From NCBI GenBank assembly GCA_036336855.1, contig JAYZFI010000052.1:7087-71086 (forward strand): DNA of 64,000 bases, in the 5' to 3' direction. This document shows, one piece after another, positions 1 to 64,000 of this stretch (position 1 is the first letter of the stretch; each line of letters opens with the position of its first letter). The translations under genes and the position numbers were made by a program. Under the pieces are notes generated by a model, which made no database searches, was not told the DNA's origin, and saw only the letters and a list, made by a program, of their open reading frames with translations. Source of the stretch: Candidatus Latescibacterota bacterium. Lineage in GTDB: Bacteria; Latescibacterota; UBA2968; UBA8231.

Positions 1-774
1 GTCGCGAAACAATGTGAAGCCTGTGCTCAGAGCGGCGGGAAGGCTAGGCACGATGGGGAAGTGGAAGTGCAGCGCCTCGGAGCTGAACACGATCAGTGGT
101 ACTGCGAAGCCCACCCACATCACTACTGACTTGAACAAGGCCGGGACTCGGTTCTCACCCTCGCTCTCGATCATCTGCAAGGGCAGCTGCACCATGGGAT
201 AGGCGAGTCGCTCGTGCTGCGACCACTGTCGGTGCAGGATCACGCCCATGCAGATCATCATGAAGCTGAGTACCAGGAAGAACACATACCACGCCGTCAG
301 CGGCGTGATCCACGCCTCCCAGGGGATGGGTTGACCTGAAGGGAGTCCCTCGTGCAGGTACTTCACCGCGAAAAAATCCTGGGGAGTCACCCAGGAGACC
401 ACGAAGGGGACGATCTGCTCGGCCCAATTGTTCTCCGGCGAGGCGTAGTAGTGGAGCCCCGCGGTGACCGGGATCAGGGTTCCGACGAAGGCCTGCGTGG
501 GCACGGCCACTGCCAGCAGCATCATGAAGTAGACGAGGATTAGATCTGCCCTGCTGAGGGCAAATCGTCGACGGATCAAGCCCACTCCGACGTTGAGTAC
601 CAGGACGATGAACAGAAAAAGGAAAACCGCTCCGGGCGACGAGCTGTTGATCGCCATAAACGACCCCTGGAGCATGATCACCGCGTAGGGAGCGCTGACG
701 CCGATGAAGAACGCGAGTGCCGCTCCGAGGCCGACACCCTTCCACGTAAAGGGCGACCGCGAAGGCACGGTCAC
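1..774 (-). CDS. DUF6785/DUF6784-like multi-pass membrane protein (OPT-like putative transporter), 3' end runs off the window; absent from the ORF track
   Basis: Manual translation from GTG at 774 (GTGA overlap with the upstream stop): MTVPSRSPFTWKGVGLGAALAFF...GLHYYASPENNWAE...HRQWSQHERLAYPMVQLPLQM. Clear paralog of 771..2729 and open to position 1. Confidence 0.85.
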   Translation of the reverse strand, partial: MTVPSRSPFTWKGVGLGAALAFFIGVSAPYAVIMLQGSFMAINSSSPGAVFLFLFIVLVLNVGVGLIRRRFALSRADLILVYFMMLLAVAVPTQAFVGTLIPVTAGLHYYASPENNWAEQIVPFVVSWVTPQDFFAVKYLHEGLPSGQPIPWEAWITPLTAWYVFFLVLSFMMICMGVILHRQWSQHERLAYPMVQLPLQMIESEGENRVPALFKSVVMWVGFAVPLIVFSSEALHFHFPIVPSLPAALSTGFTLFRD

Positions 775-2729
775 GATATCTGCATGCCCACGTAGATGAT
801 GTTACCACTCTCGCCCATGATGAAGTCGATGACCGTCCACATGCCTGAGCAGGAGATCTGACCGAGGATGAGACCGAGAAAGAACGGGCGAAGTCGGCGA
901 TACAGGGGGATGCCGCCGTACTTGAGGATCATCGCTTTGGCGCACCAGCCGATGAGGATACTGAACCAGGTCGACCGGATCATGTAGGTGGCGCCGATGG
1001 GGAAGCCGAGGTAATGAACGGGCCACCACAGGAACCGATGGCGCAGGTACATCAGCAACGCCATGACGGCGGCACCAACGCTGGTGAACAGATAGCGAGG
1101 TCCCACTGCGTCCATATCGATATTGGGGCCGACAGGGTTGGTGATCTTGTGAGCGGCGTCGTTGTGCACGAGCTGCCCCAGTCGGTTATAGAACCACCAG
1201 TGCAGGTTGATGCCGCCGTGCTCGTAGGCCATCCAGATCAGCACCCAGATCGAGGCGGCAAGCCCCACGACAATTGCCAGGAGCATCGACCAAAACAACA
1301 TTCGACTACGCACGTCCGCGGAATCTGCCAGTTTCTGCCCGTTGATCGCCGACGCCATCACCATAGTGCGCAAGTCGCCGGCCCATCCGTAGGTGAGGCC
1401 GAGACTAACGATTCCCGAACTGGTGACCACGTCTGTGCCCAGGCTGTTGACGACGACGGGCTGAGCCGTCATCTGGGCGCGGGCGAAGCCGAGGCCGCCC
1501 TCGGCCACGATGCGAGCCAGTCCATAGAACACGCAGAACGCGACGATCAGGAAGATCACTGTCACTTCCAAGGGAACGCCCGACTGCGAGAGCCAGACCA
1601 TGGCGAACAGTGAGGCCAAGGTGAGCACGATGATCGCCTGGCGATAGGACAGGATCTCTTGGCTATCGTCGATAGGCGAGGCAGAGCCTCGCCAAGCTTT
1701 GTCCCAGACGTCCTTGAGGTGCCCTCTCGATGTCCACAGGCCGACAACGACGAGGGCAATCATCGCGCCCATGCCTTGATGCGACACCGTCAGAGAGCCT
1801 TCGGAGAACAACTCGTGTCGGCCCGGCAGGGAGTAGCCGACCATGTTCTCCACCCCCATCTGCAGCATGGCTATTAGGTGGAAGAGCCAGATGCTCATCC
1901 CCACGTCGAGGCTGAGAAAGTAGGCGAGCCCCATCACCGTGAAACTGACGAACAACTGAAAGCTCTGCTGCAGCCGCGGCACGAATAGGTCATGGCTGAA
2001 TTCGATCTCGGGAACGAAAGGGAAGTAGTGGTTGAGCCCGAGAGTACTCAGAGTGAGAAAGGGGATGGTGAAGCCGGCCCACATGATCGGATTGCGGAAG
2101 AACGGGGTCACCACCTCGCCGGGGTTCCCTTGCTCGGCCATGTCCATGGGTAGCTGAACAAGCGGGAACGTGAGTCGGTCGTGGTCGACCCACTGGCGTC
2201 GCACGATGACGGTGATGGCGATCATCATCAGGTAGATGGCGATGATGAAGGTGCACCAGGCCATGAGGGGAACGGCCCAGGCATCCCAGGGAATGGAAGA
2301 TCCTTGAGGAAGACCCTCGAAGAAATACTGGATTGCCCGTTCGTCCTGGGGTACGAGCCAGCTGGTGACGTAGGGGTGGAGGGTTTCGGCCCAATTGTTC
2401 TCCGGCGTTGCGTAGTAGTATAGCGTGGGCAGCATGGGGATAAGGTTTGCCGTCAGGCCCCAGGTAGGGATAGCCGAGGCGAGGATCATCATCACGTAGA
2501 TGATGACGAGCTCCGCTGGCGTCAGTCCCCACGAACGACGGCACAGCTTGAGCAGAGGATTGACGACGCCCACGAGTAGGAAGAACAGAAAGACCGCACC
2601 GGCGGTGATGTAGTCGGATGACATTCCCGCTGTGCGCATTGCCAGCAGGGCGTAGGGAAAGGCGATGTTGATGACGAGAGCCAGGCCCGTGCCGATCAGC
2701 ATGGCCCGGGGAGTGTAGCGTCCGGACAT
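771..2729 (-). CDS. DUF6785/DUF6784-like multi-pass membrane protein (putative transporter, OPT-like)
   Basis: 652 aa with many hydrophobic helices; motifs YYATPENNW, RRQW..DRLTFPLVQLP, WWPVHYLGFP, YGG..LYRR..PFFLGLILG. Confidence 0.75.
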   Translation of the reverse strand: MSGRYTPRAMLIGTGLALVINIAFPYALLAMRTAGMSSDYITAGAVFLFFLLVGVVNPLLKLCRRSWGLTPAELVIIYVMMILASAIPTWGLTANLIPMLPTLYYYATPENNWAETLHPYVTSWLVPQDERAIQYFFEGLPQGSSIPWDAWAVPLMAWCTFIIAIYLMMIAITVIVRRQWVDHDRLTFPLVQLPMDMAEQGNPGEVVTPFFRNPIMWAGFTIPFLTLSTLGLNHYFPFVPEIEFSHDLFVPRLQQSFQLFVSFTVMGLAYFLSLDVGMSIWLFHLIAMLQMGVENMVGYSLPGRHELFSEGSLTVSHQGMGAMIALVVVGLWTSRGHLKDVWDKAWRGSASPIDDSQEILSYRQAIIVLTLASLFAMVWLSQSGVPLEVTVIFLIVAFCVFYGLARIVAEGGLGFARAQMTAQPVVVNSLGTDVVTSSGIVSLGLTYGWAGDLRTMVMASAINGQKLADSADVRSRMLFWSMLLAIVVGLAASIWVLIWMAYEHGGINLHWWFYNRLGQLVHNDAAHKITNPVGPNIDMDAVGPRYLFTSVGAAVMALLMYLRHRFLWWPVHYLGFPIGATYMIRSTWFSILIGWCAKAMILKYGGIPLYRRLRPFFLGLILGQISCSGMWTVIDFIMGESGNIIYVGMQIS

Positions 2730-2750
2730 GAGGCCCCCCCTGCCGCCCGG

Positions 2751-5333
2751 TCAGTAGACCAGGGAGATGGTCTTCAGCAGACGCGTATCGTCGAGACGGG
2801 CGCCGTCGGTATCGGTTACGATCTCGACGCTGAGAATGTAAAGGCCTGGAGGTGGCAGCTCGCCCCCCGAGTCGAGACCGTCCCACGTTACTCGGTAGCT
2901 CCCCGTGCTGACACCCCGCTGCTCGCGCAGGGTGCGCACCCTGCGACCGGAGAGGTTAAAGACCCCTACCTCGACCGGGCTGCCGTCGCCGACTCGGACG
3001 ACGTTGAAGGAGACCACCGCTTCGTCGTTAATACCATCGCCGTTCGGCGTCAGTGCCAGTGACACCGAGGTGTTGGTGATAAGGTGGTCCCTTCCGGTGA
3101 CGCCCACCAAGGTGGTGGTGTTGCCTTCTACGGCTTTGAGGGCGTCGCCTGCGTCCACACGCTGCCATCCTGCCTGCGCGCCTCGTTGCACCGCGGCGCG
3201 CAGCGGGGCACCGGTAGAGAACAGCGCCGTGCGGAAGTCGAGGCGCAGTATCTCAATGCCCGAGCGCGAGCCCACGCTGGGAAAGGAGATTCGTAGGCTG
3301 TCACCGCCTTCGGCGGCAACGGAAGTGGATAGCGCCTCCGGACTGCCGTCTTCGTCGGCGAAGTCCCCCTCCGAGCCGGCGTGCAGTGATTCGAAGGTCA
3401 TAGACATGTCCTCGGGCGCGACGAGCAGAATTTCGTCAAAGCCGGCATCGCTTGAGCCGAATCTGGGGCTCAAGAACAGCGAGAACACGCGCTCGACGCC
3501 GAGGCTATCCACCTGGAAAGGAAAGATCTCTCCCACGACCTGGCTGGCCACCGGATCAGAAAATTGCAGCCGCAGCGAGCGCAGGGTCGCTGTAGTGTCG
3601 GGATTCTCCGACACCATCACGACGCGAATGATGAGGAACTCTCGTGGCGAGGGCGACAGCACCGGGCTGCCTTCGGGGTTGGCGTAGGGCTCGCTCCAGT
3701 CGCTCCAGTCGCTGCCGGGAACCTGCTCGCCGACGACGTCGCCCTTAAAGATCGACAGCAGACGGCCGTGCTGCTTTTCCGTGACCTCGGTGCCATTCTT
3801 GTGGAAGTAGCGCAGCACTTCGCCGAGCTCGTCGCCGGTGCGGGTCTGAATGAGCACGTCCGTGCCGGATGGAGTCTCCGCTTCCCACTCCATGGACAGC
3901 AGGTTACGGCTGCCACTCAGGCGTATCAGTGGCGACTCCAGAGCCACCCGCGGTTGATAGCCCTCACCGTATAACTGGATTTCCGCCAGGTCGGCCTTCG
4001 TCGTGCGCGGTGCCAGCACCCAGCGCAGGCGGAAGAACCTTGCCGCCACAGGGTCGAAGGCGCCGCCTTCGAAGCGGCGGGCGCAGCCCGCCATCTGGGT
4101 CTCCGGAAAGGCATTTACCCACTGAAGAGAACCGTCGGCGGCCAGCGAACCGTTGGAGAGCTCCACGTTGTAATCGCCGAAGCCGCACTTCGACAATCCG
4201 CCGTAGGCGAGGCGATGCGTGTCGACCCAGTAGAACGAGCCCATGTCGAAGATGATCATGCGGTCGAGCTCGGCAGGCGGCGAGTTTGTGCCCGTGAAGG
4301 GTTGGGAGAAGCTCTCCAAATTTCCGTCAATGAAGCCGGTGAGGTTCAGGGTCATCTTCGGCGATTCGGCGAAGCCGCCCCGCTCAAGAGTACCGGAGAG
4401 GATCTCATCCCCCTTGTTCCACACCTGCAGCTCTGCCAACCGAGGCCTTTCGCGCCGGTAATAGCGCACGTCCCCGCGCTGAGACGGATCAAGGAGCTCG
4501 TAAAACTCGCGGTCGATGAGCAGCTCGCCGCCGCCGCTCAGAGTCTTGAAGTAGTCGACGGCACCCTGATTCTGGGCGCTCAGCGTCGCGTACTGCTCTT
4601 GCGTCACCTCTTTACCACGCTCTCCATTGCTGCCGGTGATGATGACCTGCACGAAGCGAACGCCCTCGGCGGCGAGCTCGGGGTCGACATCGGAGAGGGT
4701 GGACAGATCGATCTCGAAACGGCGCTGATCAGTGTTGGGTGTCAGCAACCGGAACACGGTCTTGAACTCTGGCAGGGGCGAGCCTTGAACCTTGACTGGT
4801 TTGAGACCGTCCGAGACCAGCACGTCGAAGAGCAAAAACGGATCTCCCAACTCCTCCCCGACGAATTCGAGGACAATGCGGTCGGCGAACACTAGTCGCC
4901 CCATGTCGAGGATGAACCACCACTGCTCGCCGATCTTGCGGTCGGGGTCGGCGGGATCGGGCTCCCAGAACGTGGACAGGTCGCCGTCGAGCGTGCGTAC
5001 TACGCCGCTGCGGTTGGACACGGCCTGCACCGCGTCAACGAGCTCGATTTCCTCCGGCTCCTTGTTGGCCACCGAACTAGGTGGATGCAGTTGCATGGAC
5101 TCGACGATGTCCAAGACGGCGTTGGTGTTGCCCTGCAGCTTGCGCACCCGCACGCTACCGTCGGGTGCGAACTGCAGAGTGCCGTCGGCGAAGGTCCAAT
5201 CCTGCCAGTGCTGTTGGGAGTTGACGACGACCTGGCTCGCCGTCAGTCGGTAGCCCTGTGCATCCACCGAGGACAGGCTCGCAGCCAGCAGGCCGATGGC
5301 GAAGACGGATATGCGCATAGGGAGTGAATCCAA
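2751..5333 (-). CDS. Secreted class A protein: two discoidin/F5-8-like domains plus C-terminal FlgD-Ig/TIGR04131-like domain
   Basis: Signal peptide; LDGDLSTFWEP, WWFILDMG, LAEIQLYG; C-terminal TPNGDGINDE...FNLSGRRVR...WDG...PPGLY...SLVY. Confidence 0.75.
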   Translation of the reverse strand: MDSLPMRISVFAIGLLAASLSSVDAQGYRLTASQVVVNSQQHWQDWTFADGTLQFAPDGSVRVRKLQGNTNAVLDIVESMQLHPPSSVANKEPEEIELVDAVQAVSNRSGVVRTLDGDLSTFWEPDPADPDRKIGEQWWFILDMGRLVFADRIVLEFVGEELGDPFLLFDVLVSDGLKPVKVQGSPLPEFKTVFRLLTPNTDQRRFEIDLSTLSDVDPELAAEGVRFVQVIITGSNGERGKEVTQEQYATLSAQNQGAVDYFKTLSGGGELLIDREFYELLDPSQRGDVRYYRRERPRLAELQVWNKGDEILSGTLERGGFAESPKMTLNLTGFIDGNLESFSQPFTGTNSPPAELDRMIIFDMGSFYWVDTHRLAYGGLSKCGFGDYNVELSNGSLAADGSLQWVNAFPETQMAGCARRFEGGAFDPVAARFFRLRWVLAPRTTKADLAEIQLYGEGYQPRVALESPLIRLSGSRNLLSMEWEAETPSGTDVLIQTRTGDELGEVLRYFHKNGTEVTEKQHGRLLSIFKGDVVGEQVPGSDWSDWSEPYANPEGSPVLSPSPREFLIIRVVMVSENPDTTATLRSLRLQFSDPVASQVVGEIFPFQVDSLGVERVFSLFLSPRFGSSDAGFDEILLVAPEDMSMTFESLHAGSEGDFADEDGSPEALSTSVAAEGGDSLRISFPSVGSRSGIEILRLDFRTALFSTGAPLRAAVQRGAQAGWQRVDAGDALKAVEGNTTTLVGVTGRDHLITNTSVSLALTPNGDGINDEAVVSFNVVRVGDGSPVEVGVFNLSGRRVRTLREQRGVSTGSYRVTWDGLDSGGELPPPGLYILSVEIVTDTDGARLDDTRLLKTISLVY

Positions 5334-5380
5334 TGGGTTACGCCAAGACTAAAGGGTCTGAGCTACTCCGGGTCAACCGC

Positions 5381-6766
5381 TTAGGGAGGGGTGTTCAGGG
5401 GGGCGATCCACGATGCCGCACCGAGGCTCCAGGGCTGGCTGCCGAGGTCAGTTGCGGGATCCACCAGCCGTTGCGCGCGACGCCCATTTAGAGACGCCCA
5501 GACGTGGGCGTAGATCTCGACATTGACTATGCCCTCCTTCTCTAGCTCGGCGGCCACTTTGCGGCAGAACTGGCGGATCAAGTCGGGATGCCGCAGCATG
5601 ATGTCGATCTGCCATGTCTCCAGATAGCGGTCCGGCCGGATCGGCCAAACGAGGCGGCCCGCGCTTGCTCGAGCGACGAAGTGATGGCTCGAGGGAAACC
5701 ATTCCGGCAATCCCTGCTTCAACCGTGCATCCGGTGGCAGGACGCGCTTCTCTCGGAGCATCATCCGCCAGGCGAAGCGATGGCCCTCTTCGGTCCAGCT
5801 GGCGTTGCCCTGATACAGGAAATGGCGCAGCGGCAACAGCAGCTGCACGGCGCAATAGCAGGTCAGAACAGCTAGGCCAGGGCCGGTCAGGCGCGCGCGC
5901 GAGTCGGCTGCTACCGGAACCGCTGCCGCGCCCCGCCAGCGTGAGCGTAGCCGCTCCGGCCAGTCAGGGGCGAAGAACAGTGCCGTGGCGCCGATCATGA
6001 ACCAGGGAAAGACGCCGATCGTAAAGATCACCGCATTGCTGAGGTGGAATGCCAGGGACAGCAGAAAGGCGAAGGGGCGGCTGCGCGCCCACAGCAGTCC
6101 GGGTACCACGAGCAAGTCGAACAGCAGGCCGCCCCAGCTGATGAAGTCGACGAAAATGCCCTGAACTTCCGGCGACGACAGCCAGGTGTTGCAAAAGCGC
6201 TGGGTCAGCCAGCCGGCAACCGGTCCCGACACCAGCCAGTTGGGATCGAGCTTGGCCACGCCGCCGTAGAAGTAGACGACGCCGATCTGCAGGCGCAGTA
6301 GCCAGAGGATCCACACCGGGGCCAGGCGCGCCTCGGTCACCGCGCCTCGACGCACGTCCAGCGACCAGCGGTGCGCCGGCAGCACCGCCAACACTGCGCT
6401 GAGCAGACAGAGCAGGTAAAAATGGTTCTGAAAGGCGGCTCGTTCGACCAGGAAGGTGTAGACGAAGGCCAGACAGAGCAGCATAGCCGACAGGCGATAG
6501 TGCCAGCCGACGGCGACCAGCAGGCCAAGGCCGGCGATGGCGAGGAACACGGCGTGCATCCAGGGGTCGGGCACTGCCTCGACCCAGCCCAGCCCCGGAT
6601 AGGTGAAGTGGAAGGAGGGTCGCGCCCACACGTGCTCCACCGTGCCGGACACTAGGTTGAGCACGGCGTCGACGCACATGATGAGGCCGAACCAGATCCG
6701 AAAGAACGCGAGGAAGCTGCTCTCAACGGGCCGCGAGAGCCGATCTCGCCAGCTGTGCACGGGCAT
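5381..6766 (-). CDS. HTTM-domain protein, vitamin K-dependent gamma-carboxylase homolog
   Basis: FRIWFG, QNHFYL, VYFYGGVAKLDPNW, IGVFPW, WTEEGHRFAWRMM, SLNGRRAQRLVDP. Confidence 0.88.
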   Translation of the reverse strand: MPVHSWRDRLSRPVESSFLAFFRIWFGLIMCVDAVLNLVSGTVEHVWARPSFHFTYPGLGWVEAVPDPWMHAVFLAIAGLGLLVAVGWHYRLSAMLLCLAFVYTFLVERAAFQNHFYLLCLLSAVLAVLPAHRWSLDVRRGAVTEARLAPVWILWLLRLQIGVVYFYGGVAKLDPNWLVSGPVAGWLTQRFCNTWLSSPEVQGIFVDFISWGGLLFDLLVVPGLLWARSRPFAFLLSLAFHLSNAVIFTIGVFPWFMIGATALFFAPDWPERLRSRWRGAAAVPVAADSRARLTGPGLAVLTCYCAVQLLLPLRHFLYQGNASWTEEGHRFAWRMMLREKRVLPPDARLKQGLPEWFPSSHHFVARASAGRLVWPIRPDRYLETWQIDIMLRHPDLIRQFCRKVAAELEKEGIVNVEIYAHVWASLNGRRAQRLVDPATDLGSQPWSLGAASWIAPLNTPP

Positions 6767-9339
6767 CAGTAGGCGACGGCGATGGTGGTCAGGAATTTAT
6801 TCTCACCAACGTCGGCTCCGGACACCGCCGTGTGCACCCGCACGCGGATCGAGTAAATGCCCGGAGGCACTAAGTCTCCCGCGTGGTTGCGACCGTTCCA
6901 CCGCAGCTGATAGCGGCCTGAGGCGATGCTACGGCTTTCGTCGAGGCGCTGCACCAACCGGCCGTCGAGGTCGTGAATTTCCACGGAGACGGGACTGTCG
7001 TCGGCAACGAGGACGACGGAGAACTTGATCGTGACTTCATCGCCGATGCCGTCCGCGTTCGGGGTGATCACCCGTGGAATGGCGACAACCGAACGCAGTA
7101 GCTGGCCCTGGCTGGCGTCCGAGATCACTGTCATTCCATTGCCTTCGACCTGGGCGAGAGCGTCTCCGGGCTCGGCCCATTGCCAGAGATCCCCTTCTTG
7201 CCCGTCGCTGCGCTGCAGGGCCACCCGCAACAGCGATCCCGAGGAGAACAGCGAGGCGTCGAAGTCGAGGCGCAGAAGTTCCCCGTCCAATCCCTCGCGC
7301 GACAGTGCCGGGAAGCGCACGCGCATGCTGTCGCTGCGCTCGGAGATTACCTCTGCCGTTAGCATTGTCGCTGCTTGCGAGTTTGACGCCAACTCGTCGC
7401 CGTGGCCCCGGTAGAGGCCGAGAAAGCTCAGCTCCACGTCGGCGGGGGCGGCGAGTAAAAGCTCGTCGAAGCCGGTGTCGCCGAATTGGAAGCTGGGGCG
7501 CACGTACACGGAGAACGTCTGACGTGTCCCGAGGGTTTCAACAGTCCGCGGCCAGATCTCGCCGATCAAGCCGTGAGCCACCGGCGGCGAGAAACGCACC
7601 CGCACCGACTTGAGGCTTCCTGCAACTTCTGGATCTTTGGAGATCAGAGTCGCCCGCACCTTGAGAAATTGCCGCGGCGAAGGCGACACGATCCGGCTGC
7701 CGGCGGGATTGCTGTAGGCATCGCTCCATGGGCTCCACTTCGGACCCGGAAGTTGTTCGGCGATGATGTCGCCCTTGAAAATGGAGAGCAGACGCCCGTA
7801 GGCCACCTCCGTCACCTCCGTGCCATCTTTCCTGAAGTAGTGCAACTCGTCGACGAGGTCGTCGCCGGTTCGGGTTTCGATTTGCACCGAGGTTCCGGGT
7901 GGGGCGTCGGCCTCCCAGGCGATGTCAAGCAGGTTGCGGCTGCCGCCGAGGCGGATGAGATCGGACTCTAGACTGACTCGAGGTTGGAAGCCTTGGCCGT
8001 AGAGTTGGATCTCGGCGAGGGTCACCACGGTGAGGGCGCGCACGATGAGGGTCCAGCTGACGCGGAAGAACCGCGCTACCGTGGGCTCGAACTCATTGCG
8101 TTCTGCCTGGTAGCCGAAAGTCTGGCGGCGATTTCTTACTGGCATCCACGACAGGCTGCCATCGGGCGCTCGTGATCCGTCGGAGACCTCGAGCTCGTAG
8201 TCGCCGAAGACGCTGGTGTAGAGCTCACGTCCGAAGGCCATGCTGTTGCTGTCGATCCAGAAGTGGGAGGCTAGGTCGAAGGTCAGGTGGCGCTCCAATG
8301 AGCCCGGGTTGGTGAAGACCTGGATCAGCATGTTCGAGTTGGAGCGGATATCGCCGTCGATGAAGCTGCCCAGGTTCACCTGCTCGGCGGCGTTGAGTGC
8401 GAACGTGCCACCTCGGTGCAGCACTCCGGAGATGATCTCGTCGCCCTGGGACCAGACCTCCAGCTCCGCGAGGCGTGGCCGCTCCCTTTGCCAGTAGCGC
8501 ACGTCGCCCCGGCGCTCGTCGTCTAGCTGCTCCCACACCGACTCGGCGACCGGCACCTTGGTGCCGCCCGGAAGGATCTTGAGATGATCCACGGCGCCAC
8601 GGTCGTTGGCTGACAAGGCGAAATACTCCTCCAACGTCACCTGCCGCCCGCGCTCACCAGCGGTGCCGGTGACGATGACCTGCACAAAGCGCATATCCAC
8701 GGCGCTCAGCTCGGAGCTGGTGAGGTCGACCTCGAAGACCCGCTCCGAGCGGTTGGGCTGCAGGGTTCTCAGAACCCGGCGAAAGATCGGGTCTGGCGAG
8801 GTGGGCAGGCGCTTGGAGCCGTCCGAGGTGAGTACGTCGAAAAGCAGAAAGGGATCGCCCACGTCCCCGTCGACGAATCGCAGCACGATCTTGCGGGCGA
8901 AGACGAAGCGGCCGAGATCGATGGTGAACCACCAGCGCGACGCCAGGTCGGCGCCATCGGGCAAAGGATCGGGCTCCCAGTACGTGGAGAGGTCTCCGTC
9001 GAGAATGTTGGCGACGCCCGCGGCATTGGAGGCGGCCTGAATGGCGTCGCTGATGGCGATCTCCTCTTCCTCCTTGTTGCCCAGGTGGGTCGGCGGATGT
9101 AGGCGCAGGAAGTCGACAATGTCTTCAACGGCGTTGACGTCCTTGCGCCAGCGTCGCGGCCGTACCTCCGATGTGGAGAACTCGAGGGTGCCGGGGGCAA
9201 ACTCCCAGTTCTGAAAGAGGCTAACCCGGTCGATTACGACCTCATCGCCAGAAAAACGGTAGCCCCGAGTCTGAGCCCTGGCGGGATCTTGGCTAAGGGC
9301 GGCGGCGAGCAGGAAAATGAGAGCCTTGTAACGGGCCAA
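6766..9339 (-). CDS. Secreted class A discoidin-like/FlgD-Ig C-terminal domain protein
   Basis: 857 aa paralog of 2751..5333; signal peptide; LLSIFKGD; TPNADGIGDE; ends IAVAY. Confidence 0.75.
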   Translation of the reverse strand: MARYKALIFLLAAALSQDPARAQTRGYRFSGDEVVIDRVSLFQNWEFAPGTLEFSTSEVRPRRWRKDVNAVEDIVDFLRLHPPTHLGNKEEEEIAISDAIQAASNAAGVANILDGDLSTYWEPDPLPDGADLASRWWFTIDLGRFVFARKIVLRFVDGDVGDPFLLFDVLTSDGSKRLPTSPDPIFRRVLRTLQPNRSERVFEVDLTSSELSAVDMRFVQVIVTGTAGERGRQVTLEEYFALSANDRGAVDHLKILPGGTKVPVAESVWEQLDDERRGDVRYWQRERPRLAELEVWSQGDEIISGVLHRGGTFALNAAEQVNLGSFIDGDIRSNSNMLIQVFTNPGSLERHLTFDLASHFWIDSNSMAFGRELYTSVFGDYELEVSDGSRAPDGSLSWMPVRNRRQTFGYQAERNEFEPTVARFFRVSWTLIVRALTVVTLAEIQLYGQGFQPRVSLESDLIRLGGSRNLLDIAWEADAPPGTSVQIETRTGDDLVDELHYFRKDGTEVTEVAYGRLLSIFKGDIIAEQLPGPKWSPWSDAYSNPAGSRIVSPSPRQFLKVRATLISKDPEVAGSLKSVRVRFSPPVAHGLIGEIWPRTVETLGTRQTFSVYVRPSFQFGDTGFDELLLAAPADVELSFLGLYRGHGDELASNSQAATMLTAEVISERSDSMRVRFPALSREGLDGELLRLDFDASLFSSGSLLRVALQRSDGQEGDLWQWAEPGDALAQVEGNGMTVISDASQGQLLRSVVAIPRVITPNADGIGDEVTIKFSVVLVADDSPVSVEIHDLDGRLVQRLDESRSIASGRYQLRWNGRNHAGDLVPPGIYSIRVRVHTAVSGADVGENKFLTTIAVAY

Positions 9340-9352
9340 GGCGGCGGTCCTG

Positions 9353-12025
9353 CTAATAGACTACGGCGAACGTAGTGATCAGGCTGCTGCGGTCGATGTT
9401 CGCCCCCTCGACGTCGGCGTCCACTTCGACCTGGGCGACATACAGTCCCGGAGGGGTGAGTTCCCCAGCCTCGTCGCGGCCGTCCCAGGGGATTGAGTAG
9501 TCGCCCGCGCTGACGCTCCTGCGGTCGACGAGGCGCCGCAGCTGACGGCCGCTGAGATCGTGGATCTCCACAGCCACGAGATTGTCGCCGTCCACGAGCA
9601 GCACGGTGAACTCGAAGCGCACTTCGTCGTTAATGGCGTCGCCATTCGGAGAGAATGCCGGAGGTAAGACCTCGAGATTGTGGATCAGGGACTTGTACTC
9701 GACCACGCCCACCAGGGTCGTGGCATTACCGTCGGCTGCGGATGCGGCGTCACCGGCGCTCACCCATTGCCAGGGCTCGTCTCCGCTGCGCGCGGCCGCC
9801 CGCAGCTCGGTGCCGGCGGAGAACAGGGCGGTACGAAAATTGAGGCGCACGAGCTCGATTCCGGTGTTGGGGCGAACTTGGTTGTCGATGACGACGTGCA
9901 GACTATCGCCAACTTCACCCACGGCAGTTGCCGACAACCAGGTATCCGGGTCCAAGGCGGCGACTCCTTCCTCCGAGCCTGCGTACACGGCATCGAACTC
10001 GATTTGCATCTCCGGAGAGCCCACCAGCAACAGTTCGTCAAAGCCGGGGCTGGTACGGTTGAAGTCGGGGCGCACGAACAGTGAGAACGGCCGCGGAACC
10101 CCCAGGGAATCGACCTCAACGGGATCGATCTCTGCGGTCAGCATCTGGGCGACCGGACTGGCAAAGTGCAGCCTGATCGAGTTCAGCGTCGCCGAGGTGT
10201 CGAGGCGGTCGGAGAGCAGCGTTGCCCGCACCTTCACAAACTCGCGAGGTGAGGGAGAGATGATCGGGCTGCCCGTGGGATCGTCGTATGGTTGGCTCCA
10301 GGAGCTCCAGTCACCTCCTGGGACCTCTTCGCTAGTGATGTCGCCTTTGAAGATAGATAGCAGTCGCCCGTATTGAACTTCGGTGACTTCCCTGCCGTCC
10401 TTGTGGAAATAGTGGAGCACCTCGTCGAGCTCGTCACCGGTGCGGGTCTGAATGAGTACATCCGTTCCCGGCGGTCGTTTTGCCTCCCATTCTACCGATA
10501 CCAAGTTGCGGCTGCCGCCTAGACGGATGAGGTCGGATTCCATGCTGATCTCGGGCTGATAGCCCTGGCCGTAGGCCTGCACCTCGGCGAGCTTGGCCAC
10601 GCGGGCAGCGCCGCTGGTCAGTGTCCACTGAACGCGAAGAAAGCGTGCTTTGACCAAGTCGAATCGGTTAGCTTCAAAGTTGTTTTCAGAGGCGAAATAG
10701 TCGCCGTCTAAGACGACCACGGCGTTGGGATCACGCTCAAACATGCGTTGCCAGCTCAAGCTGCCATCGGCGGCTCGGCTGCCATCGGAGACGTCGATGT
10801 TGTACTTCCCGAACACGCCAAAGCGACCGCTGGCCGTGTTGGCTGCGTAGGCCATCCGGTTCGCTGTGAGCCAGTAGAATGAGCCGAGATCGAAACGCAG
10901 CTCCGTTTCCGGCTCCGCCACCGCTGACACGGTTCCGTGGAAGACGTCGTTGAAGCTGTCTAAGCTGCCGTCGATAAAGTTGGCTAGTGCCAGGGTCTGT
11001 TGCGCCGTGGTGGAGATGACTCCGTCACGGGCGAGAATGCCGCTGATGAGCTCGTCCCCCTCGGTCCACACCTCCAGCTCCGCCAACCGGGGGCGCTCCG
11101 TACGGAAGTACAAAACCTCGCCCTGTCGATCGTCGTCGAGCAGTTCATGTACCGCCTGCGCAACAGGCACCTCGCTCCCATCGGGCAGCAGCTTGTTGAA
11201 GACGACATCTCCCCGCTGGTCCGTTGGGAGATCGGCGTATTCTTCGGCGTTGACCTGTCTAGCCCGATTGGTATCACTGCCGTTTACGATCACCTGGACC
11301 CAGCGCACCGGCCGTGCGCGAAGGGCGGTAGACTCCGGGGCCATGTCCTGAGTGCTGCCCGCTGACTTCGCTGAGCCTTCCACCACGATCTGATTCCCGC
11401 TCAGATCCAAGGAAAACACGCGTTGCGACTTATTGGGCTGGAGCGTGCGCAACACCGTGGTGAAACCAGGAGTCGCCAGGCTCTGAACGCGGGTGGGCCG
11501 CAAGCCGTCGGAGATAAGTACGTCAAACAGCAGGAAGGGGTCGCCGAGCTCTTCGTCGACGAACTTGAGAACGATCTTGTTGGCGAACGTGAGTCGACCG
11601 AGGTCGAGCATGAACCACCACTGACTGCCCAGATCCAGATCCGGGCTTGCCTTGTCGGGCTGCCAGTATGTTGTGAGATCACCGTCAAAGAGATTCTGCA
11701 CATCCTGTGCGTTGGAGCCAGAGATGATCGCGTCCGCTAGAGTGATCTCCTCGCTATCCTTATTGCCGATCTCCGAGCGCGGATGCAACCGCAGCCAATC
11801 TTCGATATCTCGGGTAGCGTCGATGTTGGTGCGGACTCGGTTGGCCAGGACGTTGCCGCGCGAGGTGATGTTCACTGTGCCCGCCGGGAATTCCCAATTG
11901 CTCCAATGTGAACGGGTAATGACCACCACCTCATCACCGGTGATGAGGTGCCCGGACTGGGCGAGCGCTCCTTGTGCCAGTAGCAGGAAGGTGACACCGG
12001 CCTGTAGCCATCGGTGTACGGACAC
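9353..12025 (-). CDS. Secreted class A discoidin-like/FlgD-Ig C-terminal domain protein
   Basis: 890 aa paralog; signal peptide; LLSIFKGD; SPNGDAINDE; ends FAVVY. Confidence 0.75.
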   Translation of the reverse strand: MSVHRWLQAGVTFLLLAQGALAQSGHLITGDEVVVITRSHWSNWEFPAGTVNITSRGNVLANRVRTNIDATRDIEDWLRLHPRSEIGNKDSEEITLADAIISGSNAQDVQNLFDGDLTTYWQPDKASPDLDLGSQWWFMLDLGRLTFANKIVLKFVDEELGDPFLLFDVLISDGLRPTRVQSLATPGFTTVLRTLQPNKSQRVFSLDLSGNQIVVEGSAKSAGSTQDMAPESTALRARPVRWVQVIVNGSDTNRARQVNAEEYADLPTDQRGDVVFNKLLPDGSEVPVAQAVHELLDDDRQGEVLYFRTERPRLAELEVWTEGDELISGILARDGVISTTAQQTLALANFIDGSLDSFNDVFHGTVSAVAEPETELRFDLGSFYWLTANRMAYAANTASGRFGVFGKYNIDVSDGSRAADGSLSWQRMFERDPNAVVVLDGDYFASENNFEANRFDLVKARFLRVQWTLTSGAARVAKLAEVQAYGQGYQPEISMESDLIRLGGSRNLVSVEWEAKRPPGTDVLIQTRTGDELDEVLHYFHKDGREVTEVQYGRLLSIFKGDITSEEVPGGDWSSWSQPYDDPTGSPIISPSPREFVKVRATLLSDRLDTSATLNSIRLHFASPVAQMLTAEIDPVEVDSLGVPRPFSLFVRPDFNRTSPGFDELLLVGSPEMQIEFDAVYAGSEEGVAALDPDTWLSATAVGEVGDSLHVVIDNQVRPNTGIELVRLNFRTALFSAGTELRAAARSGDEPWQWVSAGDAASAADGNATTLVGVVEYKSLIHNLEVLPPAFSPNGDAINDEVRFEFTVLLVDGDNLVAVEIHDLSGRQLRRLVDRRSVSAGDYSIPWDGRDEAGELTPPGLYVAQVEVDADVEGANIDRSSLITTFAVVY

Positions 12026-12027
12026 GA

Positions 12028-13944
12028 TCAGTACGCGACCGAAATGGACCGCATAGCCTGAGCCATACCTTGGTCGGAGTCCACTTCCAAGCGCAGCAGG
12101 TAGACCCCGGGGGCGAGGATCTCGTCGTCCGTGCCGCGACCGTCCCAGCTGGCGCGGTAGCTACCGCTACCGGAGTTGCCGCTGAGCACCTGTGCAACGA
12201 GCCGGCCTCCGAGATCGTAGAGTTTGATCGTCGAGGGCACGGCGCCACTGAGGTTGAGCAGGTCAAAGGAGACCGTGACCTCGTCGTTGATACCGTCGCC
12301 GTTGGGGGTCACCACCGTCGAGCTGATCTCCAGAGAGTTGATGCGCTGCACCCGTAGGCTCTCGAGGTCGACCTGCAGCACATCGCTGTCGGACAGCGGA
12401 TCGGCATCTCCTGGCGTCAGTTGCTGAGGGACCTCCTGGGGGCGATCGCTGTCGAAAACTCGCCCGGGGAACTGGGTGCCGAACTTGAACACCTGGGAGC
12501 GGAAGTCCACCTCGACCAGTTCCTCGGTGCGCTGCAGGTCGATGCGCGGCAGGGTAAGGGCGAAGCCGGAAGAGTCCATGCGCACGATTTCGAAGGGCAC
12601 GTCCTGACCGCTGATGCGTACGGCGTCGATGCCGGCAGGCATGGTCGGTGTGCCGATCTCAATGCCGTCAAAGCCGGGGTCATTCTCGTCGAGGCGAGGC
12701 TTGATCTTGTAGGTGAAAGATGTGCTCTCCCCGGCAGATGCGATGGACGGTGTGATCTCCGCCAGCGTTTGGGTCGACAACGGCACGGAGGTCTGAAACT
12801 GGACGTACTCGATCTCGCTGCCGGCATCCACAGTCGATGTGAACAGGGAGCGGAAGCGCACGTAGCGGCGGGGTCGGTCGGAGGAGGCGTCGCCGATGAA
12901 GCGATTGAAGTCGTAGGGAGTAGACCAGAAATCCCAGTTCTCGGTGTCGTGGGTGATTCCCGCCTTTTCCGCAGTCTCCAAGCTCTGATAAGCACGTAGG
13001 TTGATGACGCTGCCGTTGCTGGCGAAGCGGCTGCGCTCGTCACCGCGGAAGGTGAAACGCCAGTAGTTGTTGGGATCCACGTCATCTCCGGCGTGCATAC
13101 TGAGGGCGACTCCGGCGCTGTGATCGACGCGTCCGGACCATTCTACCCGACCGATGTTCACTGGCGAGCCGAGGTCGATGACGTTGGTGCGGTACTCTGC
13201 TTCCGGGGCAAAGCCGACGGCGTAGATCTCGAACTCGGCAATCTCCCAGATGCCCCGAGTGTTCTCGAAGCCCTTGAAGAGTATGGTCTCGATGGGGGTA
13301 CGCGGCATGGGGATGACGATGTGGCCACGGGTGTTTTCCTCAATCTCGACCGCAACGAAGTAGTCGTCGACTCCCAAGCGATTGCGGATGGTGATGTCCC
13401 GGGTGCCGTCCTTGAGGGGATCGCCATCACTGTGGCCGATGAGGAACTTCTCGATGAAGCGGTCCTCCAGATGCTCTTCCCGGGGGTAGAACTCCAGACG
13501 ATCGATGAGGAAGCGGCCCCCCAAATTGAAGCGCAGATGCTTCTGCGCGGGGTTGTGCGAAGCGAAGTGGCCATCACCCAGGTAGGCGGTGACCGGGTCC
13601 TCGTCCCACATGAAGGCTTCCGTCTCCTCGTGGACGGCCCAGCCAATCCACTGCAGCCACTGGATGTTGCCACCCAGTTCGCCCTTAATCTTGGGAGTCA
13701 GATTCACATTGGCGTCCATCTGCAGGGGAGCGATGGAGTCCTGAGTCAAATCCACGAGGTCGGCGAGGCCGTGCGAAAGGGGATCGACGTCGACCCAGGG
13801 GATCTGCACGAACTCGAACTCGCCACCGATCTCCGGCGGAGGCAGGTTCTCGCCGCCGATGCGGTAGACGGTGAGGGCCTGTGCAGGCTGGCTGTGCGTT
13901 AGCGCAATGGCCATCGCGGCCAGCAGAGCTTGGATCCGGCTCAT
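12028..13944 (-). CDS. Secreted class B discoidin-like/FlgD-Ig C-terminal domain protein
   Basis: 638 aa; signal peptide then LTVYRIGG; DPNNYWRFTFRGDERSR; TPNGDGINDE; ends ISVAY. Confidence 0.75.
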   Translation of the reverse strand: MSRIQALLAAMAIALTHSQPAQALTVYRIGGENLPPPEIGGEFEFVQIPWVDVDPLSHGLADLVDLTQDSIAPLQMDANVNLTPKIKGELGGNIQWLQWIGWAVHEETEAFMWDEDPVTAYLGDGHFASHNPAQKHLRFNLGGRFLIDRLEFYPREEHLEDRFIEKFLIGHSDGDPLKDGTRDITIRNRLGVDDYFVAVEIEENTRGHIVIPMPRTPIETILFKGFENTRGIWEIAEFEIYAVGFAPEAEYRTNVIDLGSPVNIGRVEWSGRVDHSAGVALSMHAGDDVDPNNYWRFTFRGDERSRFASNGSVINLRAYQSLETAEKAGITHDTENWDFWSTPYDFNRFIGDASSDRPRRYVRFRSLFTSTVDAGSEIEYVQFQTSVPLSTQTLAEITPSIASAGESTSFTYKIKPRLDENDPGFDGIEIGTPTMPAGIDAVRISGQDVPFEIVRMDSSGFALTLPRIDLQRTEELVEVDFRSQVFKFGTQFPGRVFDSDRPQEVPQQLTPGDADPLSDSDVLQVDLESLRVQRINSLEISSTVVTPNGDGINDEVTVSFDLLNLSGAVPSTIKLYDLGGRLVAQVLSGNSGSGSYRASWDGRGTDDEILAPGVYLLRLEVDSDQGMAQAMRSISVAY

Positions 13945-13982
13945 GACGTCTCCTGATCTCTGCGACGGGCGTTTTCGCCCGG

Positions 13983-15923
13983 TCAGTAGGCCACCGACAG
14001 AGATCGCAACGAGCGTTCAGTGCCACGATCCGACACGAGCTCGACTTCTACGGTGTAGACTCCCGGCGCCAGGGGTTCGCCGCTGGTGTCAGCACCATCC
14101 CAGGTCGTGGTGAACCGGCCGCTGCCGCCCCGGCCGTCCCCATCGCGGAACACAACGCGACCGGAGAGATCGCGCACGGACACCACCACCGGTACACCCG
14201 GGGTGAGGTTGATGAGATCGTACTCGATCATCACTTGATCGTTGATTCCGTCGTTGTTAGGGGTCACTACCCGGGTGGACAGAGACACTTGGCGGATGAC
14301 TTCTTCCTCGAAGCTGTCGAGATCGACCTGCAAACCGTCGCCGTCGGCGAGGGGATCGGCGTCACCCGGGGTCAGGGCCTGATGGACTTCATGCGGACGG
14401 TTACTGTCGAACACCGACCCCTCGAAGACGGTGCCGAACTGGAAGACCTCGGACTGGAAGTCGACCTCCACGAGTTCCCCGCTCTGCGACAGGTCGAAGC
14501 GGGGGATGCGCACGGTAAAGCCCCCGTCGTCTACGTGGACGACGTCAACTCCCACATCCCGGCCGGCGACGCGTACGCCGTCAATGCTGGAGGGCTGGGT
14601 CGGTGTGCGGATGGTGACGGAATCGAACCCGAGGTCGTCGGGCTGTAGAATGGGCCGCACCCGATAAGTAAAAGGGGTGACAGCACCGGCAGCGCTCGTC
14701 GTGGGGGAGATCTCCGCCATCACCTGCGAGGCCACGGGGGGAATGGATACGGAGAACTGCACCCAGTCGAGCTGTGCCGTCTCGGTCTCGCGGGATCGGA
14801 CCTCGGTGTGCAGCTGCACGAACTGGCGCGGTCGATTCGCCGCCATCGTGCCGCCGCCGCTGTCGAAGTCGTAGGCGGCCGACCAGAAATCCCAGCTCTC
14901 GGTGTCGTGGGTGATGCCCGCCTTCTCGGCGCGCTCAAGGCCGTTGTAGGCGCTTCGCGTCAGCTCCCGGCCATTGGCATCGTAGCGGCTGCGCTCGTCG
15001 CCGCGGAAGGTGAACCGCCAATAGTTGTTGGGATCCTCGTCGTCGCCGGCGCGCATGGTCAGGTCCACCTCGACCCCCTTGCTGCTGCGGCCACCCCATT
15101 GCAGAGTTCCGAGGCTGGCCGGCTCACCGAGGTCGATGACGTCGCAGACAAAATCCGCTACTGGCGCCACACCGAAGGCGTAGATCTCTAGCTCGGCGAT
15201 TTCCCAGATGCCGCGCCGGTTCTCGGGCAGCTCGAATCCGATGGAGGTCACGGGGGTAGGTGGTGGACGCAACTCGACGATGGCGTCGGTGTTCTCCTGC
15301 ACGTCGGCGAGGATGTCGAAGTCGAAAAACCCGGTTCGGTGCCCGAGCACAAACTCGCGGGTCCCGTCTTTCAGGGGATCGCCGTCGCTGAGTCCCAATC
15401 TGAAGGCCTCGACGAAGCGGTCCTCGAAGTGCTTCTCGCGGGGAAAGAATCGGATGCGGTCGAGCAGAAAGCTGCCGCCGAGATCGAAGATGAAAGTCTT
15501 GTTCTTGATGACGGAGTAGTCGCCGCCCCAGTCGCCGTCGCCGAGGAAGGCGGTCTCGGGATCGCCATCGAAGACGAGCAGGTCCTCGCCGACCGCCGGG
15601 CCCCATCCGGTCCACACCAGCGCCCGCACGTTGCCACCGCGCTCTTTCAGCAAGGGCGCCAGGTTTACGGAGGAGTCGAAGCTCTCGGGAGTGATGAACT
15701 CGGGGGTCAGCGTGAACTGGCTGGCCAATCCCAGGGCGCCTCCCGCGGCCTCGCTCCAGGAGAGTTGCACGAACTCAAAGTCGCCTTCGACCTCGGGGGG
15801 CGGAAGCGATTCACCGCCGATGCGGTAGGTCGTCAGGCCCATCGCAGGGACCGCGAGACCGATGGCCAGTCCCAGCGTGACGAACACAGCCAGGCACCGT
15901 CCGAAGGGGTAGCGCTGTACCAT
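13983..15923 (-). CDS. Secreted class B discoidin-like/FlgD-Ig C-terminal domain protein
   Basis: Paralog of 12028..13944. Start moved to ATG 15923 because the track start (15986) lies inside a hairpin and 15923 gives a normal signal peptide. Ends LSVAY. Confidence 0.75.
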   Translation of the reverse strand: MVQRYPFGRCLAVFVTLGLAIGLAVPAMGLTTYRIGGESLPPPEVEGDFEFVQLSWSEAAGGALGLASQFTLTPEFITPESFDSSVNLAPLLKERGGNVRALVWTGWGPAVGEDLLVFDGDPETAFLGDGDWGGDYSVIKNKTFIFDLGGSFLLDRIRFFPREKHFEDRFVEAFRLGLSDGDPLKDGTREFVLGHRTGFFDFDILADVQENTDAIVELRPPPTPVTSIGFELPENRRGIWEIAELEIYAFGVAPVADFVCDVIDLGEPASLGTLQWGGRSSKGVEVDLTMRAGDDEDPNNYWRFTFRGDERSRYDANGRELTRSAYNGLERAEKAGITHDTESWDFWSAAYDFDSGGGTMAANRPRQFVQLHTEVRSRETETAQLDWVQFSVSIPPVASQVMAEISPTTSAAGAVTPFTYRVRPILQPDDLGFDSVTIRTPTQPSSIDGVRVAGRDVGVDVVHVDDGGFTVRIPRFDLSQSGELVEVDFQSEVFQFGTVFEGSVFDSNRPHEVHQALTPGDADPLADGDGLQVDLDSFEEEVIRQVSLSTRVVTPNNDGINDQVMIEYDLINLTPGVPVVVSVRDLSGRVVFRDGDGRGGSGRFTTTWDGADTSGEPLAPGVYTVEVELVSDRGTERSLRSLSVAY

Positions 15924-15955
15924 GAGCGTGGTTCTCCGAGCGGTTGGCGCGCAAC

Positions 15956-16003
15956 GGCAAAACGAGAACGGGGAGGGCTGACCCATAGGATCTGCCCTCC
16001 CCG
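15956..16003 (-). terminator. GC-rich hairpin with imperfect U tail (intrinsic terminator or mRNA stabiliser)
   Basis: 10-bp inverted repeat CGGGGAGGGC (15969-15978) / GCCCTCCCCG (15994-16003), followed on the minus strand by TTCTCGTTTT. Confidence 0.7.
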
Positions 16004-16019
16004 ATAATGGTACTCCATC

Positions 16020-16039
16020 CGGGGCGCCGAAGCACCCCG
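16020..16039 (-). other. cUUCGg tetraloop hairpin in the 3' UTR of the 300 aa gene
   Basis: Minus strand reads CGGGGUGC-UUCG-GCGCCCCG (8-bp stem with one G-U pair). Confidence 0.65.
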
Positions 16040-16068
16040 ACAGGCCCTGCTAACTTGGCAAAGACTGT

Positions 16069-16971
16069 CTAGTTGGCGAAGGAGGCCTTGATGTGACCCC
16101 AGCTGTCCTCTTCCACCGCCGTCGGCAGGCGATCCCAATCCGGTGGAAGCAGGATGTAATCGCTGAAGGAAGAGGAGTTACCGAAGATGTCAGACTGACC
16201 ACCCAGGACCCATTTGGCCGTGTTGGGATCCTCTTCGGTGCCGTTGTCGTTGTCGACGACCTGCAGACCGATACCGACAATCTCGTTCTCGACGAAATCG
16301 TGCTGCCCACTCAGGTTGGGATCAGTCCAGTTGAAGTCGTCCCAGGCGATATGCCACCACTCGGCCTGGAAGGTGGACTCAGTGCCGTGCGCCCCATTCA
16401 GGTTGAAAGAGTTGTCGCAGCAGGCGTAGGGCTCTTGGTCATGCCAGTCGGCGTCGGTCATCCAGAACCACTTCCAGCCGTCCGGCGGCAGGGAAGGCCA
16501 GCGGTAGTGAGCAGTTTGTGTCTGACGACCGCGATTGCGTTTGATCTCTTCTTCTGTGCCTTCGCTAGCCCAGAAGGTGCCACCGCTGTGGTCTGCGTCT
16601 ACACCAACCTCGATGCTATCGTCCTGACCGCAGCACCCGAAGCCGCCACCGTCGCGGTCCCAGATGTTGTCGAAACGATCGAAGACGTAGTAGAGCCGGT
16701 CGAGCTCATCATTCCAACCCATGGCAAAGCGCCAGTTCAGGTTGGAAACGTCGATCTCGCGACCAACGTCGCCTTCGGCGACGGAAGTGCGAAAGATGTC
16801 CACCCACAACTCGGCGGGTAGGGCATTCCACTCGTTAATATTGCCGTCCATCACTGGAAGGTGAGAAGTCGGCCAGGCCCAAGCGCCGAAGATCTCGCCT
16901 TCGGGCACGTGCGCCATGGCTTGACCGCCTACCACCAATGATGCGACTGCAACAAACGCAATGCGCCTCAT
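16069..16971 (-). CDS. Secreted acidic Trp-rich protein, possible CBM9/DOMON-like fold, with C-terminal TAVEEDSWGHIKASF motif
   Basis: Signal peptide (AMA-H); PVMDGNINEW, WNDELDRLY, DDSIEVGVDADHSGG, IGLQVVDND; strong RBS GGAGG. Confidence 0.65.
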   Translation of the reverse strand: MRRIAFVAVASLVVGGQAMAHVPEGEIFGAWAWPTSHLPVMDGNINEWNALPAELWVDIFRTSVAEGDVGREIDVSNLNWRFAMGWNDELDRLYYVFDRFDNIWDRDGGGFGCCGQDDSIEVGVDADHSGGTFWASEGTEEEIKRNRGRQTQTAHYRWPSLPPDGWKWFWMTDADWHDQEPYACCDNSFNLNGAHGTESTFQAEWWHIAWDDFNWTDPNLSGQHDFVENEIVGIGLQVVDNDNGTEEDPNTAKWVLGGQSDIFGNSSSFSDYILLPPDWDRLPTAVEEDSWGHIKASFAN

Positions 16972-17068
16972 TACGGTTCCTCCATAATCCCAATTCTGGG
17001 ATGCCAGGGTGAGTTATCGCAGTGGTTCATTACGAAACGAACCCATTCTCCGACGCCATGCCACTGCG

Positions 17069-17096
17069 GATAATGCCATGGGTCTATGGCATTATC
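17069..17096. promoter_or_regulatory. Perfect 11-bp inverted repeat at the predicted transcription start (operator or 5' stem-loop)
   Basis: GATAATGCCAT-gggtct-ATGGCATTATC. Confidence 0.6.
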
Positions 17097-17102
17097 GTGG
17101 AA

Positions 17103-17131
17103 ACCATACAGCGGCTGAGGGCGGGTGTCAA
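17103..17131 (-). promoter_or_regulatory. sigma70-type promoter for the 300 aa gene
   Basis: Minus strand TTGACA (17131-17126), 17-nt spacer, TATGGT (17108-17103). Confidence 0.7.
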
Positions 17132-17186
17132 GCTCCTCTAATTGCATCAATCACAAACCGTAACCCAAGCCCATGACACGGCACCG

Positions 17187-18941
17187 CTATCCTTGCCCTG
17201 TCGGAGCCACTGGCGTCGCCGTGGCCCACGGCATGGCTGAGCGTCCCAGGAAGCGCCGGCGGGCTGTGGACTCGAGCTCCTCCACGCGGTCCTCCAGTTC
17301 TATAGCTATGTCTATATCTCCTTGATTTTTATGGATTTGCGACAGAAAATGAAGAGCCTTCACGTAATCCGGGTCAAGCCCGATCGCGGTGTCGAGGTGA
17401 TCGATGGCCTCCGCCGTCATTCCCAGGTTTACATAATCCACGGCAAGATTGAAATGCGCCGGAGACATGTATGGATCGAGCTCGATCGCCCGGTGGTGAT
17501 ATTCGACGGCGCGCTGCCGGTTTCCGTTCGCTGAGAATGCGATCCCGAGATGGGTGTAGGCCCGTGCGTAGCCAGGGTCCACGTCGATGGCCCTCAGGTA
17601 GGCCCGGATCGCCTCCTCGATGCGTCCCTCCCGCATGCGTGCCACGCCGAGGTCATCGTGGGCGCTGGCCAACGACGGCGTGAGTCGACTCAGATACTCG
17701 CGGGCCTGTGCGTCGGTCTGCGAGTAGATAGTGTCCGTCCACGCCAGCAGCAGGATGGGAATCCCGAAGTAGACGACCATCTTGCCCGTCTCGAATCCCC
17801 ACTGCAACTTGGCCGATTGCTGTATACGGTCGCGAACGCCTGCCACCAGACCGCGAGGCTCCGGCTTCGAGTCGGACTCCACCGGGCTGTCACCATCGAC
17901 GAGGTTCTGGCGAATCTCCCGCTTGCGCACCTTCCACATGAAGCCGTCGTAGTAGTAGTGTAGGAAGGCGGATGCGGCGATGATGACCTTGGCCACGTCA
18001 TATATGACGTGGCTGCCGGTGGCGCGGGCCATGGCCTCGATGCCACCATAGGTGAAGATCAGCGCCACGTAGATGAGGACCAGCCGCAGCCGTCCGTCAC
18101 TGAACAGGTAGCGGAACCACGATCCACCGAGATCGCGGGAGCGCTTGAGAACGCCGCGGTTGTAGATCCAGACGATGGCGAAGTACTGGATGTCGTGAGC
18201 CAGGGCGACCACGGCGTAGCCGAGAATGATGTCCTGGAGCACGATGTAGGCGTAGTAGACGGTAGCAAAGGTGGTGGCGGTGATCGCCAGCTTGGGCCAC
18301 ACCACCGGGCCGCCGGCCATGCGCTCGCGGATCAGGCTGAGGCCGTAGACGATGCTAGTGATGACCGCTACGCCGAGCACGAGATCACGTAGGAGTTCGA
18401 TGTGGGTGGGATCGAGCTGGCTGTAAAGGCCGAAGCCATAGCGGTGGCAGCGCTCGAGGAAGTTGATCAGGTAGTGGGGGCTGGCGACCACGACGTAGCC
18501 GAACCAGGTCAGCACCAGCATCCAGTCGAGTCGGGCGCGAAGCCGGGTCGGCCGCCGCCGCTTGACCTCGTAAATCCTCATGAAGCCGTAGTGCTGCATG
18601 AGGAAGTGCCACATGTCCCAGAGGGCGAGGAAGATGAAGAACCCCAGGTGGCCGTTGAAAACGCTCCAACCGACGAAGCCGGTGATGGCCACGGGGGCGA
18701 CGATGAAGCGCACCTTGTAGCGCCGAAAAAGCTCGCGCTCGCCGTAGGCGCGCATGAACCCCGGAAGGTGATGGCCCACGGCGAAGAAGGCCAGCACGAA
18801 CCAGGCAATGTCAGCGGAGTCGAAACGCTGGGCGGCGACCAGCAGGACACCCAGGCAGAGCAGCGGTGTCCCGATGAAGAACAGCGCATCGCATCGGGGG
18901 CTGATGATCCATCCCTTGCTAGGGGCAACCGTGGTGGTCAC
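17187..18941 (-). CDS. Integral membrane protein with His motifs fused to C-terminal TPR repeats
   Basis: Multi-TM N-terminal part with GHHLPG, WHFLMQHYG, HDIQY, HYYYDGFMW; about 4 TPRs. Start set at GTG 18941 to avoid overlap with the upstream gene (track start 19040). Confidence 0.7.
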   Translation of the reverse strand: MTTTVAPSKGWIISPRCDALFFIGTPLLCLGVLLVAAQRFDSADIAWFVLAFFAVGHHLPGFMRAYGERELFRRYKVRFIVAPVAITGFVGWSVFNGHLGFFIFLALWDMWHFLMQHYGFMRIYEVKRRRPTRLRARLDWMLVLTWFGYVVVASPHYLINFLERCHRYGFGLYSQLDPTHIELLRDLVLGVAVITSIVYGLSLIRERMAGGPVVWPKLAITATTFATVYYAYIVLQDIILGYAVVALAHDIQYFAIVWIYNRGVLKRSRDLGGSWFRYLFSDGRLRLVLIYVALIFTYGGIEAMARATGSHVIYDVAKVIIAASAFLHYYYDGFMWKVRKREIRQNLVDGDSPVESDSKPEPRGLVAGVRDRIQQSAKLQWGFETGKMVVYFGIPILLLAWTDTIYSQTDAQAREYLSRLTPSLASAHDDLGVARMREGRIEEAIRAYLRAIDVDPGYARAYTHLGIAFSANGNRQRAVEYHHRAIELDPYMSPAHFNLAVDYVNLGMTAEAIDHLDTAIGLDPDYVKALHFLSQIHKNQGDIDIAIELEDRVEELESTARRRFLGRSAMPWATATPVAPTGQG

Positions 18942-18966
18942 AAGGGTTTGAGCTGCGCTCTCGCGG

Positions 18967-21945
18967 CTACAGTCCGGCAAAGACTGAGAGGAAGACGAGT
19001 CCTGACGTTCGTTTCTGCGCTCCCCGCTCCACCCGCTCAAGTCGGCGACGGTCGTAGCGGATGCCCATCTGCGTGGTCAGATCGTAGCCGAGATAGGCGT
19101 GGCGGTTGGTCAGCTGGACGGCGAACACCGACCCACCAAAGTCACCGGTGAGGACGCCGTCGTCCAGCTGGTCCTCTTTGACTCCCAGCTCGTGAAACAG
19201 CCGCTGCTCGAGGCCGGTCTCGATGATGGTGCCGCGCAGCACCGGCAGGCGCAGGAGCAGGATACCGAGCCCGTCCCAAGAGCGCCGGCGCTCCAGTAGC
19301 CGTGAGAAAGGCGTCTGACGCACGTATTCGCTCTTGACCCGGGGCACCAGTTGGACGATGCCGAGGTCGAAGAGGTATTCCGCCTTGTTGATGAAGCCAA
19401 ACAGCCCCGACGCTTCGCGGCCGTTGCGCTCCTCGAGGCCGAGAGGATCGAAGGTGACGATGCGCTCGCCCTGTTCATCGAGCACGAACTCGCCCTCGTC
19501 GTTGCGCAGAAAATCGCGGTCGGTGTCCACTTGGCGCCAAGTCTCCCACTTCAGACGGTGGCGGTGACGCATTTCGCCCCGGTGCCCAGACCAGTCGGCG
19601 TAGAAGGTGTTGATCCACGTGTCTTCTGCCGCCAAGGGATCGGGGACGCGCTGGTTGCGGCCCTGCGTATCCGCGGGTAGACCGAAGGCGGTCCGCGGGA
19701 TGCCCCACTGGGACAGGTCGTCGGGGATGTCGTCTTCGGCGCGACGCAGCATGTCGTAGATGCGCAGCCGGCCGAGGCGCGCCCAATTCTTGTCGTACGA
19801 GGTCAGCGCGTAGGTTGTCTTGTTCTCGCGATGGGTCTTGCGCTGATCCTGCTGGAGCCTGCCGATGGTGATCTTGCCCTCGGCGCGCACGACGATGCTG
19901 GCGAAAGCGTTATAGCCCCAGTGATCCTTGCGGTACGGGTAGTCGGGGCGATCGTCGTTCTCGAAGCGCTCCGCCCAGCCGTTGTTGTTGAGATCGATGC
20001 CGAACAGGAACTCCGGTCGGTCTGTGTTGTAGCGAAGGAAGGGCTCGTCGTAGTCCGGGAACAGGTTCTCGCGCTCTCCGGTGCTGTTCTGGTTGAAATC
20101 GGAGATGAAGTCGCGATTCTCGTCGTAGCCGGGGAACACCGCCGGATCGGCGACGCCCTCAGGACGGATCCGGAAGGTCTCTCCCGGAATCCGAATTAGG
20201 CTGCCCTGGAATAGCCGCTTCTGATCGGGGTGACGGTCGTTGTCGTCATTGTCGTCGACGAAGTCATAGAACTGGTCGGTCGACTCTGGCGAGTAGTCAG
20301 CAATGCCGCGGCCGTCGACGAGTAGGATCCGGGTGTCGTACTCGTCCTCCATGCCGAAGCCTTCGAGGAAGAACCGCCAGGGGCCAGAACGTCGCGACAG
20401 GTTGAACATCCAGCCGTAGCCTTCTTCGTCGCCTTTGATCCCGGTGATGGCCCGGTGCTTCTTGCGGCTTGTGTCGGGATACTTCCGGTACTCGTTGGCG
20501 ACGTTGAATTCGCCGTAGAAATCCCAGCCACGGAAGTCGCGCACTTCTGCGGTGATGCCGTATACGTGGCGCGCTGTGGGAATGCCGTAGTCGAAAACGA
20601 CCTCACGCTGGTTAAGCCGGCTCTTGATGTTGCCGTCGGCGCGCTCTACCACCAGGAACTGCGGCTGCCCTACTGGATTGGTCTGACGATCCGACGAGAC
20701 CTCGATGCGGTAGTCGTTGGCCACCACCACACGGAAGCGCACATTCTTGATGCGGGTAATGGCGTCCTCGGCGTCCGACAGCGACAGATTCAGGGCCTGC
20801 TGCAGCAGTAGTCGCAAGGTGCCGGTTTCGCTCTCCTCGTCGGTCAGCGGCGCCAGCGGATAGGCGAGCTCGATCGCATCGGCGCCGTCGGCGGTGAGGA
20901 AGCCATCGCGCAGCTTGCCGCCGGAGCGCTCGGCGCGCCAGCCGATGCTGCTGCCCACGATGGTCGTGTCCCGCGGCACTGACTGCACGGAATCGCCAAC
21001 CTGCACGTCCGTCATCAGGGCCAGGGTGATCTCGGTGTCCTCGCTGAACAGCATCGCTCCGCCCTCGCCGTCCTCCGGCGAGTCGTCCGAAAGCCGCACC
21101 ACCAGTAGCTCGAGTCGGCGGTCGAGCTGACCGCTGGTGAGCTGGCCCTGGAAGGGGTTGTGGCGGAAGCTTTCCCGCGAGCCGTTGCTGTGATGGGCGT
21201 TGGCCAGGGTAAACCCCAGCGTCACCTTCTGGTGCGGATTAACCTCGAGCCGGCCACCGGTGAAGCTCGTCGTGTTCTCCAGCGACGCCGTGGGAATCTC
21301 CGAGTCGATGGTCACCCCCGGCAGCGACGCCCGCGAGAACAGGCCGGTGGCACGCCAATTACGGCCCGAGACGTTGGTCATGACGCCGTTGAAACCCGCC
21401 TTGCGGAAGGTCATTGGCGTCAGCGTGGTGTTAATCTCGTCGCCGATGATGATGGAGTAGTTGTAGTCGCCGGCTTCGTCGGCAGAGATCACCATGCGCT
21501 GGAAGAAGCTGCCGTAGCGTCCGGTCTTGGTGAGACGGCTACTCTCGAAGGCCAGCGGCTGCGTTTGCCGCCAGTCGTAGATCAGCCAGCCTCGGGTCGT
21601 GAGTTCACCGAAATCGTCGTAGAAGTAGAAGCCCTCTTGCTGGCGATCGAGATACCGTAGGTAGCGCTCCTTGGCGTAGTTCGTCGTCGTCCACTGTCGC
21701 CGGCCGTACTCCTGGAACAGCTCCTCGGGCATATACCAGCGGTGAATGGATGGATCCAAGGCATCCATCTGCACCGTCGTGCCCGCTGCCCGGTAGGTCC
21801 AGTGATCGCCGGTACGAACCCCCAGGCGGTCGCCGTAGTCCTCGTTGGCACCCACTGTAGCGACCGACGTCAACGTCGCCGCGATGGCCAGATTCAGACC
21901 CAATCGGGATCGCAGTGCAGTATGTGAGGACAGCACTGCGCTCAT
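18967..21945 (-). CDS. Large secreted/outer-membrane protein, paralog 2 (acidic insert, predicted beta-rich C-terminus)
   Basis: 992 aa; signal peptide; DYGDRLGV, GWLIYDWRQ, LSDDSPEDGEGGA, FVDDNDDNDRHPD, PEFLFGIDLNNNGW; ends LVFLSVFAGL. Confidence 0.6.
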   Translation of the reverse strand: MSAVLSSHTALRSRLGLNLAIAATLTSVATVGANEDYGDRLGVRTGDHWTYRAAGTTVQMDALDPSIHRWYMPEELFQEYGRRQWTTTNYAKERYLRYLDRQQEGFYFYDDFGELTTRGWLIYDWRQTQPLAFESSRLTKTGRYGSFFQRMVISADEAGDYNYSIIIGDEINTTLTPMTFRKAGFNGVMTNVSGRNWRATGLFSRASLPGVTIDSEIPTASLENTTSFTGGRLEVNPHQKVTLGFTLANAHHSNGSRESFRHNPFQGQLTSGQLDRRLELLVVRLSDDSPEDGEGGAMLFSEDTEITLALMTDVQVGDSVQSVPRDTTIVGSSIGWRAERSGGKLRDGFLTADGADAIELAYPLAPLTDEESETGTLRLLLQQALNLSLSDAEDAITRIKNVRFRVVVANDYRIEVSSDRQTNPVGQPQFLVVERADGNIKSRLNQREVVFDYGIPTARHVYGITAEVRDFRGWDFYGEFNVANEYRKYPDTSRKKHRAITGIKGDEEGYGWMFNLSRRSGPWRFFLEGFGMEDEYDTRILLVDGRGIADYSPESTDQFYDFVDDNDDNDRHPDQKRLFQGSLIRIPGETFRIRPEGVADPAVFPGYDENRDFISDFNQNSTGERENLFPDYDEPFLRYNTDRPEFLFGIDLNNNGWAERFENDDRPDYPYRKDHWGYNAFASIVVRAEGKITIGRLQQDQRKTHRENKTTYALTSYDKNWARLGRLRIYDMLRRAEDDIPDDLSQWGIPRTAFGLPADTQGRNQRVPDPLAAEDTWINTFYADWSGHRGEMRHRHRLKWETWRQVDTDRDFLRNDEGEFVLDEQGERIVTFDPLGLEERNGREASGLFGFINKAEYLFDLGIVQLVPRVKSEYVRQTPFSRLLERRRSWDGLGILLLRLPVLRGTIIETGLEQRLFHELGVKEDQLDDGVLTGDFGGSVFAVQLTNRHAYLGYDLTTQMGIRYDRRRLERVERGAQKRTSGLVFLSVFAGL

Positions 21946-24788
21946 CGGTCGACACCGGCGTACACGGTGATGAAGGTCGTGGTTTCGTTGCTGCTCTCCG
22001 ACGCCAGCTTAAAGGTGCCGTTGTCACGCTCCTTGACCAGCTCGGTGCGCGTGCGTCCTAAGCGAATCCCCACCTGTGTGGTCAGGCTGTAGCCAAGGTA
22101 GGCGGAGTTGTTGGACAGCTGCAGGGCCATCGTTGTGGAACGGAAGTCACCGGTGTCCGTGGTGATGCCGAGGTCGACCATCTCGTCCTCGGCCGCCACC
22201 AGGTCGCGGAACCAGAATAATTCGACACCGGCCTGCAGAACGGTGTGATTGAGCGCCGGCAACTGGGCTAGCAGGTAGCCGGCGCCGGCCCAGTGCTTTC
22301 GGTCGTCATCGCCGCGCACGAAGGCGGTCTGTCGCAGGTACTCGCTCTTGAAGCGGGGCTGCAACGTCACCGTTCCCAGGTCGTACTCGTAGTCTACCTT
22401 GTTCACCAAGCCGAGCAGGCTGGAAGCATCGGAGATAGGCAGGCCATCAATAGTGCGCAGGTTGCTCTTGGCCTGGTGGAACAGCTGCCACTTGACCTTG
22501 TTGCGCAGCCGCAGGTTGTCGATGCCGGTGTAGTCGAAGCCGAGGAACGACTGGTTCACCCAGGTGTCCTGGGCGGGCAGGATGTCCTTCACCACCGGCT
22601 GGATCGGCGGTGCGTCCACGAAGGGGGTGGGCTCTCGGCGGTCGTCTGGGATGTGGTCCTCGACCCGCTTGAGCATTTCGAAGACGCGCAATCGACCGAT
22701 TCCCGGGAAGCTGCGCTCCGCTGTTAGCATGGCGTAGTTGACGTTGCTGCTGCGATCCTCGGAAATCATCTCCTCCTGCGAGCGACCAATTGTGAGGCGC
22801 ACGTCCGGACGCAGGTGCAGACCGCCGAAGATGTTGCGGCCCTCACGGTCGGGTTTGTAGGGATAGTCTGGGACGTCGTCGTCCTCGAAGCGGTCGATCC
22901 AGTCGTTGTTGTTGAGGTCGATGCCGAACAAGAACTCCGGCCGGTCGACCTCGTAGCGCAGGAAGGGCTCCTCGTAGTCGGGAATGAGGTTGGTGACCGT
23001 GGAGTTGTCGTTCTGGTTGAAGTCGGAGATGAAGTCGTTGTTCTCGTCCCACCCGGGGAAGATGAGGCGGTCGGAGATGGTGCCGAAGCGCACCCAATCC
23101 GGGTAGCGATCCTGGTCGTCGTTGTCGTCCACGAATTCGTACAGATGCCGCTGCGCCTCGTCGTAGTTGATATCGCCGTTGGGATCGGTGACGAAAGCGG
23201 TGGTGGAGTAGGCGTCGTCGATGGAGTAACTCTCGCCGTAGACGAACCAGGGATAGTTCTGACGGTTGACGTTGACATACCAGCCGTCCGAGCTCTCAGA
23301 AGAGATCTCGTGACTGTCACCAGAGGCGAAGGTGGCGGCGTTGGGATACTGGAAGTAGCGGGTGTTGCGGTCCCACTCGCCGTAGACGTTGAAGCCCCAG
23401 ATGTCGGAGCCCTCGATGGTGAAGCCGCCGACGAAGTTCGCCGTAGGCAGCCCGTAGTTGAACTTCACCAACGACAGGTTGGAGATATCCTGCACGTTGC
23501 CCTCGGCGCGACGCAGGGTGATGAGTGCCGGCTCGGAGTTGTCGATAGTTTCGGCGCTCAGCGGCGGTGACGGCATGGCACGCCGGCCCGTCTGCCGATC
23601 CGACCACATCTGCACCTTGTAGTCGTTGGCTAGCACGTACTCGAACTTCACGTCCACGATCGACGTCGGATCGGGTCCGATGTAGGCCGGGTCGTTGAAG
23701 TCGTAATTGAGGACGATGCGCTCGGCGCCGTCGGCGGCGATAAAGCCGGTGCGCTCGAAACCGCCGAACACGATGGGCCATTCAGCGCCAGATCGCACCA
23801 CTTCTTTGAGAGTGCTGCGGGTCTCGCGGCCGGTCTCGAAATTACGGCTGACGATGACGACATCATGGCGGAACAGCGCCGCACCGCCTTCGCCGTCCTC
23901 CGGCGAGTCGTCGCTGAGAATGATCGCAATCGCGGTCAGTGGTGAGCTGCTCTGCCCAGCGGTAGAGCTGCCGGCGATGAGGTCGCCGCTGAACAGGTCG
24001 AGCGTGGTGTTGACGTGACGCGCCGCCACTGCCGTGGCGCCGAACTCGACGAAATCGCCTACTTGCACTGTGCCGCGGCTGCCGAACATGGTCGTGGCAT
24101 TAGTGCGGGTTTCAGCACCTTGCTCGGTGGCGCCGGAGATCGGATCGCTGACCCTGGAGGCAAGGATCGTTGCCGCGTACTTGTCAGCCATGAAGTCGAT
24201 CTGCACGCCGTTGAAGGTCGGCTTCGAGAATGTCATCGGCGTCAGCGTGGTCCGCAGCTGATTGCCCACGGTGATGGCGTAGTGGTACTGGCCCTTGCTG
24301 TCGCCACCGACGGTGACCGCCGAGAACCACTGGGTGAAGCGCTTATCCTTGAAGATGCTGTTGCCCAACTGCTGGGGCTGGTCCTGACGCCAGTCGTAGA
24401 TCAGCCAGCCGCGGCCGATGTAGTTGCCGTAGAAGTCGTAGAAAAAGTCGCCTTCGAGCGCCGTGTCGACGTAGCGCTCGTAGTGGTCGCGGGCGTAGTT
24501 GGAATACTCCCACTGCCGCCAGCCGAACTCGGTGTACAGCTCCTGGGGCACGTACCACTTCTTGATCGAAGGGTCCATGGCTCCAAACATCACGCCCGGG
24601 CCTGTAGGTTCGAAGGAGACCGTGCCACCTCGCTGTACGCCCAACCGGGCGCCGTAATCCTGAGCGTGTGAGGACGGGGGCGCCGTGAACAGCAACGTGG
24701 TGACCGCAAGGGACAGCGCCGCCCATCGCACCGCGGCGCGATGCCCAATGTGTGTGACGATTCTACCTGGCAATGTCTGGCCTCCCAT
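21942..24788 (-). CDS. Large secreted/outer-membrane protein, paralog 1
   Basis: 948 aa; shares all motifs with 18967..21945; ATGA coupling to it; alternative TTG start at 24773 with GGAGG. Confidence 0.6.
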   Translation of the reverse strand: MGGQTLPGRIVTHIGHRAAVRWAALSLAVTTLLFTAPPSSHAQDYGARLGVQRGGTVSFEPTGPGVMFGAMDPSIKKWYVPQELYTEFGWRQWEYSNYARDHYERYVDTALEGDFFYDFYGNYIGRGWLIYDWRQDQPQQLGNSIFKDKRFTQWFSAVTVGGDSKGQYHYAITVGNQLRTTLTPMTFSKPTFNGVQIDFMADKYAATILASRVSDPISGATEQGAETRTNATTMFGSRGTVQVGDFVEFGATAVAARHVNTTLDLFSGDLIAGSSTAGQSSSPLTAIAIILSDDSPEDGEGGAALFRHDVVIVSRNFETGRETRSTLKEVVRSGAEWPIVFGGFERTGFIAADGAERIVLNYDFNDPAYIGPDPTSIVDVKFEYVLANDYKVQMWSDRQTGRRAMPSPPLSAETIDNSEPALITLRRAEGNVQDISNLSLVKFNYGLPTANFVGGFTIEGSDIWGFNVYGEWDRNTRYFQYPNAATFASGDSHEISSESSDGWYVNVNRQNYPWFVYGESYSIDDAYSTTAFVTDPNGDINYDEAQRHLYEFVDDNDDQDRYPDWVRFGTISDRLIFPGWDENNDFISDFNQNDNSTVTNLIPDYEEPFLRYEVDRPEFLFGIDLNNNDWIDRFEDDDVPDYPYKPDREGRNIFGGLHLRPDVRLTIGRSQEEMISEDRSSNVNYAMLTAERSFPGIGRLRVFEMLKRVEDHIPDDRREPTPFVDAPPIQPVVKDILPAQDTWVNQSFLGFDYTGIDNLRLRNKVKWQLFHQAKSNLRTIDGLPISDASSLLGLVNKVDYEYDLGTVTLQPRFKSEYLRQTAFVRGDDDRKHWAGAGYLLAQLPALNHTVLQAGVELFWFRDLVAAEDEMVDLGITTDTGDFRSTTMALQLSNNSAYLGYSLTTQVGIRLGRTRTELVKERDNGTFKLASESSNETTTFITVYAGVDR

Positions 24789-24838
24789 GACCCTGCAGGG
24801 GCGCCGGCAATCGCGCCGACACCACCGTGATGCCTAAC

Positions 24839-27055
24839 TCAGTATGCGACGGCGATGACGCCGACTTCGGACTCCTCGCCAGTGCCTGCGTCCAGGGTAA
24901 CCCGGAACACATAGTTGCCCGGCGGAACGAGCTCACCGTTTTCTCCCAGACCGTCCCAGGGCCTCTGGAAGCGTCCCGAGTTGTCGAAGTCGTTCCGTAG
25001 GATGCGGACGGTGCGTCCCGAGAGATCGCAGATGACGATCTTCAGCGGCGTCAGTCTTGCGATGTTGGTAATGTCGTATTCGATGTGGACGTCGTCGTTA
25101 ACGCCATCGCCATTGGGGCTGAGCACCCGCGGGTGGGCCCGCACGTTGGTCAGCAGGTCGCGCGCGATAGAAACCGCCACGGACAGGTTCTGATCGTCCG
25201 GAGTTCCTACCGGCGTGATGTCGGAATCTTCGACGTCGAAGGCGCTGAGGTCGTCGGCGTTGCCTGCTGTTGCCGCCTGCGTCAGGGTAGCGCTGGCATC
25301 GGCGTTGCGAGCGCGCACGGTGAAGGTTGTACCAAAGCGCAACACCGCCGTTTCTAACTCGACAGTTATCAGCGCATCATTCTCATCGATGAGGGGAAAG
25401 TCAAGTCCAAGCAGATTGTCCTGCACGTCGACGATACGGACGTCGCCAACGGCGGCGGGCAAGTTGTCGAGATCGGCGGCACTGAAGTCGACCTCGGTAG
25501 TGCCCGTTGCGCGAGTGATGCGCACACGACCCACACGGGATACCTTCAGCGGTGTATCGATCTCGAGGCCATCGAAGCCGCGATCGGTGCTTTCGCGCAG
25601 GTTCGTGCGTACGGCGAGCACGAAATTCGTTTGCTTACCTACGTTAGCCTGGCGGGGAGCGATCTCCCCGATTAGCGATTCCGCGTAGGGCGGGGTAAGC
25701 ACGTCGAAGGCGAAGGCGCCTATGCCGGTGGCGGCCTCGAAGTCGTCGCTGAAGAAGTCAATACTGAACTGGAAATAGCGCCGTGGGCTCGGCGACGCTA
25801 GAGCCACCCCCGCCGTGGGATCGCCGATCTCCTCCTCGGTCACGGCTCCTACCGAGCTGTAGGGGGGAGACCAGCCGCTCCAGTCGTCGGTGTCGTCGCG
25901 TGCTGGACCTCGATCCTCGTTGCGCAACCGCTCCCATTCCGATTTGGTAAGGGTGGCCTGCGCCTTCTGATCGAGAGGCAGGGAGCGGAAGTGTTCGCGC
26001 GCCACTCGAACATCAACATCTTCGTTGTCGAGCACAGTGGCGATGAGTTCGCTGAGCTCGGTGCCTTCAACGGCTTCGGCGTCTTTCCATGGAACGTCAG
26101 GTCGGCGGAACTGGGTACCGGCGGCACCGGCCCCGGCGCCTCCGACTCGGAAGATGAACTCACCGGGACGCTGCTTGTTGTATTCCACTGGGTCGGGGTC
26201 GCGGCCCGAGCGCGTACGAATATTGATCCGCGAGCGTGCGGGATCGCCCTGGGGTTGCTGCACCCAGCGAAGATTGCCCAGTAGTGCGAGATCACCGAAG
26301 TCGAAGACGTTCGACAGGTAGCTGGCCTCGGGCACGAAGCCGGTGCCGAAAATTTGAAATTCCGCGATCTCGAAGCCCGCTGGGGTCAGCGACTTGAGGC
26401 GCACGAAGCGCACGTACTGAGGCTCGACGCGAACGTCGACTACCTGGTCTTCGTTAGTGGCCTCGATAGCTACGGTCTGCAGAATCGGCGTTCCCTCGAA
26501 CTGCGATTCTGGCGTGCCGTCGTTGACGAAGATCTCGTAGGCGCGCATAAACTCGTTTTGAAAGGGAAATTCCGGTGCCGGATAGCTGTCGAGGGCGTTG
26601 CGCGGGAAGAACCGGAACCGGTTGATTCCGAAACGCGCTCCCAAGTCTATGTCGATGAGAATGCCGAGGACGCGGGCGCTGGCCGTACCGCTCGAGGCGC
26701 GCAGGTCCAGGGATGTCTTCCCGTCGTTGTCAATGATGAGCGGAAGCGAGCCGCGGATGCTGATCGTATTCGGCGAGGTGATCTCACCGCCCCGCAACTC
26801 GGAGTTGAGGCCGAGAGCGATATTAGCGGTGGTGTCGGCGCGCTGCGGAAGAATCCAGTTGGACAGTCCTTCGGGATCGAAGTCGATGACGCCGCCTGGG
26901 GCGTTGGTCACCTCGACACGGGACGAGGAGCGGATGGCTACAGCATCGACGTCGCCAGCTCCAGTTTGCCAGCTGAGCCCCCCCTCACCTCCGGCGACGA
27001 TGGTCTGTGCGGAGGCCGTCGTGGCCATAAACGCCACCAACACCGCCGCCCTCAT
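24839..27055 (-). CDS. Secreted class C discoidin-like/FlgD-Ig C-terminal domain protein
   Basis: Start ATG 27055 (MRAAVLVAF, signal peptide); IDLGARFGINRFRFFPR, EIAEFQIFGTGF, SPNGDGVNDD; ends IAVAY. Confidence 0.72.
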   Translation of the reverse strand: MRAAVLVAFMATTASAQTIVAGGEGGLSWQTGAGDVDAVAIRSSSRVEVTNAPGGVIDFDPEGLSNWILPQRADTTANIALGLNSELRGGEITSPNTISIRGSLPLIIDNDGKTSLDLRASSGTASARVLGILIDIDLGARFGINRFRFFPRNALDSYPAPEFPFQNEFMRAYEIFVNDGTPESQFEGTPILQTVAIEATNEDQVVDVRVEPQYVRFVRLKSLTPAGFEIAEFQIFGTGFVPEASYLSNVFDFGDLALLGNLRWVQQPQGDPARSRINIRTRSGRDPDPVEYNKQRPGEFIFRVGGAGAGAAGTQFRRPDVPWKDAEAVEGTELSELIATVLDNEDVDVRVAREHFRSLPLDQKAQATLTKSEWERLRNEDRGPARDDTDDWSGWSPPYSSVGAVTEEEIGDPTAGVALASPSPRRYFQFSIDFFSDDFEAATGIGAFAFDVLTPPYAESLIGEIAPRQANVGKQTNFVLAVRTNLRESTDRGFDGLEIDTPLKVSRVGRVRITRATGTTEVDFSAADLDNLPAAVGDVRIVDVQDNLLGLDFPLIDENDALITVELETAVLRFGTTFTVRARNADASATLTQAATAGNADDLSAFDVEDSDITPVGTPDDQNLSVAVSIARDLLTNVRAHPRVLSPNGDGVNDDVHIEYDITNIARLTPLKIVICDLSGRTVRILRNDFDNSGRFQRPWDGLGENGELVPPGNYVFRVTLDAGTGEESEVGVIAVAY

Positions 27056-27277
27056 CCGATAATATCGGCGCCTGCACGGTTGACCCAATCTCAATGAAAG
27101 AGGCACTCGGGATTCACCTGCCAGATTGCACGACTGCACTCCGCTCGTCTCCGCTCAGTGAGATCGCTGCCGGTAGAGATGCTCGTTCCAACGACCGAGG
27201 GACGCGGAAACGTGGTAAATTGATAATTCACAACCTCGTGTGCATCAACCCATGAAAGGGATTCTGAGGGATTTTCT

Positions 27278-29089
27278 ATGCGGTTGAGGCATTGTTGCCT
27301 TTGCGTCGGCACCTTGCTCGCCGTCGCATGCGCCCCAGAATTGGGACCCGCTTCAGAGAGTTTCTCGGAGGTGTCGGTCGCCCTTGGGCTTGGTTTTGTG
27401 CACAGCCATGGCGGGGTCGGCGACTATCACTTGGTGGAGACCATGGGATCTGGTGGTGCCTTCATCGACTACGACTGTGATGGCTGGCTAGACCTTTACC
27501 TAGTGGACGGTCATTCCCTATCCCACCTCCAGACGGCGGGTGCCCCAAATCCAGTGAACCTGCTCCGCCGGGGGTACGACGGCTTCTTCGTTACCCGCGG
27601 TGAGCGCCTGGCCCCTCGCTTCGACGGCATGGTTTCGGAGGCGGCCTCCACGGTGACCCCCGATGCGCTCTCGGCCTCGGGTAATAAGCTGTACCGCAAT
27701 CAGATGGGCGATCGGTTCCAGTTCATCCCCGACGCCGCCGGAGCCGCCGACCCCGGCTACGGAATGGGGTGCGCCGTTGGCGACGCGAACGGAGACGGCG
27801 CCAGCGATCTTTACGTCACCAACTACCATCGCAACCAGCTCTACTTGAACGTGCAGAGCTCCTTTCGGCCCAACCCCGCCGCTGCCGATTCTCACTGGTC
27901 GACGAGTGCCACCTTCTTAGACTACGACCTCGATGGCGATCTTGATCTCTACGTGGCCAACTACCTCGACTATTCGCCCGCCAACAACCGGGTCTGTGGA
28001 GGGGTCAGCGACCTCGGTGCCACGACGTCGGGACTGCGGGAAATGAGGATCCAGGACGATCAGCGAACCTATTGCAGCCCCCGCTACTACAACGGAGCCC
28101 CTGACGTGCTTTATCGCAATGGCGGGGATGGTCGATTCGACGATGTGTCCGCAGCGGTTGGTGTCTTCGACGTATTCGGTAAGGGGTTGGGTGTAGTCGC
28201 CGGGGATTTTGACGACGACGGTGATCCCGACCTTTACGTTGCCAACGATGGGGTGCGCAATTCCCTCTGGAGGAATGACCGCATCCACGGCGGTCGGCGG
28301 TTCAAGAACGTCGCCGTTCTTGCCGGCGCCGCCTACGGTGCAACCGGCACTCCCCAGGCTGGGATGGGGGTCGACGTGGGAGATCTCGATGGCGATCTCG
28401 ACCTCGACTTAGTAGTGACCAATTTCTCGCGCGAGCACAACAACCTCTACCGCAATGACGATGGTCTGCACTTTACCGACGTGCCCGTGGAGGCCGGTCT
28501 CGGGGAAGCGAGTCTGCTGCCCCTGGGTTTCGGGGCCCTGCTGGCCGACCTCGACCACGACGCCGACCTCGATCTGTTCGTTGCCAACGGACACGTCATG
28601 GATCGGGTGACGGCTATGGACGGCGAGCTCGCCCACGCCCAACCGGACCAGCTCTTCATCAACGAGGCTGGAAGATTCCGCCAAGCCCCTTTCGTCGGTC
28701 AGCTACCACCTCTGGTTTCGCGGGGGGCCGCCATGGGGGACTACGATCGGGATGGCGATCTCGACCTGCTGGTCACCGCCAACGCAGGACCCGCCAGGCT
28801 CTTTCGCAACGACAGAGCTCCGGGCAACTGGCTCGTCGTGCAACTGCGGGGCAAAGTGGGCAACCCATTTGGGATCGGTGCCCGCATCGAGGTACACTGC
28901 GCCGGCTCGACCCAGGTGAGGGAAATTCGACGCAACCGGTCGTACCTCAGCTCCAGCAGCGCCGATGCCCATTTTGGCCTTGGCACCTGTACGTGGGTAG
29001 AGGGCGTCAAGGTGCGTTGGCCGGGCGGCGAGATCAGTGAAAGAGCCGGGGTCGAGGCCAATCGTTATCTGCTTGTGCGCCGTGGCTGA
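27278..29089 (+). CDS. CRTAC1-family lipoprotein (FG-GAP repeats plus ASPIC/UnbV)
   Basis: Lipobox LAVAC; repeated DxDxDGDLDLYV; C-terminal SYLS..AHFGLG..VRWPGG. Confidence 0.9.
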   Translation: MRLRHCCLCVGTLLAVACAPELGPASESFSEVSVALGLGFVHSHGGVGDYHLVETMGSGGAFIDYDCDGWLDLYLVDGHSLSHLQTAGAPNPVNLLRRGYDGFFVTRGERLAPRFDGMVSEAASTVTPDALSASGNKLYRNQMGDRFQFIPDAAGAADPGYGMGCAVGDANGDGASDLYVTNYHRNQLYLNVQSSFRPNPAAADSHWSTSATFLDYDLDGDLDLYVANYLDYSPANNRVCGGVSDLGATTSGLREMRIQDDQRTYCSPRYYNGAPDVLYRNGGDGRFDDVSAAVGVFDVFGKGLGVVAGDFDDDGDPDLYVANDGVRNSLWRNDRIHGGRRFKNVAVLAGAAYGATGTPQAGMGVDVGDLDGDLDLDLVVTNFSREHNNLYRNDDGLHFTDVPVEAGLGEASLLPLGFGALLADLDHDADLDLFVANGHVMDRVTAMDGELAHAQPDQLFINEAGRFRQAPFVGQLPPLVSRGAAMGDYDRDGDLDLLVTANAGPARLFRNDRAPGNWLVVQLRGKVGNPFGIGARIEVHCAGSTQVREIRRNRSYLSSSSADAHFGLGTCTWVEGVKVRWPGGEISERAGVEANRYLLVRRG

Positions 29090-29183
29090 GGGGGCGCGTG
29101 GCGAGCAACGAAAGCTGTCAGTACTTTGATGTCCCCTTCGCACATCTCGCCTATTCACCGATTCCCGATCTCTTATACAATCC

Positions 29184-30896
29184 ATGCCCGTGACAATCTG
29201 GCACCACACTTACATCCGTACCCCCGCCGCCCTGCTGGCCCTGGCGCTGAGCATTGGCTGTGGTGAGGGCACTGGCTCCCAGAACGGCCTCATCATCGCC
29301 CGCGTCGCGGATGTCCAAATCACTGCGGCTGATCTCGATAGCTTCAGCCAGAGCATCCCTACCGGCATGCGCCGGTGGCTGACCCCGGCGGAGATGCGTG
29401 CCGATCTGCTCGAGAGCCTCATCGACAAGACCGTAATGCTCATGGAGGCGGAAGCTGAGACTATAAGCGAGGACAGCTGGTTTCAGGACCAGTTCAACAC
29501 TGCCCGGCGAAATCGACTACTCAACGACTATCGCGCTCACGCCATTGGTAGTCGAGTTACGGCAACCGAGGAGGAGCTACAGGAGCATTTCCTCAAGACC
29601 CGCAGGGATCGCGCCATACGCTTCAGCGGCATCATGGTCGGCACTCTCGAAGAGGCAGAGCAAATTTTCGAGGAGCTCGCCGCTGGCGCGGAGTTCCACA
29701 AGATCGCCAACGAGCGCTCATTGCATCGCGAGACCGGCGAGAAGGGCGGTGATGCTGGCGGTTACAAGCTGCGCGACCAGCTGACTCCCGCCCTGGCCGC
29801 CGTTCTCTTCGAGCTCGAAGTAAGTGAGCTCACCGAACCGTTGCGCATGCCCTTCCGCGGTCAGACGCGCTGGACCCTGTTCAAGCTCACCGATGAGATC
29901 CCCGCGCCTTTCGATGCTTCTGCCGAATACGTCCGCGAGGAGGTGCTCAGCGCCAAGCGTGCCGAGCGCTCTGCCGAAGTTCTCGACTCGCTGCATCAGG
30001 TCTACCCCGTAGAGATCGTCGCCGGCACCCGAGAGCTGATGATCCAACGGTTTTCGGATTCGGTGGGGGGCGAAGTCTCCTTCGCCGCCGCCGAGCAGGC
30101 ACTGCCCCTGCTTCGGCTCGGCGAAGCGAGCGAGATCGTTCTGGGTCGCTTCGTCGACGAGGCCTTCGAGATGTTTATCGGAGCCAACGAACTCGCCGAC
30201 TCGAGCCGTGTTGCCGTCTTGCTCGAGCGCGCCTTCATCCCCTCCTATCTGCTGCAGAAGGCTGCCGAGGACAGCGGCCTGAATTCCCGTCCCGCCTTCC
30301 AGAGCTATCTGGCCCGGCGCCGCGAAGAGCTTATGCTCGGTGCACTGCGACGCCAGGAAGTGGATCAGCACATCACAGCGAGCGAGGAGGAGGCGCGTGA
30401 GTTCTACGAGGGCCATCCCAAGAAGTTCACCTCACCGGAGACCACCGTCGCTGTGGAGATCGTCGTCGCCTCCGACACACTGGCCCAAGAGCTCAAGCAG
30501 CAACTGCAGCAAGGCGCAGATGCCGTGGGCCTCGCCATGGAGCACACTGTCCGTCCCGGTGCCAAGCATCACGAGGGTCGCATCAACCTCAACATCTACA
30601 CACAACCATTCTTTCAGGGCGTGCACGCGGTGGCGAGAAAGCTTGAGATCGGTGAGGTGGGGGGGCCGGTGCGGGTGCCGGAGGGCTTCTCTGTGTTCTT
30701 CGTCGAAGATCGGCTCACAGAGCTGGCGCCGTACAACGCCGAGTCGCGCCGGCGGGCCATCGCATATCTCAAGATCGACCGGGCTCGCCGCACCTACGTA
30801 TCCTACGTGAAGGGTCTGCGCGACCGCTATCCCGTAGAGATTTTCCCGGAAGCGCTGCAGCAGATGAGCGCGCGCGCCGCGATCTCCGCCGGTTGA
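29184..30896 (+). CDS. PpiC/parvulin-type peptidyl-prolyl isomerase lipoprotein (SurA/PrsA-like, two PPIase domains)
   Basis: Lipobox LSIGC; FHKIANERSLH..GEKGGDAG; LEIGEVGGPVRVPEGF. Confidence 0.82.
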   Translation: MPVTIWHHTYIRTPAALLALALSIGCGEGTGSQNGLIIARVADVQITAADLDSFSQSIPTGMRRWLTPAEMRADLLESLIDKTVMLMEAEAETISEDSWFQDQFNTARRNRLLNDYRAHAIGSRVTATEEELQEHFLKTRRDRAIRFSGIMVGTLEEAEQIFEELAAGAEFHKIANERSLHRETGEKGGDAGGYKLRDQLTPALAAVLFELEVSELTEPLRMPFRGQTRWTLFKLTDEIPAPFDASAEYVREEVLSAKRAERSAEVLDSLHQVYPVEIVAGTRELMIQRFSDSVGGEVSFAAAEQALPLLRLGEASEIVLGRFVDEAFEMFIGANELADSSRVAVLLERAFIPSYLLQKAAEDSGLNSRPAFQSYLARRREELMLGALRRQEVDQHITASEEEAREFYEGHPKKFTSPETTVAVEIVVASDTLAQELKQQLQQGADAVGLAMEHTVRPGAKHHEGRINLNIYTQPFFQGVHAVARKLEIGEVGGPVRVPEGFSVFFVEDRLTELAPYNAESRRRAIAYLKIDRARRTYVSYVKGLRDRYPVEIFPEALQQMSARAAISAG

Positions 30897-30904
30897 TCTG
30901 CGCT

Positions 30905-32545
30905 TTACTCGGGTTCGCGCACGCGCAGAATCTGGTCGACGGCGATGTCCGTCAACACCTGATGGGTGCCGCCGGGCCACAAGATGTCCAGGCGGTTCAC
31001 CCGCTCGCGCCCACCGAGGCCGAAATGCAGGCGAGGATCTCTATGTGACAGGTAACTGTCGCCGGCGGTGCGCATGGCGTGCGAGGTGAGGTCGCCCGCC
31101 GTGAGTGTCACCCGGGCACCGATGGCGTCGCGATTGCTGCGACCGCCCTCGAGCTGAATCAGCAGCCAGTGGTAGCCGCTACTACCCTGGTTGTTCCACA
31201 GGGCCGGCGTGTCGTTGAGATTGAGGACGAAGACATCGACGTCGCCATCGTCGTCGTAGTCGGCAAAAGCGGCACCCCGGCTTACGCCGGGTGCAACCCC
31301 CAGTCCCACCTGCTCTGTGAGGGGGGTGAAGGCACCGTCGCCGCGATTCTCCCACAGCACGTCCGCGCGGCGATAGCTGGAGTTGGTCTGCGGCAGGTCC
31401 GCCTGGGGGTAGGTGTGACCGTTGGCGACATAGAGGTCGAGATCACCATCGTTGTCGTAGTCGATGAACCCCGTACCCCACGCCACCTCCTCGCTGCCCT
31501 GGGAGGCTAAGCGGGTGATGTGGGAGACATCGGTGAACAGCAGGCTGCCTTCGTTGCGGTACAGGGCGTTGTGCTCGTCGGCGAAGTTGGTGAAGAACAG
31601 ATCGAACAGTCCGTCCCCGTTGTAATCGGCCACCGCCAGACCCATGCAGCCCTGGGTGCCACCCTCGCCGCTGTAGGCCACTCCGGATTCCAGCGCGACA
31701 TCGTGCAACCTGCCGTCGACGTTGTGGAACAGCTGGTTGGGCGTGGAGTCGTTGGCGACGACGAGCTCGGGCCAGCCGTCGCCGTCGAGGTCGGAAAAGG
31801 TGGTGGCCATGCCGAAGTAAGGCCCGCTGTCGAGGATTCCCGACGGGGCTGAAACGTCGGTGAAGCGGTTACCGTCGTTGCGGTAGAACACATCCGCTGC
31901 CGGCGTGAGGCCCCGGGGGCCGCAATATACCGGGACGTTCTTCCACAGACAGGGAATCGTGGACTCCGCGTTGCGGGAAAAGGCAACGTAGTTGGCGACG
32001 TAGAGGTCGAGGTCGCCGTCGCGATCGCTGTCGCCCAGCGTGGCGCCCGTACCCCAGCGCCGATCCCCCGTTCCCAGGCTTTGCGTGCGATCAACGAAGC
32101 GGCCGTTACCGTCGTTGTCGTAATGGGTGTTACGTCCGTAGTTGGTAACGTAGAGATCAACGTCACCGTCGTTGTCGGTATCACCGACGACGCAGCCCAT
32201 GGACCAACTGGTGTCCGCAGCACCGGCCGCCTTCGCGATCTCGGAGAACGTGTCGCCTCCGTCGTTGCGGAATAGCCGGTTGGAAGGGTGGGGGCCATCG
32301 AAGCCGGTGAACCGCGAACCGTTGGTGGCGTAGAGATCGAGATCGCCATCCCCGTCGTAATCGAACCAAGCCACGCCGCCCATCATGCCCTCAACGATGT
32401 ACTCCTGCTCGTCTCCCGAGGTATTCAGCCGGCTCACTCCGGCGGCCTCGGCGACATCGACGAATCGGGGCCGAACGGGTTCGGCTTGACTTTCCGGTGG
32501 CAGGAGCAGGAAGACGGCGAGAACACACGCAGCGGCGACCCGCAT
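30905..32545 (-). CDS. CRTAC1-family protein (FG-GAP plus ASPIC/UnbV)
   Basis: Start ATG 32545 (MRVAAACVL, signal peptide); FG-GAP repeats; SYLSHRDPRLHFGLG. Confidence 0.9.
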   Translation of the reverse strand: MRVAAACVLAVFLLLPPESQAEPVRPRFVDVAEAAGVSRLNTSGDEQEYIVEGMMGGVAWFDYDGDGDLDLYATNGSRFTGFDGPHPSNRLFRNDGGDTFSEIAKAAGAADTSWSMGCVVGDTDNDGDVDLYVTNYGRNTHYDNDGNGRFVDRTQSLGTGDRRWGTGATLGDSDRDGDLDLYVANYVAFSRNAESTIPCLWKNVPVYCGPRGLTPAADVFYRNDGNRFTDVSAPSGILDSGPYFGMATTFSDLDGDGWPELVVANDSTPNQLFHNVDGRLHDVALESGVAYSGEGGTQGCMGLAVADYNGDGLFDLFFTNFADEHNALYRNEGSLLFTDVSHITRLASQGSEEVAWGTGFIDYDNDGDLDLYVANGHTYPQADLPQTNSSYRRADVLWENRGDGAFTPLTEQVGLGVAPGVSRGAAFADYDDDGDVDVFVLNLNDTPALWNNQGSSGYHWLLIQLEGGRSNRDAIGARVTLTAGDLTSHAMRTAGDSYLSHRDPRLHFGLGGRERVNRLDILWPGGTHQVLTDIAVDQILRVREPE

Positions 32546-32558
32546 TGGCTGGCTCAAA

Positions 32559-34091
32559 GTGAAGGGATCTATTTTATCGCTGATGAAGAAAGGCAAACTA
32601 ACGGCGGCGCTGTCGGTATGCCACAACTGCCGCCTGTGCCGGGGGCTCCTTCTGCTGACCAGCGTCTTGGCGGCCTGCGCTGAGGCACCGCAGCTGGCAT
32701 CGACACCGCCCGAGGAGCTGCCCATGCAGAATCTGCGCCGGCAGCTGCAGGACGGGGATTTCACTGTCGTCGTCAATCGCTTCGCCGCCGCCGACTCACC
32801 TGGGCCCGCCGAGTACGAGTTTCGCTACCTGGCCCGAGCTCAGCTGGCGCTTGGCCGCTACGATCAGGCCCGTGAGACCGTGCGCCTGACGCAACGGTAC
32901 CATCCCAAGGACCCCGAGCTCTACGACATGCTCGGCGCGATACACACGGCAGAGGCCTTTTCGCGCTCTGAGTTCGCCGGAACCGAAAAGGCATTGGCGG
33001 CTTTCACCCACGCCCTTGAGCTCGACTCTTCTCGGGCCCACTCGTTGTTCAACATCGGGTTGCTGCATGGCTACCGCGAACAGGCGGCCTTGGCCGACAG
33101 CTTCTATCGGCGCGCTCTATCCGTTGACTCGACTCTGGCGGTGGCCCACAAGAAGCTCGGCCTGTTGCGGCGCGAGCAGGGCGAGCTCGCCGCCGCCCGG
33201 CAATATCTGACCCAAGCCCTGCGCTACGCTCCCGACGATGTCGAGGCCCTGCTCTATCTTGGACTCACCGAACGCAGCCTCGGTAGGATGGAGGATGCTG
33301 CCGTCCATCTCGAGAGGGCCGCCGAGCTCAATCCTCTGTCGCCGCAGGTGCATTCCAATCTCGCCGGGGTGTACATGCGCCTGGGGCGACGAGACGAAGG
33401 TCGGCAGGCGATCCGTCGCTCCGAATTGCTGCGCAAGTTCGACCGCGGCATCGGTTCGGAGAAAACGGTGCTCTCGCACCAGACCGCAGTGAGCGTCGCC
33501 CCAACCACGGCGCGTTACAATCGCGCCCTGCACCTGGCGTTGACCGGTGATCGTGTCGGTGCCGAGCGCGAGTTCCTCCATCTCATCGAGGTGCTGCCCG
33601 ATCACGCAGACGCCCTCAGCGCTCTCGGCCTACTCCATTTCTGGCGGGGCGATGCCGTTGGGGCCATCGACTACCTGACGCGCGCGGTGAAGGTCGATCC
33701 CGAAGACGCCATCAACCTGGCGCGGCTAGGTATGGTGCTGAGGCGCAGCAGTGAGTCGAGCGCCGCCTTGGACACCTTGAGGCGGGCGGCACAACTGGAC
33801 ACAACGCTCGCCGAGCCGGTCTTTGAGCTGGCCATGATCTACGCTCAGACCCGTCGCTACGCCCTCGCTGAGAGCCTGTTCGCCAAGACGATCGAACTCT
33901 CTCCCGAAAATCCTGAGGCTCACCTCAATCTTGGCGTGGCTCGCCTACGTCAGGGTGACACCGACGGTGCCGTTGCCGCTTACCGCCGTGCTGTCGAGCT
34001 CGACCCTGAAGGTGAGCGGGCTCAGGCCTATCTACGCGAGGCCCTGCAGCAACAGCGGTCTTCCGCCGCCCCTGCGAAGGGCTCACCGTAA
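32559..34091 (+). CDS. Tetratricopeptide-repeat lipoprotein
   Basis: Lipobox VLAAC; multiple TPRs (AHLNLGVA..A.AAYRRAVELDP); exact start uncertain. Confidence 0.85.
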   Translation: MKGSILSLMKKGKLTAALSVCHNCRLCRGLLLLTSVLAACAEAPQLASTPPEELPMQNLRRQLQDGDFTVVVNRFAAADSPGPAEYEFRYLARAQLALGRYDQARETVRLTQRYHPKDPELYDMLGAIHTAEAFSRSEFAGTEKALAAFTHALELDSSRAHSLFNIGLLHGYREQAALADSFYRRALSVDSTLAVAHKKLGLLRREQGELAAARQYLTQALRYAPDDVEALLYLGLTERSLGRMEDAAVHLERAAELNPLSPQVHSNLAGVYMRLGRRDEGRQAIRRSELLRKFDRGIGSEKTVLSHQTAVSVAPTTARYNRALHLALTGDRVGAEREFLHLIEVLPDHADALSALGLLHFWRGDAVGAIDYLTRAVKVDPEDAINLARLGMVLRRSSESSAALDTLRRAAQLDTTLAEPVFELAMIYAQTRRYALAESLFAKTIELSPENPEAHLNLGVARLRQGDTDGAVAAYRRAVELDPEGERAQAYLREALQQQRSSAAPAKGSP

Positions 34092-35626
34092 TGCGAAGGA
34101 CGACGATCGCCTGTCTATTCCTGGCAAGCCTGGCCGAGGCGCAGATTGCCGGCTGGAGTATCCCTACCAACGCTGAGGGAGATACGTTGATCGACGGTCG
34201 CCATTACCACCGAATCACTTCCGACCAGCTGATCGCGCCCATTCATCAGGGCCGTGCTCTGCATCTCGAGGGTGTCGCGGTGGTCGGTGACCTCACCATC
34301 GCGCGCTGGGCGGACACGCTGCGCGCGCCAATTCACTTGGTGGATGTACACCTGGAATCTGAGCTCGACCTGCAGAACATGACGGTAACCGCACCCCTTG
34401 AGGTGCGCCGGAGTACGTTAGCTGGCGGCCTGCGCGCACAGCAGACGCGCTTTCACTCCCGCGTCGATCTTTCGGAGACCCGATTTCGGCGTCACGTGGT
34501 GTTGAAGTCAGCGGTGTTCACCGACTCCGCGCGCTTCCACAACGCCCAATTCGACGGAATCCTGTCTCTAATCGGAGCCCGGTTCGACGGCAACGCTTCC
34601 TTCCACGGCACCACGTTTTCCGATGGCGCCTACTTCGAGGATGCCCGCTTTTCCAGCGTCAGCTTCGAGGACGCGATCTTCGAGAGCGTCGCCTCTTTTC
34701 GCCGCACCAGGTTCACTGGCGCGACTCGTTTCGACGCGGCCCGGTTCTACTCCGAGTCGTGGTTCTGGAACAGTGTCTTCACGGCGCCGACTAGTTTCGA
34801 TGGCATCAAGGTCATCGCCGACATCTCATTCCGCGAGATTGTCGCCGAGCGGGAGATCTCCTTCGTGAAGTCCTCCTTCGTCTACCCTGCGAGCTTTACG
34901 GGAGCCGATTTCCGTGCTGGCTGCACTTTTGAAGCCGCGCGCTTTAAGCGCCATGCGGATCTCTCGAAGGCCAACTTTCGGGGCGGGGTACGTCTGCACA
35001 GCGCCTTCTGGCGAGATCTCGATCTACGCGGCACCCGGGGCCGCATCGAGCTGCAGCCGCCACCACCTGTGGCACCCGGGTCACCTGCAGAACCTGTGCT
35101 CACCGACAGCTCTCGCATCCTGCTACAGGGGGCATCCGCCGAAGTGCTGCGAACCCGATGGGCGTATCTGCAGGGGCGACTGGCTGCCGACGACAGCGGC
35201 GAGGCCGGAATGGACGAGGTGTATGCGTCTCTAGTCAGCCAGTTTCGAGCTCAAGGTCTGGACGCGGACGCTGCTGCCTGCGCCCTCCACGGCCTGGAGC
35301 GACGGGCTTCAGCTTTGCCCTGGACCCGCCCCGGGCGTTGGACTCACGAGTTCCTCTGGCTCACCACCGGTTTCGGGAGGCAGCCAGAACGCTTGGTCAT
35401 CTGGTCATTGGCTGTCATCGCGCTGTTCGCCACTTTTCTTCGGTTCCGCGACGGGTTCTCCTGGAGCGGCGCCGTGCGTCGCAGCGCGGTCTGCTTTCTT
35501 CGCTTTCACCCCCTTGGCGTCAGTGAGTCGACGGGGAGCAGAGGGCTTCTTTTGCTGGAGTGTCTGCTTGGATGGATAACCATGGCCTTGGTCGCTGCCG
35601 TGGTCGCCGTACGGATGATTCTGTGA
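34091..35626 (+). CDS. Pentapeptide-repeat protein with N-terminal signal peptide and C-terminal membrane segment
   Basis: AxF repeats (ARFHNAQFDG, ASFHGTTFSDGAYFEDARF); C-terminal hydrophobic helices. Confidence 0.8.
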   Translation: MRRTTIACLFLASLAEAQIAGWSIPTNAEGDTLIDGRHYHRITSDQLIAPIHQGRALHLEGVAVVGDLTIARWADTLRAPIHLVDVHLESELDLQNMTVTAPLEVRRSTLAGGLRAQQTRFHSRVDLSETRFRRHVVLKSAVFTDSARFHNAQFDGILSLIGARFDGNASFHGTTFSDGAYFEDARFSSVSFEDAIFESVASFRRTRFTGATRFDAARFYSESWFWNSVFTAPTSFDGIKVIADISFREIVAEREISFVKSSFVYPASFTGADFRAGCTFEAARFKRHADLSKANFRGGVRLHSAFWRDLDLRGTRGRIELQPPPPVAPGSPAEPVLTDSSRILLQGASAEVLRTRWAYLQGRLAADDSGEAGMDEVYASLVSQFRAQGLDADAAACALHGLERRASALPWTRPGRWTHEFLWLTTGFGRQPERLVIWSLAVIALFATFLRFRDGFSWSGAVRRSAVCFLRFHPLGVSESTGSRGLLLLECLLGWITMALVAAVVAVRMIL

Positions 35627-37323
35627 TGAAGCCGAGGCTTTGGGGGGGAAGGTTCGCCGCTGTCTTGACCGCGGCTGCCGTCACGGGATGCGGATCGCTC
35701 GACTCTGACTCCCCAGCCGGCATCCAGCTGCCGGTCCATCTCGTCGACGTGAGCCTAGCTTCAGGGATCGATTTCGAGCACTATAATGGGGCGACGGGCC
35801 AATACTTCTACGTGGAGACCTTCGGTTCCGGCGCCGCTTTCCTCGATCAGGACGGCGACGGTTGGCTCGACGTCTACCTCGTAAACGGCACCTTCCTGTC
35901 TGGATTGCCGCCGCAGGAGCCGCCGCGCAACCAACTCTACAGGAACCGCCTAAGCGACGGCGCAGGTGCCGATAGAGACTTCGTCGACGTCACCGAGGAG
36001 ACCGGCTCCGGTGACGCCCGCTATGGCTTGGGCTGCGCCATTGCTGATTGGGACAACGACGGCGATGCCGACCTCTACGTCAGCAACTTCGGACGCAACA
36101 CGCTGTACCGAAGCGTCGATGGCGAATCCGGTCGGCGTTTCCGCGACGTCACGGACTCGACGCTAACCGGCGATGAACGCTTCGCCTCAAGCACGGGGTT
36201 CCTCGATTACGACCTTGACGGCGATCTCGACTTGTTCGTCGTCAACTACGTCGACTTCCGCACTACCCGGAACGTGATCTGCAAATCGGGGAAGGTGCGC
36301 ACTTACTGTGATCCCGACGAGTTTGAACCCGTAGGCGACGTGCTCTTCCAAAACGACGGCCCTGGACAGCCCTTCGTCGACGTCACTGAAGAGGCCGGCG
36401 TGGGGCAGAAGGGTAGGGGGTTGGGCGTGGCGTTCTCCGACTACGATGACGATGGCGACACCGATGTCTACGTCGCCAACGATGGCACCATGAATTTTCT
36501 CTATGAGAATCGGCGGGGCACTTTCACCGACGTCGGCCTGCAGGTCGGGGGACGATACAACGATGACGGCCGCGCCGAGGCGGGTATGGGCGTGGACTTC
36601 GGCGACTACGACGGCGACGGCCACCAGGATGTATTCGTCACCAACTTTTCGCGGGAGACCAACACCCTGTACCGCAACACCGGAGAAGGCGAGTTCGCCG
36701 ATATCACCACCATGGCGGGACTCACCAAGCCCAGCTTCTTGCCCTTGGGTTTTGGCACTCGTTTCGTCGATATCGACAACGACGGCGACCTCGATCTCAC
36801 TGTCGCCAATGGCCACGTCCTTGATCGCATCGCTGAGGTTGACAAGGACCTCTCCTACCCGCAGCCTGATCAGCTGTTCCGCAACCATGACAGCGAGTTT
36901 GTTGACGTCCTTGACGTCGCCGGGATCGATCTGCGCCGGCCAGCGGTCGGGCGCGGGCTGGCCACCGGCGACTTCGACAACGACGGTGACCTCGACCTGC
37001 TGATTACCAACGAGGCGAGCCGGCCTCATCTGTTACGCAATGACGGTGGCAACCAGGGCAATTGGTTGTTGATTTCACTGATCGGAGATCCCCAGTGTGA
37101 CGCTCTGGGAGCCCGGGTCGAAGTTGAAGTCGAGGGACGCGTTCTAGTTCGCGAGCGTCAGTCCGGAGGCAGCTACCTCAGCAGCCACGATCCCCGACTG
37201 CACTTCGGTCTCGGCTTTGCCCGCAGTGCCAGGGTGAGGGTGCACTGGCCGGATGGCTCCGTGACGACGCGGGAAAATGTCACCGCCAATCAGATTTTGC
37301 AGATCGCCCAGAACGCGGGTTGA
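35626..37323 (+). CDS. CRTAC1-family lipoprotein (FG-GAP plus ASPIC/UnbV)
   Basis: ATG 35626 overlaps the upstream TGA; lipobox AVTGC; GGSYLSSHDPRLHFGLG. Confidence 0.9.
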   Translation: MKPRLWGGRFAAVLTAAAVTGCGSLDSDSPAGIQLPVHLVDVSLASGIDFEHYNGATGQYFYVETFGSGAAFLDQDGDGWLDVYLVNGTFLSGLPPQEPPRNQLYRNRLSDGAGADRDFVDVTEETGSGDARYGLGCAIADWDNDGDADLYVSNFGRNTLYRSVDGESGRRFRDVTDSTLTGDERFASSTGFLDYDLDGDLDLFVVNYVDFRTTRNVICKSGKVRTYCDPDEFEPVGDVLFQNDGPGQPFVDVTEEAGVGQKGRGLGVAFSDYDDDGDTDVYVANDGTMNFLYENRRGTFTDVGLQVGGRYNDDGRAEAGMGVDFGDYDGDGHQDVFVTNFSRETNTLYRNTGEGEFADITTMAGLTKPSFLPLGFGTRFVDIDNDGDLDLTVANGHVLDRIAEVDKDLSYPQPDQLFRNHDSEFVDVLDVAGIDLRRPAVGRGLATGDFDNDGDLDLLITNEASRPHLLRNDGGNQGNWLLISLIGDPQCDALGARVEVEVEGRVLVRERQSGGSYLSSHDPRLHFGLGFARSARVRVHWPDGSVTTRENVTANQILQIAQNAG

Positions 37324-37350
37324 ACGACCGCATTCGAGGAGGAGAGGGAA

Positions 37351-38193
37351 ATGAAGTTGCTGCGCTTCGGAGAGAGAGGATCAGAGCTCCCCGGTTTACT
37401 CGATGCAGATGGCGAAATTCGTGACCTGTCGGCTCATGTGGATGACATCGGCGGCTCCGCCCTCGGCGTTGCCCGCCTCGGCGAGCTTTCCGTCATCGAC
37501 CCAGCGAAATTGCCTGCAGTCAAAGGTTGTCGCCTGGGACCTCCGGTGGCTGGCGTCGGCAAGTTCGTCTGCATCGGTCTCAACTACAGCGATCATGCCA
37601 AAGAGACGGGGATGCCGATTCCCGAAGAGCCCATCGTCTTCATGAAGGCGACGAGTGCCATCAACGGACCCAACGACCCGATCGTCATCCCGCGAGGCAG
37701 CACCAAGACCGACTGGGAGGTTGAGCTCGGAGTTGTCATCGGCTCGGAGGCGCATTACGTCTCCGAGGACGACGCTCTGAATCATGTTGCCGGTTATTGC
37801 ACGACCCATGACGTATCTGAACGATTCCTCCAGATCGAAACTGGAGGACAGTGGACCAAGGGCAAGAGCTGTGACAGCTTCGGGCCCTTCGGTCCCTACC
37901 TTGTCACTCGCGACGAAGTGCCCGACCCGCAGAACCTATCACTGTTTCTGGACGTGGATGGTCATCGCTACCAGGACGGCAACACCCAGACTATGATCTT
38001 CGGCGTCGCCTTCATCATTCACTACTTGAGCCAGATCATGAGTTTGCAGCCGGGAGACATTATCTCTACAGGTACGCCACCGGGAGTAGGTATGGGATTG
38101 AAGCCGCCTCAATTCCTCAAGGCGGGTCAGCGCGTGCGACTTGGCGTGGAAGGGCTAGGCGAGCACGACGCCATGATCGTCGATGCAAGCTAA
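37351..38193 (+). CDS. Fumarylacetoacetate hydrolase family protein
   Basis: CIGLNYSDHA, DWEVEL, GQWTKGKS, GDIISTGTPPGVG; strong RBS. Confidence 0.93.
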   Translation: MKLLRFGERGSELPGLLDADGEIRDLSAHVDDIGGSALGVARLGELSVIDPAKLPAVKGCRLGPPVAGVGKFVCIGLNYSDHAKETGMPIPEEPIVFMKATSAINGPNDPIVIPRGSTKTDWEVELGVVIGSEAHYVSEDDALNHVAGYCTTHDVSERFLQIETGGQWTKGKSCDSFGPFGPYLVTRDEVPDPQNLSLFLDVDGHRYQDGNTQTMIFGVAFIIHYLSQIMSLQPGDIISTGTPPGVGMGLKPPQFLKAGQRVRLGVEGLGEHDAMIVDAS

Positions 38194-38221
38194 AGCCTGT
38201 TTCCTGAGTAGCGTCCGTAGA

Positions 38222-38983
38222 TCAGCGGCCCATCCAACCGCCGTCCACCATTAACGTCGTCCCATTCACATAACGCGAGGCTTCCGAGGCGAGAAAGACT
38301 GCAGGGCCGCGGAAGTCGTCGGGATCGCCCCAGCGACCGGCGGGAATGCGCGACAGAATGGCCTTGCTGCGCTCGGCGTCGGCGCGTAGCGCTTCCGTGT
38401 TGTCGGTGACCACGTAGCCAGGCCCGATGGCGTTGACATTGACCCCGTGCTGCGCCCACTCGTTGGCGAAGGCCATGGTCAGCGTGCCGATGCCACCTTT
38501 GCTGGCGGCGTAGCCGGGCACGGTGATGCCACCTTGGAAGCCAAGTAGGGAGCTGGTGAAGATCACCTTGCCGCTGCGTCGAGCGAGCATGCCTTTGCCG
38601 AACTCTCGAGTGAGAACGAATTGGGCACTGAGGTTGATCTCGATGACCCGGTCCCAGTACTCGTCCGGATGATCTGCCGCCGGTTCTCGCAGAATGGTAC
38701 CGGCGTTGTTGACAAGAATGTCGATAACCGGATGGTCGGCCTTGGCCTTGGCAATGAAGGCGTGCAGCTCCTGGCGATCTGAGAAGTCGCACTGGTAACC
38801 AGAGAAGTTCTGACCGAGGGCGGTGACCTCTCGCTCGATGTCGCTGCCGCTGGCCTCCAATGAAGCGGAGACGCCGATGATGTCGGCTCCCGCCTCCGCC
38901 AATCCGAGGGCAATTGCCATGCCGATGCCGCGACGGCATCCTGTCACTATCGCCGTCTTTCCCGTCAGATCGAAGATCTTCAC
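38222..38983 (-). CDS. kduD: KduD-like SDR (2-deoxy-D-gluconate 3-dehydrogenase)
   Basis: TGCRRGIG, NNAG, FQGGITVPGYAASKGG, RIPAGRWG, VDGGWMGR. Confidence 0.78.
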   Translation of the reverse strand: MKIFDLTGKTAIVTGCRRGIGMAIALGLAEAGADIIGVSASLEASGSDIEREVTALGQNFSGYQCDFSDRQELHAFIAKAKADHPVIDILVNNAGTILREPAADHPDEYWDRVIEINLSAQFVLTREFGKGMLARRSGKVIFTSSLLGFQGGITVPGYAASKGGIGTLTMAFANEWAQHGVNVNAIGPGYVVTDNTEALRADAERSKAILSRIPAGRWGDPDDFRGPAVFLASEASRYVNGTTLMVDGGWMGR

Positions 38984-39024
38984 GTCGTTCGTTTCCTCGT
39001 GATGTCGGTGTCGTCGCCGGAGGG

Positions 39025-40038
39025 TCAGCTACAGTCGATGAGGTATTTGATGCCATCGGGATTGGCATCGATCATGTCAAAGGTGGCCTGTACCTCTTCG
39101 ATGGGACGAACCTCCGTGATCAGTCGGTCGAATTGAAGACTGCCGCTGGCGGCTAACGAAATCGCCTCCTCGAAGTCCTCTTCCTCGTACAGCCGCACAC
39201 CGATTAGACGCAACTCCGACCAGAAGAACTGGAACAGATTCACCGGTCGCGGCTCAGGGTGGATGGCGACGAGCACGATACGGCCTCTCACATTGACGAG
39301 CTTCGTCATGATCTCAACACCCGGAGCCGAGCCTGAAACCTCGAAGACGCAGTCCGCCATAGCGCCGCGAGTCCGCTCCTCGAGGATGGCGACGAGATCA
39401 TCTGATAGGGGATCAACGACCTCCATGCCGAGTTCGATAGCGAGCTCGCGGCGTTTGGTGTTGACCTCCGAGAGGATGATCCGAGCACCTTTCTGTCTCG
39501 CCACTAGACAGACCAACAGGCCAATGGGACCGCCGCCGATAACGACGCAGGTCTCTCCCTCGGTCACCTCGCCCAAACGAACGTCATGACAGGCGACGGC
39601 GGCGGGTTCGATCATGGCTCCGTGCTCGAAGCTGAGATTGTCGGGAAGCTTGTGCAGGGTGTAGTCGGGAACGGTCCACGACGACTGCATGCCACCAGGC
39701 AGATCGATGCCGATAAATTCCAGATTCTTGCCAACGTGGGCGTGTCCTTTATCGAAGGCGGAAGGTGCGCCAAACAGCATAGGGCGGATGGCTACGCGAT
39801 CTCCCGTTGAAACGCCGGCAACGTCGTCCCCGATCTCTGCGACCGTTGCGGAAGTTTCGTGTCCGATGACCAGGGGCATGGACACGCGCTGATCCATGGC
39901 ACCGTGGTAGATGTGGATATCCGTGCCGCATATCCCGCAATAGGCGACCTCTACCCGAACTTGTCCCGGATCCGGGGACACCACCTCACCCTCTGCAACT
40001 TCGATCGTCCGATTTCCGCAGTAGCGAGCCGCCTTCAC
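39025..40038 (-). CDS. Zn-dependent alcohol dehydrogenase (sugar-acid dehydrogenase-like)
   Basis: GTG 40038 (GTGA overlap); CGICGTDIH, GHE, GGGPIG. Confidence 0.88.
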   Translation of the reverse strand: MKAARYCGNRTIEVAEGEVVSPDPGQVRVEVAYCGICGTDIHIYHGAMDQRVSMPLVIGHETSATVAEIGDDVAGVSTGDRVAIRPMLFGAPSAFDKGHAHVGKNLEFIGIDLPGGMQSSWTVPDYTLHKLPDNLSFEHGAMIEPAAVACHDVRLGEVTEGETCVVIGGGPIGLLVCLVARQKGARIILSEVNTKRRELAIELGMEVVDPLSDDLVAILEERTRGAMADCVFEVSGSAPGVEIMTKLVNVRGRIVLVAIHPEPRPVNLFQFFWSELRLIGVRLYEEEDFEEAISLAASGSLQFDRLITEVRPIEEVQATFDMIDANPDGIKYLIDCS

Positions 40039-41018
40039 GCTGTCGCGCCTGACCAGATGTAACTGAGGAGGCCGTCTCGCCGCCCGGTCTTCACTTTGCC
40101 GTGTCGCTCCATGCGCTCCAGATGTCCGAGAAAGGGGAAACAGAGATAGGACGAGGCCTCTTGCGGCCATTCGCCCAGCGCCGTTCCCAGGTTTTCCGTG
40201 AGCTCGCGGAGGGCGCGCCCCGTTTCGGCCCCCTGCAGCTCTCGCTCCAGCGCTGATTCGACGCGGTCGACGAACGCCCGGCTTTCCCCGAGAAAGTTGC
40301 CGATCTCCACTGCGCCGTGGCAAATGGGGTAGTGGCTGGTGAGCAGCAGATCGAAGTCCATGGAGCGGAAGCGTCCCATGGAGGCGAGGTACGACTCCGT
40401 GTAGCGATACGTGGGCGGAAACGCAGGGGAGCCGTCGGCGAGCGGCACGGCATTGTGCAAAGTTGAGTCGGCGATGATCAGAGACCGGCTGCTGGCGTCA
40501 TGCACGCTCACGTGACCGCGGCTGTGGCCCGCGGTGTGCAGAATCTCCACGCACCAATCCGCGCCGAGTCGCAGCTGTTCGCCACCCTGCAGGGCGATGT
40601 CCATGTTCACGTGCCGCGAGGAGGAGCGGATGAACTCCTTGGCCTCGTCTCCGTCGCCGATGCCGTGGTCGGCCTCGTACTCGCTGTAGCGGTCCTCGAT
40701 CATGCGCTCGATGTCTTCCACCATGACTTGGTCGAAGGCGTGGCACATGAACACGGCCTTAGGGTTGAGCTCCTGCACCGAGGCATTGCCTGCGGTATGG
40801 TCGAAGTCAGCGTGCGTGTTGACGACGTAGCGAATGCGGCTCGGGTCAACGCCGATCTCATCGAGATAGGGCACTATGAACTCGCCCGGCATGGGATCCG
40901 TGCCGGTGTCGACGAGCAGGCAGGAGAGATCGCCCACCAAGAGGTACATGCAGACGAAGCGCCCCATGAAGGGTGCTTCAATACGGTGAATTCGTGGAGC
41001 GACTTCAATCATGCCCAT
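40035..41018 (-). CDS. MBL-fold metallo-hydrolase
   Basis: THADFDH, AGHSRGH, LTSH. Confidence 0.87.
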   Translation of the reverse strand: MGMIEVAPRIHRIEAPFMGRFVCMYLLVGDLSCLLVDTGTDPMPGEFIVPYLDEIGVDPSRIRYVVNTHADFDHTAGNASVQELNPKAVFMCHAFDQVMVEDIERMIEDRYSEYEADHGIGDGDEAKEFIRSSSRHVNMDIALQGGEQLRLGADWCVEILHTAGHSRGHVSVHDASSRSLIIADSTLHNAVPLADGSPAFPPTYRYTESYLASMGRFRSMDFDLLLTSHYPICHGAVEIGNFLGESRAFVDRVESALERELQGAETGRALRELTENLGTALGEWPQEASSYLCFPFLGHLERMERHGKVKTGRRDGLLSYIWSGATA

Positions 41019-41869
41019 GAGCTCAGTTCACCTTTTCGGGATCGTTCCTGCAGGTCGTACAGCGAGGCAATCTCATTCTTGTACTTGGGAATCGGAAATT
41101 CGGTGATGTTGAAGCGCGCCACTTTAGGACTCTGACCCCTCACCAGCTTGACGTGGGCCTCGGCCTTCTCCGTCATGGGGCCGCAGTGTAGGGGGAAGGC
41201 ATCGGCGGCACGATAGCTGAGAATGAGGGTACGCCTCGGATCAGAGGAGGCATTGGGCGCCGACGCGTGGGGAGTCAGTCCGTGCATGAAGATTGCGGTG
41301 CCCGCCGGACCTTCGGCGAGCACGGCCGTGCTTTCGTCCACCGGCTCAGTGACCCGGCCTTGGAAATAGCCGTCGGTGCTGTGCTCGAGTAGCACTTCGT
41401 GATGACGCCCGGGAATGAGCTTGAGGGAACCGTTGTCGGCGGTCGTGTCGTCAAGATAGAAAAGAACGGCCAGAGAGTCGGTGTTAGTCAGTGGGTAGTA
41501 GGACAGGTCTTGGTGCCACTCCACCAGAGAGCCGACCTTGGCTGGTTTCATGTTGAGTTTGCTGTAGTGAAACAGCAGATTGGGTCCGAAGAGTTTCTCC
41601 ACACAGTCAAGGAGGTCGTTTGCCTCCGAGAGCGCCCGGGCAACGGGATAGTAGGTGCAGGGCTCGTACAGCCGTCGCACCGCTGTCCCTCCTGGAGCTT
41701 GACCAGGCTCCATCTCCATACGTGTGGCGTCGTGCGCGGCTAGGGTATGGCCCGCCGTGAATTCCTCCGCCTCCGTCAACAGTTCGTTCAGGCGGTTGGG
41801 CGAGAGAAAGCCGGGAACTACGGTGAAGCCATCGTCGCGGAAGGTCCGGATTTGGTCATTGCCGAGCAT
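41009..41869 (-). CDS. Phytanoyl-CoA dioxygenase (PhyH) family Fe/2OG oxygenase
   Basis: Start ATG 41869; WHQD, NGSL..IPG.H, PHASAPN..RR. Confidence 0.9.
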   Translation of the reverse strand: MLGNDQIRTFRDDGFTVVPGFLSPNRLNELLTEAEEFTAGHTLAAHDATRMEMEPGQAPGGTAVRRLYEPCTYYPVARALSEANDLLDCVEKLFGPNLLFHYSKLNMKPAKVGSLVEWHQDLSYYPLTNTDSLAVLFYLDDTTADNGSLKLIPGRHHEVLLEHSTDGYFQGRVTEPVDESTAVLAEGPAGTAIFMHGLTPHASAPNASSDPRRTLILSYRAADAFPLHCGPMTEKAEAHVKLVRGQSPKVARFNITEFPIPKYKNEIASLYDLQERSRKGELSSWA

Positions 41870-41877
41870 GTTCGCCT

Positions 41878-42639
41878 TCAGTCCGCGCGCGCCAGCAGGC
41901 CACCGTCGACGACTAGGGTGGTGCCGGTGACAAAGGAGGCCTCGTCCGAGGCTAGATAAAGGACCGCATTTGCGATGTCGTCGCCCGTTCCTAGCCGCTT
42001 GGCGGGCACCATTTCGGCGTACCGGCGACGCTCTTCTTCCGGCACCTCGAGATTGTCCCACAACGGTGTGAGGATTGCGCCGGGAAGCACGGCGTTGACG
42101 CGGATGTCCGGCCCGTAGTCAATGGCAAGCGTGCGGGTGATGCCAAGTACGCCGGCTTTGGCACTGTCGTACGCCGTGCAGGTGGCAAAGCTGACCAGAG
42201 AGTGTACGGAGGCGGTGTTGACGATGGCTCCTCCTCCGCTCTTCTGCATCACCGGGATTCCGTACTTGGCGGCGACAAAGAGGGCCTTGAGGCCGACGTT
42301 TAGGGTGAGATCCCAGTCCTTTTCATCGAGCTCGGTGGCTGAGCCGTGCTGAAACCAGATGCCGTTGTTGTGCAGGATGTTCAGGCCGCCGTGTTTGCTC
42401 TCCGCGTGGGCGATCATGGCCTGAATCTGTTCTGTGTCGCTCAAGTCGGTGTGTACGAAGCTAGCGACACCGCCACCGGAAGTGATCTCGCTGACGACAC
42501 GCTCGCCGTTGGCAGCATCGATATCGGCGACGACCACGGCAGAGCCCTCGCGCGCGAGACACTTCGCCGTCGATTCCCCGATCCCCGATGCGGCGCCTGT
42601 GATGATGGCCACCTTACCGGTGACTCTTCCCGTATTCAT
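41878..42639 (-). CDS. Short-chain dehydrogenase/reductase
   Basis: TGAASGIG, YDSAK, VDGG. Confidence 0.92.
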   Translation of the reverse strand: MNTGRVTGKVAIITGAASGIGESTAKCLAREGSAVVVADIDAANGERVVSEITSGGGVASFVHTDLSDTEQIQAMIAHAESKHGGLNILHNNGIWFQHGSATELDEKDWDLTLNVGLKALFVAAKYGIPVMQKSGGGAIVNTASVHSLVSFATCTAYDSAKAGVLGITRTLAIDYGPDIRVNAVLPGAILTPLWDNLEVPEEERRRYAEMVPAKRLGTGDDIANAVLYLASDEASFVTGTTLVVDGGLLARAD

Positions 42640-42786
42640 TCCTCATGACTCCTTGTGTTTGCGTGAGACAACAGTCAGCACTGCGTGCCGGCGTGGCAAC
42701 CGCTCTGGACTTCCGGTGTCACCCGCAGCTAGGTTGAGGTCTAAGGCACCCGCTGCACGGCCTGCCCGTGGAGATGAAGGATCAGG

Positions 42787-43638
42787 ATGATCGAACGACA
42801 GCAGCAGTGGTTGGAGAATCTGGCCACAGACGAGCAGCTCCGGCACTTCGACGAACAGGGCTACCTCATTGTAGAGGAGGCACTGTCTCCCGACATGGTG
42901 AAGGATCTCACACCCGTCGTAGACCGCATCGACACTCGCGTGCGAGCCGAGCGCGGTCTCGACGAGAACGCCACTATGACGCTGTTTCGCACCGTCGCCG
43001 AGGACGACCTCTTCCTCGAGCTCCTCGACAACCCTACAACCTTCCCCTTGGCCTGGGACATCCTGGGATGGAACATCCAGCTGTACATCTCCCATCTCAT
43101 CGTGTATCCCCCGGAGCCGGAAGGTGCCGATCTGACAGCTGGCGGTTGGCATCAGGACGGCGGCCGACCGGTGCGCGAGATGGAGCGGCCGCACCCGCGG
43201 TTATCCTTCAAGGTCAGCTACTGGCTTTCCGATACGCGGGTGTCCAACAGCGGCGCTATGCGCATCATCCCGGGCAGCCACCGCCTCGACGAAAAACCGC
43301 TCCAGGAGGCGCTCGACAACCCCGTGCACGTAGAGGTCGCGCCGGGCACAGCCGTGCTCTTCGATCGCCGTATGTGGCACGCCCGCGGCATCAACACCTC
43401 ATCCGTGACGCGCAAAGTGTTGTTCTTCGGCTACAGCTATCGCTGGTTGCGGGGTCTGGACTACAACAACTTTCCCCAGGAGACGCTAGCCAAGTGCGAT
43501 CCCATTCGCCGGCAGATTCTCGGCGACGGCATCGACGTGAAGGGATGGTGGCAGCCCACCGAGGCGGACACACCCCTCAAGAGTTGGATCGCCGAGCATC
43601 GGGGTGAAGAGTATCTGCTCAATATAGCGCCACTGTAG
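42787..43638 (+). CDS. PhyH family Fe/2OG dioxygenase
   Basis: WHQD, IIPGSH, WHARGIN..RK. Confidence 0.9.
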   Translation: MIERQQQWLENLATDEQLRHFDEQGYLIVEEALSPDMVKDLTPVVDRIDTRVRAERGLDENATMTLFRTVAEDDLFLELLDNPTTFPLAWDILGWNIQLYISHLIVYPPEPEGADLTAGGWHQDGGRPVREMERPHPRLSFKVSYWLSDTRVSNSGAMRIIPGSHRLDEKPLQEALDNPVHVEVAPGTAVLFDRRMWHARGINTSSVTRKVLFFGYSYRWLRGLDYNNFPQETLAKCDPIRRQILGDGIDVKGWWQPTEADTPLKSWIAEHRGEEYLLNIAPL

Positions 43639-43697
43639 GGGTGTCTCCGACGCTGTAGTCTGGCAGGCTCAGACCGAATTGTCCTCGCTGGTTTAGA

Positions 43698-45037
43698 TCA
43701 CTTTGAGGGGGCCATCGCCTCCGCGGGATCGAGGATGCAGCCGTCCTGCATTAGCTTGCCCTGGAGACGGTCGATTTCGATTTCACGACTACCACCGCCA
43801 GTGGCGACTGCCATGGCCCCGCCGTACCCGCTGCCTGCCCCATACCCATGGCGTTGGCGGTGACTCGGCTTGAGGCCAACGCCTCTGACGTCGCTGAGTG
43901 ACAACGGCCGGCGACCCATAGGTTGTCGATTCCCTGTGGCAGCAGCGTGCGGTAGGAGATGTCGTAGGGGGGCACCATGGGCTGGTGGTGATAACCGGCG
44001 CCCTGCTGAGGGTGGCGATCAATGCGCCAGGCCCCGAGCACGACGTCGTCGTCGCAGCGACGGCCCTGCCGCACGTCATCGGCGGTCAGCGTGACGTCGC
44101 CGACGATACGCCGGGACTCCCGGGCGCCGGCGGTGGGCCCGCTTGTGAAGAAGTAGGCGTCGCGGAACTCGGGCAGGCTCTCCTTCCACAGCTCAAACAT
44201 CTGCCAGGCGTCAGCGCGCCCCCGGATTTCGGCGTGGGTCCAGTTGTCGGGGTCCGTGCAATCCCCGGCTGTACGCACAGCGTTGAAGTAAATGTCCCGT
44301 CCTGAGAACGTCGCAGGCCACGGTCCGCCGTAAAGGCCGATGCGGCCTTCACGGCGCGCCTGCTCTAGGACGGTGGCGCACTTGGGGCGTAGCTCGAAGG
44401 TGAGTTCCACGAAGCCGATGCGGAAGTGTAGGGCCATCGGCTGCAAGGGCTCCGCCTTTTCGAAGGGGGAGCCCGACCAGGCGGCTACGTCGCCATCACC
44501 GGTGGCGTCGATGACCATCCGTGGGCGTACGGCGACCAGACCTGACTTGTTGCTGAGAACGACACAGTCGACACGGACGTCCGAGACGATTACATCAGCG
44601 ACTTGGGTGTGAAATAGTGGTTGCACGCCTGACTTCAGCAGGATGTCGTCCGCCGCCTTCTTGAAGCGCTCGGGATCGCAGCACGGAATCAGCCGGTCAG
44701 GGTACTTCTCGACTTCGTTGAAATCGCCATTCACGTTATAGACATGATCGAGGCCGGTGCCGATCGCGATCACCCCCATGCGCTCAAGCATTTCCAGCAC
44801 CAGGCCACCTACTACGGGGCGTCCTGTCTCCTCGTAGACGAAGCCGTCGAAGGCGGAGCCGATGACGTTGGTGAAAAAGCCTCCGGCAAAGCCCATGCGG
44901 TCTACGGCGAGTACGGAGGCGCCATGGCGGGCCGCCGCCACCGCCGCGCCCAGGCCCGCCAGTCCGGTGCCGCAGACTAGCACGTCCGGCTCGCTGACGA
45001 CAGGGATCGTCTTGTGGTAGGAGAGGCTCGCTGCCAT
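43698..45037 (-). CDS. FAD-dependent oxidoreductase with apparent 1-nt frameshift near 43817-43820 (real end 43698; track ORF stops at 43751)
   Basis: GTGLAG, IDATGDGD, RESRRIVG, NLWVAGRCHS, MGQAAGTA; expected continuation AMAVATGG..EIDRLQGKL lies in the next frame. Confidence 0.85.
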
Positions 45038-45045
45038 CGTCTAAA

Positions 45046-45801
45046 TCAGACGCAGCCCTCGTATTCGCGGCCGGCGAGCAGATGGTACGAAGGCTGAGCG
45101 TCGGGATTGCCGGTCCAGCGTGATCGCGCGGTCATGTAGTGGGTGGCGATGCCGCGGCGGAAGGTGTCGGTGTGGTTGGTGCCAGAGCGATGCAACAGGA
45201 GGCTGTGGTGAAGCGAGCAGGAGCCGCGCGACATGGTGATAGGTTGCTCCTGGCTGCGATCGATGGCCGACTCTGGTACCTTCTTATCCTGGCGTCCTCC
45301 TACCATCCACACGTCACTGTGGTCGATGGCGCCAACCGTGTGGCTGCCGGGGACCACATACAGGCAGCCGTTGTTTTCGGTGACTTCGTCGATGGCCACC
45401 CAGGCGGTGACCATGGCCATGGGTTCGATGGTGAAGTACGGAGAATCCTGGTGGTAGGTTTTCTCAATGCCGCCGGGGGGCTTCATGAACAGCTGATCGC
45501 CAAACAACTTCACGTCGGGACCGAGGATGTCCCTCGCTGCACCCAGCAGCTTGTGGTGGCGCGCGTGTTCCACAAAGAAGTAGTCGTAACGGCTGCAGCT
45601 GTTGATTTTGCGCAAGTTCTTCATGCGACGGCCCGAGGCTCCGGGCTCATATTCGACGGCGGACTCGGGAAAATCGGTCTCATTGTCGGCTATCTGGCGC
45701 ACCCGTTCGGCAAGGGCCTCAACGGCATTCTCCTCGAGGATGCCTTCGAGTGTGAGGTAGCCGTCACGCTCATACTGCGCGCGTTGTTCCGTCGTCAACA
45801 T
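45046..45801 (-). CDS. PhyH family Fe/2OG dioxygenase
   Basis: FMKPP, YHQD, NGCL.VVPGSH, LHRSG.N. Confidence 0.9.
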   Translation of the reverse strand: MLTTEQRAQYERDGYLTLEGILEENAVEALAERVRQIADNETDFPESAVEYEPGASGRRMKNLRKINSCSRYDYFFVEHARHHKLLGAARDILGPDVKLFGDQLFMKPPGGIEKTYHQDSPYFTIEPMAMVTAWVAIDEVTENNGCLYVVPGSHTVGAIDHSDVWMVGGRQDKKVPESAIDRSQEQPITMSRGSCSLHHSLLLHRSGTNHTDTFRRGIATHYMTARSRWTGNPDAQPSYHLLAGREYEGCV

Positions 45802-46018
45802 TGTCGATATCTCTCCTCGAATTGGAACAGAAGACCCCCACTGACGAGCCTGGGAGTGTCGTCGATCCTAGTGGTTGCGACTCACGGGTTCTTCCACAAC
45901 GGATCTCGATACGCTACATCGCTGAAGGCAGAAGGCGAATAGAAGGTATCATCGCGAGTTCGAGGCGGGGCTATCGTGATCGTCGACAAAAGCTGAGCCC
46001 GAACCAGAGAGGCCTCGT

Positions 46019-47980
46019 CTAGTACGCGACCGTGATCGTGCGGTGCGCCGTGTCCTTAACCGCGTCGGTGTCTACTTCGACGGTCATGAGATAGATGCCG
46101 GGGGGAACTACCGTGTCCTCACCGTCTCTGCCGTCCCACTGAGCGTGAAATCGACCTCCCAGGCTTACGGTGTTGTGCTGCTGACTCACTATGCGGCCGC
46201 CGAGATCATGGACGCGCAGCTCGAAGGAGGCGGCGCCGGCGAAGTTGATGAGCTGGTACTCCAGATTCACCACGTCGTGGACGCCATCGCCATTCGGCGT
46301 GACCACAGGCGTTGAGAGCCCGATGACTGACAGCCGGGTGCCGCTGGCACGATCGAGGTCGACGCGAATGCCGTTGCCCTCAGCGCGCTGGTCCGCGTCG
46401 CCGCCGATCACCGGATGGGGAACTTCGTGGGGTCGTTCGCTGTCGAATAGCCGGCCCCGAAACTCGGTGCCGAAGTTGAACACCTCAGTGCGAAAATCCA
46501 CCTCCACGAGTTCGCCAGTGTTCTGTACGTCCATGCGCGGAATCTTCACTCTCCAGCCGCCGTTGTCGATCTGCATCACTTCGAAGGCTACCGGCTGACC
46601 GCTCACGCGTACCTCATCGACGCTCTGTGGCCGGGAGGGAGTGTCGACGGCGATGGCGTCAAAGCCGCCGTCGGATGCTATAACTCGAGGGCGGATCTTG
46701 TAAGTGAAATCGATGATCTTACCGGCGGCGGCAATGGCGGGCACTATCTCGGCTACCGCCTCACTCACCGCAGGGGGAATCGACGCGGAGAACTGCAGGT
46801 ATGCGAGCTCTCCTGTGGCGTTGGCATTGGAGGTGAAGTCCGCGCGGATCTGCACGTACCGTTGAGCCCGGCCGGTGTCGAGATCAGACTGCCCCAGACC
46901 GAAGTCGAAGGGTGGTGACCAACTGTCCCAGTTTTCGGTGTCGTGGGTGATGCCGGCGCGCTCGATTGACTCCAGCTGTCGGTAGGTGGTCCGTGTCAGG
47001 GGAACTCCCTGCTTGTCGAAGCGACTCTGCTCGTCGCCGCGGAAGGTATTTCGCCAGTAATTGTTGGGATCGTCGTCGCCGCCGGCCCGGGCGCTGATCT
47101 CCACCTCGGCGCCCTCGTCGCGCAGGCCTGACCAGCTGATATGGCCGATGCTTGCGGGAGAGCCGAGATCGATGACGTTCGACACGTAGTCCGCGGCGTG
47201 GGCAAAGCCGGTTCCGTAGATCTCGAACTCGGCGATCTCCCAAATGCCGCGGCGGTTCTCCGGGGCCTGGAAGTAAAGGTAGCGGATCGGTTGTGGGGGA
47301 ATCTCGAGGTCGAGGGTGGGCTCGATGTTTTCGTCGACGTCGTGGACAACGTTAAAATCCCAACCGGTGTCGCGTAGCGAGGCACCGAAAAACCAGATCA
47401 CCCGCAGATCGCGAGTGCCGTCCTTGAGGGGGTTGCCGTCGTTGGTGCCGATGAGAAAGCGCTCGATGAAACGGTCACCCCGATGGGCTTCTCGGGGGTA
47501 GATGCGCACGCGGTCGATTCGGAACAGCCCGCCAAAGTCGAAGATGTAGTACTTCATCTGCGGCCCGTAACCAACGGCGCGCAAGTAGTGCCCGTCGCCG
47601 AGGTAAGCGGTGTTGGGATCGCCGTCCCAGACAAACCGATCTTCCTCTTCGTAGGGCTGCCAACCCGTCCACTCGAGAATGAAAATCTGACCGCCTTGCT
47701 CTTCGATCAGCGGTGCCAGATTCACCCCTGCCTCGAGGGTTCGCGGGCGAATTCGGCCTGACTCGGGGGTGAGCTGGTTCATTAAGCCGTGGCGGGCGGC
47801 CTCGACGGAGCTCCAATCGCCCAAGTACACGAACTCGTGGGGCATCTCCAGGTCGGGTGAGGGCGCCACGCTGCTGCCGACGCGATAGATCGTTAGCGCC
47901 GATGCCGGAGCAAGGGTTACGAATGCCGAAAGGGCGAAGACGAAGAGGTGCGCACAACGAGTCGCCATGACAGGGCTCAA
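46019..47980 (-). CDS. Secreted class B discoidin-like/FlgD-Ig C-terminal domain protein (satellite copy)
   Basis: LTIYRVG, DPNNYWRNTFRGDEQSR, GITHDTENW, TPNGDGVHD; ends ITVAY. Confidence 0.75.
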   Translation of the reverse strand: MSPVMATRCAHLFVFALSAFVTLAPASALTIYRVGSSVAPSPDLEMPHEFVYLGDWSSVEAARHGLMNQLTPESGRIRPRTLEAGVNLAPLIEEQGGQIFILEWTGWQPYEEEDRFVWDGDPNTAYLGDGHYLRAVGYGPQMKYYIFDFGGLFRIDRVRIYPREAHRGDRFIERFLIGTNDGNPLKDGTRDLRVIWFFGASLRDTGWDFNVVHDVDENIEPTLDLEIPPQPIRYLYFQAPENRRGIWEIAEFEIYGTGFAHAADYVSNVIDLGSPASIGHISWSGLRDEGAEVEISARAGGDDDPNNYWRNTFRGDEQSRFDKQGVPLTRTTYRQLESIERAGITHDTENWDSWSPPFDFGLGQSDLDTGRAQRYVQIRADFTSNANATGELAYLQFSASIPPAVSEAVAEIVPAIAAAGKIIDFTYKIRPRVIASDGGFDAIAVDTPSRPQSVDEVRVSGQPVAFEVMQIDNGGWRVKIPRMDVQNTGELVEVDFRTEVFNFGTEFRGRLFDSERPHEVPHPVIGGDADQRAEGNGIRVDLDRASGTRLSVIGLSTPVVTPNGDGVHDVVNLEYQLINFAGAASFELRVHDLGGRIVSQQHNTVSLGGRFHAQWDGRDGEDTVVPPGIYLMTVEVDTDAVKDTAHRTITVAY

Positions 47981-50541
47981 TAGGCTACGACAATGGTTTC
48001 GAGCACCGCGTCGCGAGTTGTTGCTGCTCCGTCCGTAGAAGAGCCGATGCGGATACGAGCGACGTACAAGCCGGGAGGCATGAGTCGGCCGTCATCGTCG
48101 CGTCCGTCCCAGGACAAGGCATAGTTTCCGGTGCTGACTTCCCGCGATTCCTCGATGACGCGCACCCTAGCGCCGCCGAGATCAAACATGTCAATGCGCA
48201 CGCCTCGATCATCCCCACTGCGCAGCACCTGAAACTGGAAGATCGCCTCGTCGTTGATGCCGTCGGCATTGGGGCTGAATACCGGCGGCTGCACGCGCAC
48301 CGCCTGTAGCACGCGACGCGTGCCGACACGGCTTACCAGGGTCGTAGTGTTGCCCGGGGCCGCCGGCAGGGCATCACCGGCGTCGACTCGTTGCCACGCC
48401 CCATTCGAGGTCGCGCCGTTCTGCACTGCAATGGAGAGCAAGGCGCCGGTGGCGAACAGGGCGGTCTCGAAATCGAGTCGCAACACCTCCACATCGCTCG
48501 AGCGTTCCAGGGTTGGGAATTGCACTTGCAGACTGTCACTGTCGCTGGCTATGGCAGTAGCCTGGGCAACGCGCAGCCTGTTGAGATCGACATCAGCGAC
48601 GAACTCCTCTTCACCGCCCGCATACAGGGCGTCGAAGCGCAACTCCATGTCAGAGGGGGCTTTGATGAGGATCTCGTCAAAGCCGGGATCGTCGGCGGAG
48701 AAGGTGGGCCGCAGATAGAGCGACAGGCGAATGGGCACCCCCAGGGAATCCACCTTAAAGGGGAAGACTTCGGCGACGACGCGCTCGGCGACGGGCTCGC
48801 CGAAGCGCATCTTCACGGAGCGCAAAGTCGCCGCCGTGTCTGCATCGTCGGAGACCAGAACGGCGCGTAGCGTGAGGAACTTTCGTGGCGACGGCGACGC
48901 AAAGGCACTGCCACCGGGAACGGCATAGGGCTGACTCCAGTCGCTCCAGTCGCCGCCAGATATCTGCACGGCCAGGCTGTCGCCGCGGAAGATGGAAAGC
49001 AGCTTGCGGTAGGCATCCTCTGTGACTTCCTGACCATTCTTGTGGAAGAATCGCCAGAGCTGCTCGAGCTCATTGCCGGTACGGGTCTGCAGCAGGACCT
49101 TGGTACCGGGGGGGGTGTCGGCGTCCCATTCGATGGTGAGTAGATTGCGCCGGCCTCCGAGCCGGATCAGATCCGAAATGAGACTCACCCGTGGCTGGAA
49201 ACCTGCCCCGTAAAGCTGCAGCTCGGCTAGGTCGGCGGCGCCTCCACCGACGATGACCTGCCACGTAATGCGGAAGAACCGCGCCGCCACGGGATCGAAG
49301 CTGTTGCCCTCGAAGCGCACCCCCGACCGCTGCAGTTGCTCGCGTTCGACGGAGCGGGTCCACTGCAGGCTGCCATCAGCTGCCAGCGAGCCGTCAGAGA
49401 ACTCGAGGCTGTACGACCGGAAGCTGCTCTTGCTGCCGGAGTAGGCCATGCGATGAGAGTCCACCCAGAAGTGGGCGCCCATGTCGAACAAGATCTCTCG
49501 TCGAGGATCGGCGGCGAGAGTGTTAATCGCGGTCTGTGCTCGCGAGAAACTCTCTAGGTCGCCGTCGATGTACGAGCTCAGACCCAGAGACTGCACCCCG
49601 GCATCGGCGAAGCCACCGCGCTTCAGAGTGCCGGAGAGAATCTCGTCACCGGCGGCCCACACCTCGATGTCGGCGAGACGAGCGCGCTCGTCTCGGAAAT
49701 AGCGGATGTCGGCGTGACTCGCCTCGTCGAGCTGTGCGTAGGTGTCGGGGCTGACGAGAAACTCATCGCCGTCGGGCAGGCGTTTGTAGTGTTCTACCGC
49801 GCCTTGCTCGGCTGATGGAAGAGCCTCGAAAACCTCGCGGCTTACCTGTCTCCCGCGTTCGCCTCGGGACCCGGTTGCTATGATCTGCACGAAGCGCACC
49901 CCTTCGGCTTTGACCTCGGCATTGAGGCCGGTGAGGTCGATTTCGAAGTGCCGTTGTGTCGTGTTTTCCTGCAGGGTCTGGAACACCTTGCGGAAGGCCT
50001 GGCCGCGGCCGGAGGTGATGCCGGGCGGTTTCAGCCCGTCTGAGACCAGCACGGTGAATAGCAGCAGGGGGTCTCCCAGCTCTTCGTCAACGAAATCAAC
50101 GACGAGGCGGTCGGCGAAGACCAAGCGGCCGAGATCGACGATGAGCCACCAGTGGGCGGAGATGTTGACTCCGATGTCGGCGAGTTCAGGCTCCCAGTAG
50201 GTGGTTGGATCGCCATCGAGGACGAGAACGGCGGATGACTCGTCGCTACCGGCGATCACCGCGTCGGCCAGGGTGATCTCGTCAGGGCTGGCGCCGCCGA
50301 AGTAGCTCGGCACGTTCAAGCGCAGAAAGGCCAGAATGTCGGTTACAGAATTGGTCCTCCGCTGCAGGCGGTGGGGTTGGAGATGCCCTTGCGGGGAGAT
50401 CTCCACAGTACCGGGGGCGAACTGCCAGGCGACCCAGTGGTCTAGTCGGTCGACGACAACCTCCCGACGGGTCAGCCGGTATCCATTCTGAGCGGTCACG
50501 GGAAGTGCTATGATCAGAAGGAGGCCAGTCCATAGGTTCAT
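47977..50541 (-). CDS. Secreted class A discoidin-like/FlgD-Ig C-terminal domain protein (satellite copy)
   Basis: Signal peptide; LLSIFRGD; SPNADGINDE; ends IVVAY. Confidence 0.75.
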   Translation of the reverse strand: MNLWTGLLLIIALPVTAQNGYRLTRREVVVDRLDHWVAWQFAPGTVEISPQGHLQPHRLQRRTNSVTDILAFLRLNVPSYFGGASPDEITLADAVIAGSDESSAVLVLDGDPTTYWEPELADIGVNISAHWWLIVDLGRLVFADRLVVDFVDEELGDPLLLFTVLVSDGLKPPGITSGRGQAFRKVFQTLQENTTQRHFEIDLTGLNAEVKAEGVRFVQIIATGSRGERGRQVSREVFEALPSAEQGAVEHYKRLPDGDEFLVSPDTYAQLDEASHADIRYFRDERARLADIEVWAAGDEILSGTLKRGGFADAGVQSLGLSSYIDGDLESFSRAQTAINTLAADPRREILFDMGAHFWVDSHRMAYSGSKSSFRSYSLEFSDGSLAADGSLQWTRSVEREQLQRSGVRFEGNSFDPVAARFFRITWQVIVGGGAADLAELQLYGAGFQPRVSLISDLIRLGGRRNLLTIEWDADTPPGTKVLLQTRTGNELEQLWRFFHKNGQEVTEDAYRKLLSIFRGDSLAVQISGGDWSDWSQPYAVPGGSAFASPSPRKFLTLRAVLVSDDADTAATLRSVKMRFGEPVAERVVAEVFPFKVDSLGVPIRLSLYLRPTFSADDPGFDEILIKAPSDMELRFDALYAGGEEEFVADVDLNRLRVAQATAIASDSDSLQVQFPTLERSSDVEVLRLDFETALFATGALLSIAVQNGATSNGAWQRVDAGDALPAAPGNTTTLVSRVGTRRVLQAVRVQPPVFSPNADGINDEAIFQFQVLRSGDDRGVRIDMFDLGGARVRVIEESREVSTGNYALSWDGRDDDGRLMPPGLYVARIRIGSSTDGAATTRDAVLETIVVAY

Positions 50542-50550
50542 TGAGGTGCA

Positions 50551-50578
50551 ATGGTACAGAGGCCCGAAGACCCGTCAA
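50551..50578 (-). promoter_or_regulatory. Possible sigma70 promoter giving a nearly leaderless mRNA for the satellite class A gene
   Basis: TTGACG (50578-50573), 16 nt, TACCAT (50556-50551); ATG follows 9 nt later with no SD sequence. Confidence 0.4.
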
Positions 50579-50671
50579 ATCGCCGGGTCATTTGAGTCGC
50601 ATGAGGTCCTCACCAATATTTGTGACGACCATCGCGCACCCATTCCTCGCAAACCAGAACGGAGCGGCGCA

Positions 50672-52021
50672 TTGACGGAAGCATCCGAACGCAAGGAAAT
50701 CCGGGAGGCGCCATCCGGATTCGGCGGACTACTGCGAAATATCGGACCAGGAGTCGTTGTCTCCGGCTCCGTCGTTGGCTCGGGCGAGCTGCTGGTGACG
50801 ACGCGCATGGGAGCCGAGGTGGGCTTCGTCTTCCTTTGGGGCGTGATCGCCGCCTGCATCCTGAAATTCTTCATCCAGCTCGAGCTCGGCCGCCAGTGTA
50901 TTCTCCACGACAACACCACCATTCAGGCTCTCGATAGCGTTCCTGGACCGCGCTACCGCGCCTCCTGGCTGGCCTGGATCTGTTTCGTGGGCTACTTCTC
51001 CGTCACCGTCGCCGTGATTGGCATTCTCGGCTCGGTGGCGGGTCTTTTCGAGTCGGTCTGGTCGAGTATCTCCCGAGAGGTCTGGGCGGGTCTCACTTTT
51101 CTGGTCATGAGCGTGCTACTCTACCGCGGCCTTTACGAAGACCTCGAGAAGATGTTCTCGATTTTGGTCATGGCCTTCAGCGTTATCGTCATTGGGTCTC
51201 TGCTCATGTTGCAGGGGACGGCCTATGCCGTCAGCGGATCGCAGCTGGCCTCAGGCTTCACCTTCGATCTTCCGCCCGAGGGCGCCTACGTCGCGCTTGC
51301 AGTGATGGGCTCGGTGGGGGCCACCGCGGTGGAGCTGTTCATGTATCCCTACTGGATCCGCGAGAAGGGTTACCCCTCCTTCGTCGGTCCTCGCGATGAC
51401 AGCGATGCCTGGCAACGCCGCTACCGCGGCTGGATGCGGGTGGTGATCGCCGACGCGGGCGTTTGCACGACGATCGCACTGTTTATCACTTGCGCTTACT
51501 ACCTGCTAGGCGCCTCCATCCTCAACACCCTGAACGTGCTGCCAGAAGGCTACGGCATCGTACAGCAGGTATCCCTCATCTTCACCGAGTCTATTGGCGG
51601 CTGGGCGAAAGGCGTGTTCATGGTGGGTGCCTTCGCCACTTTGTTCTCCACTCTCCTAGTGTTTGCCTCGAGCTCGGGCCGTATCGCCGCCGACTTCGCT
51701 GTGCAGCTCGGTCTCAGCGCCGAGAGCGGTCGAGTGCGGCTGTCGCGCATACTGCAGATCGCCTTGCCGGCGTTCTGGCTGCTCATGATCGTGTCCACGG
51801 TGGACACACCCTTCATGCTCGTCCTGCTCGGTGCCAATGCCAACAATCTTCTCCTCATACCTATGGCCTACGGTGTCTTGCACTTGGCTATGCGCCAGGA
51901 CAGCGGTAGTCGCATGTCGATCTGGATGGAAGGCGGACTCATACTCACCATCTGGGCGATCATCAATTTCACCGCCATCAACGTCCATCTGACCTGGATC
52001 GGAGGTAGCGGTGGACACTGA
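50672..52021 (+). CDS. Nramp-related (APC/LeuT-fold) transporter lacking the DPGN motif
   Basis: TTG 50672 with GGAG RBS; IGPGVVVSGSVVGSGELL, YPYWIREKG; about 11 TM helices. Confidence 0.78.
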   Translation: MTEASERKEIREAPSGFGGLLRNIGPGVVVSGSVVGSGELLVTTRMGAEVGFVFLWGVIAACILKFFIQLELGRQCILHDNTTIQALDSVPGPRYRASWLAWICFVGYFSVTVAVIGILGSVAGLFESVWSSISREVWAGLTFLVMSVLLYRGLYEDLEKMFSILVMAFSVIVIGSLLMLQGTAYAVSGSQLASGFTFDLPPEGAYVALAVMGSVGATAVELFMYPYWIREKGYPSFVGPRDDSDAWQRRYRGWMRVVIADAGVCTTIALFITCAYYLLGASILNTLNVLPEGYGIVQQVSLIFTESIGGWAKGVFMVGAFATLFSTLLVFASSSGRIAADFAVQLGLSAESGRVRLSRILQIALPAFWLLMIVSTVDTPFMLVLLGANANNLLLIPMAYGVLHLAMRQDSGSRMSIWMEGGLILTIWAIINFTAINVHLTWIGGSGGH

Positions 52022-52176
52022 CGCCATTGGAGCGAAGAGGAGTGCGTTCCGCATCGACCAGATGGGAATCTGGTGGCCGCAGGAGGTTGGGTGCGAGGTC
52101 GACATGGCCGTGCCCCGTCGATGCTGAGACCGTGGAGGTCTACTTCGAAAGCCTGAAGTGGCAGCTTGGACCGAGT
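52011..52176 (+). pseudogene. Probable short gene remnant
   Basis: GGAGG at 52001 and GTG at 52011 open MDTDAIGAKRSAFRIDQMGIWWPQEVG..., which stops after 38 codons; a coding-like tail continues in another frame. Confidence 0.3.
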
Positions 52177-52959
52177 TCAGGGTTCTCCAGCCAGAATGCG
52201 GCGGAAGGCGGCCTCGTCCACGCGTAGATCGATGTTCTGACACTCCAAGGCATGGGGTGAGGTCTGTGGCTCCGTGTAGCTCCACCGGATCGGCCACTCG
52301 AAGTGCCAGAGCCGCAGCGATCGGTAGTACGGAGCGAGCAGCTCGTCGGTGCGCTCGTTGCGCGAGCCGCTGGGGTAGGCGAAATGGGAGGGTGCCGTGC
52401 CGAGGTGCCGCTCAAACAGCGCGTTCGCCGCCTCTGCCTCCCAGACTACCGCTTCGTCTCCCGCTTCAACATGGCGCTCGGCGAGTCTGCAATGGGTTGC
52501 CGTGTGCGCCCCAATCTCCCAGCCGGCGGCGGCCAGTTGAACCAGCTGTTGCCAAGTCATGAAGCGGTGGCGAACGATACCTTCCGTCATCGTGCGCACC
52601 GTCGCTGCACGCCCGTCAGTGGCCGCCTCCACTCCGTCGGTGATCGGGTAACAGGTCGCGTTGTAGCCGCGCTCCTGCAGCAATGGCAGCACGACCTCAA
52701 AGGTGTCGATCCAGCCGTTGTCGAAGTGCAGAACCGCACAGCGCGTGGGCAGGAAAGCCTGTTCGAGACCGTCCAGCAATTGGCTCGTGCTTACCACCTG
52801 CCAACCCTCCTCGGCGAGCCAGCTCAGCTGGCGTAGAAACTCGTCAACGCCGATTACACCTGGGGTCTGGGCCTCCTGGGCGGCGACCAACTCGGGCGTG
52901 CCCTCACGATAGACGTGGTGGTAGACCAGGATGGGGACATGGGCCGGCAAAGTGTCCAT
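52177..52959 (-). CDS. Polysaccharide deacetylase (CE4/NodB) family protein
   Basis: ATG 52959 coupled to the hisA stop; ILVYHHV, HFDNG, EIGAHTATH, FAYPSG. Confidence 0.87.
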   Translation of the reverse strand: MDTLPAHVPILVYHHVYREGTPELVAAQEAQTPGVIGVDEFLRQLSWLAEEGWQVVSTSQLLDGLEQAFLPTRCAVLHFDNGWIDTFEVVLPLLQERGYNATCYPITDGVEAATDGRAATVRTMTEGIVRHRFMTWQQLVQLAAAGWEIGAHTATHCRLAERHVEAGDEAVVWEAEAANALFERHLGTAPSHFAYPSGSRNERTDELLAPYYRSLRLWHFEWPIRWSYTEPQTSPHALECQNIDLRVDEAAFRRILAGEP

Positions 52960-53714
52960 CAGCTCTGGTGGCGAGCCACCAACTCTTCGTAGCGCAAGCC
53001 GGTGCCACCGAAGATGTCGAGGGCACTGCCCACAGTGTAGTCGATGACTCCCTGACCGAGCTTGCGTATCTGCTCGATATCGTCCGGCGAAGCAACCCCG
53101 CCGGCGTAAGTCACGGGTAAAGGCGAAGCTTGGGCGAGCAGGGCGACGAGGTCGCCGTCGATGCCCTGCTTCATTCCCTCCACGTGGGTGGCGTGGACGA
53201 GGAACTCGCAACAGCTGTCGGAAAGGAGCTCGAGATTAGACCGGTTGATCTCGAAGTCGGTGAGTCGCTGCCAGCGGTCCGTGGCCACCACGTAGCCGCC
53301 GTCGCGCGGTGCGCAGCTGAGATCGAGGACGAGACGGTCACGCCCGACGGCGTCGGCGAGCCGCGACAGGTTGCCGGCGTGCAGCCGGCATTCGCGGAAC
53401 ATGTAGGACGTGGCGATGACGGCGGCGGCATCGCGTTCGATCCACTTGCCGGCATTGTCGGCATCGATGCCGCCCCCCACCTGTAGACCTCCGGGGTAGG
53501 CGGATAGGGCCTCGGCGGCGGCCTGGTCATTGCCTGGCCCCAACTTGATGACGTGGCCTCCGTCGAGACCGTCGCGTGCGTAAAGTTCGGCGTAGTAGGT
53601 GGCGGATACCTCGGAGGCGAAGTGAGTCTGCGGGACTTCGCCGTCGCGTAGGCTGGCGCCGACGATCTGCTTGACCCGGCCCTCGTGGAGGTCGATACAT
53701 GGTCGGAAGCGCAT
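52959..53714 (-). CDS. hisA: ProFAR isomerase, His6/eukaryotic type
   Basis: FRPCIDLHEGRVKQIVG, GGHVIKLG, LVLDLSC, EFLVHA..VEG, TVGSALDIFGG. Confidence 0.92.
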   Translation of the reverse strand: MRFRPCIDLHEGRVKQIVGASLRDGEVPQTHFASEVSATYYAELYARDGLDGGHVIKLGPGNDQAAAEALSAYPGGLQVGGGIDADNAGKWIERDAAAVIATSYMFRECRLHAGNLSRLADAVGRDRLVLDLSCAPRDGGYVVATDRWQRLTDFEINRSNLELLSDSCCEFLVHATHVEGMKQGIDGDLVALLAQASPLPVTYAGGVASPDDIEQIRKLGQGVIDYTVGSALDIFGGTGLRYEELVARHQS

Positions 53715-53723
53715 GTCGATGGC

Positions 53724-54815
53724 CTAGATGGCGTACTTCTCCAGGCGTTCGCGGTCGAGGTGCACGCCCAGACCCGGACCTGGAGGGGGGTAGAGATAGC
53801 CGCCTTCTATTCGCAGGTCGTGATCAACGATGTCGTCGGTGTGGTAGGCGAAGCCGTTGAGGTCGCTACCGTAGCGGATGTCGGGCATGGCGAAGGCGAG
53901 GTGAGCCTGGGCGGCGGTGCCGATGCCAAGCTCGGGCATGCTGCCGATGATACAGGTGAGACGAGCTGCCTCGGCAATGGCGAAGATTCGTGCCGCCGGA
54001 CCGATGCCTCCGGCCTCGGCGACGTACACGTTGAAGACGTCCACCGCCTGGGCGCGCACCAGATCCATGGCGTCGGTCGGTGTCCACACGCTCTCGTCGG
54101 CCATGATGGGCACGTTCACGTTCTCGTGCACGAAGCGCAGACCTTCGAGATCGCCTTCGTCCACCGGCTGTTCCACGAGCTCGATCTCGTAGGGCTCGAG
54201 CTCACGGATGTGGCGCGCCGCTTCTTCAGCGGTGCGCCAGCCCATATTGGCATCGACGCGAAGGCGAAGGTCGGGAAAGCGCTTGCGGATCTGCTTTACG
54301 TTGGCCAAATCGGACGCCGGGTCGAGACCGACCTTTATCTTCAGCGTGCGGTAGCCTGCTTGCACCAGACCTTCCGCCTGATGCAGCATCTCTGCCACCG
54401 GTCCCATGGACAGGGAGTGCGACAGCTCGGCGCGCTCGCGCACGGCGCCGCCGAGCAGTTGGTACACTGGTGCGTCGAGAGACTTACCGAGGATGTCCCA
54501 CAGTGCCATCTCCACTCCCGACTTGGAGGGTGCGGCACGCGATGCAAGATGCTGATCCATAAGATCGCTGAGCTCGCGGATATTGAGCGGGTTCCGGTCG
54601 ACGAGCAGTTCAGCGAGGGAGCCATTGATATCGTCGGCGCAGCCCCGGCCCCGGCGATCCCAGATGCTGGAGGCTTCGCCGAGACCGCTGATGCCGGTGT
54701 CGGTGTCGATTTCGACGACGGCGTTCTCGCTGGCCAAGTGAGTGCCGAGGCTGCTGATGAAGGCCTGGGGCCGAGGGACACGAACGGCGGTAGCGCGCAG
54801 AGCGGTAATCTTCAC
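53724..54815 (-). CDS. Enolase superfamily enzyme, muconate cycloisomerase subgroup
   Basis: GLGEA, KIK, DAN, EQP, DES. Confidence 0.88.
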   Translation of the reverse strand: MKITALRATAVRVPRPQAFISSLGTHLASENAVVEIDTDTGISGLGEASSIWDRRGRGCADDINGSLAELLVDRNPLNIRELSDLMDQHLASRAAPSKSGVEMALWDILGKSLDAPVYQLLGGAVRERAELSHSLSMGPVAEMLHQAEGLVQAGYRTLKIKVGLDPASDLANVKQIRKRFPDLRLRVDANMGWRTAEEAARHIRELEPYEIELVEQPVDEGDLEGLRFVHENVNVPIMADESVWTPTDAMDLVRAQAVDVFNVYVAEAGGIGPAARIFAIAEAARLTCIIGSMPELGIGTAAQAHLAFAMPDIRYGSDLNGFAYHTDDIVDHDLRIEGGYLYPPPGPGLGVHLDRERLEKYAI

Positions 54816-54884
54816 GGTCGCAAACCCCGACGAGAGTGAAGGAGGAAAATGACTAGCTAGCTTACAAGGTCGCCGACGAGGGGG

Positions 54885-55460
54885 TCAAGGTGACGCCGCC
54901 TCGAATTGGCTCAAGTTAGTTGTGCCGTAGCTGCGCACATCGGTCTTGTGTAGTCGTCCCACACTGTCGGTGAGTTCCACGGAGCGCGGGTGTTGGGCCA
55001 GCAGCAGTCCGCCGTCAGCGAGAATTCCGGCGGCGGCGACTGAGGCAACGAGAGCAGAGCAGAGGTTGTCGTCCTTGTGACCGCTGCGGTAGGGGGGATC
55101 GACGTAGACGACGTCAAAGGGCGGAGTCTGCGGATCCAGTGCACGCAAGTAGGCCCCGCCCCGGCGACCTACGATCTGCAGCCCGCCGTCGACCTTCCAC
55201 TCGCTGACCAGCTGTATCAGTGCCTTCCGGCGTCGGGTGTCCGGCTCGACGGCGACGACCTCAGCGCCGCGACTGTAGGCCTCGAGCGCCATTTGTCCGG
55301 AGCCGGCGCATAGATCGAGAAAGTGGAGCCCGTCGAGATGGCCGCCGAGACGAGAGAACACCGCTTCCTTGAGGCGGGATGCGGTGACTTTTACGTCGCC
55401 GAGGCGCTTGGCGCTGATGGGAATGACGCGGCCGCGAAGGCGGCCGGTGACGATACGCAC
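54885..55460 (-). CDS. rsmD: 16S rRNA m2G966 methyltransferase RsmD-like
   Basis: GTG 55460 with GAGG RBS; RIVTGRLRGR, LKEAVF, LDLCAGSGQMALEAYSRGA, DPPY. Confidence 0.87.
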   Translation of the reverse strand: MRIVTGRLRGRVIPISAKRLGDVKVTASRLKEAVFSRLGGHLDGLHFLDLCAGSGQMALEAYSRGAEVVAVEPDTRRRKALIQLVSEWKVDGGLQIVGRRGGAYLRALDPQTPPFDVVYVDPPYRSGHKDDNLCSALVASVAAAGILADGGLLLAQHPRSVELTDSVGRLHKTDVRSYGTTNLSQFEAASP

Positions 55461-55499
55461 GGGCGAACCTCTGTCTCTCCCCGAGACCGACGTGGACAT

Positions 55500-55800
55500 G
55501 CAGCTGGGTGTTGCTGTGTACGAACTCGTGGGCATCCTCCGGCGTGTTGCGGGGACGGGAAAATGAACTCCAGCTGTGCATTTCCGGCAATACCCGCGCC
55601 CGACCGTACAGTCGGGGCGGTCGTCGAGGCCTTCACCCTCCCGGTCGAACAGCTTCAGTCCCACCTTGCCTCGAACGGCAGTTCGCACCCGATAGCCCAT
55701 GCTCTCGACCATGATCAACGCCTTGGCTTCGTTGTCGACGAGTAGAAAACGAAGCTCGTCGGCTGGGTAGACGTCAGGAGTTGTGGGCGCAGGTGATTCT
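55500..55800 (-). pseudogene. Fragment resembling part of an AMP-binding (acyl-CoA ligase) protein
   Basis: VYPADELRFLLVDNEAKALIMVE resembles the 'Y..DEL.YLL.DS.AKALI' segment of adenylate-forming enzymes; no start or remainder of the gene. Confidence 0.35.
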
Positions 55801-55880
55801 ATGCTGGCGGAGGTTGGAGAAGAGGCTATTCTGTCGGACACTAGATAACACGCCCGCTGACGGAAACGGAGAACGAAAAC

Positions 55881-56657
55881 ATGGATCTCAAACTCAAGGG
55901 CCGCGTCGCTCTCGTCACCGGCGGTAGTCGCGGCATCGGCCGGGCCACCGTGAGAGCCCTCGCCGCCGAGGGCTGCCGCCTCGCTATCTGTGCCCGCGGT
56001 GTCAAGGGGCTCGACGCCATCCGCGATGAGTTGCAGGCGAGTGATGTTGACTTTTTTTCTGCGGCGGCCGACGTGACTGAGCCCACGCAGGTTGCCGACT
56101 TCGTCGACGGCGCCGCCCAAGCGCTTGGCGGGATCGACGTGCTGGTGAATAATGTTGGGGGCCGCGTCGGCGGCGATCTGCTGGCGTCGAGTTGGGAGGA
56201 TTGGCGAAAGACCTTTGACCTCAACCTGTTTCACTCCGTGGAAGCGACACGTCGCGCGGTGCCCCACATGCGACAACGCGGCGGTGGCTCGGTGATCACC
56301 GTGGCTTCGATATCAGGCTGGAAGCCGGCGCCGGAGGTGTCTCAGTACGGGGCGACGAAAGCTGCAGAGATCTTCCTCGCCGGAGCTTTGAGCTGGGAGT
56401 TGGCGCCTCACAATATCCGTGTAAACACCGTCAGCCCTGGGTCGATTCTCTTTCGCGGAGGCGGCTGGGAGATTTTTCGCGAGCGCGAGCCCGAGCGCTT
56501 TAGGCAGTTCGTCGAGCGCGAGCTGCCGGCGGGGAGGCTGGGCACCGCCGAAGAGGTGGCGGACGTGGTCTGCTTTCTGGCGTCGCCCCGGGCCAACTGG
56601 GTCAACGGCACCGCCATCGCCGTCGACGGCGCCCAGGGCCGACCCAGCGCGTTCTAG
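55881..56657 (+). CDS. Short-chain dehydrogenase/reductase
   Basis: TGGSRGIG, NNVGG, YGATK, SPGSI. Confidence 0.92.
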   Translation: MDLKLKGRVALVTGGSRGIGRATVRALAAEGCRLAICARGVKGLDAIRDELQASDVDFFSAAADVTEPTQVADFVDGAAQALGGIDVLVNNVGGRVGGDLLASSWEDWRKTFDLNLFHSVEATRRAVPHMRQRGGGSVITVASISGWKPAPEVSQYGATKAAEIFLAGALSWELAPHNIRVNTVSPGSILFRGGGWEIFREREPERFRQFVERELPAGRLGTAEEVADVVCFLASPRANWVNGTAIAVDGAQGRPSAF

Positions 56658-56734
56658 ATGGCGCCGCCCCGGTAGAGATCTCGTTGACGTTTCCTGGCGC
56701 GGCGGGTTAAGTTGCTCTCCGCTCTGGGCATCCT

Positions 56735-56807
56735 GCGCCCGATACACCTACACAGCCGCGCCCTGTACACCCTGACAGCGCGCCCTGTACACCTGACAGC
56801 CTGACAG
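56735..56807. repeat. Three imperfect ~21-22 bp direct repeats plus a partial copy
   Basis: GCGCCCGATACACCTACACAG, CGCGCCCTGTACACCCTGACAG, CGCGCCCTGTACACCTGACAG, CCTGACAG. Confidence 0.75.
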
Positions 56808-56822
56808 ATTGAGGAGAAACCT

Positions 56823-58091
56823 GTGAGTGTAGCGGGAGACCACGTTCCGACCCAGAGCCGACCCAGCGACCTCAAGATCACCGACATGCGTGTCGCCCAC
56901 ATCCAAGGCGGACCGTTTCGCTCGTGGCTTCTGCGCATCGACACCAACCAAGGCATCAGCGGCCACGGGGAGGTGCGCGACGGTGGTTCCAAGACCTACG
57001 CGCTGATGTTGAAGAGCCGCCTGCTCGGCGAGAACCCTTGCGAGGTAGATCGGCTGTTTCGTCGCATTAAGCAATTCGGCCATCATGCCCGCCAGGGCGG
57101 TGGCGTCTGCGCCGTGGAGATGGCCCTCATGGATCTGGCAGGCAAAGCCTACGGCGTGCCCGCCTATCAACTGGCGGGGGGCAAGTTCCGCGACCGCATA
57201 CTCTGCTACTGCGACACCACCTCGTGCGAAGATGGCGCCGAGATGGGCCGACGGCTCAAGGCACGTATGGAGGCGGGCTTCGGCTTTCTCAAGATGGACA
57301 TCGGTCTGCGCACTTTACGCGGTCACGATGACTGCGTCATCGCGCCGCTGGGCATGCTGCAGCGCCACGACATCATGCATCCCTTCACCGGCATTCAGAT
57401 CACCGAGAAGGGTATCGGCCTACTCTGCGAATACGTGGCGGCAGTGCGTAATGTCATTGGTTACGAAGTGCCGCTGGCGGTGGACCACTTCGGCCACCTT
57501 GGGCTGGAATCCTGCATTCGCGTGGGCAAGGCCCTGGATCAGTTCGGCCTGGCCTGGTACGAAGACATGATTCCCTGGCAGTTTCCCGACCAGTGGCAGC
57601 GGTTGGCCGAGTCGGTGGACACCCCGGTATGCACGGGCGAGGACGTCTATCTGAGAGAGGGCTTCCGGCCGCTGTTCGAGCGTCGCGCCATCGCTGTCGC
57701 CCACCCCGATCTGGCGACCTCCGGAGGAATTCTGGAGACCAAGAAGATCGGTGACGAGGCCCAAGAGCATGGCATCGCCATGGCGTTGCACATGGCCATG
57801 TCGCCGGTGGCGGCGCTGGCCTCTGTGCACTGCGCCGCGGCGACGGAGAATTTCATGGTTCTCGAGAACCACTCGGTAGATGACCTTGAGTGCTGGAGCA
57901 GCCTGGTCAAGGGCCTGCCCAATCCCCTCATTGAAGACGGACACATCGCTGTGCCCGAGGGGCCTGGCCTCGGTTTCACCGGTCTCAACGAGGACGCGGT
58001 ACACACGTTCTGCGATCCCAAGTACGGCGAGCCCTTCGGACCCACGGAAGAGTGGGATGATGAGACCGCCCACGACCGGCTGTGGAGTTGA
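56823..58091 (+). CDS. Mandelate racemase/muconate-lactonising family enzyme (probable acid-sugar dehydratase)
   Basis: EMALMDLAGKA.GVP.YQL.GG..RD, KMD, WYED, TGED, HPD; RBS GAGGAG. Confidence 0.88.
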   Translation: MSVAGDHVPTQSRPSDLKITDMRVAHIQGGPFRSWLLRIDTNQGISGHGEVRDGGSKTYALMLKSRLLGENPCEVDRLFRRIKQFGHHARQGGGVCAVEMALMDLAGKAYGVPAYQLAGGKFRDRILCYCDTTSCEDGAEMGRRLKARMEAGFGFLKMDIGLRTLRGHDDCVIAPLGMLQRHDIMHPFTGIQITEKGIGLLCEYVAAVRNVIGYEVPLAVDHFGHLGLESCIRVGKALDQFGLAWYEDMIPWQFPDQWQRLAESVDTPVCTGEDVYLREGFRPLFERRAIAVAHPDLATSGGILETKKIGDEAQEHGIAMALHMAMSPVAALASVHCAAATENFMVLENHSVDDLECWSSLVKGLPNPLIEDGHIAVPEGPGLGFTGLNEDAVHTFCDPKYGEPFGPTEEWDDETAHDRLWS

Positions 58092-58095
58092 GGAG

Positions 58096-58347
58096 GTGGG
58101 CCGCTATCGGATCGTCGTACTCATGAGCGACGTCGTCGACGAAGCCCAGTGTGTGCTGGACGCGGCCAGCGGGCCCGAGCTGAGCCTAACCGAGCACCCT
58201 TCGGGGTTCAACTGTGACCCGGGGCGTGCGCGAAATTCTCGCCGATCCTGCTGCCGGCACCCCCGACATCGGCGGCTGGATGACGACCGGCGAGTTCGGT
58301 TGAGCATTGCCGAGGTGGCCGCTGTGGCTGAACGGGAGACAGCATGA
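58096..58347 (+). pseudogene. Internally deleted isocitrate/isopropylmalate dehydrogenase-family gene
   Basis: N-terminus MGRYRIVVLMSD-VVDEAQCVLDAA is joined to C-terminus VREILAD...TPDIGGWMTTGEFG in another frame; TGA still overlaps the next ATG. Confidence 0.6.
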
Positions 58348-59207
58348 CGATGACAGGAATTCTCAGCGACGGACAGGTGCTTTCCTACCATGAGAACGGT
58401 TACCTCGTGGTGCCGGGGCTAGTGAGCGTGGATGAAGTCGAGGAGCTGCGAGAGGACGTGGTGCGCATCTGCCGCGGCGAGTATTCCCACGAGAACCTTC
58501 CCGAGCTCGATGCTTCGCTGTCGGCGGAAGAGGTACTGCGCACCTTCCTCTGCATCCACCACGTGCACAAGATCAGCCCCGTCATGCTGGAAACCGGTGT
58601 GAAGCAACCCGGGCTGGCTCAGGTGCTATCGCAAATCATCGGGCCCGAAGTGAAGTGCATGCAGTCCATGCTGTTCGTGAAACCCCCCGGCTTTCAGGGA
58701 CAGGCTTGGCACCAGGACGAGATGTTCATTCCCACCCGGGACCGCTCTCTCACCGGCGGCTGGATCGCCCTCGACGATGCCACCGAGGAGAACAGCTGCC
58801 TGCGGGTGATCCCTGGCTCCAACCACGGTATTATCTACGACTCGCGGCCCCACGAGAATCCGGAGGAGTTCGACTTCGCGCCGGAGTGTTACGGCTTCGA
58901 CGAAAGCGGCGAGATCACCGTGGAGGTGAAGGCGGGGGACGCCGTGTTCTTTAATGGCTATCTGTTGCACCGCTCCCTCAAGAATCGCTCGCAGCAATAC
59001 CGACGGGTGCTTGTAAACCACTATATGAACGCCTGGTCCCTGTTGCCCTGGCGCCCCCAGGAGAACCTGAACCCGGCGCGCTGGGACTACCGCGATATCG
59101 TCATGATCTGCGGCGAAGACCCCTATGCTCACAAGGGCACGGAGGATCTCGCCAACGTCAGCATCCGCACCTGCAAGGCCGCTGAGGAGGCGATGGCGGC
59201 GGACTGA
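58344..59207 (+). CDS. PhyH family Fe/2OG dioxygenase
   Basis: QSMLFVKPPG, WHQDE, LLHRS..N. Confidence 0.9.
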   Translation: MTMTGILSDGQVLSYHENGYLVVPGLVSVDEVEELREDVVRICRGEYSHENLPELDASLSAEEVLRTFLCIHHVHKISPVMLETGVKQPGLAQVLSQIIGPEVKCMQSMLFVKPPGFQGQAWHQDEMFIPTRDRSLTGGWIALDDATEENSCLRVIPGSNHGIIYDSRPHENPEEFDFAPECYGFDESGEITVEVKAGDAVFFNGYLLHRSLKNRSQQYRRVLVNHYMNAWSLLPWRPQENLNPARWDYRDIVMICGEDPYAHKGTEDLANVSIRTCKAAEEAMAAD

Positions 59208-59223
59208 GAAGCCGGACGCCCTT

Positions 59224-60447
59224 GTGAATCCACTGCTGAGCCGGCGTCGCTTCCTCGGTCTGGCTGCCGCGGCGGCGACGCTGCCGACGGCCTGCGCGCC
59301 CGGTGCCTCGCCTCATTTCCACTCGAGCACAACACCCGCGTCTTCCGCCGCGAATGGTCGGGTGCGACTGCGCGATCTCGGCATCGTCATCGGTGAGTTC
59401 GCGCCCGGCCCGTACAATGCCATCACTGATGTGCCCGGCGTCGCCGTGGGCCACGCCACTGTTATTCGGGGCCACGGCCCCTTGGTCGTTGGCGAGGGGC
59501 CAGTCCGGGCGGGGGTCACCGCCATACTGCCCCACACCGGGCAGCTGTGGACGAATCCCGTGCGCGTCGCCGACCACACCCTCAACGGCAACGGCGAATT
59601 CACGGGCCTGGGCCCCCTGCGCCGCACTGGCCTACTGGGCGCTCCCATCTTGCTCACTGACACCACGAGTGTCGGTCGTGTGCACGATGGTGCCGTGGCG
59701 TGGATGCTGGCGCGAGACGCCGATGCCCTCCACGGTGTCGTCGCTTTCGAGCCGGTAGTAGGTGAGACCTGGGGAGGAACTCTTAACGACAGCGAGGGGA
59801 GGCACCTGGGAGCCGAGCAGACCGCCGCGGCTCTCAACGCCGCCACCGATGGCACGGTGGCCGAAGGTAACGTCGGCGGTGGCACCCCCATGCGTGCCTT
59901 TGAATTCAAGGCCGGCATCGGCACGGCGTCGCGACGGGTGACTGCGGGTGATGTCGAACGACCCGTAGAATTCACTCTGGGGGTGCTCGTGCAGAGTAAC
60001 TTCGGAAGTCGGGAGTTGCTGCGGGTGAACGGGGTTCCGGTGGGCGCACAGATTCCGGAGCTGCAGATCGAGAAGATCGAGGAGCGCGCCACGTCCAATT
60101 CTGCCCTTGTCGTCATTGCCACCGATGCGCCCCTGATACCGGTACAACTGGAGGATCTGTGCAAGCGCTGCTGGCTCGGTCTGGCACGCACGGGAGGCAT
60201 CTCTACTCCGGGCAGCGGCGACCTCGCCATTGCCTTCTCCACGCCGGGACTGGGACCGGAAAGAGCCGAGCGGCGGCTGAACTCGATGAGCGCGCTAATT
60301 CAGGCCACGGTGGAGTCCACCGAAGAGGCGATCCTTAACTCCCTAACTATGGCGCAGACGATGACGGGCCGAGACGATAACCGTATACACGCCCTGCCTC
60401 TGGATCGGCTGCAGCAGATCGTGCGCCGTCACGGCATGCTGCAGTGA
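59224..60447 (+). CDS. DmpA/BapA (peptidase family P1) aminopeptidase, Tat lipoprotein
   Basis: GTG 59224; SRRRFLG...PTAC; NAITDVPGV.VGH, NGNGE.TG, EGNVGGG, FKAGIGTASR, NSALVVIATDAP. Confidence 0.88.
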   Translation: MNPLLSRRRFLGLAAAAATLPTACAPGASPHFHSSTTPASSAANGRVRLRDLGIVIGEFAPGPYNAITDVPGVAVGHATVIRGHGPLVVGEGPVRAGVTAILPHTGQLWTNPVRVADHTLNGNGEFTGLGPLRRTGLLGAPILLTDTTSVGRVHDGAVAWMLARDADALHGVVAFEPVVGETWGGTLNDSEGRHLGAEQTAAALNAATDGTVAEGNVGGGTPMRAFEFKAGIGTASRRVTAGDVERPVEFTLGVLVQSNFGSRELLRVNGVPVGAQIPELQIEKIEERATSNSALVVIATDAPLIPVQLEDLCKRCWLGLARTGGISTPGSGDLAIAFSTPGLGPERAERRLNSMSALIQATVESTEEAILNSLTMAQTMTGRDDNRIHALPLDRLQQIVRRHGMLQ

Positions 60448-61418
60448 CCCTCAACGAGTGCGGCATCTCCATCGGCGAATTGCCTTCCGGCTCCACCGCA
60501 ACGATCACCGATGTGGCCGGGGTGCGGGTGGGCCATGCCGATGCCACCCGGATCGATGCCGGCGTTACCGCCGTGGTGCCCTACCCGGATCTGCCCCGCC
60601 GATACTACGTGGGCGGCTGGTCACTGGACGATGGCGATGCAATGACTGGTGTCTACTACGCACAGGATTTCGGGACGCTGTCGGGGCCGTTGTTACTGAC
60701 GCCGACGCCGGCTGCTGGCAAGGTCTACAACGGCCTGTTGGACTACGGCTACGGCCTGAACGACGTTGCCGAGGATCCCTGGCCGCCAGTAATCGTCAAT
60801 GTGAACGGGCACCAAGACAGCGGTGGCGATATACGAGATGCGATCGACGAGAGCCTCGCCGCTTCCGCCTTGGCACAGGCTCGTGGCACGCCACCGCCCA
60901 TGGGGACCGTCGGCGTCGGTCGGGGGCGCCTCGCCTTCGGCGTGCCAGCGGGGGTGGGCAGTGCATCGCGCGGGGTCGCAGGGAAGACGGTGGGCGTGCT
61001 GTTGGTGGCCAATGGAGGCGAGCCGGACAGCCTGTCGGTGGCGGGAAAGCGTCGGCCGATCGCGGCAGCGCCGACGTCCGACGACCGGTCCCGGACGTTT
61101 GCCGCCGTGGTAGCGACCGATGCGTCTCTCATCCCTCGTCAGCTCGACCGCTTGGCACAGCGCGCGGCCTTCGGCCTTGTGCGGGTGGGGCTCGTTGATG
61201 CTCGTACCACCGAGGGTGTGGTGCTCGCGTTTTCCACTGCTCCCGTCGACGACGATGGCGACTCTTCACGAGCGACAGTGGCGGCGGTGATGACAGCGGA
61301 ACCCGACTTGCCTCCGCTCTTCCAGGCCGCCGCCGAGGCCTGCGAAGAGGCGGTGCTCTCCGCCCTGCTCGCCACCGACAACGGCGTTGTCAAGCAAGCA
61401 CTGCGAGGCAGCTCTTGA
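60444..61418 (+). CDS. Divergent DmpA-family paralog with no signal peptide
   Basis: ITDVAGVRVGHA, GVGSASR, VVATDA, LAFST, EEAVL; GTGA-coupled to the upstream gene. Confidence 0.75.
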   Translation: MTLNECGISIGELPSGSTATITDVAGVRVGHADATRIDAGVTAVVPYPDLPRRYYVGGWSLDDGDAMTGVYYAQDFGTLSGPLLLTPTPAAGKVYNGLLDYGYGLNDVAEDPWPPVIVNVNGHQDSGGDIRDAIDESLAASALAQARGTPPPMGTVGVGRGRLAFGVPAGVGSASRGVAGKTVGVLLVANGGEPDSLSVAGKRRPIAAAPTSDDRSRTFAAVVATDASLIPRQLDRLAQRAAFGLVRVGLVDARTTEGVVLAFSTAPVDDDGDSSRATVAAVMTAEPDLPPLFQAAAEACEEAVLSALLATDNGVVKQALRGSS

Positions 61419-62548
61419 CCGACTGGCTCGGCGATCGCAAGCAGGCGACCCAGGTGCGGCGGCGCCTGCTCGACTGGTTCCGGAGACACCAGCGCCGCAA
61501 CATGCCCTGGCGGCAGACCAAGGATCCCTATCGCGTCTGGGTTTCGGAGATAATGCTCCAGCAGACCCGGGTGGCGATCGCCCTTGGCTACTACGAGCGC
61601 TTCCTCTCCGCCTTTCCGACTCTGGAGGTGCTCGCTGCCGCCGACGAACAGGACGTGCTCAAATCCTGGGAGGGCATGGGCTATTACGCCCGAGCCCGCA
61701 ACCTACATCGCGCCGCCAAGATGGTGATACACGAGTTCGGCGGGCAGGTGCCGGACACCTACGAGGGTTTGCTGCAGCTTCCCGGCATCGGACCGTACAC
61801 CGCCGCCGCGGTGAGCTCGATCGCATCCGACGGGCGCCATCCCGTGCTCGATGGCAACGTCACCCGCCTGCTCTGTCGGTTGCTTCGCATCGACGAGGAC
61901 CCTCGCCGCACGGCCGTGAAGGCGGAGCTCATCGCTGCAGGCGAGCGCCTGGTCCCTGAACGGGGCTCCGCCGGCGAGGTGAATCAGGCGATGATGGAGC
62001 TGGGTGGCCGTGTCTGCAGACCACGAAAGCCGCTCTGTGGTGAGTGCCCGTTGGCCGATGACTGCCGCGCCCTACAGGACCTCGCCGATCCAGTGGAGCT
62101 GCCCATGAAGGTCGCCGCCAAGGAGCGGCCCCACTACGAGGTCACCGCCGGGCTAATCTGGAACGACAGCGAGCAGCTGCTGCTGGCGCGTCGGCCGCCC
62201 GACGGCATGCTCGGCGGCCTCTGGGAGTTTCCCGGGGGCAAGCAGGAGCCAAGAGAGAGCCTGAGTCAATGTCTACGGCGGGAGATCCTGGAGGAGCTCG
62301 ACTTCGAGATCGAAGTTGGCGAGCGGGTGGGTAGCGTTGAGCACGGCTACTCCCACTTCTCTATCACCCTGCACGCCTTCATCGCTCGCCATCAGCGGGG
62401 TACACCCAAAGCGATCGGCTGTGACGAGTGGCGCTGGGTGCGCCCGGCGAATCTCGACGACTTCCCCATGCCAAGGTCGGACCGCCGGCTGCTCGAACAG
62501 CTGGAAGGGTCCGGCCGCGACCTTCGGTTCGCACCTTTGGAGCAGTGA
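61415..62548 (+). CDS. mutY: A/G-specific adenine glycosylase with C-terminal Nudix domain
   Basis: VWVSEIMLQQT, GYYARARNLH, LPGIGPYTA, DGNV.R, Cx6Cx2Cx5C. Confidence 0.95.
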   Translation: MTDWLGDRKQATQVRRRLLDWFRRHQRRNMPWRQTKDPYRVWVSEIMLQQTRVAIALGYYERFLSAFPTLEVLAAADEQDVLKSWEGMGYYARARNLHRAAKMVIHEFGGQVPDTYEGLLQLPGIGPYTAAAVSSIASDGRHPVLDGNVTRLLCRLLRIDEDPRRTAVKAELIAAGERLVPERGSAGEVNQAMMELGGRVCRPRKPLCGECPLADDCRALQDLADPVELPMKVAAKERPHYEVTAGLIWNDSEQLLLARRPPDGMLGGLWEFPGGKQEPRESLSQCLRREILEELDFEIEVGERVGSVEHGYSHFSITLHAFIARHQRGTPKAIGCDEWRWVRPANLDDFPMPRSDRRLLEQLEGSGRDLRFAPLEQ

Positions 62549-62570
62549 ATCAGCAGAGGAGAGGTAGGGC

Positions 62571-63485
62571 ATGAAAGAAGCCGAACAGTCACCTTACCAG
62601 GGCGTCGTTGCCGAGATGAAAGCGCGCGGCGTTGGCCTCATGTTACGCGGCATCGCCATGGGCACCGCCGACGTCATTCCCGGGGTCTCCGGCGGTACCA
62701 TTGCCCTGATCACAGGAATCTACGATGAGCTCGTGGGCACCATAGCTGTTATCGACGGGCGGTTGCTGCGGGCCCTGGTGCGATTTCGCATCGGTGAGGC
62801 GCTTGTGCGAATCAACGCCGGTTTCCTGGTTCCACTGTTGGCGGGGATCTTCACCGCCGTTGTTACTCTTGCCAAGGCGATCACTTTCCTGCTCGCCGAG
62901 TACCCAACGCCGGTCTGGGGCGCCCTAACCGGACTAATCGTTGCCAGCCTGTTGGTGGTGGTCGGGCACATCCGCGGCTGGAACCCGGTGACGGTACTCA
63001 GCACCCTCTTCGGCATCGGCGTCGGCTACGGGTTCACCGTGCTCGTTCCCATGGAAACCGGCACTGAGCTCTACAAGTTTCTGCTCTCGGGATCGGTGGC
63101 GAGCGTAGCCATGATCCTGCCCGGCATCAGCGGCTCGTTCCTGCTCGTCATCCTCGGCAAATACCAGCAGGTGTTCGGTGCCATTGCTGAGCACGACCTC
63201 ATCATCATCTCTGTCTTCGGAGGCGGTTTCGTCTTCGGCATTCTGCTGTTCTCGCGCGTACTGAAATGGCTGTTGGCTCGATTTCATAGTCTCACCATGG
63301 CTTTCCTGGTGGGCCTGATGGCCGGCTCCCTGGGTAAGGTCTGGCCTTTCCGCGCCGAGACTGAAACCGGCTACGAGTGCGTGCTGCCGGTGGAATTCGG
63401 GCCTGAAACGGTGCTTTCCATCGCTCTCATGCTGGCAATGGTGACAGCGGTGATGGCCTTTGAGCGATATGCCGCCCACCGCTAG
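62571..63485 (+). CDS. DUF368 membrane protein (undecaprenyl-phosphate translocase family)
   Basis: MGTADVIPGVSGGTIA, AMILPGISGS, GSL.KVWP. Confidence 0.9.
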   Translation: MKEAEQSPYQGVVAEMKARGVGLMLRGIAMGTADVIPGVSGGTIALITGIYDELVGTIAVIDGRLLRALVRFRIGEALVRINAGFLVPLLAGIFTAVVTLAKAITFLLAEYPTPVWGALTGLIVASLLVVVGHIRGWNPVTVLSTLFGIGVGYGFTVLVPMETGTELYKFLLSGSVASVAMILPGISGSFLLVILGKYQQVFGAIAEHDLIIISVFGGGFVFGILLFSRVLKWLLARFHSLTMAFLVGLMAGSLGKVWPFRAETETGYECVLPVEFGPETVLSIALMLAMVTAVMAFERYAAHR

Positions 63486-63498
63486 GGAGGAAGCCAGG

Positions 63499-64000
63499 AT
63501 GAGCTACGAAAGGATCGAGTCGCGGTTCGTCGCCCATACCGACAAGGGCGAGGTGTCATCTCTGATGATCCGTCCACACGGAGCAAAGTGGCTGTTGGTG
63601 CTCGGACACGGGGCCAGCACGGACATGCGACACCGCAACATGCAGGCCATCGCCGAGAGCCTGGCCGACGCCATGGTGGCGACCTTCCGCTATAACCATC
63701 CCTACATGGAGTGTGGCGGCGGCCGCGACGCCCGCGGAGTGACCCTGGCCACGGTGCACGCTGCTTGCGAGGCGGCGCACTCGGCAGCGCCCCGGCTCAA
63801 GCTTCTGGCCGGCGGGCACTCGTTCTCTGGCCGAATGACCTCCCACGCCACCGCCGAGGACACACTTCCACACGTACGTGGTATTGTGTTCTTCGCCTTC
63901 CCCCTGCACCCGGCGGGCAGGCCCGGAACCGAACGTGCTGATCATCTCGCCGAGGTCGAAGTGCCCATGCTATTTCTTTCGGGAACCCGCGACAACCTCG
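63499..64000 (+). CDS. Alpha/beta hydrolase family protein, truncated by window end; absent from the ORF track
   Basis: Manual translation from ATG 63499 (GGAGG RBS): LGHGA, GGHSFSGRM, FPLHPAG, LFLSGTRD. Confidence 0.87.
   Translation, partial: MSYERIESRFVAHTDKGEVSSLMIRPHGAKWLLVLGHGASTDMRHRNMQAIAESLADAMVATFRYNHPYMECGGGRDARGVTLATVHAACEAAHSAAPRLKLLAGGHSFSGRMTSHATAEDTLPHVRGIVFFAFPLHPAGRPGTERADHLAEVEVPMLFLSGTRDNL

Follow-up and report, generated by a model that had tools for sequence, protein, structure and literature searches.

Our analysis indicates that the window, that is, the whole stretch of 64,000 nucleotides analysed here, carries a conserved, multi-component set of envelope genes which is lineage-specific and maps onto no characterised system, as the first-pass annotation of this DNA had proposed. 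The module is probably a new way of surface capture or display of material. Its function we infer tentatively: the prospect is somewhat short of even that it is a Latescibacterota-specific, repeatedly duplicated envelope module for glycan capture, combined with uptake or display, which resembles a PUL and is built from different parts. The cluster comprises 13 open reading frames running in one direction on the minus strand in the order C, bar1, bar2, HisTPR, p300, B, B, A, A, HTTM, A, DUF6785, DUF6785; the ORF list together with the Pfam and NCBIfam labels confirms the order that had been read before. These genes and the neighbouring features discussed below are as follows.

24839..27139, minus strand: C, secreted, A/B/C core and T9SS-type tail, with CHU_C (28.5 bits, cut-off 27) and FlgD_ig
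21942..24788, minus strand: bar1, 948 aa, putative outer-membrane protein, first of the pair
18967..21945, minus strand: bar2, 992 aa, paralogue of bar1, second of the pair
17187..19040, minus strand: HisTPR, polytopic in the membrane, with C-terminal TPRs (TPR families, Pfam) and a cluster of invariant His residues
17103..17131, minus strand: promoter-like site of p300 (TTGACA, 17 nt, TATGGT)
16069..16971, minus strand: p300, secreted, CBM9-like fold, mature N-terminal His, C-terminal tag specific to the family
16005..16068, minus strand: 3' terminus of the p300 mRNA, folded into an 8-bp GC hairpin capped by a UUCG loop
13983..15986, minus strand: B1, A/B/C superfamily, T9SS-type tail
12028..13944, minus strand: B2, A/B/C superfamily, T9SS-type tail, 50% identity to B1
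9353..12025, minus strand: A1, N-terminal discoidin extension followed by the common core and tail
6766..9339, minus strand: A2, same architecture as A1
5381..6766, minus strand: HTTM / vitamin-K-carboxylase homologue, 461 aa, HTTM and VKGC lumenal domain
2751..5333, minus strand: A3, same architecture as A1
771..2729, minus strand: D1, DUF6785 and DUF6784, polytopic inner-membrane protein, putative permease
1..774, minus strand: D2, N-terminal portion of a further DUF6785 gene; the remainder precedes the window
27278..29089, plus strand: FG-GAP/ASPIC (CRTAC1-like) protein, recurrent neighbour
29184..30896, plus strand: PrsA/SurA-like isomerase with two parvulin domains, Rotamase_2 and Rotamase (Pfam)
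30905-32776, minus strand, and 35560-37323, plus strand: further FG-GAP/ASPIC copies
46019..50541, minus strand: second A/B pair of the window (A 47977-50541, B 46019-47980)

The genes bar1 and bar2 overlap by 4 nt, A2 and HTTM by 1 nt and D1 and D2 by 4 nt, and the remaining intergenic gaps measure 2-82 nt with the exception of 215 nt ahead of the p300 gene. The complete D2 protein has 647 aa (contig coordinates L002:5917-7860). The cluster does end after D2. Beyond it the genes lie on the plus strand and converge with the cluster: another DUF6785 gene, the third, then a paralogue of p300 and an M19 dipeptidase. Pfam and NCBIfam reveal no TonB-dependent receptor, ABC transporter, SusD or glycoside hydrolase domain across the 13 proteins, an absence that had been read correctly from the sequence; nor do the 13 genes include a lyase (Pfam) or a peptidase. 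Neither library matches bar1, bar2 or p300.

The core of the cluster is kept across genera: C-bar1-bar2-p300-B is retained in 8/8 genomes from other genera, and A in 7/8 of these orthologous loci, the contig of the eighth ending. A broader view is given by 79 loci (±10 kb regions) chosen solely by similarity to bar1/bar2, which are not independent, because several share a genome or stem from close relatives. A gene with the A/B/C core is present in 76/79 of them and at least two such genes in 65/79; it lies directly upstream of bar in 63/79, and in 3/3 bar loci of the source genome. At least two bar genes occur in 72/79 loci and a p300-family gene in 49/79. The gene orders vary, for instance p300-A-BC-BC-bar-bar-x-D-D, p300-BC-A-BC-bar-bar-PPIase and BC-bar-PPIase-bar-BC-A. 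Since synteny holds in all eight genomes and the co-occurrence persists despite differing gene orders, the clustering of the module is not due to chance. The families thus co-occur and cluster in relatives, a point on which the first-pass annotation had beforehand let its proposal stand or fall. Within the phylum, 106 of 168 genomes match the bar profile, with 75/75 in family f1 and 30/31 in families f5-f13, and it is missing from f2 (0/31), f3 (0/3), f4 (0/22) and f14 (0/5). The p300 profile, searched in a sample of 70 genomes, is present in f1 (10/10), in all genomes of f5, f6, f9, f10 and f11 and in 5/6 of f12; it is missing from f2 (0/21), f4 (0/3) and f14 (0/5), while f7, f8 and f13 contain bar and yield no p300 match at 1e-8. 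The two presence/absence patterns agree in 10/13 families, and the number of matching stretches per genome ranges from 4 to 47.

To judge by their sequences, the two proteins of about 950 aa belong to two clades of ancient origin that have stayed together as a pair. The proteins share 37% identity over ~1000 columns, and in a tree of 67 tandem pairs bar1 falls in the position-1 clade and bar2 in the position-2 clade; the label 'first or second' changes 2 times on this tree, compared to a mean of 45 for shuffled labels, and 0/500 shuffles were as low. Relatives of bar1 form 734 representative clusters among 1.84 billion proteins. An outer-membrane location of the pair would fit the N-terminal hydrophobic leader of bar1, which has neither a helical TM segment nor Cys, the many amphipathic beta-like segments of the family, the absence of Cys beyond residue 40 in 133/181 family ORFs and the locus-linked chaperone of SurA/PrsA type. 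Composition and context also suggest the 'barrel' fold. A C-terminal aromatic signal is usual in barrel proteins. The last residue is aromatic in only 15/181 bar ORFs (24 have an aromatic within the last three), so this signal is not general in the family. Profile comparison does not relate bar to the 6 Plug proteins of the genome (hhalign probability 0.05), nor to its SprA. SlpA_C (PF21620) matches 11/48 family members (best 2e-7), all below cut-off and over ~70 of 656 model positions (about 232-305, by position the acidic block), and it matches neither bar1 nor anything in the source genome. An Atlas link between bar and DUF6029 (score 0.89, 161 shared features) is a lead only.

The first-pass annotation had distinguished three classes of CTD-tagged proteins. 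Tails of FlgD_ig/CHU_C type are indeed found on C, on both B and on all three A proteins, but the classes are one superfamily, whose members combine discoidin domains with a common core and a tail of T9SS type. The similarity among A, B and C extends beyond the tail to a C-terminal region of 400-500 aa (24-29% identity), and C aligns to A and B at 26-29% identity across 330-690 aa. F5_F8_type_C (PF00754) scores 27.3 bits on A1 and 28.4 bits on A2 (cut-off 28.2), and 34/37 members of the A/B/C family match this discoidin model at E <= 0.1 (best 4.8e-10). The best-scoring model for the tails is FlgD_ig, above cut-off on B1, B2, A1 and A2; CHU_C passes its cut-off on B2 (29.5 bits) as it does on C. 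The tails stay below the TIGR04131 and TIGR04183 cut-offs (NCBIfam), and those of A and B align to the PorU model at its tail (positions about 1000-1085). The type IX secretion components that the first-pass annotation had proposed to look for elsewhere in the genome were found in part: SprA (SprA_N, 122 bits) and PorU (566 bits versus a cut-off of 420) are above their cut-offs, but PorV is weak (54 bits versus 250). PorP/SprF-like barrels hold T9SS type B CTD cargo, and the genes are often adjacent, as in the SprB/SprF type. Such a neighbour, expected from the first reading, is absent here: PorP/SprF was found neither in the locus nor, by Pfam, in the genome, which is 79% complete, with 0 control genomes matched. 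In the paralogous locus L042 of another family, the CTD protein and the bars are separated by a PorP_SprF protein (2.9e-9, 37.3 bits, cut-off 22.3), and in another locus a FadL/PorV-like protein takes the equivalent position. Genes with the A/B/C core also occur away from bar genes in the source genome (contigs C19, C35, C45 and C55). In the second A/B pair of the window, A has 44-52% identity to A1-A3 and B 46% to B1/B2.

An alignment of 28 members of the p300 family displays the mature N-terminal His, further invariant His residues and the C-terminal tag TAVExDSWGxIKASFxx. The comparison with CBM9_1 clusters (Atlas feature scores 0.97, 0.96 and 0.93; TM 0.63-0.69) points to a CBM9-like fold; the Pfam CBM9_1 model does not match p300 and finds 1/28 family members at 0.0037. 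The tag is not picked up by the Pfam or NCBIfam libraries and is carried by only 2 ORFs of the genome, each at a bar locus. The other one, on contig C53, has a CBM9_1 match above cut-off (7.5e-12) and lies directly upstream of another bar gene. A p300 paralogue, p339, is flanked by a DUF6785 gene on one side and by the M19 dipeptidase on the other.

Three constituents of the first reading turned out not to be fixed parts of the module. The carboxylase homologue is a full HTTM protein (HTTM 1.6e-73, VKGC lumenal domain 5.4e-39, Pfam) with homologues in 17/76 genomes of the family, but it occurs in 0/8 orthologous and 0/79 bar loci, and none of 11 HTTM loci of other genomes is flanked by a bar, A/B/C-core or CTD gene; the HTTM gene is inserted here and stands outside the conserved module. 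The DUF6785 transporters, which had been taken as a pair, are a loose associate: D1 is a clear member (2.7e-130 DUF6785, 4.5e-30 DUF6784), yet DUF6785 lies within 10 kb in 29/79 bar loci, in pairs in 5/79, and also appears in unrelated contexts in the genome. Its neighbours there include the M19 dipeptidase, an M28/PA-FtsX giant protein, branched-chain 2-oxoacid dehydrogenase E2/E3 and an aminotransferase, and these peptidase and amino-acid-enzyme neighbours point to peptides rather than sugars. HisTPR, the membrane/TPR protein, is accessory, being confined to one locus type (4/8 orthologous loci, 18/79 bar loci). Its N-terminal 440 aa have no Pfam family and no PDB sequence match, and all 19 sequences compared keep H90, H91, H145, H150, H189 and H282 unchanged.

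Two kinds of gene that the first reading missed, as they lie outside its coordinates, do belong with the module. Homologues of the isomerase are present in 59/79 loci, in one locus type between both bars, and the best solved relative of one of these homologues is PrsA; FG-GAP/ASPIC homologues are present in 30/79 loci, and the best solved relative of one of them is CRTAC1. For the notion that the module feeds nearby catabolic genes there is a real but indirect hint: the nearest match of the FAH-family gene (37351-38193) is L-2,4-diketo-3-deoxyrhamnonate hydrolase (1.9e-94). The 428-aa ORF taken for a candidate 'enolase' has no solved-structure match at E <= 1e-10. Among the paralogous loci, one has a pectate-lyase/GH-type protein adjoining bar and another has CTD proteins of beta-helix/chondroitinase-B type.

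In the glycan-capture reading, A, B and C, six lectin-like proteins with a beta-rich core, would be exported by the T9SS of the genome and held at the cell surface, where p300 may join them, probably docked to the large bar proteins via its tag. The pair bar1/bar2 would be the membrane-embedded core, either a channel for the captured material or a platform holding the binders; the PrsA/SurA-like periplasmic isomerase, dedicated to the module, could help assembly, and the DUF6785 permeases, where present, could move products over the inner membrane. Sugar binding by A/B/C and p300 is proposed because their recognisable domains (discoidin, CBM9-like) are carbohydrate-binding types, and docking by the tag and transport are likewise presumed steps. 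One could argue that nothing passes and that the bars only anchor A/B/C and p300 as an adhesive or protective coat for particle life. This is possible, though we consider it rather unlikely. Such a display platform would agree with the CTD-bearing gene directly upstream of bar, with the PorP_SprF protein between the CTD protein and the bars in L042 and the FadL/PorV-like protein placed likewise in another locus, with a locus free of degradative enzymes and with the lack of DUF6785 in 50/79 loci; also, the invariant acidic, calcium-site-like block is the sole part of bar that resembles an S-layer anchor barrel model. However, PorP/SprF is absent from the locus and from the Pfam matches of the incomplete genome, where the controls gave none either, the tandem expansion fits substrate-specific uptake better than a coat, and some loci have sugar-catabolic and lyase-type neighbours.

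It could also be that the surface binders take proteinaceous material and that DUF6785 imports peptides. The enzymes adjoining the DUF6785 genes of this genome and the position of p339 speak for it, but the 13-gene cluster has no peptidase, its discoidin and CBM9-like domains are carbohydrate-binding types and the tie of DUF6785 to bar loci is loose, thus we regard protein or glycoprotein harvesting as improbable. Equally improbable to us is that there is no single machine at all, only paralogue-rich, uncoupled envelope genes brought together by local duplication and shared regulation. HTTM, HisTPR and DUF6785 are variably present, p300 has its own promoter-like site and RNA ends, and A/B/C-core genes also stand away from bar, as this would predict; co-occurrence nevertheless holds under rearranged orders and in several paralogous locus types, both bar clades are kept together and bar shares its pattern of presence with p300 in 10/13 families. 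A bolder version, which we consider quite doubtful, is that the bar pair founds a so far undescribed kind of heteromeric machine in the outer membrane, restricted to Latescibacterota, that takes T9SS-delivered lectins and the tag-docked CBM9/DOMON-like p300 for oxidative or redox-assisted polymer capture. The His residues of p300 could then bind metal or haem, with HisTPR and, here, also the quinone-dependent HTTM enzyme as membrane-side partners.

Several known systems resemble the module in part. Like the SusC/SusD PULs of Bacteroidota, it exists in many divergent copies per genome and places a large putative outer-membrane protein beside non-catalytic surface binders, in some cases with inner-membrane permeases and sugar-catabolic genes nearby. 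Unlike them, it has no Plug/TonB-dependent receptor domain and no SusD (Pfam/NCBIfam), its binders carry T9SS tails with no lipoprotein signal seen, its membrane protein is a two-clade pair and the locus has no CAZymes. With SprB/SprF-type cargo it shares a CTD-tagged gene directly upstream of outer-membrane genes, SprA and PorU, and the PorP_SprF protein of L042; however, bar is roughly three times the size of PorP/SprF and has no profile relationship to it, PorP/SprF is not in the locus, and the tails score best with FlgD_ig and at or below the type A and B cut-offs. The C-terminal barrel of Deinococcus/Thermus SlpA (PF21620) has the acidic D/N-rich block in common, but the matches are partial and sub-cut-off, bar1 has none and no scan found an SLH domain. 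The 461-aa protein is akin to vitamin K-dependent gamma-carboxylase and bacterial HTTM proteins in its full HTTM and lumenal domain, yet these are unlinked to this module in every other genome examined. p300 approaches CBM9/DOMON-like proteins by its fold (Atlas features, structure) and through its tag-bearing relative on C53, and differs from them by having no Pfam match and by its conserved mature N-terminal His and C-terminal tag.

Latescibacterota are widespread, uncultured and thought to degrade algal polymers. The source genome belongs to a marine member of the phylum. In a passage of an earlier study, the entry of sugars across the outer membrane of Latescibacterota is assumed to proceed through non-specific porins (PMC4454575). 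In many genomes of the phylum few gene sets are as expanded as this module, and its core has no named family. If it plays the part of Sus-type uptake or cargo anchoring in these bacteria, it would explain how the phylum meets its substrates, would be a second, independent route to T9SS-linked surface capture and would provide marker genes for ecology in metagenomes and metaproteomes, the p300 transcript being the obvious candidate. Contigs at least 99% identical cover p300 in 4/4 marine metatranscriptome runs from 4 studies. p300 has its own mRNA, which we call abundant, although the runs were picked for holding part of the stretch and therefore cannot rank genes by level. The RNA contigs start at 17077-17082 in 4 runs, downstream of the promoter-like site (10/12 consensus matches), and stop at 16011-16013 in 3 runs, within the structured 3' end, whose fold energy is -30.5 kcal/mol (z = -3.26, 0/200 shuffles as stable).

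The 13 ORFs on the minus strand fill positions 1-27139 of the window exactly in the gene order read by the first-pass annotation: C, bar1, bar2, HisTPR, p300, B1, B2, A1, A2, HTTM, A3, D1 and D2. Three junctions overlap (bar1/bar2, A2/HTTM and D1/D2), the widest intergenic gap, upstream of the p300 gene, is 215 nt, and D2 extends before the window start to a full length of 647 aa. The genome itself (G000) is a 3.57-Mb assembly, 79% complete, and the window spans C52:7087-71086 in it. None of the 13 proteins matched a domain of TonB-dependent receptors, ABC transporters, SusD or glycoside hydrolases in Pfam and NCBIfam, in agreement with the earlier reading, and the paired ~950-aa proteins bar1 and bar2 and the 300-aa protein p300 gave no family match in these collections.

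Family matches (Pfam and NCBIfam) in the minus-strand cluster, window 1-27139
C, B1, B2, A1, A2, A3: FlgD_ig/CHU_C-type C-terminal tails
A1, A2: discoidin (F5/8 type C), borderline matches
HisTPR, 17187-19040 (-), 617-aa membrane protein: TPRs
HTTM gene: complete HTTM and VKGC-lumenal protein
D1, D2: DUF6785 and DUF6784

The proposed clustering of the core families in relatives was borne out. The set C-bar1-bar2-p300-B was kept in all eight orthologous loci from genomes of other genera, and one to three A genes were kept in seven of them, the contig ending in the eighth; HisTPR was kept in 4/8, and in 3/8 the next gene downstream is a DUF6785 gene. We also compared 79 loci with 10-kb flanks picked solely by bar1/bar2 similarity, several of which share one genome or close relatives and are not independent; 60 are labelled Latescibacteria or Latescibacterota and the remainder mostly Gemmatimonadota or Gemmatimonadetes.

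Families in the 79 bar loci (not all independent)
A/B/C core: 76/79
A/B/C core directly upstream of bar: 63/79
At least two bar genes: 72/79
p300 family: 49/79, an undercount (greedy ORF picking; an antisense ORF displaced p300 in at least 5)
C-terminal tag of p300: 38/79
DUF6785: 29/79; DUF6785 pair: 5/79
HisTPR: 18/79
HTTM: 0/79
Two-parvulin PrsA/SurA-like protein (window 29184-30896): 59/79; in one locus type between both bar genes
FG-GAP/ASPIC (CRTAC1-like) proteins (three copies in the window): 30/79
TPR protein, conserved neighbour: 20/79
Pentapeptide-repeat protein, conserved neighbour: 15/79

Further recurrent neighbours are proteins of 429, 383 and 344 aa. The 13 paralogous loci from distant genomes carry one to four tandem bar genes, with an A/B/C-core gene bearing the T9SS-type C-terminal tail (CTD) in 6/13 and some CTD protein in 11/13; a small barrel of ~310 aa sometimes intervenes (PorP_SprF above the cut-off in one, FadL/PorV-like in another), and an all-TPR protein of ~1080 aa is frequently next. 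The seven bar genes of G000 are spread over three loci, and at every one of these an A/B/C-core+CTD gene lies directly upstream. Its two other bar loci, C20:54424-74423 and C53:30001-50000 (L076, L077), encode an all-TPR protein of ~1085 aa with BamD/YfiO-like repeats, and one of them additionally DUF4159 and DUF5683 proteins.

Across the phylum, the bar profile is present in 106/168 genomes: in 75/75 of the window's family, in 30/31 from nine other families and in 0/61 from four families, with 4 to 47 bar-matching stretches per single genome. SprA was found in 160/168 genomes, so that T9SS is phylum-wide, and it persists in the bar-less families (f2 30/31, f3 3/3, f4 22/22, f14 5/5). Therefore, bar is not a core part of the secretion system, and this assignment was rejected. 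In G000, a single small ORF separates the T9SS sortase gene PorU from a short fragment of DUF6785 (G000:C39:26996-31512).

The proteins bar1 and bar2 are 37% identical along their full length in an all-against-all comparison. Each carries a leader peptide and lacks helical membrane segments, and bar1 has zero cysteines. A search of 1.84 billion proteins gave 734 representative clusters for their family, and 216 of these clusters match at E <= 1e-30; none of the homologues listed carries a precomputed Pfam domain, and the source names, few in number, read 'hypothetical protein' throughout. The Atlas neighbours are unnamed clusters from Latescibacterota and Gemmatimonadota; DUF6029 (score 0.89) is the nearest of the clusters that bear a Pfam name and is a lead only. 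The invariant centre of the family is an acidic block with repeated D/N motifs (VDDNDD...FPGxDEnxD...PDYxEPF...NNNGxxDxxExD..PDYPY; bar1 residues about 553-647, window about 22850-23130, minus strand), presumably of the type by which thrombospondin-type repeats bind calcium. It is the sole part touched by any curated model: the SlpA_C barrel model was touched, below its cut-off, by 11/48 members at model positions about 232-305, which correspond to this block by position. A relationship to TonB-dependent receptors or SprA was rejected, as comparison of the bar profile with the genome's six Plug proteins and SprA shows nothing, and the search against solved structures gave two chance-level rows and nothing else. 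A crude strand scan, weak as evidence, flagged 34 overlapping amphipathic beta-like segments; the terminal residue is aromatic in just 15/181 family ORFs, and mean-field DCA (211 sequences, effective number 141, reduced alphabet) yielded no usable strand pairing, gap artefacts being dominant. That bar is a beta-barrel is a reasonable reading, which we hold to be somewhat probable.

On a FastTree tree of 67 bar tandem pairs, the label of first or second in tandem requires 2 changes, compared with a mean of 45 for shuffled labels and 0/500 shuffles as low as 2, statistics of a kind that near-copies inflate. The two clades are separated with starred support, and the split spans several locus types, a pattern in keeping with a heteromeric pair.

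Identity is 46-49% among the three A proteins and 50% between B1 and B2, and a C-terminal region of 400-500 aa is common to A, B and C at 24-29% identity (all-against-all comparison). Therefore, these proteins form one superfamily with different N-terminal extensions; of the three CTD-tagged classes proposed earlier, the tails stand and the separate classes do not. When family members were scanned singly, FlgD_ig was matched by 37/37 and discoidin PF00754 by 34/37 (best 4.8e-10). The profile search of A1 against solved structures returned FlgD as its sole match, via the tail, and hhalign gave weak hints of internal repeats in the A protein (E about 0.002). A second A-B pair lies in the window at 46019-50541.

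In the p300 family, a signal peptide ending in AxA precedes H-x-P-E/P-G in 27/28 sequences, thus mature p300 would begin with histidine. Three further histidines are invariant or nearly so in the 28 sequences (H128 in DADHSGG, H155 and H224), and tryptophan is abundant. The N-terminal and invariant histidines are reminiscent of 'histidine brace' proteins, which bind metal, or of DOMON proteins that bind haem. The protein is out of Pfam's reach, and the solved-structure search with p300 and its family profile was empty; it groups with CBM9-like proteins in the Atlas (features 0.97, 0.96, 0.93) and matches in structure, at TM 0.63-0.69, Atlas clusters qualifying for the CBM9_1 name. The family ends in a C-terminal tag, TAVExDSWGxIKASF plus two residues, carried by just two ORFs of G000: p300 (tag at window 16069-16120, minus strand) and G000:C53:32347-33660 (+), a true CBM9_1 protein of 437 aa directly upstream of another bar gene. 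Small secreted ORFs with such a tag (...SWGxIKxxF plus 1-2 residues) also occur in bar loci of distant families (L038, L040, L041). The p300 profile tracks the bar profile in 10/13 families, with no match at 1e-8 in f7, f8 and f13. A paralogue, p339, lies just before the window in a convergent cluster (L002:2048-5914, +), flanked there by a third DUF6785 gene on one side and an M19 dipeptidase gene on the other; three related genomes also have the DUF6785-p339 pair.

HTTM, counted earlier among the components, drops out of the module: it is absent from all eight orthologous loci as well as from the 79 bar loci, its homologues occur in 17/76 genomes of the window's family (closest 51% identical), and in 11 other genomes inspected the 1.5-kb flanks of HTTM hold no bar, A/B/C-core or CTD gene. 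By its position, it would be co-transcribed here while lying outside the module.

Our preferred reading, held tentatively, is a lineage-specific capture module with a paired outer-membrane core and surface binders. T9SS would deliver the lectin-type A/B/C proteins, which the CBM9-like tagged protein would join around the bar pair as outer-membrane core; a dedicated chaperone would assemble the module, and DUF6785 permeases may take part where present. Sugar is favoured as the substrate because of the domain types of A/B/C and p300, an FAH gene of rhamnose-pathway type at a distance of 10 kb, the neighbours of lyase type at some of the paralogous loci, and views on the phylum given in PMC4454575. 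The FAH-family protein (window 37351-38193, +) is closest to L-2,4-diketo-3-deoxyrhamnonate hydrolase (8gsr, 1.9e-94) and suggests a non-phosphorylative deoxy-hexose pathway in the gene block between both A/B clusters. The 'enolase' among the catabolic genes that the system was proposed to feed (candidate 428-aa ORF, 43751-45037) was unconfirmed, with no solved-structure match at E <= 1e-10. The logic resembles that of established surface-capture loci and of T9SS pairs of cargo and anchor, but none of the core parts comes from a described family. No description of such a module was found in the literature on DUF6785 and on Latescibacteria/Latescibacterota (T9SS, polysaccharide/outer membrane, algal glycoside hydrolases): we found no paper on DUF6785 or on Latescibacteria type IX secretion, and unrelated papers only on Latescibacterota polysaccharide and outer membrane.

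One would argue that the same proteins form a pure display or anchoring platform, which is possible and nearly as likely as the capture module. Mere co-location is improbable; the gene order varies among locus types, as would be expected if co-location were under selection and not if one arrangement had been inherited. Peptide harvesting has an equally slim chance. It concerns DUF6785, of which G000 has 14 copies: in three repeats (contigs C21, C36, C38) the gene is followed by those for a 1486-1599-aa and a ~830-890-aa protein, the large one being FtsX/MacB-like on C38, the sole one scanned of three, and the partners of no known family; other copies adjoin peptidases and amino-acid enzymes. 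The profile search of D1 against solved structures found nothing. On C53, an M28/PA-FtsX giant adjoins a DUF6785 gene on the opposite strand. That the module is a machine of a new class, one of its steps being redox or metal-dependent, is unlikely, if a little less so. The membrane part of HisTPR has six invariant histidines in four motifs (GHHLPG, WDxWHFxMQHxGF, SPHYL, AHDIQY) and has the look of an undescribed family of metal-dependent membrane enzymes; the protein has no known relative, and its N-terminal part matches no solved structure in the profile search.

Seawater DNA runs contain the stretch, and p300 is matched at 99% identity or more by contigs in each of four marine metatranscriptome runs, all from different studies. 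Their ends fall at 17077-17082 in 4/4 runs and at 16011-16013 in 3/4, with Illumina adapter flanking both ends in one run; the p300 RNA appears discrete, with a length of about 1065 nt. The adjoining genes have few short contigs only; the evidence consists of assembled contigs from runs picked for holding part of the stretch, which makes a ranking of genes impossible, and a lack of RNA contigs over other parts of the locus does not indicate silence. A promoter-like site, TTGACA-17-TATGGT, lies at 17131-17103 (minus strand) with 10/12 consensus matches, and a stable UUCG hairpin precedes the 3' end of the RNA. Thus p300 lies on a transcript of its own or on a stable processed one, so a single mRNA species does not simply account for the 13 genes.
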